Shown one piece after another: positions 1 to 64,000 of a stretch of 64,000 bases of DNA (position 1 is its first letter; the number at the start of each line of letters is the position of its first letter). This DNA is from Paragordius varius (Eukaryota > Animalia > Nematomorpha). Location: positions 10,664,001-10,728,000 of the forward strand of contig OZ176053.1 in the NCBI GenBank assembly GCA_964247055.1, in the 5' to 3' direction. The notes below the pieces were generated by a model that worked only from the letters and a program-made list of their open reading frames with translations, was not told the origin of the DNA and searched no databases. The translations under genes were made by a program, and so were the position numbers.

Positions 1-488
1 ATCCTAGGTAAAAAAAAATCACTTGGGAAAAATAGTAGATGTTGGGCGAAATGCGTGAAAATTTTATTGTATTAAAACAAAACCATTGTAGGGTTGCTAT
101 TAGTTAATAATTTATCGATTATATATGCAAAAATCCATCCATTTCACGCAAAATGATGTGATAAATCTTCTAATATGCTTTATACCCATGCTAAAATTTG
201 CAGTTTTTATCATTTTTCAAATGCAATAACAGTTATCCGATACGTAATTAATTTTTTTTGGGAATTAATAATTTATTATATATCACATACATATTGCATA
301 ATAGTTTGCATAATTGACTAGTAAATAGTATAATCACAATAGTTGCAGAATGTAATTTTAAATGTAAATATAATTGTGATCACATGTTGTCAATCGGTTT
401 TAGCTAAATTTGAAAAATATCGTAAAAATTTTGGAGTATTTATTGATGATTACTTAAAAAAGTGAATTGTAAGCAGTAATTGGATAGA

Positions 489-3400
489 TTAAAACATGCC
501 ATTAAGTTGGGTAAGAGATTCGCCATAAAAATCTGGGATCCATTCAACTCTATTCTCAAGGTTTTCTTGTTGTCGACCTGTGCATTTATCACAAATGGTT
601 TTTTCAGTATTGGCATTTGTTGTGGATGATTTATCATTAACATTAAGGACTGCAGCGGTACAATCCGGATGATTTTGACAACGGACAAAAGGATTCGCAC
701 CACAATTCACAAGCAATTCCATTTTATCGGCATAAGCTTTTGCCTGACCCTGTACTTTCTCAAGTTCCTGGGGTGAAGTTACGCCCGAAAGTACGAGGAA
801 GGACGTCATACCATTACGATTAGCCCCAAGTATGTCGGTATTTAACCTTAATATGTTATAATATTATATTATATGTGCAAAATTATTCATTTTCCGGTAA
901 ATTACTTGTCTGTAAATACATAACTAAAAAATTGTTTAAAGCTAAAAGTTTTATAATTTAAATATGGGTTCAATTAATGACCGGTCAAAAAAATTAAACG
1001 ACTTTACACCTCATTCATTGGTCATAACCAGTTATCTATCAAAATATGTATTTAAATACAATATATCATCAAAGTATAATTGATATATCGACAAGTAATA
1101 AAAATAACATAATTTTTGGGTTACACCATTTTTTCTCATAAATTTACAGTGTAAAATTTATATTGTATGGACCAAACGTAAGTACATAAGACAAATATTT
1201 TTTCAATACCCGTACTTTTTTAACTTAACTTTTGATATAACTTCATTTTTAAAATTGCAAAAATAGGGTAGATTAGTAACAATATATTTTACGATAAGAT
1301 TTTTAAAAAAGTATGGTGTAGAAAAAATATTTGTCGTTACCCGTTTAAAGGTTTTATTTGTATAAGTTTAATTTTTCTGTTGTTATACCATTAAAATAAC
1401 TTTGCATACATTTTATCATATAACCCAAAAAAATGGCTAGTTATATTAAACAATCACACGACATAAATACATCGATAACCAATCTGACTGAGTTTTATAA
1501 AGAAAATTATAAATTTGGTAATCAAAAAATTTTAATAAACTAACCGATCACCAAAAAAGATTGTACGTTTCAGATCAAGTTTATGCTCCTCAATCATACA
1601 ACGAAAAATGGGATCATGAGGTTTTCCCGCTATCCAAGGCTGCCGCCCTGCACCTTTTACAACACTTTCCACAATGCAACCCGTACCTTTTATAACACAA
1701 AAAAATTATTTTATAAAAAAAATATTTTTGGCATATTGTTACATTTGGACACCTATATTTCTTGAATAATAATTGACAACAAATACAATGAAAAAGTTAT
1801 GAAAAAAAGAAAAATCCATTTAAAACATATAATAAAATTAAAGTTTATGTAATTTTTAAAGATTATAAATATGCTTTTTTAAGAAAATAATGGGATTGTT
1901 GAAAATTAAAAATAGAGCATTTGCTTCGATTCAAATTGGGGTATCCAGTGGGCCCATACTATATTTAAGTTATTTCAAAATACTGAAAGAAACGGTTCAT
2001 TTTTAAATTTATGCTTTTATCCAATAAAAATTATATAAAAAAGCCAAAATATCTAAATAAAATATAGTTTTGAAAAAAAAAGTCAAACTACCTCGACGCC
2101 ATTTTTACATTGCAACATTTAAACAAAATATCGCGTTTATTAAATTCTAACACCAAAATGAAATTAATTTTTTTCTTTAAATCACATCTATCATTGATAT
2201 AAACAGATAAACTGGTTTACCCATTATTTTTACTAAGACACACATGTCAGGTTGATTAATTTTTATATCAAGTTTTAAAATGAATCTTTTTTATGTTTCG
2301 GTGCATCATTTTTGTAAAAGTGCAAACTTTTGCAATCGTTATTTTTAGAAATATTTATTTTTAACAGAGATGGCCAAAGACCCTAATTTGAATCAGAGAG
2401 GACTGAAATGAATCTGTTGTATCCAAGTGTTAAAAGCGTGTTTATATTTAAAATATTTTTTTATTGTATTTAAGGATAAAAAATATCGTATGACGTCTTT
2501 TTGAATAAAATAGCAGAAAAACGTAAAATTTATATATCAAAGACCGGTACAAGCAAAAACAGTTTACGAAAAAAAGGTTTTAACTGCAATTCACTACTGT
2601 TGAATATAAATCGAATAAGTTATTTATAATGCCTTTATAATTTAGATATAGAGGCAAACAACTCCAATAAAAGTGAAATTTGTATTCATTAAAAATTCCA
2701 ATCATATTATACCTGAATAAAAAATTATTTTTACGAAAAAATTAATCCAGATATAAATTAGGTTTTTTTAGAAAAAATCCAAAGGAAATGTAAAGTAACC
2801 TGGAACAACGACAGATTCGCTCGGATAAGGAAAAAGTTCATCCGTATTCGTAGCTATGAAAAGCGTTTTTGGATCTTTGAGATAGGAAACGGCTCTCAAA
2901 CACTTCCAAAAATTGTATTGCTTATCAAAACCCACTATGACAGCTTTTACCTGTAAAAATGAGATTCCAAACATATTTACTTTAAATGAAAGCGGACTTA
3001 AAACATTTTATGTAAAAGAAATAATGATTTAAAAATAAAATTTTATTAAGGCAACAAAAATATTAAATAGTAATAGATTACATCTGATTCCAATTTCGTG
3101 TTATCGACCCAATCAGGGATATCACCCGTTAATTGATCCGGCTAAACAAAATAAATAATGAATATTTTCAGTTTCATTTATATTAAGTAAGGGGTTACAA
3201 TGTATCCGTTTATTAAAAAAAATGCAATAAATTCAAATATATTTAACAAAAGTAAATTAGCTACACGACATTATTATGTAATTTTAACTCTTTAATGAAA
3301 TATGTATGTATTTTCATAGTGATCCGTTTTAAAAATAGGCTTAACTTAACCATTTGTTTTTTGGGTATCAATAATAAATAGATTTAAAACAATACATAAT

Positions 3401-3922
3401 TATAATATGTTTTTTAAAAAACGTTAATATGTAAAAATAATACTGGAGCAACGATTGGGTTGACGCCGATTTCTTTTAAAGCCTGGGCAAAATTTGGGCT
3501 CCCAATTAAAAATGCGTTATTCTTCCCAAATTTAAAATGGTATTGTAGATAATGGCAGATTACATGTACCGTACAATATATTTCATCCTTATATATTTTA
3601 AAAATTAACTCACTAATGCAACATTCAAATTTAGCTTCTCACATTTTTTCTTGTATTCTTCTCTAGCTTTAGAACTGTTATTTGTAGCTAATAGAATCTT
3701 TTTATTCTAATATATATATAAAATATGCAAATACTTTCTTTCTTAGTTTGGATATAAATTCTTCCACGCCGGAAAATAGATGATTGACATTCCATAAAAC
3801 ACCTCTATGTTAAAAAACGTTAAACCATCGCAATCAAATAAAAAATTGTCATAATTTTCTAATATATGGTTCCAAGCCTCGGCATTATCGATAATTTGGC
3901 AGTTTTTAATTTGTTGGGTCAT
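489..3922 (-). CDS. PGP: HAD-superfamily phosphatase (phosphoglycolate/pyridoxal-phosphate phosphatase, NagD/chronophin family), 8 exons, 370 aa
   Basis: Hand-spliced exons 3922-3826, 3802-3735, 3706-3614, 3587-3444, 3141-3082, 2950-2800, 1686-1545, 846-489 total 1113 nt, in frame, all GT..AG. Motifs: FLFDCDGVLW (I), ATNNS (II), IAGKP (III), FFGDRLNTDI (IV). PGP versus PDXP is not resolvable by eye. Confidence 0.92.
1918..2429 (+). mobile_element. piggyBac-like MITE (family A), in a PGP intron
   Basis: Begins with a degenerate (cac)TTCGATTCAAATTGGGG and ends GTTGTATCCAAGTG followed by TTAA. The interior matches copies at 25139, 47133, 49282 and 60900. Confidence 0.75.
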
Positions 3923-4059
3923 TTCAAAAATATTTAAAAATTAACATGTGTTCTTAACAATGCACAAAATTTCGATCTGAAAATCAATACAAAATAGATT
4001 TTTCGGTATTTGGTTAAGAAGACAATCTGTAACAGCATCAAAAAATACATTACAATACT

Positions 4060-5310
4060 TTTTAATGAACAAGCCAATCAAGTCCTCGTGAAGAATTTAG
4101 ATTATCTCTTTGAGTTCCATAAATCTGCAAAAGTTATATATATTTTAATTAAATTTACATTTAAATTTTAATAAAAAATTTATTGAAAAATATTAAACCT
4201 TCAATTCGGCTAACATTATAATTAACGAAATTAATATACCTATAAGTTTTCTATTTCAGAAATTTAAATATTATAAAAATATTAATCATATTTGTTTAAT
4301 TCAATATTAGAAAAAATTTACTATCAAACTTCTTGATGCAAAGATTTTCCTGTTATTTCTCTGAATTTTGGCATATTATAATTAAAACTTGGAATATAAT
4401 TAACTTTCAATTCTTTGTGATTCCTATAAAATGTATTAATTTTTGTCATAAAGTTTTTTATGATAAAATGGTTAAATTTTTTGGATTTTAGATGGGATAA
4501 AAGAAATTTTAATTTATTAGTGTGCTGCAATGCGTGAGATTAATTATTTTTATTAATTACATTTTTTTGTCATTGAGGAAAAAATACGGTTTTTAATTAA
4601 ATGTTTAACTAATAAAATGAAAATTAGCCATTTAAAATACCGAAATGACCTAAGATTCGCTCTTTTTTACTATATGCATACCATATAAATGTTCATTGTT
4701 TTGAAGATATCCCATCAATAAGTAAGTGTAAAGTGGGGGATGATCTGATATTTTTGTGTTTGAAAGCGTATGTCTTGTTTTTATTCATGATATGTAGTCT
4801 ATTGGAAATGTAATTATTTTTGTGTTAAAGGTAAAATATGCAAAAGGTCCAATACTTTAGTATATAATATTTTTATTGCAGATTATAATAGAAAATATTG
4901 GCTCTTAAAATTAAAACCAACCAATTATCAATACATTTGCACACCTTGTCTCCTTCTTTCCAAAATTAACTAACTGTTGCATTAATCATTACCGTGTTTT
5001 AATCTGAAAAAATTTAGACGCGCAAAAATAGGTATACATGCCTTTAACCGATAAAATAATAAACACGCTACAACGTGTATGTTGGTCAAACAAAGTTGTC
5101 TTTCAGCTATTTGTTTGTATATTAATTTATCAAACCCTTTTCCCAAATCCAATAATGAACTTTATACGTTTTACTTTCCAAAAAAAGATAATGCTATAAT
5201 AGATTACTATTTATTACCAATAGACTGCATATCTTGGATAATAATAACACACACACTTTTAAACATATAAATATCAGAATATCCACTATATAACTGCATT
5301 GTATATTTTC
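4060..5310 (-). CDS. Probable unresolved multi-exon gene between PGP and AF10 (hypothetical protein)
   Basis: Several short open, GC-enriched segments bounded by micro-intron-like GT..AG (e.g. DHPPLYTYLLMGYLQNNEHLY near 4680-4735 and IYGTQRDNLNSSRGLDWLVH* near 4062-4124). I could not assemble a single stop-free CDS. Confidence 0.25.
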
Positions 5311-5473
5311 AAATCAGAAAACATACTTTTATAACCCTTAGAAATTATATAGTTATTCAGCTAAAATGAATATATTTTAATAATATTAGTTTTAAATCAC
5401 AATTCTCCCTTATACTATATATTAGTCACGAAGTTTAATTTGAAAATCAAAAGTCTTGATCACGTTTCCTAAC

Positions 5474-8400
5474 ATGAAAGAAATGATTGGGGGTTGTTGC
5501 GTTTGTTCGGATGAACAGGGGTGGGCAGATAATCCTTTAGTTTACTGTGATGGAAAACAATGTACTGTAGCTGTTCACCAAGGTATTTACTTGGTATAAT
5601 TATGTAATAAAGTTGAAAAGACTTATATTTATGGCTATATTATTATTTATTAAAAATAATGTATTTTGTATAAAAAATCTTGAAAATTTTGTAATAATAA
5701 TAGATTCGGAGGTATATTATTATGAAAATATTGGAAGAGCGAATACACTAGTCGACAAATTTGGTTTTTAAGCACCACCACTCAAACTTTTTAAATTATG
5801 ACTAATTTTAGTGTTTTAAACCCGAATTTGAAAAAAATTTTGATCCCGCCAATCAGAATCTTGAAATTTTATAGGTTTTTCAATTTTTCAAAAACAAGAG
5901 AAAATCGAGAGAAAATTAAATATAACTTTATAATAAAATGTTATTATATTATAAACTTAATATCATTTAATAAAGCGTTTTAAACTCTATCTTTTGAATA
6001 TAAATATGTCATTTAAATGAGAAAAAAATAGTACGGACTTAAACGTCAAAATTTAGTCTTTTTTTTCAAGTGAATTTTTAACACATATAAAAAATTTTTA
6101 AAAAAATACTAAAAAAGGCATTCTATGGTTTAAACCTTCGGCTTTCAGATAGGCTATATTTTTTTTGTTAAATTTCGTTCTTTCGAGTACTTATTAGACT
6201 TTTTCTCTTGAGTTGGTTCTTATAAAAAATCCTTTATTTATATCTAGTGGATATACCTTATTTTTTTAAAATTATTGGTTGTTTTGTATTTTGAATTTCA
6301 GATAGACGTTGTGTAGCCACTTGTAGTAGAATTTACTGTTATGGGGTTGGACCATTTGTATTTACCTAATTTATAATCAATTTAATTGTAGAATTTATCT
6401 AACTTTATTCTGTAAATTGGTTAATTGGACATGTCAATTTGCCAGATTTTGCTTGCAAGTCTCTCTTATCGGACTTTACGATTACTTATTGTTATCTTTG
6501 CCATATCTGGCATAGTTATAGGATCGCTTGGGGGATATGCAGAGCTTGTGCAGCCGCCCATATCTATCACACTATACATAAGCCCCTATAGATTTTTAAT
6601 ATTTTGGCTCTTAGCTTGTTTAGTATCTTATTTAATGCCTAGAATTTGTTATCCATGCATGGAATATTACTTGTATCGACTTGCTTGTTTGAATTTTTAA
6701 ACATATTTACACGAGGAATGATTGTTATTTTTGAATTTACAAATTCAAAAATTAAATTTTGGAAAAATCCTATTGGTGGCCTCAATTTTCTTTTTTGTTT
6801 TGGCCTTTCCATGCCATTAGGTATCAGAAAATGCAAAAATAATGGGGTGGAAACCTTGTTGAGCAGTGATATTTAAGATATTAACTAGTAAAAAAAATTT
6901 AATGAATGTAAATTTATATGCAATGAAAAATATAAATGATATTTTAATTTAATGTTATCGCTTACTAGTTTTTGAATCATTATTAATACAAATTATTAGT
7001 TTTTTACCAATAAATTTTGTGTAAATATGCCCAACTTTCAATTTTGGTGTTGCAGTAATAATAAAAAAAATTTATTGTTTAATTTTTAATTAATTATTTG
7101 GAGTTTTAATATTATATCAATGAGCTAAATTATCCAAAAACATAAAATTACTTAAAAAATTTGATTTTATTTAGCATGTTATGGTATTGAGTTTGTTCCG
7201 TCTGGACCATGGTTTTGTAAAAAGTGTGCATTCAAAGGTGACAAATCCAAAGTGGTAAAAAATTAATTAATATTTATTAGTTTTGTAAATTGTGTCCAAA
7301 CGAAAATGGGGCTTTGAAAAGAACGGATACCAACGGTAATTTTATATGATTTTATATTAAATATTTTTCTTTAATTAATAGAATGGGCTCATGTCATTTG
7401 CGCTTTATATATACCCGAAGTTGAATTTGGGAATGTTAAAACAATGGAACCAATCATTATTAGTAACATACCAAAAGAGCGTTTTAACAAGGTATTTAAA
7501 CACATTGTCAATGGTGTTAACTTTGATTCGGAAAATATTAAAAATCAATGTTTGGGAAAACTACGGCTTTTTTCATATTTGTCAATATAGTAACTATTAA
7601 AATCCGAAATATTAAGGTTTACTAAACATAGGCCTCCTTAATTAGTGTAGATTGTAAAAAGACTTGACTTACCATATGCATATATTTATCTCTTTTTGGT
7701 TTAAAATGACCTGTATCAAAAAATATTATACTAGCAATGAATCAAATTTATTAAAATGTAAATTTTTGGTAATTAAACTTTTTCTCGTTAGAATCTTTAA
7801 AAAAAATTTCTTAACCCGTTGAAAAACGTTTCGTATCACATCTAATAACTACATGTTGAATTCCACAGTTTTTCATTTCCACAATTATTTGGAAACATAT
7901 ATTTGATTGAATACTGATTTAACAATAATCATATTTTTATATCCAATCAAATTGTTTTTCAGGCTGCAATTTTGATGCATAATACACTTTGATCTAATTA
8001 AACACTTCTTTACATCGATTACCAGTAAATTTAACACGCCTCTAAAGTTAAGTTTTAGGTTTAATGTTTGAATGATTCCCAATGATATTAAGCGGTTTTA
8101 TATAAGTTTGTATATTTTCATTTAGATTACTTTTTTCTGACTTATAATGCCCAAAAATTGTTACATGTTCAAAAATTAACCAGAGCTCTTTACCGATTCG
8201 GCATATTAAAACAGATTTTAAGCTAATTATTTTCATCAAAAAAATATACCATAAAAAATATTTTATTTTGGTTACGTTGACTTATGAAATTATTATCAAT
8301 TCTTTTACAAATATAGAAAAATACTCGTTTTTACTGAATGAGCAAATAATATGTTTGGGTTTCCAACCCATTTTGAAATTATCATGAAATTAGCTTGCGT

Positions 8401-11400
8401 AAAAACATACACTAAAAATTGAAATTATACGGACAAAATATAAAAACAACAGTCATAGTTTTTAAATCTTAATTTATTTTTTAAAAATGTAAATACAAAA
8501 GTAAATAACATAAATGAGTGTGTTACCGATTTGTACTCTATTTTATCCTTTACACTTTAAAACAATCAGTTATATAACAAAAATAAAGATTTGAAAAGTA
8601 TGAGTTGTATTTTGGAAAAAAAAATTGTTATTTTTAGTTTTGTCCGTACGATTAAATTTTTACCGGATATTGTATCATTTTTTAATGGTATATTTATTTT
8701 CTTTAGGTCTGTTATATTTGTGAAAATCAACAGCGTTCCAGTTTAGGAGCTGTTAAAAATGTTGGAGCTTGTATGGCTTGTCATAAACATGAATGTCCCA
8801 ATTCATTTCACGTAACATGGTAAAATATTTTTTGAATAATTATAGCGAATAGTTTTTATATAACCATTATTTGATTATATTTATAGTGGTCAAAAAGCAG
8901 GACTTTTATGCGAAAAACGTACATCTAAAACGAAGGAAACAAATGTCATCAAATACACTGGATTTTGCTCCTATCATTACAAAAAAGAGGTTATTTGCTA
9001 ACAAATTTTACGCATTTATTTGTACATATATATAAACTAAAATTTATATATCCACTAGCGTAAATGTCCTGCTGCGCAGCCCGAGGAAGTCCTTCGTCTG
9101 GGGGGGGGGGGACTATTTGAAAAAAGGGACAAAAAATGATCCACATATGGAGATTATTTTGAAACATTATTTGATAACTATGATCTCATAGGAATTTTAA
9201 AACGGTGCCTTCATACTAATATATTGTTGGGCGAAAAATAGATTCTTAACTTTGTTTTTTGAAAAAATGGCATTTTACGGGGGGAGCGGGTAAAAAGAGG
9301 GCCTAAATTAAAAAGCGAGCCGACTATGTTCGGCGCAATCGAAAATAAGTAAACAATAATCATATTTGAAATTGAATGGTCTAACACGTTCTCCGGAAAA
9401 TTGTCTCAAATACACGATTTTTGTGGACTTCCGTTTTCAAAAAAAACCCGTGTTTTACACGTGAGCCCGAACTGGGGGCCTATTTCAAAAAAAGGGCGAA
9501 GCTATTGTCGGGGCATTCATTAATGATTATATTTTTTTGATGTTTGGATTTAAATGGGTCTACCGGTTTTCGGGAAATAGATCAAGCCACCACTTTTTAT
9601 TTTTATAAATATATAGATTATTGTTTTCATCCACATATTAATAATAAAAAGTTGGTAAACTTGCGCATTTTCAATAAATATATAGTTTGGCATTTAATGA
9701 TATGAATATAATCAAAAATATGTAAATTAATTAAATTAATTATATTTGGTTGGAGCAGAAAAAACCAAATAAAATCTCATATCCATATAATATAATTTAA
9801 GTATTTTTAAAAACTTTTTATCGCACATTTAAACCGAGTCACTTTCGTGGCAGTTTATAATTATATTCAAGCGCAAAAAAACTAAGCTTGTTTTATGCGC
9901 CCAATTAAATTATATTTTTCATTTCCATATCATAATCACATTATCAATGGTTCAAACCAATTCAATCTTTAGCAGTTTAATTAATTATATTGAGTTTTCG
10001 AATGAAAACTAAATACAATCTCACATAATCATATAATACATTATTAATAACAATTTTTATATCCATCCCCATATTAATATTTTATAATGATAGTTTAAAC
10101 CAAGTCAATTTCTGGCAGTTCCAGCTTACGTTCCCCCCTCTATGAAAGATATCGAAGAAGCTCTTTCCTCATCTTCTTATAGTTCCTCTGTTTCTCGACA
10201 TGATTCCATCAATAATTTAAATGATAATTTTAATCTTAACACTAATTCCAATGTACAAAAGGATACCAATTTACCATCAGATAAAACTAAAGAATCTAAG
10301 ATCACAGCTAAAATATCTGAGACAACTGATGAAAACCTACTTTTTCAAAGTAAAAGCACTGTTGCTCTTTCAAGTAATAACACAACATCTTTAACGTCAT
10401 CTCTGAGTTTGGCCAACACTAATAGTGCCAGTCGATTATTGTTTAAAGATGTCCAGGAAGATATTTTCTTTAGGGTAAGGATTTATGCAAATATATACTT
10501 ATTTTTTAACATATCGGTTTTTCCATATAAATATTATTATCAGTTGCACTTAGAGCGAAGTTTTATTGTCAAAATTGGTAAATTTTTACGATTTCTTATT
10601 TCCAATAATAATGCTTTTTACTGTTAATGCTACATGGCAATATTTGATAAAAACCAGCAATGAATTTTTATTCTCAATGTATTAGATTAGAATAATTCGT
10701 CTTAATTAGTTTGATTTTACCCAAAACATTCTTGAAACATTTACTATTTTCATCAAGTTTATCATTTGATTAAATGAACTTACTATTTTCTTTAATTTCC
10801 AATCATAGAAATACGAAAAATATTTTTCATCAACACCATTGACCCCAAATATTACGACGACTGTATCGAATGAATTACCACCAATTTCTGTTAATGTAGA
10901 TGTTTTGTTACCCTTAGGTAATACCTTAACAACGAGCACAAATAGTTATGTAGATCCGAATTCTACTTTAACTGGTAAGTATACAATCAAACCGTTTTTT
11001 TCCAGACTATTTAGTAATAAATAGAATGAATTATGTGACTTTTTTTCCCCATATTATTTTATTTCTTAAATGGATTTTAAAACCTCATTTTACGACATTT
11101 TTTTCAAATCAAATAATGTAATATAATAAAATTTAAATATTATTTTTACCCTTTATGAAAGGACGCTTTTTAACGTCAAAATAAATATTATCCTATTTTA
11201 AAATAGATATTTTGTGAATTTTTTTTATATCGTCTCATATTCCTCACAAAAAATTATTTTATATATTTCACAAAATTTATAATAATTTTATTTGGCATTT
11301 TTTTATTCAGATGAACAGGCTAATGTTTCCCCCTATCACAGTAATAGTGTTTCTGGCAAAGGGGATTCTTCGTGTTGGTCCCTTTCAAAATTTATTAACA

Positions 11401-14400
11401 TGCAACATCAACAAAATAATCCTAGTTCATCTAATTTCACGTCACCTCCCATCATTGAAAAAGGTTTTTTAAAGTTTTTTTAAAAAAAATATTTATGTTA
11501 GATATTTCATATTAAGCCTACCTTAGAAAATTTTAAATTAATATCTATTTAAACTTAAAATATACCTTTTATTCCGCCCTAAAATAACTAAATTTCACAA
11601 TTGAAATTAATTATTTTTTTAGTACTCATTTACCATTTTTATGTTTTTCCACTCCAAGTTTTTTGATTAGGAAAATTGGCAAACCAGACCAAACACAAAT
11701 ATATTTATTTTAGTGATGAGTTTATTAAGACTCTCAAATTTTGGGAGGATACAAAATGTTTCACGGTGATATTAAAATGTTCAAGGGTATTACAGTATAT
11801 AATTAAATTATTAATTTCCAAATTACTTTTTTATTGAATTTCATTACTTAAAAAACAGAACAAACGATTGAGAGTAGCATACGTAAATCCGAAGTATCTC
11901 TACCCTCCAACAAGATTGAAATAATGACTAAGGACACTCAAGACACTAAATTATCTTCGAAAATAAGTTCCCCAAACCCTAACTCTTTGACTGATAAAAA
12001 GACGATGAAAAAGTTTAGCTTTGATAAAATTGATTTACCCAACCATGGCGCACGGAAAGAGGGGGTTAGTACTTAATTTTCCCTAACCAATGATATTTTT
12101 TTTCTATTATATGGCATTTTTACAGTATTAAGTTCTTCATTTTTACAGAATGAATCGCAAAAGGGGGACATTGGTAAGAAAGATGATATCAAAAAATTTG
12201 AAATTTCACCAATATTTAATAAAACTGGAAGGTCAGCTGAAAAGGGAAGTGGGAATAAATCAGGTAGGGAAAATTTTTTAGGTTTTTGAATGAGAATATA
12301 AGATAAATATGTACATTGAAATATTAAAGTGTAATATATATTACGTTTGTATAAAATTATTAATGATATCAGTCAATTTAAAAGTTAAAACTAAAATATA
12401 AATATTTTTATGTAACATTCGCACAATCAATTACCCTAAGTTTTTCAATTTTTCGTAATAATTTTACAAAACAAGTTCGATTAATCGTTCTACCTTTGAT
12501 TTCAGGGTTTTTCATTCTTTAAATATTGTTTTACTTACATTAATAATCATTTTCTTTCTTTTACGTTATTTTTGATTATTATTTTGTTTTAAGGTGAAGG
12601 GCTCCGTAAAAAAGATCAATCCAAAATGGATATTAAAACAGTAACACCATATACCAAATCTCAAAATAAAGAGGTATTATTATTTTAATGAAGGGCTTAT
12701 CAATGTTAATAAAATGTTATCAACAATTTATTATCAAAAAACGTTATATTTTGTTTCCAGAAAAAAGAATCTTTAGCAAGTACAAGTGAGAATAAGAAAA
12801 GCGGCCGATTTTCTCCAATAATTTCAAGTCCTGCTTCACACAAAAGAAAGGTAAAAGTTATTATTGTAAAAAAATGTATACAAATATTTAAAAAAGTTAA
12901 TCATAACCTTGATATATTTCCTATGTATCAATTTATTTTTTCACTTTGCAGGGTTAATTTCCAATTGTATTCATAATTTTTAGGATGGCCCCAAAAAATC
13001 TGACATGACAAGTCAATCGCATAAAAAAATAAATTATTCACCAGGATCTAGTTCAACCGCCAAAATGTTAAAGATGGATCCTGAAAGTTTGGATCAGGCC
13101 ATAACGCCTTTTGTCAGTCCGTCAAACACTAAAATTGGTATAAAATGTTATTTTATTATAAATTGGTAGCATTTTTTGATTTCATTTGGTAATTTACGCA
13201 GTTTTAACTATGTTTAAATCGTTTTTTCCTATTTAAATTTAAACTAAATTAGTCCAGTAAATATTTTAGTTTAATTAACTTCTATGTATTTAGATCCGAA
13301 TGATTTTTCGCGTGAACTATTGGAATCTTCACCAGACAAAATTTTATTGGGTCCTTTGGCTAATACCCAATCAGAAGTGGAATCGGCCATGGCTCATCTT
13401 AATGGTATGTATAACATACGCTGGAGCGTGGCTTTCATTATAATGAGCCGTTTTTTAAATAAATAGAGCCTTAAATAGCGCTATTCATTGCACTTTTTCC
13501 ATTTTTAAATAAGGCCCCATTTTTTAAGTTACATTAATTCAAATTAGGGCGCATCTTTTCTCAAAATTACTGATTTGTTGCTATTATGGAACCCTTAGAA
13601 TGAGTTACCATTAAATTTATTTTTTATTATACTTTATGAATATATGTAGAAAATTATTTTGTTAAAAAAATTATATATATATATTTTTTGCGTTATAATG
13701 CGTATAATGTATATTTATATCAAGATCATTCGGGGAAGGTTGGGGGGGAGGGTTCACTCTATAATTATTTTCCTAAAATTTTACATACATATATAGATGA
13801 TATTACACCGACACCCGTGGGAACACAGCAAGAAGCCGCTGCACCATTTCTCCATGAAGTATCTGTTATGGAAGAAACAATCACAACAAGTGAACAAGTG
13901 CCTTTTCTTCAAACATCAACAGGTGTTGTTAATCAAAGTATTTCGCCTAAACAAATGACTAATATGTCATCACACCTACTTGAATCAGTTAACAATGCCT
14001 CCTCTATGATGGCATACAATGAAATGAATCCCTCTCCTAAAAAGATTACAGAGTATGCTTGCTACACTTTTTTAAAAAATATTATTTTTAGTGTTTGAGT
14101 TTTAGGAGGTTATTATACGCCATTTTGTTTGACAAATTTAATTTATGTGTTTCACCTTATACATTATATAACTTTTAGGATATATATTCAACTGTTTTAG
14201 ATTACGATATTTTTTGGTTAAATGGTTTTAATGTCGGTTCATTTTCAATTTAGTACATGGCCAATTACAAAACATACAGTCATGTAGACTTTATTGTGTT
14301 AAAGATTTACTTTTTTTCCTTAATTGGGTATTAATATTTGGTAAAGAATATAAAAACAAGAGCAATATGGTATCCATATCATATTCTATAAAAAAGTAAA

Positions 14401-16938
14401 ATAAGTGTGGGGGAAGGGCGTCGGAAATCTTTAGTAAAAAATCGAAATCTTAAAATATTGTTATAGGGGAATGGTAATATTTTTGTTAATCTTTTAGTCA
14501 ATTTTATATGTTGATTTTTTTTAAAAATTTATTTCGCACTACACATATGAAAGAGGATTGACGTGAGAATTAACATAATTTTGATGAATATTTTGTATGT
14601 TAAATTTTAAGAGTATTACAGCAATTTATATTTGAAATATTGTTGTTACGTATTTAGATGCGGAATTTTGTGGGTTTTTATCTTTAATAATTTAATAAAT
14701 AGTAAAATAGGTATTTTTATATTATTTAGGATTCAAAATTAAATTTAATAATTACTATTTTTCAACATGATAAATACCTGTATTAAATTGGTATTATTAT
14801 TTTAAATAGTTGTTATTAGTAATTAAAATACAGGTTATATATTTGTGAAAATTTAATTAGATAATAGATTGGTTTTGTTTTTATGTTTTTCATGGTTAAT
14901 TTTTATGTGTTTACATTTTAATCAGGTAAAAATTGCGGTTTTTAAATTTAGTCAAATATAATTTTTTTGTTTTTTATTTATAACATTGTTAATTGTAATT
15001 AATTACTACATATTTTAAACATTTTAATAAATACAGGTGAAAATTGTGGTTTTTAATAAATTTAGTTAAATTGACTTTTTTTGTTTTTTAGGATTTGCAT
15101 TGTTAATTGTAATTAATTACTACATATTTGGAAATTTTAAAAAATACAGGTGAAAATGGCAGTTTTTAAAATTTAACATTTTTTGTATCATTGTTATTTG
15201 TTATTAATTAATAAATATTTTGGACTTTTAAAAAACAGGTAAAAATTGCGGTTCTTAATAAATTAGTAAAATTTTTAATTTTTTGTTCAACCTCGCTAAT
15301 TTATTAATTACCATATATTTTTGATACATTGATATATACAGGTAAAAATTACTATCATTTGAATAAATTAGCAAGGTTGAACAAAACATTAAAAATTTAT
15401 TAATTTTATTAAAAACCGCAATTTTCACCTGTTTTTTAAATGTCAAAAATATTTGAAAATTAATAACAAATAACAATGATACAAAAAAATTAAATTTGCA
15501 ATTTGTTAAAAACCGCCATTTTTACCTGTATTTTTTAAAATTTCCAAATACGTAGTAATTAATTACAATTAACAATGAAAAAAATTTGAAATTTGTTAAA
15601 AACCGCAATTTTACCTGTATTTTTAAAATTTCCAATATGTAGTAATTTCCAATTAACAATGCAAATCCTAAAAAACAAAAAAATTCAATTTAACTAAATA
15701 AAAACCACAATTTTCACCTGTATTTATTAAAATGTTTAAAATATGTAGTAATTAATTACAATTAACAATGTTATAAATAAAAAACAAAAAAATTAAATTT
15801 GACTAAATTTAAAAACCGCAATTTTTACCTGATTAAAATGTAAACACATAAAAATTAACCATGAAAAACATAAAAACAAAACCAATCTATTATCTAATTA
15901 AATTTTCACAAATATATAACCTGTATTTTAATTACTAATAACAACTATTTAAAATAATAATACCAATTTAATACAGGTATTTATCATGTTGAAAAATAGT
16001 AATTATTGAATTTAATTTTGAATCCTAAATAATATAAAAATACCTATTTTACTATTTATTAAATTATTAAAGATAAAAACCCACAAAATTCCGCATCTAA
16101 ATACGTAACAACAATATTTCAAATATAAATTGCTGTAATACTCTTAAAATTTAACATACAAAATATTCATCAAATTAATTATGTTAATTCTCACGTCAAT
16201 CCTCTTTCATATGTGTAGTGCGAAATTAATTTTTAAAAAAAATCAACATATAAAATTTACTAAAAGATTAACAAAAATATTACCATTCCCCTATAACAAT
16301 ATTTTAAGATTTTGATTTTTTACTAAAGATTTCCGACGCCCTTCCCCCACACTTATTTTACTTTTTTATAGAATATGATATGGATACCATATTGCTCTTG
16401 TTTTTATATTCTTTACCAAATATTAATACCCAATTAACGAAAAAAAGTAAATCTTTAACACAATAAAGTCTACATGACTGTAAGACAGACTTTAAAATTC
16501 TAGATAAAATTTGAAAAAGAATATTTATCGTTAAAAATTTCTTAGGGGCAAAAACGGTTTTTCATATGTATTTATAAAACAATTATTTAATAGATTGGAT
16601 CTAGATATGTTGGAAAATCCACGGATATCCCAAATGTTTCAAGATTTTTTCAGAGCGGCATTGCCATCACATTGTACGTGTTTAAACATAGCCATTATTG
16701 CTATTTTACATATTTTTATATTTTTTTTACAAAAATTCATAATTGATCTTTTAAAACTAATAATTTATCAGTCAAAAAATAATTTTAATATTGCTCTATT
16801 TTTTTAATTTCTATAGTGCTTAATGACCTTAACTCTTACAAAAACATGAAATTGGAACAAGATCGATTGGAAAAGCACCTTAAAGCAGTGACAATGGAAT
16901 ATGCCATACTTAAATCACTTTATAATAGTTTGATATAA
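5474..16938 (+). CDS. MLLT10: AF10/AF17 (MLLT10/MLLT6) family PHD-Zn-knuckle-PHD (PZP) chromatin reader with a C-terminal leucine-zipper-like coiled coil, about 18 exons
   Basis: Exon 1 (5474-5582) reads MKEMIGGCCVCSDEQGWADNPLVYCDG, near-identical to the AF10 N-terminus. Exons 7175-7254, 7281-7335, 7382-7491, 8707-8819 and 8887-8989 give WFCKKC, WAHVICALYIPEVEFGNVKTMEPI and GACMACHKHECPNSFHVTC. Ser/Thr/Lys-rich exons follow from 10094 to 14052. Final exons 16594-16670 and 16817-16938 encode a heptad coiled coil. The middle exon boundaries are less certain. Confidence 0.9.
9055..9520. repeat. GC-enriched repeat-derived segment in AF10 intron 6
   Basis: Internal near-repeats GGGGGACTATTTGAAAAAAGGGAC (about 9105) and GGGGGCCTATTTCAAAAAAAGGGC (about 9474). 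A similar GGGGGCCTAAATT lies at about 29725, near a CAGTGGCG-type end at about 29824 (-). Confidence 0.35.
14277..16480. mobile_element. Non-autonomous Tc1/mariner-type foldback element (2.2-kb palindrome) in an AF10 intron
   Basis: TA|CAGTCATGTAGAC...GTCTACATGACTG|TA termini with a TA target duplication. Arms about 14277-15305 and 15362-16480 are near-identical reverse complements around a spacer of about 57 nt. The arms carry roughly 100-nt subrepeats (CAGGTAAAAATTGCGGTTTTTA). Confidence 0.9.
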
Positions 16939-17134
16939 TGAAATAATATTAGAATATATTTATTTTTTGATACAACAATATATGGGAGAGACAAAAATTA
17001 TGATATAACATTATATACATTTCGTACTTATAGAATAGACCATTTAGAAATAAATAAATAAAATTATATGTCTACATAACCAGAGATTAATTGGATGTAA
17101 TATCAACAATACACCCACTGTTTTTTTCATAAAA

Positions 17135-18943
17135 CTATGTACTCAAAAATTGTTTATAAAATATGGTGAGTGTAAAATTCAAATTGAGTATGATTAAAAA
17201 AAGAGTTATCCATGCATAATTTGATGACCAAAAATTATTATTGTTTTTGTATACTGCCCTTTCGTATTTTCCATCCCCTGCCATGGGTTGAACAAAGCTC
17301 ATTTGACAAAATAAGCTAGATAATATTTTGTTGAAATTCATCATAGATTTCAACCAAACACCAAATCTATGATACCAAGCATTTTGTGTGTAATGACCAC
17401 TTTTTACCACTGCCGTGCTACTGTGTGATGGTGACTCTGCCCTTTTTGAACCGCATGTTTCGGAGAATATATTGGAATGTGAATTAAAACAGGGGGATTC
17501 TGGCATTTTGCTGCTTGTAGTAAACTTTTTCTTATCCGTATGCTTTGATGTTGCTGTTTTCTTATGTTCCAATTTTGGCAACCTGAAAGATTTATAAGTG
17601 CCTAGATTCAACCATTTTTTTACGGATTTAAAAATTGCATTTGAAGCTTTGGTCATGTATTCCGATATTGGAAAACAAATTATACATGATGCTGTGGAAT
17701 GGAGATTTTTGTAAAACCATCTAAGTGGAGAATATTCATGTACCCAATGTTTCCTTCTCCTGCGACTGTTTGAATGTACCTCTAGCGATGATATTTTTGT
17801 CTTTATCCATTGCATTGAACCACCTTTTTTGCCAGCATGTGAAGAGTGTGTGGGAGTTGATATTAGTTTTATTTTGTTTAACTTTTTATGTTTTAAAGCA
17901 TGGAATTTACATTTTACATGTATTATCCAATCTTTTATCTTATCTTTAAAGTTATTCCAAATGGGGTACCCTTTAAATGCTTGAGTTGTGGGTTTGTAAA
18001 AAAATGTTTTTTTCTTTTTACCCTTTGTCGCTTTCTTTTTGGGAGGCGATAAATTTAATCTTTTTTTAGGCTTCTCTGCTTTAACCCACTCCCTTTTTCT
18101 AAAGTTAGCGTATTTTTTCTTGGTCCATGCTCCTACTTCCATAAATCCTTTGATTGTACCCAATAATGATTTCCTTAAAGGCTGGATAAAAACATTTTTT
18201 ATGGTGTTTGGAATGCATTGCAACGCTTGATACTGAGAGAAGTATTGTTTGACCCATGCTTGTCTCCATCTTTTCCAATCAATCATTATTCCACGACAAT
18301 GTTGATGTCTGAAGGGCCATTGATTCGGAATCTTAACACATAACAAATAATCCGTATCCGGTTTGAGTTGTATAACGCTTTCGCTAGAAAACGGGTACTC
18401 TAAAACATTCACAAACTCATTTTCGAAATCGTGATGTTCATGGTGGTATTTTATGTCAGGCTCGTAATAATACGATTTTCTATGAAGTGATAAAAACCAA
18501 GCCTTAAAATCATCCAAAATTCTTTCGTCATTGCGTTCGTGTGCGTGCATAAAATCTCTCTCTCGCAAAAGGTATTCGTAATAACTGGGTTGTCGTTTTT
18601 GAAACACATAATATTTCAAATTGGACATATCTATGGTACGTAACATTTGGATGGGCCAATTAATGTAAACTTTAAAATAATTTTTGTCCTCTTCTAAAAC
18701 GCATCTTACGGGTTTAAAATGGTTGTGAAACCCATAGGTTACAGTTCCGTCATAGGAGTTTTCAATCTCATGCAAATCCAATTGGATTGAATCTTTACAT
18801 GAAATAGGTACCATACTAATCGGTTTAAAATAATTCCGTACATTGAGGTGTTTTAAAGGAGAATTACAGTGAATAAACTGTAAAACAAGGCTGAAAACTA
18901 CAAATATTAGGTGGAATTTATTATAGTAAAGGAACCAGGGCAT
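17135..18943 (-). CDS. Orphan intronless 602-aa predicted membrane-anchored protein: signal peptide, FN3-like segment, basic Lys/His/Trp-rich stalk, C-terminal hydrophobic anchor
   Basis: An 1809-nt ORF in about 75% AT DNA. N-terminal hydrophobic stretch FHLIFVVFSLVLQFIHC. FN3-like signatures VYINW...YYVFQ...QLKPDTDYLLCV. C-terminal YAWITLFLIILNLNFTLTIFY. Confidence 0.8.
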   Translation of the reverse strand: MPWFLYYNKFHLIFVVFSLVLQFIHCNSPLKHLNVRNYFKPISMVPISCKDSIQLDLHEIENSYDGTVTYGFHNHFKPVRCVLEEDKNYFKVYINWPIQMLRTIDMSNLKYYVFQKRQPSYYEYLLRERDFMHAHERNDERILDDFKAWFLSLHRKSYYYEPDIKYHHEHHDFENEFVNVLEYPFSSESVIQLKPDTDYLLCVKIPNQWPFRHQHCRGIMIDWKRWRQAWVKQYFSQYQALQCIPNTIKNVFIQPLRKSLLGTIKGFMEVGAWTKKKYANFRKREWVKAEKPKKRLNLSPPKKKATKGKKKKTFFYKPTTQAFKGYPIWNNFKDKIKDWIIHVKCKFHALKHKKLNKIKLISTPTHSSHAGKKGGSMQWIKTKISSLEVHSNSRRRRKHWVHEYSPLRWFYKNLHSTASCIICFPISEYMTKASNAIFKSVKKWLNLGTYKSFRLPKLEHKKTATSKHTDKKKFTTSSKMPESPCFNSHSNIFSETCGSKRAESPSHSSTAVVKSGHYTQNAWYHRFGVWLKSMMNFNKILSSLFCQMSFVQPMAGDGKYERAVYKNNNNFWSSNYAWITLFLIILNLNFTLTIFYKQFLST

Positions 18944-19076
18944 GTCGCTTATTTCATAATTGTATCATGATTTGAATCATATTTACATTGCCAAATTCAA
19001 AAACATTATTTATATTTTATTAATCGATTGTTGCACAAGTAAAACTAACAAGCGTGCAGTTTTTACAAATTATATA

Positions 19077-20670
19077 CTACGGCGTTTTCCTAATTCGTAG
19101 TATTATAAGCATTTTGTGGAAAAAGGCTGAGTAAATGTTTGCATCGAAATACAATGGAATTATGGATGCGTACATAAAATACATGAAATCGAATGCAATC
19201 AATACGTTTAAAAAGACACGGAATCTAAATCGTTCTATTGAGGGAGGCATTTGCCGGTAATGGCTCCCTACCGCCATGAAAAGAATGTCGGGTATTATAC
19301 CAATGCAATAATATATAACTAAAACCGAATTGGCTTGATAACTCTTTTCATATTTGGACAATGATGAAGTATACTGTACGCGCCTGGTAGATTTTGAGGG
19401 CGTTGTGGTAATAAATAAACGATTGTTACTACGCACGGTTGGGCTACACTGTTTTTCTCTGCGTTTCATGATTTGAATAGATTTACCGCCAAAACTTAGC
19501 AGGCACATTGTTGGGATGATGAGTGAAATTATCATGATTGTGTTAAAATAAAATAGACTAGAATTACCTCTAGGTGTGTAATAAAACCATTTTTTGTCAT
19601 CGAGAATACATTGTTGTATCCGTCTCTCATGATTGAAAACGCCATAAAAGGTAAAAGTTATCCAAAAAATGATAAATGGTATTGCATTAACATATTTGTT
19701 TTGCTTGATTTTCAGGTATTTTATGGGATATACTAAGGCCATATACCTATAATTTGTCATACAATATCATTTGAGTTTATAAAATTATTATTATTCATCG
19801 GTGTTAAGATGCAAACAATTATGCTTACAAATGTTTTTTATAGTTACATATAAATAGTAATTTGTACGGTTTTTTAAACATCAAAATTAAAATAGATTTG
19901 ATGTTTATTAACCGGGATGGTATTAAATATTTGCTAAAATATTAGCTGGTATCAGCGGTTGTGGACTATTAAAATCCTAACGGAGACCCGAAAAATTTCT
20001 GATTTAATATTATAAACATTAATCCGTTCTCAAACAAAATAAAAGTTTGACGTTTTTCTGATAGTTCCTAAAAAAATTACTGAAAAATTTAAACGTTTTG
20101 TATAACCGAATTTATGAAACAAAATAAAATATTTCATACGCTTAATAATTTATATAAAAATCCCTAAAACAATATTACCTACCTATTTATCATGAGGAAA
20201 GCGAAACAATAATGTGATGTAACGTACACCGTTTTAGCGATCATATCGTTGATAATGTCGATTAGTATGGAAATGTGCGTGGAATTAACAATAAAATCAT
20301 AATAGAATGGAAAACTATTTTGTACCCGTGCCATTATACATATGACAGTGATAATGTTTAGTATTGATATATAGGTCCAAAGGACATACGTAAAATTATG
20401 CCACATATCTCTTATATTAGTTTGCAGGATAACTAGGAGAGCTGTATTCAGGCATAAAGCTATAACACACAATAAACTGATTACGACGAATAGGTAAAAA
20501 AAGAAGGTGGAATTAACTTCAGCCGGGGGACATTCGTAAACCTTTGTGGCAGCTAACAAGGGGAGCAACATATCCGTCAAATTTTTAACGTTGCCTTTAG
20601 GCTTGTACGTTATGTTATTACTAATGTTATTAAAAAGCAAATTTTTATTCAAATCATCAATTAATGTCAT
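19077..20670 (-). CDS. Divergent class-A-like 7TM receptor, paralog 1 (exons 20670-20183 and 19746-19077)
   Basis: Seven hydrophobic segments across two exons. A phase-2 intron splits the Arg of INR|YMALVYP (DRY equivalent). TM1 LCLN, TM6 IGIIPD, TM7 IIPLY. Confidence 0.85.
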
Positions 20671-22212
20671 TTTGATAAAGGAAGTGAGGTATACTTTTAT
20701 AAAAAATATATCTGATCTACGGATTTTATTGGCACAAGTTCAATACTATTAATCAAATAATCAATATCTTTAGTCCAAAAAAATTAATTAAGGTTGGGGC
20801 TGATAAATTCCTCATATAACGATATGCCAAATAAATTACTAAACCTACAGATTAATTAGTAAATAAGGTGTCATGAGTATTATTTTTGGTATATTTCCTA
20901 TTTATACAACCTCGTTTTGAAATTACACAGCAAATTTATTAACCGGCTTATTTCTTTTAATGGTTTGTATTTAACCAATGTCTCACCCCATTTATTAAGA
21001 AATTTAAGCGCAGAAAACTCTTCGCACAAAATTGTGTGGTTGCTTAGCATACGCAGCTTCTCATACAATTTTATAAACAAATTTATTTCAGCAATTCATC
21101 ACAATTAAATTTTATTAATTTATATATAATCAATTTAGGTTCTATCGATTTTACTTTTATATTTAATATATTTATAAAATAATTTTTATTTTTTAAACCG
21201 AGTAACCCTTTTGTAATATGGACTTTACATATTTCGCTTTAAATGGGCACATTTTTTTGTTTCATATAAACAGCTTTTTTTGATAAAAGCAGACTTCAAA
21301 TACCAAACAGCTGATTTAAATAAAACAATCTAAAATCCACTATCGTTTTTTATATTTCCTAATTAGCAATATGACAAAAAAGCGAAAAAGTTTGTAAAAA
21401 CTTGACAAAAGTGGTCTTTGAGATTTTACATATTCTATAAAATAATTTTTGATGTGAAATTCATAGAGCGTATGAGAGGCAAAACCCATTTTTCTGTCCA
21501 AATTGCTAAATAACCCAAATTTTAGCCTTATTATCAAAATACACAATATTTTAACACAAAAAATGAAATAAAGGCGCCGATAAAGTTTATTAAACTTTTC
21601 TCAAAATAAAATTTATAAAAATTAATTTTAATTATTTTTATTAAAATAGGAGCAATTTGTTATAGAACTCCAGCTTTAATAGTTTTTAAATGATACATCT
21701 ATATGGCCCGGGGAATTCATTTACCCCACATTGGTTTGAAATATTCAACTAATTCCTCTGGGGTAGAAAGTCAGGCGACGTATTTAAAATGACTAACATA
21801 AATTGCTAAAGTCCCGATCAATCTTGAAAAATCTAAAATATTTGTTTATGGAAACTAAATGCATATAGATTAAATTTGTTTTAATCCTTTTGATATTAGT
21901 TAATATTAGATAATCAACCAAAATTTAATTTTAAAAACTTAGTTGATTTTTACTATCGACTAAGCGGATCAACATTGTCACTTACAAAATTAGAAACGAT
22001 TTTAAAGCAATTCAGAAATATATTTTTTCGAATAACGGGAGAATCATTATTATTTTTTTGCTTCATTTTCGTCAAATGGAAGCAAAATTATAAATGATAC
22101 CGGTATCCATACTGGATAATGATAAAACAGGTTTTTGTGCCCCATTTTTTTATGGTAAAGTAATTTTCGGTTTCCTTTTTTTAATTTTCAATTATTATAA
22201 CATCGTGTCCAA

Positions 22213-22460
22213 AAAATTATCCTGAAATATATATATTTTTATATATATATATATATATAATGATAGGAAAATAAATCAGGATTATCATGGACCTTTTGGT
22301 TTTGCCTTTAACAAGTGTTTTAAATTTATTTTTACTTTTGTGGTAACTGCTCCATATCAAAAAATGACAAAATAGCACATTTTAAAAATCTTTGGTGAAA
22401 AAATGCTTCATTCCAAAAAATATCACTAATTTATATCATAAACGTATATAAAAAGTAAAA

Positions 22461-22495
<35 letters not shown>

Positions 22496-23385
22496 GTATA
22501 TATTAGATGCTCCGAAAGTCCCACATTTTTTGCCCTTCTAAAATGGCCTATCTCTTAAAATAAACACAAAAATGCCAAGATTGCGCAATAAACTTTAAAA
22601 TTAATGTTAAATTTTGATTTCAAAAAATTTTTTTCCGAAAAATGAATAATTTGATTAATTTACAGCAAAATTTTGTGAAAGTGTACTTTAATCTATTTTG
22701 AGACATGGCGGAAACGGTATAAAAGCGCTTTAAGATATTATAAAAACACTTTTTTTGATATAATTGGTGATGCTGAATATTTCCATTACCTCATTTTGAT
22801 TTAACTTTCCTATTCTAAAATTTATCTTTAATTAAATTATAATTTTAAAAAGTCACCTATTTCAAAGCAAACATTATATAAAAAATTTTTTATATCTTAG
22901 GGTTTTTTATACCGTTTTCATCATGCCTCAAAATAGTATGAACTACGCATCTACAAAATTTTGCTATAAATTAAATTTTTAAGCAAAATATCCATTTTTT
23001 TGAAAAAATTTTTTTTATGTCAAAATTTATCATACATTTAAAGTTTTAGTGCGTTTGCATTTCTTTTAAGAGAACTAGGCCATTTTAGGAGAGAAAAAAT
23101 TGGGACTTTCGGAGCATCTAAAAATAGAATGTTATACAAAATTGTTTTGTTTTTTATATGTTTTGATATATTTTAGTGAAATTTTCTGGTTTTTAAATTG
23201 TAGCTTTCACCAAAAATTCTATTTAACATAATGTAGAATTTTGCCATTTTTTGATGTGGAGTAGTTACTATGAAAAGTGTAAACAGCTCAGCTTTCTTAA
23301 ATCACTTGTAAAGGCCAAAACCAAAAGCACCATGATAATCCTGATACATTCTCAACAGAATATATATATTTTATCAGGATATTTA
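22213..23385. mobile_element. Diverged foldback/long inverted-repeat element (about 1.17 kb) with (TA)n tracts
   Basis: TAGATGCTCCGAAAGTCCC (about 22504) pairs with GGGACTTTCGGAGCATCTA (about 23102-23120). ATTATCATGG (about 22281) pairs with CCATGATAAT (about 23330). The centre is near 22810. A related fragment lies at about 43100. Confidence 0.7.
22463..22491. repeat. (TA)n microsatellite (others at about 22225-22260, 54655-54684 and 55663-55686)
   Basis: Direct reading of dinucleotide runs. Confidence 0.9.
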
Positions 23386-23976
23386 TAACGCCTTCGGATG
23401 CCGTGTAATTTTTTGAGGATGTGCCGAGAAGACACTTGCATAGTTTCTTTTATCTGATAAAAAAACCAAACTCTTTTGTATCCAATTAAAAAAACCACAA
23501 GGAATCTCTTATAAAAGTTAAGAATTTGATCTTTCCTCTTATTTCGCCACCCAAACTTAAATTAAAATTTGTATATAAATTGAATGGTATAAACCGTTTT
23601 TGGTTCCGAAACAGTTTTAAAAAATTATGGCAATGGCTTTACGAAAGCGGTTCCGATTACAATTCTTGTTTCTCACATATAGATGCACCCTGATTGAATT
23701 TTTAAATATATATTTTATATTTTTAAGAGTACTACTGAAAATGAGTTTTAATTTTTATTGTTTTGCAATTTATCTAATCATCCAATATTATTAAAAAAGG
23801 TGTTAATACATTAAGTGTTCTGTCCTATATTTAAACCTAAAGCAAAAATTTTAAAAATTAAAATATTTATGTATAATTTATATATCAATAATATGATATC
23901 ATAGAAATCATGTTTACACAATAACTCCAATATATAATTAGGTTAAGTGAGAGGTCTGCTAAATCTTTGTCTCATA

Positions 23977-26949
23977 CTAAAATGGACTTATATCTCTAGG
24001 TTTCCTCACTCTCAAAATAATCATTGCTTTATGGGAAAATGTTTTGTAAACATTGGCATCAAAATAAATGGGTATAATGGTTGCATATAACAAGTAGACA
24101 AAATCAAACACCAATGCTGCATCCATGAAGTTGCGTATCATAAAACCCCTGTCGGTTTGTGTCTCACCATAAAATTTCCCCAAGATCAAAAATAATAGAT
24201 CGGGTAATATACCGATGCAGTAATAAACTAAAAGAATAATATTTGATTTGTAACTCGTTTCAAATTTGGTAAAAGACGAAGGTGTTAACGAAATCCTTGA
24301 TGCAGGTGTTAAAACTTTGTCTTCTAAATTTATTAATGCATTGGAATTACGCGCATACATTTTTTTCATTAGTAAAATCGATTTTATACCAAATCCTAGC
24401 ATTAGCGCCGTTGGAATTATCAGTATAACTATCATAGATGTGTTCAGGTAGAAAAAATTTGATTGGCCCCGCGGTATAAAGTAATACCAAATCTGATTTT
24501 CCCGAATGCATTTTTGCACCGCTCTTTTGTAATTGAATAGGGTGTATACAATTAAAATGCAAATGATTATAAATAAAGGAATAAATTTTATGTATTTTCG
24601 TTTCAATCCATTTTGGTAACGTACCGGGCTAACGATTGCAATATATCTAATATATTAACCATAATATATACGTATATATATTATATATCAGGTAATTAGC
24701 TTATTTCCAGAATCGAGCTTTTATTGAACAGGGAACTAGTTTCTATGGGTTATTACCAATAATCGGGTTAAAAATTTTAAAAGCTATCTGATGCCGGTTG
24801 AAACGGCCATGTCGCATTATTAAATTTTTAAGAGGTTCCATACTACTATAAAATAGATGGTTACCAATATCTTTTTAAAAATGTTCAAAATCGTTGTTTC
24901 ATGCAAAAAATTATATAAAAATGTTTTAATTGTATAAATGTATAATTTATTTTGTGACATAAAAATTTGACTTAGAACCCGAAAATAACAGGGATTTCAA
25001 TGTTGAAAAAACATTCAGATTTACCTGTTTTTTAAAGAAATTTCGTATAAACTTGTAAGTTGAAAAATAATAGTAAATAATTATATTCTTAAACCATATA
25101 AATTTGATTTGATATATTTTAAATTATATTTTGTTTAACACTTCGTTCAAATGGGGGTATCTAAATAACCCAGGGAATATTTAAGTTGATATTCTTAAAA
25201 AATATTGAAAGAAACGGTTCTTTAAATTTATGCTTATATCCTAATATAAATTATATAAATAAGGCAAAAAATCTAAATAAAATTTAGATTTAGAAAAAAA
25301 GTTCCGTATCAAACTACTTGGACGCCATTTTTAACATCATTTTTGCAAAATATCGTGTTTTTTTATTCTAAGCCTAAAATTAAGTTTACTTCTTTATTAA
25401 AATCATATTTGACATTGATATAAACAGAAAAAGTGGTATATTTTGCATTATTTTTATATTTAGCTTCAATAATATTTTATTTTAAACAAGCCTGGGGTAT
25501 CCAACTACCCCAATTTGAATTAAAGGACTGAAATGAATGTGTTGTATCCAAGTGTTAATTAGGGCGATGATAATGAGCTACTAAGTAGCAATATGGAGAA
25601 ACCAGCACTGGCGCAAAATACATTTTTTAGATATCTCTTGCTCATAAGTAAGGTTTTAAATTATTCTTAGGCCAAAAATACCGCTCCAAGTAGTCTCATC
25701 TCATTTGAGATTTTCATCATTAATTTAAGCCTCTTAAATTTAAACTTAAGGATCATTCACCAAAATATCTGGTTGACTTATTGACAAGACCCTTAATTTT
25801 TTACCTATAAAAAATATACGGTATAGAGTTTTTTGTGTTATATTGAAGACAGTGATGATGGACAAATTTGAAACTGTGGGATTTGTCTGGTTCACCACAC
25901 ACACAGTGTAAGAGGCTACTATAATATCAAGCCCTTTTTAAACCATAATTCATTGAAACAAAGTTATATCATATATACTGTTCGATAGTAAAAAACATAT
26001 AATGCTTTTTTATGATAACATTTGATTTTATAATTGATTGTTGTTTTAATTGGATTCAAATGATATCAATTAGTTTAAACTTACAAAACTGTAAAAATTC
26101 AAAGCTTATCTAGTTTTAGATAATATATTTTACAAAGACAAATTTCACAGTAGCATAACAAGGTTGGAGCTGGGCAATAACACCCCAATTATTCTTCCAT
26201 AAAAACGTGAAAATGTATTAAATTGTTAAATAACATTATTAATATTTAGTAAAAAATCTCAATCTATAAAGCTTATTTCAGAGAAAGGGCGCAAAATTTG
26301 CGATTAAGTAGTTACCAAAAACGTCGATCCAGCTTTGTTAATGACTTGTTAGTACAAAAAACATTAAAATCATCTATCATGATATACTATATATTACATT
26401 AAATTTTTAAGTACATGTGATTAATTATATTTTAAACCTTATCATCATTAGTAAAGCAAAGCAGTAGTGGACACTCACGTATGCAGTTTTACTTATTGTG
26501 CCGTTTATTATACCAAATACCAGTAGGGGATACGATTTATTAGCCATAAACCCAAAATAATATGGAAAGTTGTTTTCCAACCTTGCCATTATAAGAATGA
26601 GGTTGATCAGATTGAGAATAGAAATATATATCCAAACGACGTAAGTTGGTCTTTCCCATATATCCTTTATGTTGGTAGTGAATATGACAAAAAAAGCTGC
26701 ATTCAAGCACAATCCACTAAAGCATAAAAGGCTTATAGTAACAAGAGTAATTAAAAACAATCTTTCATTCATATGGAATGGAGGGCATAGAGAAATTGTT
26801 TTGTTATCTGAAAGAACCATATATTGGTCGGGTATAATAGAAAAATTTGAATTTAATACATAGGGGATTATTAAGTATGAGGTATTTAAAGCATTGTTAT
26901 GATACATTTTCAGGAAACTTGTGGATTTTAATTTACAAAAATATGTCAC
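23977..26949 (-). CDS. Divergent class-A-like 7TM receptor, paralog 2 (exons 26949-26438 and 24646-23977)
   Basis: Collinear with paralog 1. MMIR|YIAIVSP has the same phase-2 intron. Conserved YCIGILPD and FDFVYLLYATIIPIYFDANVY. Confidence 0.85.
25139..25554 (+). mobile_element. piggyBac-like MITE (family A) in the intron of receptor paralog 2
   Basis: TTAA|CACTTCG...ATCCAAGTG|TTAA, with asymmetric subterminal inverted repeats. Confidence 0.8.
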
Positions 26950-27699
26950 GGTAGTTTGTTATTGCGTTAATAAAATTAGAAAAATAAATTAATATCCAAT
27001 ATCTCAATATTGGGTATTATGCCAACCAATTTACCTTTGATATTATATTTTTTCACTGCAATATCAATCCATTTAATATAAATTAATTAATTATTGATTA
27101 AGAAATAGTTCATACAGATTGAGACAAGCATATTTTGTCATTTATTTGTGATATTTATGCCTATATTTTAACACAAATTCGGGAATCTGACCATTTATAA
27201 AATTTAGACAAAGATTGTCAAATTTAAAAATTTCTGTTTTATCGTATGAATTTAAGTATAGTTAGATTAGGTGTGGTTAAATTAAATAGTTATATCTAAT
27301 ATATTGGCAAAATTTTATGGTATTTTACACGTTGCGCACCAATAAATAATTGTTTTTATATATTTCAAAAGCTAAAAAACTCCAGAATATAAATATCTAA
27401 ATGTTAACTGCGGTTAATTATACTATTAGCCAAAATTAAAAAAAACGCATATAGTAGATTAGGATAATATAAATAAATACAACGGAAACGCGTCGCCTAA
27501 ATTTTATTTGTTAACATGCGTCATACAGATAATCCTAAACGTGAATTGTTATTTATTTATATTTTACATTTTGTAAATAGTCTTAAAATCTCAAAATAAT
27601 TAAACTTAATCGTATTATATATTTGAATTGAAAAAACGTGCGATTATGCGGATTTTATTTAATTATTATATATGCACTGTATACTAGGGGTAAGAAGTC

Positions 27700-28235
27700 A
27701 TGACCGGAAAACGAAAAGAAAACAACGAAAAATATGCAGATGATCAATTTATTCAGACTTTAGTTAATCCGACATACAAACACAGACAAATCGGGTTCGC
27801 TACAATGTAGCATATTATTTTTACCAAAGTCGAATTTTGTGCCCAAAAAAAAACATTTGCGGTACGCATTGCTTTTCTATTCCATTAGAAGGAAAAGGCA
27901 CCTTAAAGGCTGGTGGATACAAAACATGATTCATCGATTAAACATGTTAAACATGGAAAATATAGAACTTTTGATTTCAATAGATAGGGTTTTTTTCTCA
28001 TTTGAGAGGCTAGCATGAGGGCTAGGTTTAATAGTATGACTCGAACTATCCAAATTATCTACACCATTGCTGATCTCAACAGTTTTTTGTTTCTCGTGCG
28101 AACTAGCATCAAAGGACACATTTGTCGTGAGTTTTAAAAAATCTGTCATCATTGTCATTTTTATGCTTATTGCGTTTTCCTTCGCTCTTTTTCGTTTTTG
28201 CGCTCCGCTTAAGTTTGGTAAGAAATAAAAAAAAT
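27700..28235 (-). pseudogene. Possible hAT (ZMYM/TTF-type) transposase N-terminal relic
   Basis: The frame upstream of ORF 27931-28158 reads LSGAQKRKRAKENAISIKMTMMTDFLK, resembling hAT transposase N-termini. It is followed by a stop-ridden W..Y......F.C.C-like segment. Confidence 0.35.
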
Positions 28236-28323
28236 CATTTAGAATTAAATATTTTGTTATAAAATTTTTACAACTATACGATTATTGTGAAAACATGATA
28301 CGAATCCATAAAAACTTTTAGTT

Positions 28324-28899
28324 CAGAGGTCGGTAACCTTTCCTTTTGTGTGGCCTCCAATGTAGTGACCATAATATAATTAAAATGAGTAAACATCCAT
28401 GACGTGCTGTCGCTAACATGGGCATAATTATAAACCTATTTTACAATGAAAGGACAGCTTTTGTAAAGCTTTCTCTATTTCGCTCGTCTGCATGCTCACA
28501 TATTCGTTTTTAATATAAACACATTGTCAACATATGCGTGGAATACGAGCTTACCTAGAAATAGCAGCGGGGAAACTTCTTAAATATCTAATTGTATAAA
28601 AGTTATATTTTCAGAATTCGGATAAATAAAATTTTAACACCTGTTAAGTCAGAAGAATAAATATTTATTACGGTATAATGGCTTTTTGAAATTATAACAG
28701 CGCTTCGAACCGGTCCCAAAAAGTGGAACTAGAATTGAGCTCTAATTTAAAAATGGAATCGTTTCCTAAAAGGAACCAGGTTCCGGCTAGGTCTGATAAA
28801 TATGTATAAATGTACTATTTGAATGATATATGAATGTGTGGACCGCCGAGATTTTTAAATTTTGAGAATGGCCTGCTGAAAAAAATTGCCGATCCGTGT
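28324..28899. mobile_element. hAT-type MITE
   Basis: Termini CAGAGGTCGGTAACC and ATTGCCGATCCGTG. The flanking 8-mers TTTTAGTT and TTTTAGTG match at 7 of 8 positions as a TSD. Confidence 0.7.
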
Positions 28900-30449
28900 T
28901 TTAGTGTGTGGTGAAAGTTTATATTTCATGTTTTAGAACTAAAAATAAATTTGAAAATAACATGAATTAAAGGTTGATAACATTAGAAAAACAAGTCACA
29001 TTATTGTATATCAGCTAACAAATGTTGGCCAAATCAACTTTACAGTAAAGTACGTGAAAAAACAATCATTCTATAAAATGTAATGAATTTCATTCGCCAT
29101 GTATGCATTGAACAACTTTTTTTACAAAATTATTGTTATTTTTCATATTTTGCTGTAATATGAATTGGCCAACATTAATGTGAGTTGGATTACTTTAAAT
29201 TGCATATTGTATAATCAAAATAAATAAATTGAGATTACTTGTTAGGGAGTTATCAAACTATATTAAAAAACAAAATAAATTTTCACGCTATATGAATATA
29301 TTATTGCAAATGTTTTATTTGTAATTATTTTAATTTAACAGAAGCAAAAAAATTACATCTATTAAAATTTTGTGAATTCTCATGAAACTATAATACTATA
29401 ATTTTTAATAACAGAATAAGTTAAGACTTGAAAATATATAAGCTTCACTTAATTTTTGGTGTCAACTATCTATACTCATTTATTTATTTTTTAACTATTT
29501 TTACTTTTTTAAGGTGTTAACTGGAGAGAATTTAAAGGTGATTAATTATAATCTTATAATAAAACTGCTTATTGAGACAGTGAAAAATATGCATTTTTTT
29601 GATTTTTCTTCCTTTCAATCAAGAATAAATCTCTTTATTCTTTGCCAGTATACTTACAATTAGGCAATCATTACTTACATATCTGTAAATAAAAAAAAGT
29701 AATAAATTTGGGCCGCCCGCCAAATAGAAAGGGGGCCTAAATTTAAAATAAATAGTAAAAAAGGCCCCTGTTTTGCCTTGGTCCCCCGCACTGCTCCCCC
29801 TAGCTCCCCGTAGTTTCGCCACTGCTTTCAAGCCTATTAACTTGTCGAGATAATATATTCCAGTTTTAAAGGTTATTTAAGTAATCATGGAATTTCAACC
29901 ATGGAACAGAAGACTTGGAGCTAAAGGGCTAATAGTTTTGTGAAAGATGATTGAATCGATTCAGCAAATAAATAATAAACCACAAAAACAAGACGTGAAT
30001 GATTTATTCTTAGGTGAATAGACCATGGTCTTTTAACTTGAAATCTCTTCCAACATCGAAAAAACAAGAATTTGGCGTTGTTGGGCATTAGGTTGGAAGA
30101 GGTGTTATTTATATTTAAAAATTAATTTACATTATAAAATGTGGATTATGTACATAATATGATATATTTATGTCTAGGAATGTGGTTTTCATTAAAATTT
30201 ATATTTAACATTTGTGAATTTTTTTTTTATGTTTTTAATGCCTAGGATTGCCATCTTTTTTAGGCGAAAGCCATTACCCAAAAATATATCCTTAGTTGAG
30301 CCATGCCTCAAATGCATGAATTTGCTTTTAAACAAAATTAATAATTAATACTCGAACTTTTGGCGCAGTAACTAATATAAATCTTTTTTAATTCCTATAC
30401 ATCTGACAAGCAAGCCTTCGTTTTCAAAGAAATGGGGTTGAATGTCCAT

Positions 30450-31010
30450 GTTTTTTTCACGTGTTTCTGTTTATGACGGGCCATTACCACTCACGGTTTG
30501 AAATTGATTATTTTTTGAAAATGCAAGGGTTTGCATGGAGGAAGAGGGGACGCCATCACGGATTCATGCACCGGGCGTCAGAAATGCAAGTTACGCCTCT
30601 GTCTTTGTCTGGTGGGACAGGAGTGGGATAGTGCACTATAAACTTTGAAATACCGTATAACCTTTATTACTTAACGCTCTAATTAAGAACTACGCATTGA
30701 TCATAAAACTACCGGAATTCTCCATAAGACATGACAAAGTGATTTTCATGACTTCACACAGCAAAACCAATGAAAACCGCTTCAATGGGAAATTCTTCTG
30801 CATCCGCTGAACTCTCTTAATGTGCTGCCATCTGAATAATACATCTTCGCAATGGGGCACGCCTTGGTAGAGCAGCACACCAATAATTTTGAAGCCGTTA
30901 GAAAATAACTTAAAAAAGGGTTAGCCGCAAATTGCAATCAATTTTTTGGTGGCAATCATACAGTCACTGATAAATGGGCGAATTGTTTAGAAGCCTTTGG
31001 ACAACATTTT
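30450..31010 (+). pseudogene. Degenerate Mos1-like mariner transposase (C-terminal half)
   Basis: Fragments VWWDRSGIVHYKL, RHDKVIF, WEILLHP, FAMGHALVEQ and CLEAFGQHF match the Mos1 motifs VWWDQSGVIYYELL, WEVLPH, FASMGHALAEQ and CVASDGKYFE. Stops and frameshifts are present. Confidence 0.85.
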
Positions 31011-32784
31011 AAAAAAATAAATTGATTTCCATCCAAATTTATTTTTACCGAAAAACCGGTAGAGATTTATGCCAACACCTAGTAATATATAGAGTAACCC
31101 CGATGTGTCGCGTAGAAAAAAAAGGATTAAACCTTAAAAAGAAATATTAGTTGATTTGCACCAAAGCGTTAGATTAAAATTATAACCAAACCTCCAATAA
31201 TCATAATAAAAATATTTTTTTTGTAATGTTAGACTTAGAAAAACTTGTATACACTCAGTTTTTTAAGTTAGTAATTATATCAGAAAATCGTGATTAAAAT
31301 TTTTCACGCCATTTTGGCTTTTAGGGACGTGCCTAAATCAAAAAATTGCGTCAATAGAAGTTTTTCACTGCATCAAATTGTATAGAAAAATTATGTATCT
31401 CAAATATTGCAGAGGTTTTAGTACTGCTTCCGCTTTGATGCAAATCATTTGAAAATTCTTTTTATGTAAAGACTAAACCTTTTTTTAAACGATATTGGGT
31501 AAACGCTATGATGGTTAAAATAAATATTAAATCTTTTACCGCATGATTGAAAGTTTAAATCCAAATTTAGACTGCGATTGTTTAGTTTTGATTCTCATAA
31601 TTTTAAGGACCTATTGAAAAAAAATGTGGAATCAATATTTTGCGTTTTTGGTTGATGCGCTTTCCTTCGTTATATTTATTTTTATTAGACTTAATATACG
31701 ATGTAAAGGCGATTCTCTAGAGCTAGTGGAAATGATATAACCGCATTGATTATTTTGATATTTATTATTTTGAAGTTTTAGCTATTAAATATATGGTTTA
31801 TAAATTTTATTTTTGACTCCCATTTTTGCCGAATAGTTTCATCCAAAAAACCTTTATTTTTCAAAAATTTGAGCATTTTTGTGTTCTAATATTTATGTCT
31901 CCCTTATGGTAAAATAGACTGATACTTGTTTTATGTTATCGTTTTCACATTATCCTACCCTACATTGAATAAAAAACTAAACGCTTTAATCTCAATTTAA
32001 AAATTGACAAATATATTAATTAGATGGTTTTTAGCTTTCATCTGTGACTTTGAAATTTAATTTAGGATTGAACATTCTTAATATCAAAATTATTTTAGGT
32101 CAATAGGTTACTTAAAAAAACGCCATTCATGTGGGCTTCAGAAAGCTCGTAGACCACTGCATGTCTCATAGTCATTAAATAATGTCATCTCCTTAGCCTT
32201 ATTCATAATATTATTGTTTTAAACTTTGTAAATCCTATTTCCTACTTTACTATTGGATGCCCCCCTTCTGATTTTACCCTATATATTTAATTATCTCAGT
32301 GTGTTAGCCATAACTTTTATCTAACCTAAGCTTTAAGCTAAATATTTCCACTTTTGTTTTTCTCATGATTTTTTGAGCACCCAAGAATCTGTTTATGCAC
32401 CATTGATTTTTAAAACTATAAAGCGAATTAAAAAGTAGAATTTGAATATACCAAATTTTTTGCAAAGGTACAGATTGTGAACCTGCTAACTATCATCATA
32501 GACAAAATTATTATGTTATATGCAAAATTAATAAAAATAATATATTTTGTTATAAGTGTAAAACTAAACTATAAATGTTTTATAGAGAATCCTGCTTTTT
32601 AATCGTTATTTTCCCACATAATATATTTACCATATACATTAGTTCTTACCGATTTAATTAACATAAACGTCAGCAGATAGTAGGCTAATGATTAAATTGT
32701 ACGACTTCATCATCTGACATTCAGCGACCAATACATACAAGTTAAGATCACCAAAAACTAGTCTCCTACTTTTATTCATTAATC

Positions 32785-33638
32785 ATGTCAAATTTTGTGC
32801 CTGAAAAAGAACGTTTGCGGCACAATGCCATCAGAAAAAGACGCTGATCGTTTGCAAATGGCTGCTCTATCGATTAACACGTGTAAAACATGGTTTCGTA
32901 TCAAAAGTTACGATTTCATGAGGAGGAGTTAGACGATCTGGAAGAGGTATTGAATGATGTCAACTCAAAAACAGTTTGCAGTAGAAGCATTACATGTATC
33001 ACAAAAATAATCTATAGACTACTAACAATGGATAAGACCGATAACTCGGTAAATCGGTTCCACACAATTTGAATGAGCGTCAAATTTAATATCAAAAAAT
33101 GACCTGTGAATTCTGCATTAACGTCATTAAAAAAAATCATTTTTCATCGGACGGATGATTAAAAATGGCTGTTTTCGTGATCTCAAAGCGGGAAAAATCG
33201 TGTCTTTCACCTTGCCAAGCCGGTCTATCAACACCCAAAATTGCTTTGGCATGAAGACAATGTTTTGTGTATGGTGGGACCAAAGTGGTGTGATATTTGA
33301 CCAGTGAGGCTTCCCGCTAACAAATACCTAAATTAAAATTTTGAAATATCGAAAAACAACGTGAATTAGCCAGTCATGGCAAATAATTTTGCTACATGGT
33401 GCTTCGTCTCATACAGCCAAATCAGTGAGCACCTCGATAGGAAATATAACCGCATCCGCTAAACCCTCTTGATCTGGCGCATTGGAATAAGTTACTTCGT
33501 ATCAGTAGGACACACCCTCGCAGAGCAGCACTTTATTAATTTCTAAAACGTTGGAAAATGGTCAGTTTTTTGTACGGCATTCTATTACCTGAGAGAGGAG
33601 CAAAATGTGTAGAAGCCGATGTATCATATTTTGAATAA
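32785..33638 (+). pseudogene. Degenerate Mos1-like mariner transposase with internal deletions
   Basis: Starts MSNFVPEKERLR (Mos1 MSSFVPNKEQTR), contains FGMKTMFCVWWDQSGVI and ends CVEADVSYFE*. Multiple frameshifts. Confidence 0.88.
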
Positions 33639-34432
33639 AATAAAAAATTGACCTTTTAAAATTACATGTGTTTATACGAATACCGGTATTTACTTATAAT
33701 AACTACAACTAGAAATTATATTAATTTAAGTGTGTACCCCATTCCTTATTATGAAACTCAAAACATCAAAAAATCAAGATGTATCTAGACTGTCTTTTAT
33801 AAATATTATATTTTTATAATTTAAGTTTTGTCTCTATAATATCATTACTGTATATGTGTCTAGTGTTTTTTAAACTCTATTTAACCAGATTCGCATTATT
33901 TAAAAACGTTGCGCAATGTGCAGACTAAAACTCTTTAAAAAGACAATAATGTTATTTCTCATTCAATTTCCTATATATACCCCATAAAAGCCTAGTTATA
34001 TATTAAAGGTAGATGACTAAAGTTTGTAATATAAACGATTTGGAGGATGCCGTTAAATAAGGCAAAAAATAAATAATATATATTTATTTTTTCCAATTTT
34101 TTTCCTAGCTAAATCTATTGACGATGCCTTTGGCAAAAATTGGAATATTAATTTTATTTACCTTTTGTATATTAAAATTACTTCAACTTTTTATCTTATC
34201 TATATTTTTAATAAAGTATTAACAAAAACTAACTGCTAAAACAAGTTCCGGACATTAGGCAGACTCTGGGACCAACTTATTTTTAAATACACCTCATGTA
34301 TATTAAAAAATAACAACATAATTAATTTAATATATAGTAAACGAATAATCAATATAAATATAAATTATAAAATTGCGCGCATATTGCTTCAATTATTTAA
34401 GTTAAGGGGTTTAATATTATCCCATTTACCTA

Positions 34433-36255
34433 TCATACTGGGCTCACATTCCCCGGCTTTTTAATTCGCAAAATAATCATTACTTTATAAAAAAACTTTT
34501 TATAAACGTTTGCGTCATAATATACGGGCAAAATGGTGGCATACAAGAAGTATAGGAAATCAAACACCAATATTACATTCATAAAATTGCGCAGTTTAAA
34601 GCCCTTCTCCGTTTGGGGATAGCCAAATTTACCCAAAATTAAAAAAATGAGATCGGGTATTACGCCAATGCAGTAATAAACTAACAAGACAACATTTGAT
34701 TTGTAACTCGTTTCAAACTTGGTAAAAGAAGACGGTTGTGCGATTGTAGGCAAAACACCCAATGTGTGTTGTCTAAGACTTTTATTCGACCTCCTTGTGT
34801 TTAAAGCAGGATTCGAAACACTTTGGCTATTTTGCATTTTTCTCATTAATAAAATGGTTTTTATTCCAAATCCTAACATAAGTAACGTCGGAGTGAGAAG
34901 TATAAAGATCATTGTAGCATTAATTAAGAAAAAATTTGTTTGTCCAGGAGGTATAAAGTAATATCTAATTTGATGCTTTTGAATACACTTTTGCACGCCT
35001 CTATTGTAATTGAATGAGGTGTAAACAACCAAAATACATACTATTATGGATAAGGGAATAAAGTTTGTAAATTTGTGTTTTCTCCCATTTTGATATCGCA
35101 CCGGGTTTACAATCGCAACATATCTAAATATTATAAAATGTACAGTTCAAATCACCTATTATTTATATATCATACCCATTTAAGGAGCCAATTAAAATTT
35201 AAAATGTAATTTAGGTATTGGGCCAAAATTAAAAATCTTTTTTATGCCTTTTAAGCTCATTATTCAAAAGAGTTTTTTAGAAAATGTAATAAAATCTTTA
35301 TATCAAACTTTTTGCATGCCATTTTTTTCTTTAGGTTTTTTTATATGCAACACGCACATATAGGTATATTCAAAAAATAAATAATGGACAGCTTCTAATT
35401 TATATTTTACTGGCAAATATTTGATATTTATTGACTTATATATCGGCTGCTCGTTTAAATCTTTTGGATCGAAAATTCGTGACTTTAGTTTAAACTGTAA
35501 AAAATTTGGAGGTCTTAGATATTACAGAAGAACAGGGTCTGATAATTTTTAAAAAAATTTCATATCCGTGGTTTATTTACAATTAATTAAGGTATAAAAC
35601 ACGCCCAAAATTTGTCTACAAAAATTATAAAATATTAAGTTTTTCAAATATGAAACTAATAAAAATAATCACACACACCAATAGACATCCTAGGTTGTAA
35701 TATTAAACAAATAGCTCTCGTTACTGTATTTGATTCATTTTATATATTATATTTGAAATAGAATTACTATTCTCATACCTTATAATCATTAGCAGTGCAA
35801 AGCAGTAATGTACACTTACGTAAGTGGTTTTGTTTAATGTTCTATTTACCATAGCAAGGACCAGAAAGGAATAGGGTTCGTTGCCCACGAATCTAAAATA
35901 AAATGGAAAGTTATTTTCCAACCTTGCTGTAATAAGTACGATACTGATAATATTAAGAACAGAAATATAAATCCAAACGACGTAAGTTGGTCTCTCCCAT
36001 ACATCCTTTATATTTGTGGTGATAATGATTAAAAAAGCGGAATTCAGGCACAATCCACTAAAGCATAAAAGGCTTACAACAATGAATATAATTATAAAAA
36101 AATTTATTCATTTGGAATTCATGGCACGGGTATATTATTTTCTTGTTTGAAATATATGTTGAAAACTCATCCAAAGTTTGCGAAAAATTTGAACCTGATC
36201 TGAATAAAAAGGGTATATGTATTTGAGTGATATTTAAGACAGAGTTATGGATCAT
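34433..36255 (-). pseudogene. Divergent 7TM receptor, paralog 3 (exons 36255-35779 and 35123-34433), with a frameshift in exon 1: pseudogene or homopolymer sequencing error
   Basis: Same architecture as the others (MIIR|YVAIVNP). ORFs 36058-36255 and 35721-36053 join only with a frameshift at the A7 run 36096-36102, which is 2 nt short relative to paralog 2. Confidence 0.8.
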
Positions 36256-36459
36256 TATAGAAAATCAATTATGAAAATGCGTTAATAATAATACGAGCTC
36301 CAAACTACTATACTTTAATTAATATTCAATAAAAGATGAAAACACAAAAGAATGCCAACCAATTAAAATTTAATCAAACAGTAATTATGCGTGACAATAA
36401 ATAGCATTAAAAGACGTTTATATGGCTACGTTTCCCCAGGAATGTCGACTTATCAATAA

Positions 36460-37250
36460 TGGCTAATACTGCAATTATGATTGCGCATAGCCTAACGCGT
36501 TTTTAATTAGCTATTAGGTCTAACCTCAAGAGATGTAAATGGGCTGGAAAAAGATGTTGGTGACCATTATTATTTAAACCTCCCTTGTGTAAAGGTGAAC
36601 AGTTTTTTTAGTAGGAAATTTAGCTTAAAATCGAACCTTTGAAATTTAATGTGACTAATTCGTTCCATTTATCTCTTTCCTATCGAATTTCCTGTAATTA
36701 TGGCTTCCATTTTTTCTTTTTCCTCGATTTTTCCAAAATTAAATATTTATCTGTATGCCTTTTTTCTAAATGAACTTATTGATTTAGTTATTTATCATTA
36801 ATAAAGTTTTGTTGTTAATATATAGTTTTTTTATAAACCACTTTATTTTGAACAACCTTACACCACATTTCGAACGCTGTCAATATTTCATCGTCTATTT
36901 TTCTGAAGAATATAACTCTACACAGGAAGACCATGTATATAAAACTTACCTTAATTTATAGTAAGTTCTTTACTTCACATTTTTTTTCAGCATATTCATT
37001 GCTGTCTTTATTAACGCTATAACCTTATGGGGGAAAGACCTTCATTTATACCTGGTAACTTACAAAAAGCCTTTCAATAACTACTTTTACCCTATAATTT
37101 ATCCTTTTCCAAATAAAAATTATCTTAGTCTATTAAGTATATTTGAAATCTACATTTTGATTTTAGATGGATAAGATGTTTTGACGACTATAAATATTAG
37201 GAATGTGTAAGAATTACGATATTTGAAACACGAGACATATATGCAAAAGA
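36460..37250 (+). CDS. Probable small multi-exon hypothetical gene, divergent from receptor paralog 3
   Basis: Open segments (GLTSRDVNGLEKDVGDHYYLNLPCVK|LKIEPLKFNVTN; ...YKTYLNLY|IFIAVFINAITLWG) joined by canonical 29-30 nt introns (GTGAAC..TTTAG; GTAAGT..TTTTCAG). The full CDS was not assembled. Confidence 0.3.
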
Positions 37251-37549
37251 ATGACGAATGGCTTTAATTTATTTGCTAAACTTTTGTTGAATGGGTGGGC
37301 ATAATACAGCGACTTATGAACAATTTGCTACGTTTTGAAATGTTTCTAAAATAAGAACAAATTAATCCACCTCATATAGAATCTAGCGTTTATAGGGATA
37401 TTTTCATCTATTTTTTTGAATAACAACATGTAATGCATAATTGAACCGGTTTTCAACCATACACATTTTTAAAATTTATTTTTTGTACTACATCCATGTT
37501 TTACCTATTTTGGGATATTTAAAGATGTTTTTTCGGTAAATTTCAAAGG

Positions 37550-39657
37550 TAATACTTTTGCGCAAAAAATTTTAACATTTTTTTAATGAGATAGCTTATA
37601 ACCAGCGATTGATTTGCCGCAAAACGCCCTAGTTTTTGCAAGATGAAAATCGAAATTAGGAGTAATTAAGGATAATTAAAAAGATAATGATGAAACTTGA
37701 GATATTAAGATTTATTAACGTTTTCTCTGATATTAATAGCTTTAAATTATATTAGGGTTTTAATTAAAGATCAAAGAATCGTGTTTTTTTATAACATACT
37801 TAAAATATAAAAATTTTATAAAATTATATTATTATTTATTAGCTTAACTCGCTATTAAAATAATATTAATGCCACTCGAGTTTTTTGCATTTTCTGATAT
37901 TTACTATCATTTTAACAGTAAATCTGAAATGAAAATTCCTAAGAATTTAGTATAATCTGATTTATTATGATCATGCGCCCTTTTTATCAAATTTTACTAA
38001 AAAAAATTTTTTTGAAAATATACAACAAATACCATTTGTAATATATCATTCGAAAGAGTAATAAAATATCTATAAAATGCATACTAATATGTTTTACATC
38101 GATAGTTAATATTAGACATAGGAAGCGACAAACCCGCAAAGCGATAGCGTTTCTCTTAATTAATATATTTTAAAACTAATGGATGAAAATAGCTCAAACT
38201 TTATATAGATAACAATGAATATCCAAAAAAGATAACACAAAAAAGTTTTTTAGATTAAAACACTTATTTATTCCTTTTATATCATTCAAAACAGCCATTT
38301 TTTAATTTTTTGATTTTTACCATCACATCAATATTTATTATTTTTGAAAGGCTAATAATTTCAAAATTATAAAGACTAGAAATATATTCAAGGTATTATG
38401 ATCTTTTATAATCATTATTTAATTAATTTACGCTTATAACTATGCATTATAATATTAGGTAAAATAATTATGATAATAATAATTTTATTGAAAAAGCAAA
38501 CCAAAAACTTTTAAAAATATTTTTTAATTTTATACTAATGTAACCCTAATTATTATATAAAAATAATTTAAATGAGTTTGTCTGTGAAAATTTTGACTTA
38601 TTTAAGGGGTTGAAATTTTGATCACACAAACCCAAACTGTTACATCAGATTGATTTAAATGACTACCATTCGAAAGATTCAGTTTTTTGCGCTTTTCCGT
38701 ATAAATACATGGCTCTATATCTAAAATTAATTCCAAAAATTTCGAGTTTAATGTTAAATCGACAAAGATTTTCGATTAAAAGAAGTAAAATAATTCTTAG
38801 TGTTGGACCAATTTTTTTAAAAAATACTATTTATGTACATTACTGAAATACACTTTAAATTTACAATATGACGCTCAAAAAAGTAAAAATTTGTTGTCTA
38901 AATTAAAATTAAATATTATTTTTTTTTCATTTTTGTCATCTGGTTTATGAGTTTGTGATAAATTTACTGTTTTATTTTGGAAACCTACACGAGCGGGAGT
39001 TATACGAAGTATATAATATACATAATTTTTACAAGTAGTGAAATATCAACCAAAAATCCGTACAAATCCCAGTAACATGTTTGTTTTGACACACTTCGAC
39101 TTGTACGGATTTTTGGTGGATATTCCACTACTTGTTAATCCTATTGTATATATTTGTATACTTTACTCCCGCTCATGTAAGATTCCAAAATAAAACAATG
39201 AATTTACTATAAACTCATAAACTAGATGACAAAAAAATCAAAACATAACATTTTATTAATTTTATTTTAATTTTTACCGTATAAAATATGAATGTTAAGA
39301 TTTTAATAGTGACCTAATAAAATTAAAAAAATTGTTTTAACATAGTGTAAAATTTTTGTTTATTAATGTTAAAGAAACACGATTTTTTGATCTGAGTTTT
39401 AATCAAAGCTCTAATGTGATCTAAAGCTAGTTATAAATTGTAAATATCAGATACACAACAAATTTAATATCTCAAGTTTTATCATATTTTTTTAATTATC
39501 CCTAATTTCTTTTTTGCCCAATTTCGAATTTCAATCAACATCTCAAAAACTAGGGCGTCAACAAATATTTTGCGGGAAATCAAATTACTGGTTATAAGCT
39601 ATCTCATAAAAAAAATTTTGTTAAAAAAATTGACCCTCTTTTTTGCACAGAGTGTTT
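37550..39657. mobile_element. About 2.1-kb element with 260-300 bp degenerate terminal inverted repeats
   Basis: GAGATAGCTTATAACCAG (about 37588) pairs with CTGGTTATAAGCTATCTC (about 39588). CGCCCTAGTTTTTG pairs with CAAAAACTAGGGCG. AATCGTGTTT pairs with AAACACGATT. Confidence 0.65.
38860..39290. repeat. Hairpin (about 200-bp arms, 35-nt loop) nested in the 37550-39657 element
   Basis: CCAAAAATCCGTACAA pairs with TTGTACGGATTTTTGG. GAGCGGGAGT pairs with ACTCCCGCTC. TTTGTCATCT pairs with AGATGACAAA. Confidence 0.8.
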
Positions 39658-39927
39658 GTAAGATTTGAATAATATTTTGTTTGATCAAATAGTCTCCTTT
39701 TCTTACACATTTTATTTGACCGAGTGTTATTTACCGTTTATGATTTAATTAAAATTTAATGAACTATCGTATTATAATAATATAAATAATTAGTCATATA
39801 TTATAAAAAATTTGAACAACGATATATGTAATGTCATACATATTAGTTAAACAAAATTAATTTATATTACTGGTGTAAAATTAATTAGAGCGTGCGCTTA
39901 AAATGGTAACAATTATTTTTTTATCGT

Positions 39928-42574
39928 TCATAATGGGCTTATTTCTCTGGGTTTCTTCACTTTTAAAATAATCAAAGCCTTGTGGAAAAATGTTTTGTAA
40001 ACGTTGGCATCAAAATATATGGGTATAATGGTCGCATACAAAAAGTATACAAAATCAAACACCAGCAATCCATTCAGAAATTTGCGCAATCGTATCTTGC
40101 TTGTTCCAGAATTATAATCCTTGCTCAGACTTACAAAAAGTATATCGGGTATCATTCCAATGAAGTAATAAATTAACAAAACAATATTTGACTTGTAACT
40201 AGTTTCAAACTTTGCAGTAAAAGTCGGTGTTATCATATTACCCAGGATGGGTGTGGGCCTTTTCATGCTTGTAGGATGCTGACTGTTTTGCATGTTTTTC
40301 ATTAATAATATCGATTTTATACCAAATCCGAACACAAGTATTGGAGGTGTAAGAAGTAAAAAAGTTATCAGCGCCTTGAGATATATGGAATTCGATTGGC
40401 TTCGTGGTATGAAATAGTACCAAACTTCGTTTTTCTGAATACATTTGTGGATGCCTTTATTATGGTGTAACACGGTGTAAACCATAAGAACACACAAAAT
40501 TATGAAAACTGGAATAAAATTTATATATTTTTTTTTTCTTCCATTTTGATAACGCATAGGGTACACGATTGCAACATATCTATAATTAAAAGTGTTTTAT
40601 ACAAACAGAACAAATTTTTTTAGCATCTTTTGGAGTTTCCATTAATCAAAATTATCCTATTTAAGAGAAAAAAAAATTAGACTTCTATTCAAAGTAGCGG
40701 ATCCAATGAGCCCCTCCGAGTTTTATGTGCGGCCCTAAAAATTGGCAGGAACTAGAAAAAATTGCTATATTCTGTTTTTTTGATAATTATATACGAATCC
40801 CAAGCCATTTGTGTTAGACACCGGTACTCTAAAACGTTTAAAACTTGAATCTGCAGACAGTATGGTCCATGTATCGGAATATGCACGATTATTGGTGTAA
40901 TCAGACTTTTTACAATTTTAATTTGTTTTTTAGGATACATCGTGCGTTCCTTAAATATCTGAAAACGAGCTATCTCAAAGATCGTTTGATTTGCTTGGAA
41001 GATATACCATTAGTATTAGCAAAGAGAAACTTCTTTTTTAACGATTAAGTTTTGATCTTTGAAATTAACCCTGATATCTTTTATATATCGAACTTATTAT
41101 AATTTAAAGAGATTCAGTTTTCTACATAAAAACATTTGTCTGCATCTTTGTTATAATTTGTTATTGTTGAATAATTAGAGGCGAATATTTCGAAAGACTT
41201 TAATAAAAAGGTTTTATATTTAACAATTTAGAGAAAGACCATTTTATTATATATGTTCTTGTACTTAAATTAATTGATGATTTTCAGAAATGGCAATCAA
41301 AAATTCAAGAATGTTTATAAATTATATTAATTTGGTTTTTTAATCAAAATGCAATTGTTAAATATAGAGTCTCATAAAAGTGACTGGATCCTTACATATT
41401 GAAAAACCTTTATTATGAAACAAACTCATTACCCTTCATTTTTTGTAGACGATTACATTTTGGGGCACCCAGAGCTTAATCTTTTAAATAAAATACCGTT
41501 TGGTTAAATTTTAAACATTATTTTCTTTGATAGAAAAGTTATATATACCATTTACAATTCAAATTCACCCTTGAATATTTGAAATTTACCCTCGAACAGT
41601 TCTAATTCACCCTTGAAAAATTGAAAGTCACCCTGAAAATAAATTATGTGTTTTCGGGCTTAAATAATTTATTATTAATATGCAATATATCTTTATGCCT
41701 TAGTTCATAATTTTTTCAGTATTTAATCTTTTTTTTAAAAAATATAGAAATTATAGATATTTAAATCTTAAACACATAATTTATTTGAGGGTGATTCGAA
41801 TTGTTCAAGGGTGATTTTGAATTGTTCAAGGGTGAATTCGAAACGTAAATGGTATATTACAATTTAACTTCAAACGTTCAAAATCGGGATAGCTCAAAAC
41901 CTGATTGAATAGATTTTAATATCACTTAATATAAAAAACATGTTGGTAAAATGTAGTATAAACCCTTCTCAAGTTAATTATTTACAGTTTTTAACCATTA
42001 CATACATTAATTAGCCTGTTGTATCGGCTTTAAAATCCAATGAATAAAAATGACGACACAAAGTTTTGAATGATTTAAAAGTTTTCAAATAAAGTGTTAA
42101 TATAAACCTCACTATTACTAATAGGGCAAAGCAATAATTTTGACTCACGTATGCAGTTTTTCTGACCGTGGCATTCATAATAGTTAACACCAAATGATAA
42201 TAAGAATTATTCGCCATAAAACTGAAATAAAATGGAAAGTTATTTTCTAGCCTAGATACGACAAGGATGATGATTATAAGATTGAGAATTGAAATATAAA
42301 TCCAAATCACGTATGTTGGTCTTTCCCAAATATCTTTTATATTCGTTATGAATATGACAAGGAATGCCGCATTCAAGCATAATCCACAGAAGCATAAAAA
42401 TTTTATGACAATAATTATAAGTAGAAAATAGTTTTCGTTTATATCGGATGAGGGACATTGTTTTATCATATTATTTGATAATATAGAAATTTGGACAGAT
42501 GCCTGCGAAAAATTTAAACTTAGTTCTAACTGACGTATAATTTGTGTAGTATTAAAGTTAGAATCAAGAGTCAT
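39928..42574 (-). CDS. Divergent class-A-like 7TM receptor, paralog 4 (exons 42574-42108 and 40579-39928)
   Basis: VIVR|YVAIVYP has the same phase-2 intron. Conserved YFIGMIPD and FDFVYFLYATIIPIYFDANVY. Confidence 0.85.
41544..41856. mobile_element. MITE of the TATACCATTT-terminal family (family B) in the intron of receptor paralog 4
   Basis: Ends TATACCATTTAC...GTAAATGGTATA, with AATTCACCCTTGAA subrepeats at both ends. A sister copy lies at 54043-54311. Confidence 0.8.
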
Positions 42575-43753
42575 TTGCGGAAATTTGGCAAATCAATTAC
42601 AAATGTGTGATAATTAAATATCGGCATCTAATTCTAGATTAATAATTAAATATTAATTAATTTTCTATAAATGATATGTCAACATATTTGCCAACCAATT
42701 ATTTTATATATTTTGTTGTTTTACCTTTAATGTAGGTATTTTACAAAATTGGAAATACTTAAAATCATGTCCTTTGATTAATTAATGCGAATATACCCGT
42801 TACATTAGCTTATCAAACTGTTGATGAAAATTGGTAATAAAAATATATTCTGCTTTATATACAAAATGCACAAAATCACTTTTCATAAAAAATATCCTGA
42901 TTAAAAATATATTTTGATTGTGAATTGTTATCATCTTCGCTATGCTGCTTTTGGTTTTGGGGTTTACGAGTCATTTTTATCGGAAAATCGAACAAAATTA
43001 GCTCACATTAAAAATTTTAAAGTTGAAAGTTACAAAAATATTTGTTAAAATTATACAATATTTAAAAAGCAAAACAATATTTACATAAAATTTTAATTTT
43101 TAGATGCAAGCTCCGAAAGTCTCAAATTTTGGACTCCATAACTATGGACTGGTTTTATAAAAAAAACATAAATACACTGATATTACGCGATTAATATTTA
43201 ATATATACTAAATTATAAATTTAAAAAAGGTTACTTAAAATATAAGTATTAACAAAATTTTGCTTAAGCGAGATTTATGATATTTTGGAGATGTTAATGT
43301 AGTATTATAACATCTTTATTTGATAATGCTAAAAATTTATATCTCCTCATAATTTTAGATGATAGATTCGTTAACTTTTCATACAATTTATATTTGAACT
43401 TAATTTAAAAATTGTTTAAATCAAAATTTGGATGTGATGGAAATGTTTACCGATTAAGTGTATTATCATAGGGGATTTTATACGTTATCATTAACCAAAT
43501 TTCATAAAATGCGTTTCAATAAATATTCCCCAAATTTATAAAGGAAGTATGCATTTTTTAGACATTTTGCTGTCATAAGTTAAATATTATGATGACTCAA
43601 TTTTAGCTCAATTATATTAGCAGATTTTTTATTTCAGACATTCAGTAATCATTAATTTTATATCATGATTGTATTGTTTTTAATATATTTTATAATATAA
43701 AATATATAAAAAATATTTTCTTTGTTTTTAGATTAAACCAATAGCGTTCGATA

Positions 43754-45205
43754 TATACCATTTCCCAGTCTAAATAAACGTTTTCCCAGTCAATCGAAAC
43801 ATTTTCCCAATCAATCGAAACATTTTCCCAATCAATCGAAACGTTTTCCCAGTCAATCGAAACGTTTTCCCAGTCAATCGAAACATTTTCCCAGTCAATC
43901 GAAACGTTTTCCCAGTCAATAGAAACATTTTCCCAGTCAATAAAAACATTTTCCCAATCAATAAAAACGTTTTCCCAGTCAATAAAAACGGTTTTATTTT
44001 TGATGATAAATATCAAAACAAGACATAAAAATAACTTTCAACCATTATCAGCGTAATATTAGGATTATTTTTTTATAAAAAAACAATTATTGAATGACAA
44101 TTTTTCCAATTATATTCCAGTGCACAATCATTAATGACTTATTCTTTAAAAATTATATTTTTGGAATTTGAGATGTTTTAAGATAATATTTTTTGATTTA
44201 TTAATAGTTCGCATTAATATTTGCCGAACGCGTCAAAACAGTTTCTAAACTTTTCAAGTTTTTCCATAAAAGTACCGGAAAAAATATTTAAACAAAAAAT
44301 TTTTTCGGTAAAAATGTTTTTGATTAAAAAAAATTTAATAAAAAGATATTAGAAAACAGGGGTGTCTAACCAAATGGCTTTGCTGGCCGCATCTCAAAAA
44401 GCACAGCGTTCCGCATTTGATATATTTCATTAATAATTTTTCGATTAGACATAAGACTGTAAAATACAAAAATATAACATTTAAATTTGTTACCAATTTA
44501 ATAGACTCATTCAGAATAATTGAGTAAGAAGTATGAATATTACTAAGATTTTGTGTGCATATTTTTGCATATGGATTTCCAATTTCGCGGTCCGCACAAA
44601 GATACTCGGCAGGCCGAGTTGGGCACCCGATGAAATGATAAATATTATAAAATTAAGGTAAAATTTATGTTTAAGATCCAATATGAAGTGTTAAATGACC
44701 TTTGAGATAAAAATGGTATATTATTTTTAATATTTCATCCGTAAATATAGATTTTGTAAGTTAGCCGCAAATAATGCGAAAACATCTTAAATTCCAAAAA
44801 TATGATTTTTAAAGAATAAATCATTAATGATTGTGCACTGGAATATAATTGAAAAAATTGTCATTCAATAATTGTGTTTTTATAAAAATTAATATCCTAA
44901 TATTACGCTGATAATGGTTGAAAGTTATTTTTGTGTCTTGTTTTGATATTTATCATCAAAAATAAAACCGTTTTTATTGACTGGGAAAACGTTTTTATTG
45001 ATTGGGAATATGTTTTTATTGACTGGGAAAATGTTTCTATTGACTGGGAAAACGTTTCGATTGACTGGGAAAATGTTTCGATTGACTGGGAAAACGTTTC
45101 GATTGACTGGGAAAACGTTTCGATTGACTGGGAAAATGTTTCGATTGATTGGGAAAATGTTTCGATTGACTGGGAAAACGTTTATTTAGACTGGGAAATG
45201 GTATA
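43754..45205. mobile_element. Foldback element with TATACCATTT termini and inverted 21-bp minisatellite arms
   Basis: Arms about 43754-44225 and 44765-45205 are reverse complements. Each holds about 11-12 tandem copies of TTTTCCCAGTCAATCGAAACG, which produce the IDWENVS repeat ORFs. Confidence 0.9.
44357..44632. mobile_element. hAT-type MITE nested in the foldback spacer
   Basis: CAGGGGTGTCTAACC...GTTGGGCACCCGATG termini resemble Charlie/Buster-type TIRs. No clear TSD. Confidence 0.6.
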
Positions 45206-45749
45206 TTGTACAATTTTCTTTGGTATGGAGATTTTATCACAAAAGTGGAGATGACTTTTTCAAATAACTGAGAAACCATGTGCTTTTTTGATCAGAGTAT
45301 AAAGGAAAAATATTATACAATAACAACACGCCATCCTTTAGATTTAGTGGCTGTATATTATATATATTGACGGGAGATTTGTTAATCTATCGTTTTGTGC
45401 CCTTATTTTAATAAAAATACTCCAACTTTTTTTCATTTGAATCCATTTAAATATTTTGCGTTTTTAAAATATTGATGCACCAAAATAAAAAAACATACAA
45501 AATGATTTAGACAACAGAATGCCTGAGCTAAATACTGCTCATTATGTTTCTTCTGTCCCAATTAGTGCTCAATGTATTTATAAAAAATGAATTTTTTCCC
45601 GTACTAAAAAATATGATAACTTCCTAGAATAATTTGAAAAAATGGCGCTCAAATATCTCAAAATTTTTTACTTAATAAAATTTAGCTAATTAGCTGATTT
45701 TAATTTTTTTAACACTTCCTTACCTATTTGTAATAGTGCACATATTGGG

Positions 45750-46260
45750 GTTTTTATGTCCCAGAGCTAATTTTGTAAATACTACAGTTTTGAAAGTTAT
45801 TTTTGTTAAAATTATAATATTAAACATTGTTGTCATCGATTATTAGATAAAAATTATATTTTTTAGTTTGGTGACTTCTACAGCCTAAAATTTGGACAGA
45901 TCCAAAACACTATTGAAACGAACAGCTGATATTAAAATTATTATTTACATATAACCAACCATAAAATACATTTTTTTGCCTATTGCATTATCAATTTAAA
46001 CAAATTGTAGGAAAAAAATACTGGCGAAAAATTTAAGATGGGATTTTTTAGTCTTCATTTTTTTAAAATTTTTTTGTATAATGCGCCTAAAAAGCTAAAG
46101 AAAATATTTTCGAATTCGGCTTAAACCCTTATAATTTTTAACACTCCATTACTTTTTGGGGTAATATTATATCTCAGAACGATATAAAATTTAAATATTT
46201 AAAAGATAATAAAATATGCTTTCTTGAGCCTTTTAGGCGCGCATTATATTTATAAAATTG
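45750..46260. repeat. Dispersed repeat also present at about 58480-58870
   Basis: Shared blocks CAGAGCT..., GAACAGCTGAT and TATAATGCGCCT.AAA...TAAAGAAAATAT. A local hairpin is formed by ATAATGCGCCTAAAA and TTTTAGGCGCGCATTAT. Confidence 0.45.
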
Positions 46261-46779
46261 TAAAAAAACTATCATTTTAAATTTTTTCCCGCCATTTTTT
46301 TCGATATTTTTTTAAAAACTCTAATACACAAATAATTGTATATGGGTGGAAAATATAATAAACTATTAAAAGCTTTCAGGTTATTCCAGCAAAAAGTTGA
46401 TATATTTTGAATATCATCTGTTCGTTTGATTCTGGTTTTGGAGTACCTAGTTACAGCATTTTGCATAAAAATTAAAATTAAATATACCAGTTTTTTAGCG
46501 ATAAATCCCAAAAAATGTGCATTGGGGGATTTCGTTTGCAAATATATGACTTGTATATAAAGAACTTTAATTATTTAGGATGGGCCAAATATGCTTTTAT
46601 AGAGGCTCATATTCAAAAAGTAGATAATTATCTCAAAAGATATTGTATAATCTACGAAAAACTGGGGCTTAATTAACACTTGGATTCAACACATTCATTT
46701 GTCCTTCGATTCAAATTGGGGTAGTTGGATACCCCAGGCCTTTGCAAAGCAAAAAATTTACTTAACACCTCTTGTTTTT

Positions 46780-48713
46780 AAGTTCTATCGCTTATTTTAT
46801 ATTTATTAATGCCTAATTAAAAAATACAACAGGAAAATTACATTTTAATTCAAGTCTCTACATGCTTCAGACAATTGATTTACAAATATCTATTATTTAT
46901 GTTTAGCGTCGCCATAACATAAAGAAAAAATCTTTAAAGGTAAGTTTTTAATTTATAGGCTTATAAAGACATATACTTGAATATCCTTATGTAAGATATT
47001 ATACAGTTATTAAATCTCGAAAAGCAACTATAAAATTAGTCATATAAATTTTGTAAAGAGATTTGCTTAAATTGAAAACATTCATACATTCTGAAGTAAA
47101 TTTTACATTTAGGTTTACTATAATAGTATTAACACTTCGATTCAAATTGGGGTATCTAAATACCCCAGGCTAAATATGAGTTAGGATTTTTAAAAAACTA
47201 ATGAAGGAAACGGTGGCAATTTAAATTTATGCTTCTATCCTAATAAAAATTATATAAATATGCCAAAAAATCTTAATAAAATTTTGCTTTGAAAAAAAAA
47301 GTTCCATGTCAAACTACTTCGCCGCCATTTTTATTAAAATTTTTTTGCAAAATATCGTCTTCATGTAATTTTAAAGGTAAAATTAAAGCTAATTTTTTAT
47401 TTAAATTACATCTAACATTGATAGAAATAGAAAAAGCGGTTTATTTTGTAATTTTTTAATTTTGCTATATCACACATGTCACCTTTCGGTTTTAGCTTAA
47501 AATAGGTAATATCAAATATTTTTGAATAGAATTTTTTATATATTTCGGTTTATTAATGATATATACTGGGGTATCTAACTATCCCAATTTGAATCGAAGG
47601 ACTAAAATGAGTGTGTTGTATCCAAGTTTTAATATCATGACAGTAACAGAATCATATACACCAAGATGGTTATGTCAACAGGTGATCAAAATTTATATAA
47701 ATCGTGATCTCCCAGAATAGTTCTACCGAATAATTTTATATTTGATGCTTTATATCTAATCATGTATTTTTATTTATTCTACGTAAAAATAAATCAAAAC
47801 TTGCTTTTTACCTTCTAGAAGTAAATCGTTTATTATTAAATCAGTGAAACTTACCGCGGCCCGGGCACCTCTATTTTAATGCCAATTATTAGATTATTTT
47901 TTTTTGATTGTTTAAAAAATAAAGCTAATTTCTCATTTTTAAACCCTTCAAAATTTATCTGGTTTAATAGGTATTTCGTTAAATCTAATCCAAGTATTTA
48001 ATTTCCTAAAGCGATCTTGTTTTGTCTCAGCTTGCATCAAGGCACATTAAAATAAAAATTATATTTAATGAGATTTGTCAAGAAGGATAATCACAACGGA
48101 TTCCGATTTAGCATTGATCGCTAAATATAATATAAAAAAAACTTATTTCCAAATAATTTATTTAGATTATTTTCATAGTTTGTGCAAACAATTTAAGAGG
48201 ATCGCAATAAATAATTGTTTATCTGTTGACATGTTTGACAAAATATTACAGATTTTTTGTGAACAGATCTTACACGCAAATAGCACCTTGTAGAATATAT
48301 AAGTATATATACCTTTTTGGCACATTAATATTATTGTAAACCGTTATAAAGCCGAAAAAGATTATTTAAGGGACCATGTATGATTTGGGCAAGCCCATAG
48401 CAATCAAGATACCTAAATTTGTATATAGATAATATACCTAAAAAGGCATCAAAGTCTTCTATGTTCAAATTAATCTAGTTTTACGATTTTCATAATCAAA
48501 TTTTTTACGTCATAGGTTATGATAGAATTAAATTTTGTAAGTGGGTCCTGGATAATTGATTTGAGCCCGGGGATAAAACGAATTATATTGGATTGCTAGA
48601 TTTTCCATTATATTATAATCTAGATAAAATAATTTTATACCTGACTTTGAAGATGAGGAGTCATCCACATTATATTCTCTCCTACTATCAAAATTATCTG
48701 AATAATCTTCCAT
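46780..48713 (-). pseudogene. piggyBac-type transposase relic with apparent 21-26 nt spliceosomal introns
   Basis: Acidic start MEDYSDNFDS, then FIPGLKSIIQDPLTKFNSIITYD, IEDFDAFLG|ILIAMGL (needs a 25-nt GT..AG removed), NMSTDK...CLH, QDRFRKL, YSGRSRF and RFFLYVMATLNIN, in piggyBac order. Stops and frameshifts remain. Confidence 0.5.
47133..47628 (+). mobile_element. piggyBac-like MITE (family A) nested inside its parent element
   Basis: TTAA|CACTTCGATTCAAATTGGGG...TATCCAAGTT|TTAA. Confidence 0.85.
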
Positions 48714-49281
48714 AACAACAAAATAAATGCTTCGTAACGGAAAATACTTTAAATGATATGTTTACAGGAAGTGAGATTGTGCTCTCTTCAAAAATCATAT
48801 GTATTCTGGTAAAAAATTCAAAAATAATTCTGGCGCCAACCATTTCGAGATGAGAATTTTTTTTTAAAACTACATTTCATTAAGTAATTTTGGTTTAATC
48901 ATATAATTTTTATAAAGATAGAAGCATAAATTTAAATTAGGGCCATTCTATTGGGTAGTTTTTTAAAAACACTAATTTGAAAAAGGTCTGGGGTATTTAG
49001 ATACCCCAATTTGAATCGAAGTGTTAATTACGTTTTATTCATTTAGTAATTTAAAAATCAGCGGTTTGTTTAAATTGGATAATATTATTTATATCTTAAA
49101 AAAATTGTGCAGACGTGATGAAAGGATTTCGCTAAAAAAAATATTTAATCTAATATAGCCAAATATGGATTTTAAAGCCATTTTTGGCCACTTCTTCAAA
49201 ATTGAATGTAAAAAGATAAAGTTGTATCAATACATATTAATTCTGCAAACCTATTATGAAAAAATGTAATTAATTATTTAG

Positions 49282-49854
49282 CACTTGGATACAACACACT
49301 CATTTTAGTCCTTCGATTCAAATTGGGGTAGTTGAATAACCCAGGCTTGTTTAAAATCATACTTTAAAAATTATGGAAGCAATCGAAACCATGGCAAAAT
49401 TTTGCAATTATATAACATTAATAAACCGAAATATATAAAAAAATTTATTCAAAAATACTTGATATTACTTATTTTAAGCTAAAACTGAAAGGTAAAAATT
49501 TAGTCAACGTGACATGTGTCAAATTGTAAAATTAAAAAATAATGCAAAATAAACCGCTTTTTCTATTTCTATCAATGTTAGATGTAATATATAGAGAAAA
49601 AATGCTTTAGTTTTACCCTTAAAATTAAATGAAGACGTTGCAAAATTTTTGTAAAATAAAAATGGCGTCGAAGTAGTTTGAGATGGAACTTTTTTCAAAA
49701 CCAAATTTTATCAAGATATTTTGGCATATTTATATAATATTTATCAGGATAGAAGCATAAATTTAAATTGGGACCGTTTCCTTTAGTAGTTTATTAAAAA
49801 TTTTAATTTAAATTTAATCTGGGGTATTTAGAACCCCCAATTTGAATCTAAGTG
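49282..49854 (-). mobile_element. piggyBac-like MITE (family A)
   Basis: CACTTGGATACAAC...CCCAATTTGAATCTAAGTG|TTAA, a full-length copy in reverse orientation. Confidence 0.85.
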
Positions 49855-49930
49855 TTAAGGTAATCCAGGTTTATTCGAGTAAAAAAGAGTAGCTGTCGAA
49901 TTGTAATATAACAGATGAATATTTATTTTT

Positions 49931-50444
49931 ATGAAAGGTATTAAAATAAATTTGATCCCTACTGAAAAATATTTTATTAATCGAAATCCCAGAAATCTTG
50001 AGCTTTTAAGACTCGAACCAAAACCAAAAGGATATGGATTAGAGGCTTTTACTACAGAATATTGGAACCGGTATTTTTAAATATATTTAAGAGTTTTATT
50101 TGAACAGACGCATAAACATACATCCGCATGGGTAGAACATTTTACGGGTAAAAGAATAATTTCAGCTTCAACAACAGAATGGGCAATTGCTAAACATCTC
50201 TATAGGTACTTTAACTTTAAATTAAGCTTCACTGATCTCTCGGCAACAGTTAATATTGCCCGTATTCTTGCTGATAGATGCCTAAAGGCTGGTATATTAT
50301 ATGTGGATACGAAAAATTTTAATACAAATGATCTTAAGTCAGAAAAAGTATTATTTAACTGATTAATAGATAAAATTATTTTGTCGAACGCTTGAGGAAA
50401 ACGGTGTCGCTTTAACCGAATTAACTGAAAAAAACGCAGAATAA
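49931..50444 (+). CDS. MRPL18: Mitochondrial ribosomal protein uL18m, 4 exons
   Basis: Exons 49931-50070, 50092-50205, 50227-50347 and 50370-50444 (introns of 21, 21 and 22 nt). Motifs NRNPRNLELL, ISASTTEWAIAKHLYS and LADRCLKAGI match MRPL18. Confidence 0.92.
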
Positions 50445-50759
50445 ATGTTTATATATTTATTGCCCGAATTTTTGTATTTGATTATTCAGAAATCAACTTG
50501 TTGCCGGAAATGCTTTTGATTATTAGTCTGCATTCCGATGCATAGGCTTAATTTGTTGAATTTGTGTATTGGTAGCAGGAAATTTTGTTTGTCCCGTTTC
50601 ATCGTTCGCCCTAATTTTATAAATAATCGATTAGATTATTGGTTAATTAATAAAAATATTTTTAGTTAAAAGTGATCACTGTATAATACCGACAATTAAT
50701 GGATAGTTGTACGTATATATATACTATTTAACGTGTAAAGAACGCCTAGATTTTTTGTG

Positions 50760-53310
50760 GGTATGAATTGCAGCAAAAAGCTTCTTGTGCCATTTAGTGG
50801 AAAAAAATATATTTTTATATAACATTTATTGCTATTTCATTAATTCGCATATTTTTGTAGATCATATAATTTTGGAAGAGTTTGCTACCTTAATGTTTTG
50901 GATATAATCAAACCCTGTTTTCAAGCATTATATAAAGCTCAGATTTTTAACTTTTAAAGGGGCAAATTCGGGTAGCTACTAAATACAATTGAGTAATTTC
51001 TGGTAAAATGAATTTTAAAGATCAAGGTTAATTATTTACAATTAGGCATTTATTTGCTTGTTGTAACTATTTAAAAAAATCCAAAAAATTAAAATAAGGA
51101 TTTTTCAAATTTGGGTTTTTCGCATAAAATCTAAATAAAGCATATTTTAAAATTAGGCCCAATACTTTTTAATTTAAATTTTCAATGGTGGGCTATAAAA
51201 TTATTCCAAAAGAAAATAATGTGTTTTAACAATCACATAAGTAAACATGTTTTGATATGACAAACAAATTTTAATCTGGTTCATGAGGTGCCAATCTTAA
51301 TACATTTATAGAGGCATGTCTCAAACAATTTCTCCATGAGCTTTTCAACATTTTCAGTTTTGATATATGCCGCCTAGCATATGTTAGTTGGGAAAAAACA
51401 CTAATATATCAAGCACATTCTTTTTTTCATATTTATTTGACACATCTTGCCAAAACTAATTATATTTCTTTGCGATTTCGTTTAAATATAGTTAATCTAT
51501 ATATTCTTCAACAGAATGCGTATGATAAAAACCGCATTGCATTTGTTTTAATATTGGTATCTCTCTGTACGAATGGTTGTATATTCATGATTAGAATAAA
51601 TAAAGGACTTTTTTTTCTTATATTTTATCTTTCCGTTGTTTTATCATCAGCTAACTTTTTGGCGATTATAAGACCAGGAACTCATTCTAATAAATAATTG
51701 TCATATTAATCACCTGTGTGATAGATTGTTTAACCGTCGTAAATTCAAAAACCTTATAATTATCCACAACGAATTTTGAAGATATAGTTTTATACTTTGC
51801 AATAAGTTGATAAGTCTGAGTGAGTCGCGTAACAAGTAATTGTTTTGCCTTTAGACATGTGAGAAAGAAATAACAACGTGGGTTTAATGCCTTACATTTG
51901 CAACATTACTAATAAGCTAAATGTTTTTAATATACCATTTACACTTCAAGAGTGTCCTTAAACACTTTAAGTTAGTCCTTGAACACTAAAAGTTGGTCCT
52001 TATTTAAATTTGGATTTAACCATAATTTTTTCATATATTTTATTTTTAACAACTTAATTTTATTTATTATATTTATTTAACTAAAAATAAATTTTTTTTA
52101 TTTAAAAACCACTTTTTTGTTTCAAACTAATTTTTTCCAATTCAATAAAATTACTTATTGTTTTAAATAAAAAATTGTATTTAATAACTCAAAATATATA
52201 TATTTTTTAAATATGTGTTAAAATCTTATAAATATATTAAATAATATTAAGTAAATTAACAAAGATACGGTATCTGAATGATTAAAAGTTAATATAGATT
52301 AAAAATATGTGCTAAAAGAAAATAGGTTAAATATAATAAAATCGAAAAATGATATACGATTTGATTGATAAAAGTATAAAGAAAAAAAGTCAAAGGACCA
52401 ACTTGAAGTGCAAATGGTATTTAAGTATAAGGAAACAAAATAATAACTTAATTCCCAAATCAAAAATAATTAATGTTATATATAAAATATTTTTTTCTAT
52501 CACTGACTCAAGAACACAATATGGAAATTATGATATACTCAATGTAATAATTAAATATATGTGAAAGTTTCCAGAAAGTATTTATTAAAATTTTCCAGAA
52601 ACTCGTTGAAAATCCATGGCGTATGGATATACTAAATATTATTGTGTGAAACGGTTAAAATCATGTGCTACTTGTTGAGGAGTTCATTATAATTGCAAAT
52701 TTAGAAGTTATATTTCAAGATAATCGAAAAGAAGAAGGGCATAAGGAGTTTTAGCAAAATAATTTAAAATATGTGCCCACATTATTATTGTTCTCCCCTC
52801 TATCGAGATATTTTGCGTATAAACTGCATATCTGTCAAATAACTGCAATATTTGTCGGTATTATATGGTGCACGGCCCTTGAGACAAAAAATATTTATTC
52901 GGCTCGTCAAAAATTTTTATAAATATGATATAATAAATATACATACATTTTATGAAAATTTAGCTAAATACTTTCAACTCTATATATTTTTTTTAAAAAA
53001 AGGGCTACTTTTGGTAAAAAATACTATGGATTAACAAATTTAATATAATTCATAAATATGCCTAATGCCTTTTCGCACTTCCACGAAACGATTCAAAATT
53101 ATTCTTCATATGTTACAATTAGGTAGTCAATACATAACGCATTATTGGTATAAAAATACGAATTTAACAACAGTAAAAACATTACCATATTTTTTAAGTA
53201 AAACAAAGGATGCAAGTTGGTTTGAAATATTTTATTATCGAATATATATAATTTTATTTTTAGAGTCCAATCCTCTATATTTTGCTATACACTATCTCAA
53301 TACCGCTTAA
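50760..53310 (+). CDS. Probable unresolved multi-exon hypothetical gene
   Basis: A stop-free stretch of about 137 codons (about 51286-51697) and further open, GC-enriched segments at 50860-50950, 52790-52920 and 53200-53310. Strand and structure are uncertain. Confidence 0.25.
51931..52420. mobile_element. TATACCATTT-terminal element (family B)
   Basis: TATACCATTTACACTTCAAG...CTTGAAGTGCAAATGGTAT. Subterminal TTGGTCCTT pairs with AAGGACCAA. Confidence 0.7.
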
Positions 53311-53421
53311 CATCGGAGGAAACCCTGATCCGCATAAAAAATAATCTTTTTGCAAAAAACTAGACAGTTTACAAAAAACCAGCTTATTAATTATCTTTAG
53401 TTATTTATATTCTCAAAAGTT

Positions 53422-54654
53422 CTACAAAAAATAATAACTTGATAATCCTTTTTGATGCTGCAACATATGATTTAAGTGATGTGAAGCATAAAGTTTCTTG
53501 GTCTTTACAGCAATTTTATTATTTGTGTTTGAACCGTTACTTATATTTGTGATTGCAGGATAATGGATACGTTTTTGTAAGTGATGCATATTTTGTTTGT
53601 AATAAAGTTTGAGAGATCGATGGCCCAACACCGTTCCTAATAATTATAAATAAAAAATGATACATTAAAAATGGTGATATACTGAATTTATAAATATATA
53701 AAAATATTAAGGAGCCTTTTTACAAATAATAATAGTATTGATATTTTAATGGTCTCAACAAAAAATATGGATAGTAAAATGTGTGTTTATCGCTATTAGA
53801 TATATCGGAAATTATAAATTAATTGGAAAATAGTTATTATAAGTATTTAAGATGTTGTAAAGTGATAATAGATAATTATATAACAAAATATATTGTAAAC
53901 GATAGTTTAATTATATATGATATACTAATGCGAAGTCTTTGAATGACAAGCTTTTAAATTATATAATGATACAATAAAAATAAATTCGCACAAATTTTTT
54001 TAATAAATAAATAGTTTTAAATAATTTAAACGTGCTATATCACATTATTTACAATTCAATTTCACCATTGAACAATTCAAATTCACCCTAAAAATAAATT
54101 ATGTGTTTTCGAACTAATATAACTCATTATTTTTATAAAAATATATCTTTATGACATAGTTTATTATTTTTTCAGTATTGTTTCAATTTAAATAAAAATT
54201 TATTTGTTAAAAATATATAAAAATGTTGGTAATTTTAATCTTAAAAATCTTATATTTTATTTGAGGGTGAATTTGAATTGTTTAAGGGTGAATTTAAATT
54301 GTAAATGGTTTAATAAAAAAGGTTTACTTTTTTACGGAAAGAGATATTGGACATATGTATTTTAGTTGATATTAAATAAGTAAAATTTTAATAACTAATT
54401 AAGAATTTTGTTTTTTATATTGTCATTTAAAGGCTGCTCAAATTATTACTATTTAGTCTGGGTGACATTTTTAAAAGCAAACATGAATTATTAGTAATTC
54501 AATCAAACCCTTTTGTAAAATACGCGACCCGAAATTGAAAAATATATTTATTTAAAATTATTATCATTGACCGAACATGCAAAAAAATAAAAATGACAAA
54601 TTATAAAAGCGTTTTAACTGGATAGGTTTTGGCGTAAAAATATTTATTTTTTTG

Positions 54655-54686
<32 letters not shown>

Positions 54687-56648
54687 AATTTAGGCGATAC
54701 ATTTTTTATAATGGCCGCTTTTAACTAAATTTGCATAAAAGGAAAAAGAGGTTAATAGTGCGCATTAGAAAGCAGTTTAATTCTAAAAAAAAATTAAATA
54801 CATACCATTAGGTAACCGCAATTCAAACATTTCTTCCCCATACGATGTTTTAATGTCATTGAAATCGTTGTTTTCAGATGGTATGGAACATATGGTTCCA
54901 AAAAAAGTATTGAGGTATTCGGTCAATTTGTCTTGATTTTCCAATAATTTCTTATATAATCTATGTTAGACATATATATAAATAAAAAAATTGCATTAAT
55001 CTAGAGAAGCCTAAGGTATCACAATTTATTTTGGGTAATGTAATATTTTTGAACAATATTGTATGGGCATGAATACAAAGTTATTTTTAAATCATTGTCG
55101 ATAAAATTTCGAATATATTAGAATAAAATTGGTCTTAATTAGATAACCTAGGTTTGACATAAAAGCTTAAAAGTGTGACATCCACGTATTCTGAATCAAA
55201 TCGTAGCTTGCAATGTCCTTTGTCCAACATATGTTTTTTGGTCGAATCAAGCGAAGAAAATTGTTTTCGACACCAAATACAAATATGTTCCACATTAATT
55301 AAATAACCTAAAAATAGTAAGGATTAAATTCAAAGATAAAGCGTCTAAATGTGAATATACTACTTATAATTAACTAAATGTATGGAACCAGATTCGTTTG
55401 TTTTGGGTTTCGGCTCCACATATTTTTAAAAAGGGGTCGGACTTACCTTTTCGGTTTTAATCAGCTAGAATTTCGAGAAATTCCACTTTATTTTTTTGGT
55501 AAAACGGTTTTAATATCGGTCGTGTTTTATAAATTTTCAGTTATTCTAATTTTTTATTAGGGTATAATAGACATAAAAAAAACATATGAGTCACAAATTT
55601 ATTGTATGCTAGTTTTTGGCCTAAAAAATAAAACACTCTATTGTGTTAAAAATTTAATATTTATATATATATATATATATATATACATTTAACCGTTTGT
55701 AACTGTCCGGTTTTAAATTTTTTGGTGATTCAAAACGGTTTTTGGAAAAAATTATAGTTTGGGCTAGAATATAGCGACGATAATTAATGATTAAATACTT
55801 TTTCAAAGTTGAGAAGTATTTCTGTTAATAACTAAATTCAGTTTATAAATCAGGCGTGTGTGGTTTTGATTCGGTCGGATTTCAGATTCTAAAAATGACA
55901 ATGTATTTTAAGAGGTGCAAGGTGTATTTAATACATCGTCTATATATTTAGGTTGGGCGATGATTATATTTAATAATTGAATTTACAGCATTATTAAATT
56001 ATATAAAGGGATGGCGGTTATATGGATTATTATTAGTGTCGAATTAAAAATGTAATAATAAAATACCTAGATATTTTAATAATCCATCAATGTTTATGAC
56101 CAATTCACTATAAGGAATGAAAAATGAGTGAGAATTATATAGATGGTTTATAAGCATGTAGATAGTTTTGTATTTCAAAGATTTTGCACAAAAGAAGCAA
56201 TAATTTTCGAGTTTATATACATTTATATTATTATTTGAATCATCTGACATAGTTTCCCAAGATTTCGTTTCATCATAATTACTCAATTCTTGAAGCTTCT
56301 CGTTTTTATGTTGATGTGGTTCCAGAGAATTGAAATGCTTTAAATTTTCAACATGTTTTTTGGAATATGTATGTTGTAAAAATGTTTTCTCCGAACTAAA
56401 TTGCTTGCAACAAGTAGAACAATATTTGTCAGCATCATCTACCTGATTGACCTAAAATTTGTTTATAATAAGCATACCTGAGATTCGGCCTGCTTGATTT
56501 TAAATTTATCACAAGAAATAGGTGGTAAACTTATAAGTCTTCTTTTTAAATTGTATCGATGCCATTCATCTTTATAATGTAAGCACTGCTCTTCCCTTGA
56601 CACAAATTGAGCCTCACAGCTCCTACAATTATATAAAGATCGGATCAT
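53422..56648 (-). CDS. ZNF622: ZNF622/REI1 cytoplasmic pre-60S maturation factor, 5 exons, 361 aa
   Basis: Exons 56648-56478, 56451-56067, 55307-55148, 54960-54806 and 53636-53422 total 1086 nt in frame. Motifs CRSC...HYKDEWHRYNLKRR, HSFFIP...GLLKYLG, CIWC.KQFSSLDSTKKHMLDKGHCK and ELRLPNGTVLGHRSLKLYYKQ. Confidence 0.92.
54043..54311. mobile_element. Family B MITE in a ZNF622 intron
   Basis: Collinear with 41544-41856 (AATTCACCC.. repeats, AAATAAATTATGTGTTTTCG core, GTAAATGGT end). Confidence 0.75.
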
Positions 56649-57159
56649 TTAAAACCGATTACTAATTTGTTTCTAAGGATGATAAATAAATATAAAAAAG
56701 TATTAAACACAAATTATATGAAAAATAAAGCATGAAGTGATTCTGAATACATTATATTAATTTTATCAATTTGTATTAGATTATATAATAATATGATTTA
56801 AATTTCAGTAATCTTTTTTGGAAACTGCTAGGTTAACTTTGAATAGATATTTGAAGGAAAATAATCATATTTAAAAAGTGTTTTTATTGTTTTGTAGACG
56901 ATAACATTTTGTAACTTTTTGTTATAAATAGTAATTAAGCTTTCATCATTGTTGTCTTCCATTGAATAAATCTTATATTTTAGGTTTTCTTTTAGAATCC
57001 AAGATGGCGAAGCTGCAGAACTCTATGCAAATTTGGGTAGTTGGATACCAAAGGCTTGTTTAAAATTAAATATTAAAAAAATATGGAAAGTGAAAGTATA
57101 ACAAAAGTTTGGACTTATGTAACATTAAACCGAAATAAAAAAATTAATAATAATTGGGC

Positions 57160-58230
57160 TGTGATAAAATAATCTTTTTGACTTATTGCAAGTTTTTTGT
57201 GGCTTTCTTTCATGTGAGAACAAATTTAATATTAGACGACTTAAATATTTAGAAAAACTCTTCTAATATTTAAATTTGCGATAATTATCAATTCCGTGAA
57301 CCATCAAAAAATTGATTGCGAAATATTATTAATAATTAAATATTAATCTTGTGTAAAATTTTTAAATCTTCGTGTAGCATAAAAGGTTACTTCACCGTTA
57401 AAGCATGTAAAAAAATTATTTAATCATAAATTTATTTCAAATGCAATGTTGATAACAATAAAATAAAAATAAATATGTTATATTGTCTAAACAACCTCCC
57501 ATTACATTTGTAAATGGACTCCTAACAAAATGAGTAGGGAGTAAAACTATAGAGAGTGTTTTAAGGGCAAATGATTTCATCGTCTTAAAAACTATAGGTA
57601 CCGGGTAATATTTATAATTTTAACATATTGACTCTGAGTTTCACTTCAATAAATGCATATTGTATTGGATGTGTAGTGTTTTGTTGCCTTAATCAATATG
57701 TTTTCTTTTAAAAATCAAAATAGTCCCGGCATAATTTGAATTGTATCTTATAAAAATGTTACATTTATAAGCAAATGACTTGACTTATTTTTCACACCGA
57801 TCTTCAAGTTTACACCTGCTGGCTTAAGTAAACTTGCCCAACTTGCCATGCTTGACTTACAAATCAAGAGCAATTTTTTTTCACCACCCTTAATTATAAA
57901 TTTTGAGATATTTTCGAGAATCAAATTTTTTTGCGGGTTCACGGAATTGATATAGCAGAGTTTTTTAAAAAAAATATATCCTCCTTTCCCTCCACACAAT
58001 TTGAATAGGTTAATTGCTAAAAATTATCTTCACAGCTTATAGCTATCATTGACAAAGGTTTTAATAACATATAAATGTAATATCGTTAAGTTTTAATTGA
58101 TCATGTGATTGTTTATCACCTCCGAATCAGGTTTTCTTGCTTGACTTAAGTCGTCTAATGTTATTTTTTTATCACATGAACATGACTTGAAATATTTGCA
58201 AGTCAAGTAAAAATAATTTTATTACCCCAC
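57160..58230. mobile_element. About 1.07-kb element with degenerate 90-bp inverted ends
   Basis: TTAGACGACTTAA (about 57232) pairs with TTAAGTCGTCTAA (about 58145). TTGACTTATTGCAA pairs with TTGCAAGTCAA. Confidence 0.45.
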
Positions 58231-58239
58231 CCGATATTT

Positions 58240-58430
58240 TTCAAAAATATTGTATAAAACTGGCGTAGAAGTAATTTGATGCAAAACTTTTTTCCAATAA
58301 TTTTATTTAAATAATTTTTTATTAGGAGCATAAATTTTATTGGATCCAATTCTTTCAGTATTTTTTTTAAAAAATATAAACATAAATATTGTTTGATAAT
58401 TCTAGATATCCCAATTCGAATCGAAGTGAG
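58240..58430 (-). mobile_element. Partial family A MITE (further fragments at about 57015-57140 and 59085-59435)
   Basis: GGCGTAGAAGTAATTTG...CCCAATTCGAATCGAAGTG matches the family A end. Confidence 0.6.
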
Positions 58431-60649
58431 AACACTTCATTACCTTTTTATTTTTTTGTCTTCCTTTACATTGGGTAGTTTTCTATCACAGAGCTCAGTT
58501 TCGCAAATAAACTATAGTTATGAAAGTTATTTTAGCTAATATTTTATTATATGACATGGTTCTCATAATTATTACATAAAAAAGCTTATGTTTTCAAGTA
58601 TGTAACTTCTAGAGTTTTGGGGCAGCTCAAAAACATGAAATGAACAGCTGATAAAATCAACTATCAAGTTTTCGAGAGTAAAATGTAGCCTGAAAGCTTT
58701 TAGTTTTACATTTTCTTACCATAATATACATTTATTTGCCTGTTGAATTAACGATTTAAATAATTGAAAAAAATAGCAGTAAAAATTTTGATATGGGGAA
58801 TTTTTAACAATTTTACATATTATTTAGAAAATTTATATAATGCGCCTTAAAGTCTAAAGAAAATATATTAATAAATTCAAATGAATAGCCTAAATACTTT
58901 TTAACATATGCAAATTTCAAATCGCTCTGGGAGATAAACACCAAAAGTAATGGTGTGTGTTAAATCATTTATTCAAAGGTATCTATTGACCTCAGACTAT
59001 AGTTAAGTTTATTAATGAAAAGAATTGTTTCATTCATATTTTGGCTCCTATCCCAAGAATAATCATATAAATAAGCCAAAATATTATACAAACTACTTCG
59101 ACGCCATTTTAGAACATTTTTGCAAATTATTGTGTTTATTTTATTCTAACGCTAAAATTACAAGAATTTTTTATTTGAATCACCACTAACATTGATATAA
59201 ACAGAAAAAGTGGTTTTTTGCATTATTTTTATATTTATGCACACATGTCATGGTGATTAAATTTTTCTTTTGATGTTTTTTCATGAAAAAATATTATCAG
59301 GTTTTTTTTATATTTCGGTGCATCCAATGTTATATAAATACAAACTTTTGCAATGGTTTCAATTTGCTCCATATTTTTAATAATATATTATTTTAAAGAG
59401 GCTTGTCCCCAAAGATCCTAATTTGAATCGGAGGGATTTTTACAGTTTTTAACTCCTAAAGTCCCAAAAGATAGCCTCAAAACAAAATTGTTAGGAACAG
59501 CTTCCATTAAAATCGATAAATTTGAAGTTGATTGCGATTTGAAAACTTTTCAAAGTTAAATTTATTTTTCAGCCATAAATTTTTTTTTTACTTACTAAAT
59601 AAAAATATTTTTATAAAAAAGTGATGTGAAAGGTTTGAGATTCTGATTTTTTACAATATTACATTTTTTTAAATTTTTTTTACATGTGCCTAAAAGGGAA
59701 AAAAGGCATATTATTCCATTACCATAAATATTTATAGAGATAATACAACTTTCAATGGCCTTGGGGTATGAATCTAGCCCAAAAAGTCATAAACTGTTAA
59801 AATCAGCAAATTTTAAATCACTGAACATAAAAATTTACTGCGTTATGAAACTTTCAAATTATTACATTTTTTACGTTAAACTAGCAAAATAAAAATTAAA
59901 AAAACAACAAAAAAGTTTCAAATTTTTTATATTTCTTTATAAATCATACGCCAAAAAGGATAAACAATTTATTTTTTAAATTTAGCCCAATATTTATTTT
60001 AATATATTCGAATGCCTATGATACAAAACTACCCTTAAAAATCTCTAAGTGTAAGACAGTTTTTATAAATTTAGCTCAAAAATTCCGAGATAACATCTTT
60101 ATATTGCTAGATTATGACATAAAAATAAATTATTACTGAAAACTGCATATTTTGCTTGGATATTAAAATTTCGAAGCCAATATTTTGAAGCTTACGCAGT
60201 GTAGCTTTATAATATATAAAAGCCAATATAATTCAATGATGCCGAATATTCATATAATCGCTTTTTGTTTAAAAGTTTCGTTGGTTATGTAATTTAAGTC
60301 GAACACAAATTGTGTTTTTCTCCAAATTTACATAAATTTTAAGTCAAACAAATTTTTTATTAAAATATTAGGGTGATATAATAGCCTAAATCAAAATATA
60401 TGCGATAAGCGTTTTATAATGTCTTAAACATTTACTATTACCAAATACCATAAAATACGGCGCAGTAACTTTTGCAAAATGGTCAAAATTTAAATTAAAT
60501 ATGCTTTTTTGATATTAAAATCTGGAATACATTAAAAAGGATTATCGTGCAATATCGGCTCTTTGTGCATATTTTAAGGAATTTTGTTTTCATTTAATTG
60601 TAACAAATTATATGATTTATTATAACATTGTTTTGTGCACTATGTATAC

Positions 60650-62422
60650 AAGGGGTGGGCAAACGGTAGACCGCGGTCAACTTCGTGTCGAGATTTCAAA
60701 ACGTGACCGCTTTAATTTTTTTAAAAAAATGTAAAAAATATTTTTGCATAGAATTTTTTTTTCACAAAATTATAATTTTTTATTTTTTGTTTGAAAAATT
60801 TACTAGTTAACAAAAATTTATATTTAACTAAGTCAAATTTCTAATTCTAATATATTTATATAATTCTATGTATAATCGAATATCATTTATGATTCCTCAG
60901 ACGGATATAACATTCATTTCAGTCCTTCGCTTAAAATTGGGGTAAGTAGATACTCCAGGCTTGTTTAAAATAAAATATTGAAAAATATGAAATAAATTAG
61001 AACCATGGCAAAAGTTTCCACTTATATAACATTAATGAACCAAAATATAATAAAAAATTTATTCAAAATTCATAGGCTTAGAATCGAATAAACACGGTAT
61101 TTTGCAAAAATGCTGGAAAATAATGGCGTCCAAGTAGTTTGATAAGGATCTTTTTTCCAAAACTAAATTATTTTGGCTTATTTATATTTAGCATAGAAGC
61201 ATAAATTTTAATTGGAACCGTTTCCTTCAGCAAATTTTTTAAAATATCAACTTAAATATTGTCTGGGGTATTTAGATACACCTTTTTGAAACGAAGTGTT
61301 AATTTCGCAAAAAACAGAAGCAGGTATCGTTAAAATTTATATTATAGTATTTTTTAAATTAAAGTCAGAAAAATTCTAAAATATATTATTATAGAAATAA
61401 ATGAGAAGATTAATTTTTAATAATGCATAATGATAAATTTATTTGATTAATATGCAACTCCACCGTGGCTTTGCCCGAAAGCAAATGTTCTAGGATATTT
61501 TAATACGCTTCAGATGAAATATCAAAAATACAATTTAAATTAAAAGTCAGGCTATTGAAATAACAACTAAATCAGAAACACTGCATTGTGAAAAACAGCA
61601 AAAATCAAAAAATTTCCATTGCAACCGAATATCAGAAATCCTATTAAATAAACAACAAATCTTTTAAGGGAAATTCGGAAAGACGCTTTTAATCTGAAGT
61701 ATTGTTTAATTATGAAGACAAAAACAGTTTTATGGAATCAATAAAAAGCGTATCCCTATCTAAAAGCACAATTATGCGGAGAGGTGATGATCTTAATCAA
61801 AATCTCACCGAAATTTAACATGAAAATATTAAAGCTTGTACATTTTTTTGGCTTCAAATTGAGGATTACACCGATTACATTGGAATTGCCCGATTTTGGG
61901 TTTTTTCTTGGCATGATCTTCCATGCTTTTAACTAAATTCAAAACTGCGGCTCGACACTCTTTTTGATTTAATGAAATTTGCTATGTTGAAGCATATGTC
62001 CATTTAAAACCTGGTATGTAGTAATACATAAAATCTGGTAAATGGTATTTGCCAAGAGCTACAAATTCATTTTTTACTTCAATCATTTAAATCCGCCTCA
62101 AGATGTACAAATTATCCTTTGTAAATATAAAAATTTATTAATGTAAGTTTTAGTATTTGTACTGATAGTGCAACCAGAAATCTTCTGAATCAACATTTTT
62201 TATGTATTTAAAATTATGATTTATAAAAAAAAGCTACCCTCAAATAATGTTTTTTTGAGTAATATTTAATGACTGTCCTACTCCAAACCGCAAACAGAGA
62301 TATAAATATTGGATGATTTGTGTCTGAAGTGAAAATGAATGTTTTAATAGTTAATATACGTGCCCGCATGAAATTTTCTCCCAAAAATGTAGCCCACGGG
62401 AAAAAAAGGTTGGCTACCCCTG
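60650..62422 (+). mobile_element. hAT (Buster/Charlie/SPIN-like) element with a transposase relic
   Basis: Perfect 8-bp TSD ATGTATAC at 60642-60649 and 62423-62430. TIRs (c)AGGGGTGGGCAAAC and GTTGGCTACCCCTG. Relic peptides SLSKSTIMRRGDDL, FFWLQIEDYTD and SICTDSA (about 61745-62180) match the hAT motifs LSxxTVxRRI, FSLQLDESTD and CTDGA. Confidence 0.88.
60900..61298 (-). mobile_element. Family A piggyBac-like MITE nested in the hAT element
   Basis: CATTCATTTCAGTCCTTCG...TTTTGAAACGAAGTG|TTAA. Confidence 0.8.
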
Positions 62423-62499
62423 ATGTATACATTGCAGTATCTTCTTTTGAATTAATTAATGCAAACTATCAAACATAAAATAAGTATGTCAGCCTCACG

Positions 62500-63390
62500 C
62501 AATATATAATTAAGTATTCTATTTCAATTGATTTAGTTGGAGTTGTATATTATTATTATCATTAATTTCAATCATCCAGAATAACGGTTTATCCTTTGTA
62601 GGTTCATTAAAAAAAATTCTGCGACTTATCAGAGGAAGATTAAGGTTTTGTCGGTCAGAATCGGAAACAAATTTTGGAGTGTAAGAATATTGACGTCTTA
62701 CGTTTATATAGTGGAATGGTTATCTAATAATACAACCACTTTTTTTGATAACAAAATGGAATGAACAATTTAGCCCAATATTTTTATTCGCGATTCAACA
62801 TGATATATAATATTTTTTCAGCATTCAAAAATGTACCATTAGCTTCTTTTGAAGCCTTTTCCGGAACCGAGCAAACAGTTCCCAAAAATATATTTTTTAA
62901 ATTATTTTTTTATATTTTTTTAAACACAAAATTATATCTTAGAATTTTTAAAGGAAAGAAAAAATAAAATTTTATAAGCCTTCGATTTTTGGCTGTTAAT
63001 ATTACAATTAGCCTATCAAATTTATAAAAATGATACCATAGTCAGAACTATTTGACAACTTACCAATGCAGACCAATTTTTTTCGAGACAAAATATTGAC
63101 TTCAAACCGGTACCTCTTATTGAACAGATTTTGCGCATATAAGGTATTAACTGCATCTGCGGGATATAACCCACCATAGGTATATTGAAAAGAAAATTTA
63201 AACGAGGCACATTGGCTTATATATTTCTATCGAATTTCGGATGTGTTTTATAATAATACAAACAATATTTAAAGAGTAATATCTTGCTATACTGACTTTT
63301 ATTTCCCGATGGAATATCGATAAAAAATGTCTTATTAGTGGCATTAGCCTTAATAACATCATTGGTAGTGTTGTAAAAAATTTACAGCTA
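62500..63390 (-). CDS. Probable multi-exon hypothetical gene (possibly an extracellular glycoprotein), partial
   Basis: Open segments rich in N-x-S/T (YNTTNDVIKANATNKTFF...), an exon KYISQCASFKF...KLVCIG ending at GTAAGT (about 63047), and a further open segment of about 60 codons near 62520-62690. Confidence 0.3.
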
Positions 63391-64000
63391 AAATCAATAA
63401 TAAACCTCATCATATATAGTTAACATTAAACTCAATATTGTTATCCGTGTTTTTGCATGAAAAAAATAATATTTTTTTATAAATCATTTTGTTATAATAA
63501 AAATAATTTAGACGATGTGGTATTTTTTTTATACATATATGTACGAAGATCCATTTAATATTTACGCATTGGATAAAAAATAAAAAAAGCAAAAAGATTT
63601 TTTTATAATTTGCTGTATAACTTCTTTTTATCCATTTTTTATTTCATTTTTACATTTTTTTTCATTCGAAATATCCATTGATTTTCTGCAATTCGTTTTA
63701 TGTATTAATGTGTGAAAGAAGACAAAATTGGTTTGGAATAATATTCTTTGAAACTTAAGGTATTCATATATTTCACTCTTTTTAATAAATTTTTAAGATT
63801 TAAATGTGTCCTTTTGTTTTCAATAATACAATTTAAAGGTTATTTCAGTCATGACTGATGATGCGGTTTTATTTATAAAATTATAATATTTTCGAAAATC
63901 ATTCTATCCGCTGTCCAATTCATATTCTTATAAAATGTTGTTTTGCAATTTTGAAAAATATTTACTCAAAAAGCCCACATAGTAATTATTTAATTTGATG

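Follow-up and report, generated by a model that had tools for sequence, protein, structure and literature searches.

Gene Array and Gene Models

The window (the whole stretch of DNA that was analyzed, 64,000 nt) covers positions 10,664,001-10,728,000 of contig OZ176053.1 of Paragordius varius, and all positions below are window coordinates. Between 19077 and 42574, it carries four co-oriented two-exon genes on the minus strand (A to D), which were recognized as pairs of open reading frames and whose exon models were followed base by base (Table 1). In all four genes, exon 1 ends in AG, the intron is bounded by GT and AG, and exon 2 opens with ATAT or GTAT; given these junctions, the Arg codon of the xRY motif that closes TM3 is cut after its second base (phase 2). 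This confirms the four co-oriented paralogues with a common phase-2 intron that had been described in a first-pass annotation of the window. The predicted product of gene A comprises 385 amino acids by exon arithmetic only, and the general protein plan (about 372-385 amino acids) consists of a sequon-rich N-terminus predicted to be extracellular, seven hydrophobic segments, a variable ICL3, and a short helix 8 with a tail. The exon lengths of gene C sum to 1 modulo 3, so that its frame is broken as assembled, which had previously been missed. The upstream regions of the genes were also compared and have no motif in common. Every spacer between the genes contains dispersed repeats that recur dozens of times in the genome, in agreement with the earlier description of the spacers as transposon-rich.

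Table 1. Positions of the exons, introns, and repeats of the A-D array (window coordinates)
Feature	Position	Strand	Remarks
Gene A exon 1	20183..20670	-	ATG, N-terminus with NxS/T sequons, TM1-TM3; last bases AG of Arg codon
Gene A intron	19747..20182	-	436 nt, GTAGGT...TATAG, phase 2
Gene A exon 2	19077..19746	-	ICL2, TM4-TM7, helix 8, stop TAG
Gene B exon 1	26438..26907	-	
Gene B intron	24647..26437	-	1791 nt, GTTTAA...ATTAG, phase 2
Gene B exon 2	23977..24646	-	predicted product 379 aa
Gene C exon 1	35779..36255	-	frame broken in the assembly: 5' part begins at ATG 36255, 3' part is open from 36107
T7 run, frame-shift site in gene C exon 1	36096..36102	-	real lesion or homopolymer assembly error
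Gene C intron	35124..35778	-	655 nt, GTATGA...TTTAG, phase 2
Gene C exon 2	34433..35123	-	open, 229 codons + stop
Gene D exon 1	42108..42574	-	
Gene D intron	40580..42107	-	1528 nt, GTTTAT...TATAG, phase 2; contains 21-bp tandem arrays at 41556-41639 and 41788-41842
Gene D exon 2	39928..40579	-	predicted product 372 aa
Dispersed self-inverted (foldback-like) repeat, A-B spacer	22249..23384	.	~1.1 kb, dozens of copies, 66-73% identity
Dispersed repeat, two adjoining units, B-C spacer	27993..29828	.	at least 40 copies, 75-90% identity
Dispersed repeat, C-D spacer	37862..38900	.	~1.04 kb, at least 40 copies, ~80% identity; local inverted duplications on flanks

Paralogy and Selection

Judged from sequence comparison, the paralogy of the four genes is far above chance, the most distant pair in the window (A and D) being matched by BLASTP with E-values of 3e-57 (exon 2) and 8e-35 (exon 1). 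Among the four genes, the highest mean pairwise identities are found in ICL1 (0.69), TM7 (0.68), TM2 (0.67), and TM6 (0.60), and the lowest in the N-terminus (0.25), ECL3 (0.27), and ICL3 (0.34). The picture of a tandem array diverging most in its N-terminus and loops is thereby supported. Of the conservation pattern previously proposed, the high similarity of TM6 and TM7 and the divergence of the N-termini and ICL3 hold, but the strong conservation attributed to TM3 does not, as the identity of this helix is only average (0.52) except toward the cytoplasm.

Profiles of the A-D family match only the family's own loci in the genome. The genome-wide census amounts to eight or nine loci in two old subfamilies, including six loci with intact exons, two frameshifted copies (gene C and the copy at C2:11.60 Mb), and one fragment. 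The dS between members ranges from 0.6 to saturated with the exception of one pair (0.18-0.20), and dN/dS is 0.13-0.35 for the pairs with unsaturated dS, gene C pairs included; the family is under purifying selection. A local expansion, as had been suggested, is not supported, since the closest kin of gene D lies on a different contig and the family has only eight or nine old members.

Relationship to Class A GPCRs

Genes A to D very probably belong to a small, old, and highly divergent family of class A (rhodopsin-type) GPCRs that is under purifying selection and has no relative detected elsewhere. By hydropathy, exon 1 encodes a strong TM1 and TM2 and a weak TM3, and exon 2 the remaining four segments. 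The sole recurrent Pfam family is 7tm_1 (PF00001, clan GPCR_A), which matched four of the seven exon 2 pieces (best E-value 1.6e-5) and none of the exon 1 pieces. In a six-frame 7tm_1 search, in which the exons were scored separately, exon 2 reached at best 26.1 bits versus a gathering cut-off of 30.5 bits for the whole protein, and this gathering score was not reached by any piece of the family. When exon 2 was aligned by hhalign to a class A profile from the same genome, it gave a probability of 96.6% (E-value 6e-10) in the global and 94% in the local alignment, the reversed-sequence control giving 1.3-1.8%, and the alignment spans from after the DRY motif to the C-terminus. The probability for exon 1 was 45.6% (below 50%; E-value 3.4e-5; reversed-sequence control 0.1%), and its alignment covers TM1-TM3 and pairs N1.50, position 2.50, and R3.50 correctly. 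Furthermore, all Pfam-bearing clusters among the language-model neighbors of both halves fall in the GPCR_A clan, and the genome also has canonical class A genes, at least two in number and bearing ERF and ERY motifs, whose R3.50 codon is likewise split by a phase-2 intron. The first-pass reading of the genes as seven-transmembrane receptors of the GPCR kind is thus borne out by the 7tm_1 matches, the profile-profile register, and the intron position, which, being common to canonical genes, loses its proposed value as a family signature. Nor is the genome, which had been called otherwise streamlined, poor in GPCRs, as it yields 148 exon-level 7tm_1 matches.

In a profile search of solved structures, no match was obtained for exon 2, and exon 1 matched P2Y2 only, over TM1 and with a nonsignificant E-value of 0.1. 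An AF2 model of the exon 2 piece alone (pLDDT 50) has helices that fit TM4-7 and helix 8. Foldseek found no match to this model at E <= 0.001; the best TM-scores belong to GPCRs (0.44-0.48), with TRPV1 chains mixed with GPCRs near the top.

Like class A GPCRs, the A-D family has seven transmembrane segments and retains in register N1.50, R3.50 with the following Y-x-x-hydrophobic-x-x-P-x-x-Y (Y..(I/L)..P..Y in the comparison with class A), the ECL2 Cys, P5.50, and P6.50, together with helix 8 and the R3.50-codon intron; R3.50 and the next Tyr are invariant. Unlike class A GPCRs, the family stays below the gathering cut-off in its separate exons, has no sequence-level match to a known receptor, and has lost most of the activation microswitches. 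D2.50 is replaced by Asn and Y5.58 by Gly; position 3.49 is occupied by N, I, I, and V in genes A to D, and Asp or Glu was never seen there. W6.48 is replaced by an aliphatic residue (I/V/M/L) next to the retained P6.50, C3.25 is absent despite the ECL2 Cys, and NPxxY is not recognizable, its place being taken by an invariant P-x-Y-x-D-x-N-x-Y in a TM7 of ambiguous register. Many accepted class A subfamilies are also devoid of D2.50, CWxP, NPxxY, or the C3.25-ECL2 disulfide, and therefore the missing microswitches do not exclude membership. Moreover, several polar or charged residues of the predicted helical pocket are conserved, including a basic residue at 3.33 (8/8), N3.28 (7/8), and D6.51. 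According to the alignments, Lys is absent from the whole of TM7 (7.43), so that the family does not consist of opsins. An aminergic identity was likewise rejected, position 3.32 being A, S, N, or R instead of Asp.

Invertebrates often have divergent GPCR families confined to one lineage, and the A-D family is therefore not a new kind of system. With R3.50, P5.50, and P6.50 retained in a class A scaffold and nearly all other microswitches replaced, it is one more natural case that is useful to compare when asking how the activation of GPCRs can be rewired.

Phylogenetic Distribution

Neither exon matched any relative in searches of 5.8 and 1.84 billion proteins, and the annotated proteome of the hairworm Gordionus contains no detectable relative of the family. 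As a positive control, the same search retrieved 965 relatives for a canonical sNPF/NPY/PrRP-type receptor of the same genome (L022:1309-2832), whose best-matching named relative is from Gordionus (59% identity), followed by insects. The control belongs to the same superfamily as A-D but, unlike these, has DRY, NPxxY, and CWxP motifs and a full 7tm_1 match at 195 bits. Among the sequences searched, the A-D family thus appears to be detectable only in the P. varius genome, and its earlier designation as lineage-specific stands.

The nematode serpentine families Srw (PF10324), Srx (PF10328), Srsx (PF10320), Srv (PF10323), and Srt (PF10321) are also lineage-restricted, divergent, and class A-like, likewise lack the canonical microswitches, and often occur in tandem. 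They are among the closest language-model clusters, whereas Pfam models of the Srw/Srx/Srsx/Srv/Srt/Str type gave no match to the A-D family even at E <= 10. They also number tens to hundreds of members versus eight or nine in the A-D family.

In the first-pass annotation, the receptors were linked to the myxozoan Myxobolus cerebralis, whose actinospores respond to fish-mucus nucleosides, and host-cue sensing was considered plausible. For nucleoside receptors of a myxozoan, nothing speaks beyond the GPCR-like fold, the only solved-structure match being the nonsignificant one to P2Y2, a purinoceptor, and the chance of this reading is close to nil. In the mitochondrial COX1 of this genome, AGR occupies a conserved Ser position and TGA is read as Trp, as in the invertebrate code, whereas AGR encodes Arg in cnidarian mitochondria (genetic-code tables 4 and 5). 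The mitochondrial contig is also full of coding palindromes, which have been described in the mitochondrial DNA of Nematomorpha (PMC6649704). Together with the Gordionus match of the canonical receptor, ahead of insects, this identifies the organism as a horsehair worm; the 148 exon-level 7tm_1 matches of the genome also speak against the myxozoan reading. Since the genome is not that of a myxozoan, the link to Myxobolus and fish-mucus nucleosides falls.

Putative Function

In the proposed mechanism, an extracellular ligand would bind in a helical pocket lined by the conserved polar and charged residues (basic 3.33, N3.28, and D6.51), and the signal would be passed to a heterotrimeric G protein through the retained R3.50. 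This G-protein coupling is an assumption because most activation microswitches are replaced. In place of C3.25, the partner of the ECL2 Cys may be a conserved Cys that immediately precedes TM1.

Tentatively, we place the sensing of a chemical cue of exogenous or conspecific origin ahead of the recognition of a conserved endogenous transmitter, for which the prospects are more modest. In its strict form, this reading makes A-D chemosensory receptors with candidate expression in larval or adult sensory cells and tuning to host, water, or mate cues, which is plausible at somewhat under an even chance. It draws on the lineage restriction that extends even to the Gordionus proteome, on the tandem array, with two frameshifted copies and one fragment across the genome, on the divergence concentrated in the N-terminus, ECL3, and ECL2, on the loss of the canonical microswitches, which is also seen in nematode serpentine chemoreceptors, and on the language-model proximity to the latter. 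On the other hand, rapid birth and death and large expansion, which are expected of chemosensory receptors, were not found in this family of eight or nine loci with old dS values; the duplicates are under purifying selection, no Pfam nematode chemoreceptor family was matched, and the upstream regions lack a common motif. A less probable alternative that still deserves some weight is a set of receptors that have diverged past recognition and whose endogenous ligands (neuropeptides, lipids, or other hormones) are fast-evolving and lineage-specific. Strictly conserved loop lengths, the strong constraint on ICL1, TM2, and TM7, the low dN/dS of a small stable family, an intron common to peptide-receptor-like class A genes, and a basic 3.33 that would suit an acidic ligand all favor it. 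However, receptors for endogenous transmitters can usually be traced throughout the Ecdysozoa, and the A-D family has none of the relatives that the canonical sNPF/NPY-like receptor has in such number; the amine-receptor D3.32 and a TM7 Lys are missing as well.

It is improbable that the proteins have moved past G-protein coupling (as scaffolds, decoys, or channel-like or otherwise noncanonical proteins) or that the array is decaying to pseudogenes. The replacement of D2.50, D3.49, Y5.58, W6.48, and NPxxY and the two frameshifted loci would be compatible with this, but the replacement residues are themselves invariant across paralogues with saturated silent sites, R3.50 never varies, the exons of six loci are intact, and the dN/dS values stay low even for the gene C pairs.

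Few animal phyla have been studied as little as the Nematomorpha, and hairworm parasites are known for manipulating the behavior of their hosts. Among the papers searched, nothing was found on the GPCR or chemoreceptor repertoires of Nematomorpha. More speculatively, A-D may represent a hairworm-restricted chemoreceptor clade with a rewired core that serves a step of the life cycle, such as host finding by the larva or the sensing of mates or water by the adult. If true, this reading would provide a first molecular handle on the sensory biology of this phylum. As a small, constrained receptor family detected in this genome only, A-D is a concrete candidate for deorphanization and stage-specific expression studies.

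Gene structure of the array

The minus strand of the window carries, between positions 19077 and 42574, four pairs of long open frames, which correspond to four two-exon genes (genes A to D, see the table). Their exon junctions were read base by base and subsequently re-derived by script. In all four genes AG closes exon 1, the intron is bounded by GT and AG, and exon 2 opens with (A/G)TAT, so that an Arg codon is interrupted between its second and third bases (phase 2). Downstream of the split Arg the sequence reads Y-(M/I/V)-A-(L/I)-V-x-P-x-(K/R)-Y. Even A and D, the least similar of the four genes to one another, are evident paralogues (BLASTP E 3e-57 with exon 2, 8e-35 with exon 1). The array of four co-oriented paralogues with a common phase-2 intron in the TM3 Arg codon, as proposed in the first-pass annotation, is therefore real and was correctly described. 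The product lengths in the table are exon arithmetic only, and each exon was handled separately in the family searches, alignments, and folds.

The intron position is shared more widely. A phase-2 intron in the codon of R3.50 (the Arg of the DRY motif) is also found in two canonical class A receptor loci of the same genome, one with an ERF motif (L068, G000:C3:6163600-6166500; GAA AG/GTAATC ... TATAG/A TTC, the slash marking the splice site) and one with an ERY motif (L069, G000:C1:6229500-6233000; GAA AG/GTAAAT). It is thus an inherited class A position and no signature of the A-D family. In many of the remaining 7tm_1 matches of the genome the break falls near model positions 126-133 instead.

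Gene C is out of frame, as its exon lengths sum to 1 modulo 3. The 5' frame, opened by the ATG at 36255, and the one leading on into TM1 overlap at a run of seven T (36096-36102). A micro-intron at this run was rejected since there is no GT...AG around it and the alignment with the paralogues continues uninterrupted across it. Apart from this shift the gene is open, with a dN/dS of 0.16-0.23 against gene B, and the shift is either a very recent frameshift or a homopolymer assembly error.

Features of the array, its spacers, and the paralogous loci elsewhere in the assembly (C2 and C4 are contigs; G000 is the whole assembly; other positions are those of the window)
Feature	Location	Strand	Description
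Gene A	exon 1 20670..20183; exon 2 19746..19077	-	intact; intron 436 nt; predicted 385 aa
Gene B	exon 1 26907..26438; exon 2 24646..23977	-	intact; intron 1791 nt; predicted 379 aa
Gene C	exon 1 36255..35779; exon 2 35123..34433	-	frameshifted; intron 655 nt
Gene D	exon 1 42574..42108; exon 2 40579..39928	-	intact; intron 1528 nt; predicted 372 aa
Gene E	C4:11.435 Mb (exon 1 C4:11436589-11437023)		intact
Gene F	C2:14.337 Mb		intact
Gene G	C2:13.355 Mb		intact
Paralogue	C2:11.60 Mb		exon 2 frameshifted; exon 1 4.8 kb upstream
Exon 1 fragment	C2:13.3186 Mb		contains a stop; adjoins a retroelement ORF
A-B spacer repeat	22249-23384		self-inverted, ~1.1 kb, dozens of copies
B-C spacer repeat	27993-29828		at least 40 copies, 75-90% identity
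C-D spacer repeat	37862-38900		at least 40 copies, ~80% identity
C-D spacer repeat, further copy	G000:C4:11438111-11439218		just upstream of gene E
21-bp tandem arrays	41556-41639; 41788-41842		in the gene D intron
21-bp tandem array	43761-43995		upstream of gene D
Repetitive 'FIDWENV' ORF	43690-44016		arises from the 43761-43995 array
Lys-rich ORF	17135-18943	-	602 aa; directly downstream of gene A

Conservation along the proteins is uneven. Mean pairwise identity among genes A to D is highest in ICL1 (0.69), TM7 (0.68), TM2 (0.67), and TM6 (0.60) and lowest in the N-terminus (0.25), ECL3 (0.27), and ICL3 (0.34), which bears out the earlier description of divergent N-termini and ICL3. Strong conservation had also been attributed to TM3, TM6, and TM7; this is correct for the latter two, whereas TM3 is merely average (0.52) save for its invariant cytoplasmic end (YCFA.L...R). 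Loop lengths are equal or differ by one residue, the exceptions being the N-terminus, ICL3, ECL3, and the tail.

The spacers, previously called transposon-rich, are indeed repeat-rich, as dispersed multi-copy repeats occupy all three of them. A C-D spacer repeat copy also lies next to gene E, and 21-bp tandem arrays occur in and upstream of gene D. No 8-10-mer is common to at least five of the seven 400-bp upstream regions compared. The Lys-rich ORF next to gene A has hydrophobic N- and C-termini and matches no Pfam family at E ≤ 0.1.

Probable assignment to class A

Hydropathy analysis shows two strong and one weak hydrophobic segment in exon 1 and four in exon 2. The only recurrent Pfam family is 7tm_1, which matches four of the seven exon 2 pieces (best E 1.6e-5, under the gathering score); exon 1 pieces have no Pfam match. 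Similarly, when the genome was searched in six frames with PF00001, exon 2 of gene C reached 26.1 bits, short of the 30.5-bit cut-off. The models of the nematode chemoreceptor families do not match the exon pieces, and membership in those families was rejected on this basis.

Further evidence comes from profile-profile comparison with a class A profile built from 19 receptor ORFs of the same genome and later from 61 matched stretches of 49 ORFs. Exon 2 aligns from just after the DRY motif to the C-terminus (hhalign probability 96.6%, E 6e-10 in global mode; 94% in local mode; 1.3-1.8% for the reversed control), with Y-x-A-I-x-x-P-x-x-Y after R3.50, the ECL2 Cys, P5.50, and P6.50 in register. 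Exon 1 aligns over TM1-TM3 with 45.6% (E 3.4e-5; reversed control 0.1%), placing G-x-x-x-N on G-N (N1.50), L-N on L-x-x-x-D, and the terminal R on the DRY R; position 2.50 is consequently N. The seven-transmembrane receptor claim of the first-pass annotation is supported by this comparison.

Structural searches were less informative. An AF2 model from the exon 2 alignment was unusable (pLDDT 50, pTM 0.29), its helices fitting TM4-TM7 and helix 8, and Foldseek of this model against the PDB returned no match at E ≤ 0.001 and a mixture of TRPV1 and GPCR chains, an outcome taken as uninformative. A search of solved-structure profiles was blank for exon 2 and gave P2Y2 alone for exon 1 at a non-significant E of 0.1, which lends no support to a nucleotide ligand or to the nucleosides suggested earlier. 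Both family profiles, run with hmmsearch against the ORFs of 47 loci of this genome (nearly all GPCR), reached a best E of 0.04 and singled out no nearest subfamily. Among language-model neighbours of both halves, all Pfam-bearing clusters carry a family of the GPCR_A clan; these are leads only. Taken on their sequences, the A-D proteins are very probably divergent class A GPCRs, and the predicted family represents a new, very divergent subfamily of this known kind in a horsehair worm.

The canonical landmarks N1.50, R3.50, P5.50, P6.50, and the ECL2 Cys are kept. Others are replaced, and the replacing residues are in turn conserved: D2.50 by N; Y5.58 by G, inside an invariant F-G-x-K; position 3.49 by N/I/I/V in genes A to D; and position 6.48 by I/V/M/L. 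Position 3.25 is not Cys, and a Cys just before TM1, conserved in the family, could pair with the ECL2 Cys. TM7 carries an invariant P-x-Y-x-D-x-N-x-Y. Equating its 'DANVY' with NPxxY was set aside, as hhalign puts NPxxY on 'A-T-I-I-P' instead; the TM7 register is ambiguous and is not settled by spacing either, P6.50 of gene B being 44 residues from the Pro and 52 from the last Tyr, against 41 in the canonical receptor L021. Within the pocket, 3.33 is basic in 8/8 members, 3.28 is N in 7/8, and D6.51 is invariant. The absence of D3.32 and of any Lys in TM7 rules out an aminergic and an opsin reading. Most members end with (S/T)-P-hydrophobic, a tail that resembles a class I PDZ ligand.

Family size and history

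A census with per-exon profiles across the 110-Mb genome found only the family members listed in the table. Separate trees of the two exons concur in two subfamilies, (A,E) and (B,C,(D,(F,G))), the pair B+C being resolved in the exon 2 tree only. The array thus contains both old subfamilies, and gene D has its closest kin on a different contig. Synonymous divergence is saturated between the subfamilies; among B-G dS is 0.6-1.8, and for the F/G pair 0.18-0.20. dN/dS is 0.13-0.35 wherever computable. The family is small, old, and constrained and not fast-expanding. Of the local expansion proposed earlier, the tandem array stands, but the paralogue count and phylogeny show few, old loci. Nor is the genome streamlined in the sense of being GPCR-poor, with 148 exon-level matches to PF00001.

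Relatives outside the genome

Neither exon found a relative in a word-indexed search of 5.8 billion proteins, and an exhaustive HMMER search with exon 2 against 1.84 billion representatives gave none at E ≤ 0.001. The canonical sNPF/NPY-like receptor L022, used as positive control, retrieved 965 relatives. By identity, the closest of these (59%) is a 'neuropeptide Y receptor type 2-like [Gordionus sp. m RMFG-2023]', and insect sNPF/PrRP-type receptors come next, so the searched collection includes an annotated hairworm proteome. Lineage specificity, as first suggested, thus agrees with these searches, for which 'no detectable relative' is the right wording given that identity is only 35-43% between the subfamilies of this genome and only 59% between L022 itself and Gordionus. 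In other hairworms, orthologues could have diverged past detection or lack annotation. A search of the literature on hairworm GPCR or chemoreceptor repertoires found nothing. Ranked by E-value, the list for L022 is headed by an 'unnamed protein product, partial [Ixodes hexagonus]' (2e-174, 48% identity), which outscores the Gordionus protein; this ranking may be due to a long low-complexity tail or to contamination in the Ixodes assembly.

Possible roles

The data show directly how the genes are built, that they are paralogues under selective constraint, that their sequence architecture is class A-like, and that their distribution is restricted. In a receptor of this kind, a ligand would bind in the helical pocket and the signal would pass to a G protein via R3.50. 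A chemoreceptor-like role is suggested by the restriction to the lineage, the tandem arrangement, and the fact that the outward-facing parts diverge most; we hold this reading tentatively, at somewhat below an even chance. The small size of the family, its old age, and its tight constraint point to a receptor for a lineage-specific endogenous ligand, which fits almost as well and is possible, if on balance doubtful. That the genes form a non-signalling or decaying family is unlikely.

Identity of the assembly

The window lies on contig 4 of an assembly of 110.5 Mb in 44 contigs with ~26% GC. Published hairworm genomes span 200-300 Mb (10.1101/2024.06.11.598342), and the assembly is roughly half of that. 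Contig 44 is the mitochondrial genome (15.7 kb). Its COX1 is open only with TGA read as Trp, and the conserved Ser in the 'FSW' motif corresponds to an AGR codon; the mitochondrial code is the invertebrate one (table 5). In table 4, which cnidarians use, Myxozoa among them, AGR encodes Arg. On the contig there are also perfect zero-loop palindromes (arm lengths 208, 138, 136, 131, and 92 nt), and 5/6 of its palindromes lie inside open frames under table 5. Such coding palindromes have been described for mitochondrial genes of Nematomorpha (PMC6649704). Together with Gordionus as the nearest relative of the L022 receptor, the code and the palindromes led to the rejection of a myxozoan origin, and the link drawn in the first-pass annotation to Myxobolus cerebralis and fish mucus falls with it. 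A 72-bp palindromic repeat array lies upstream of COX1 (L019:770-1472, L019 being a piece of contig 44).
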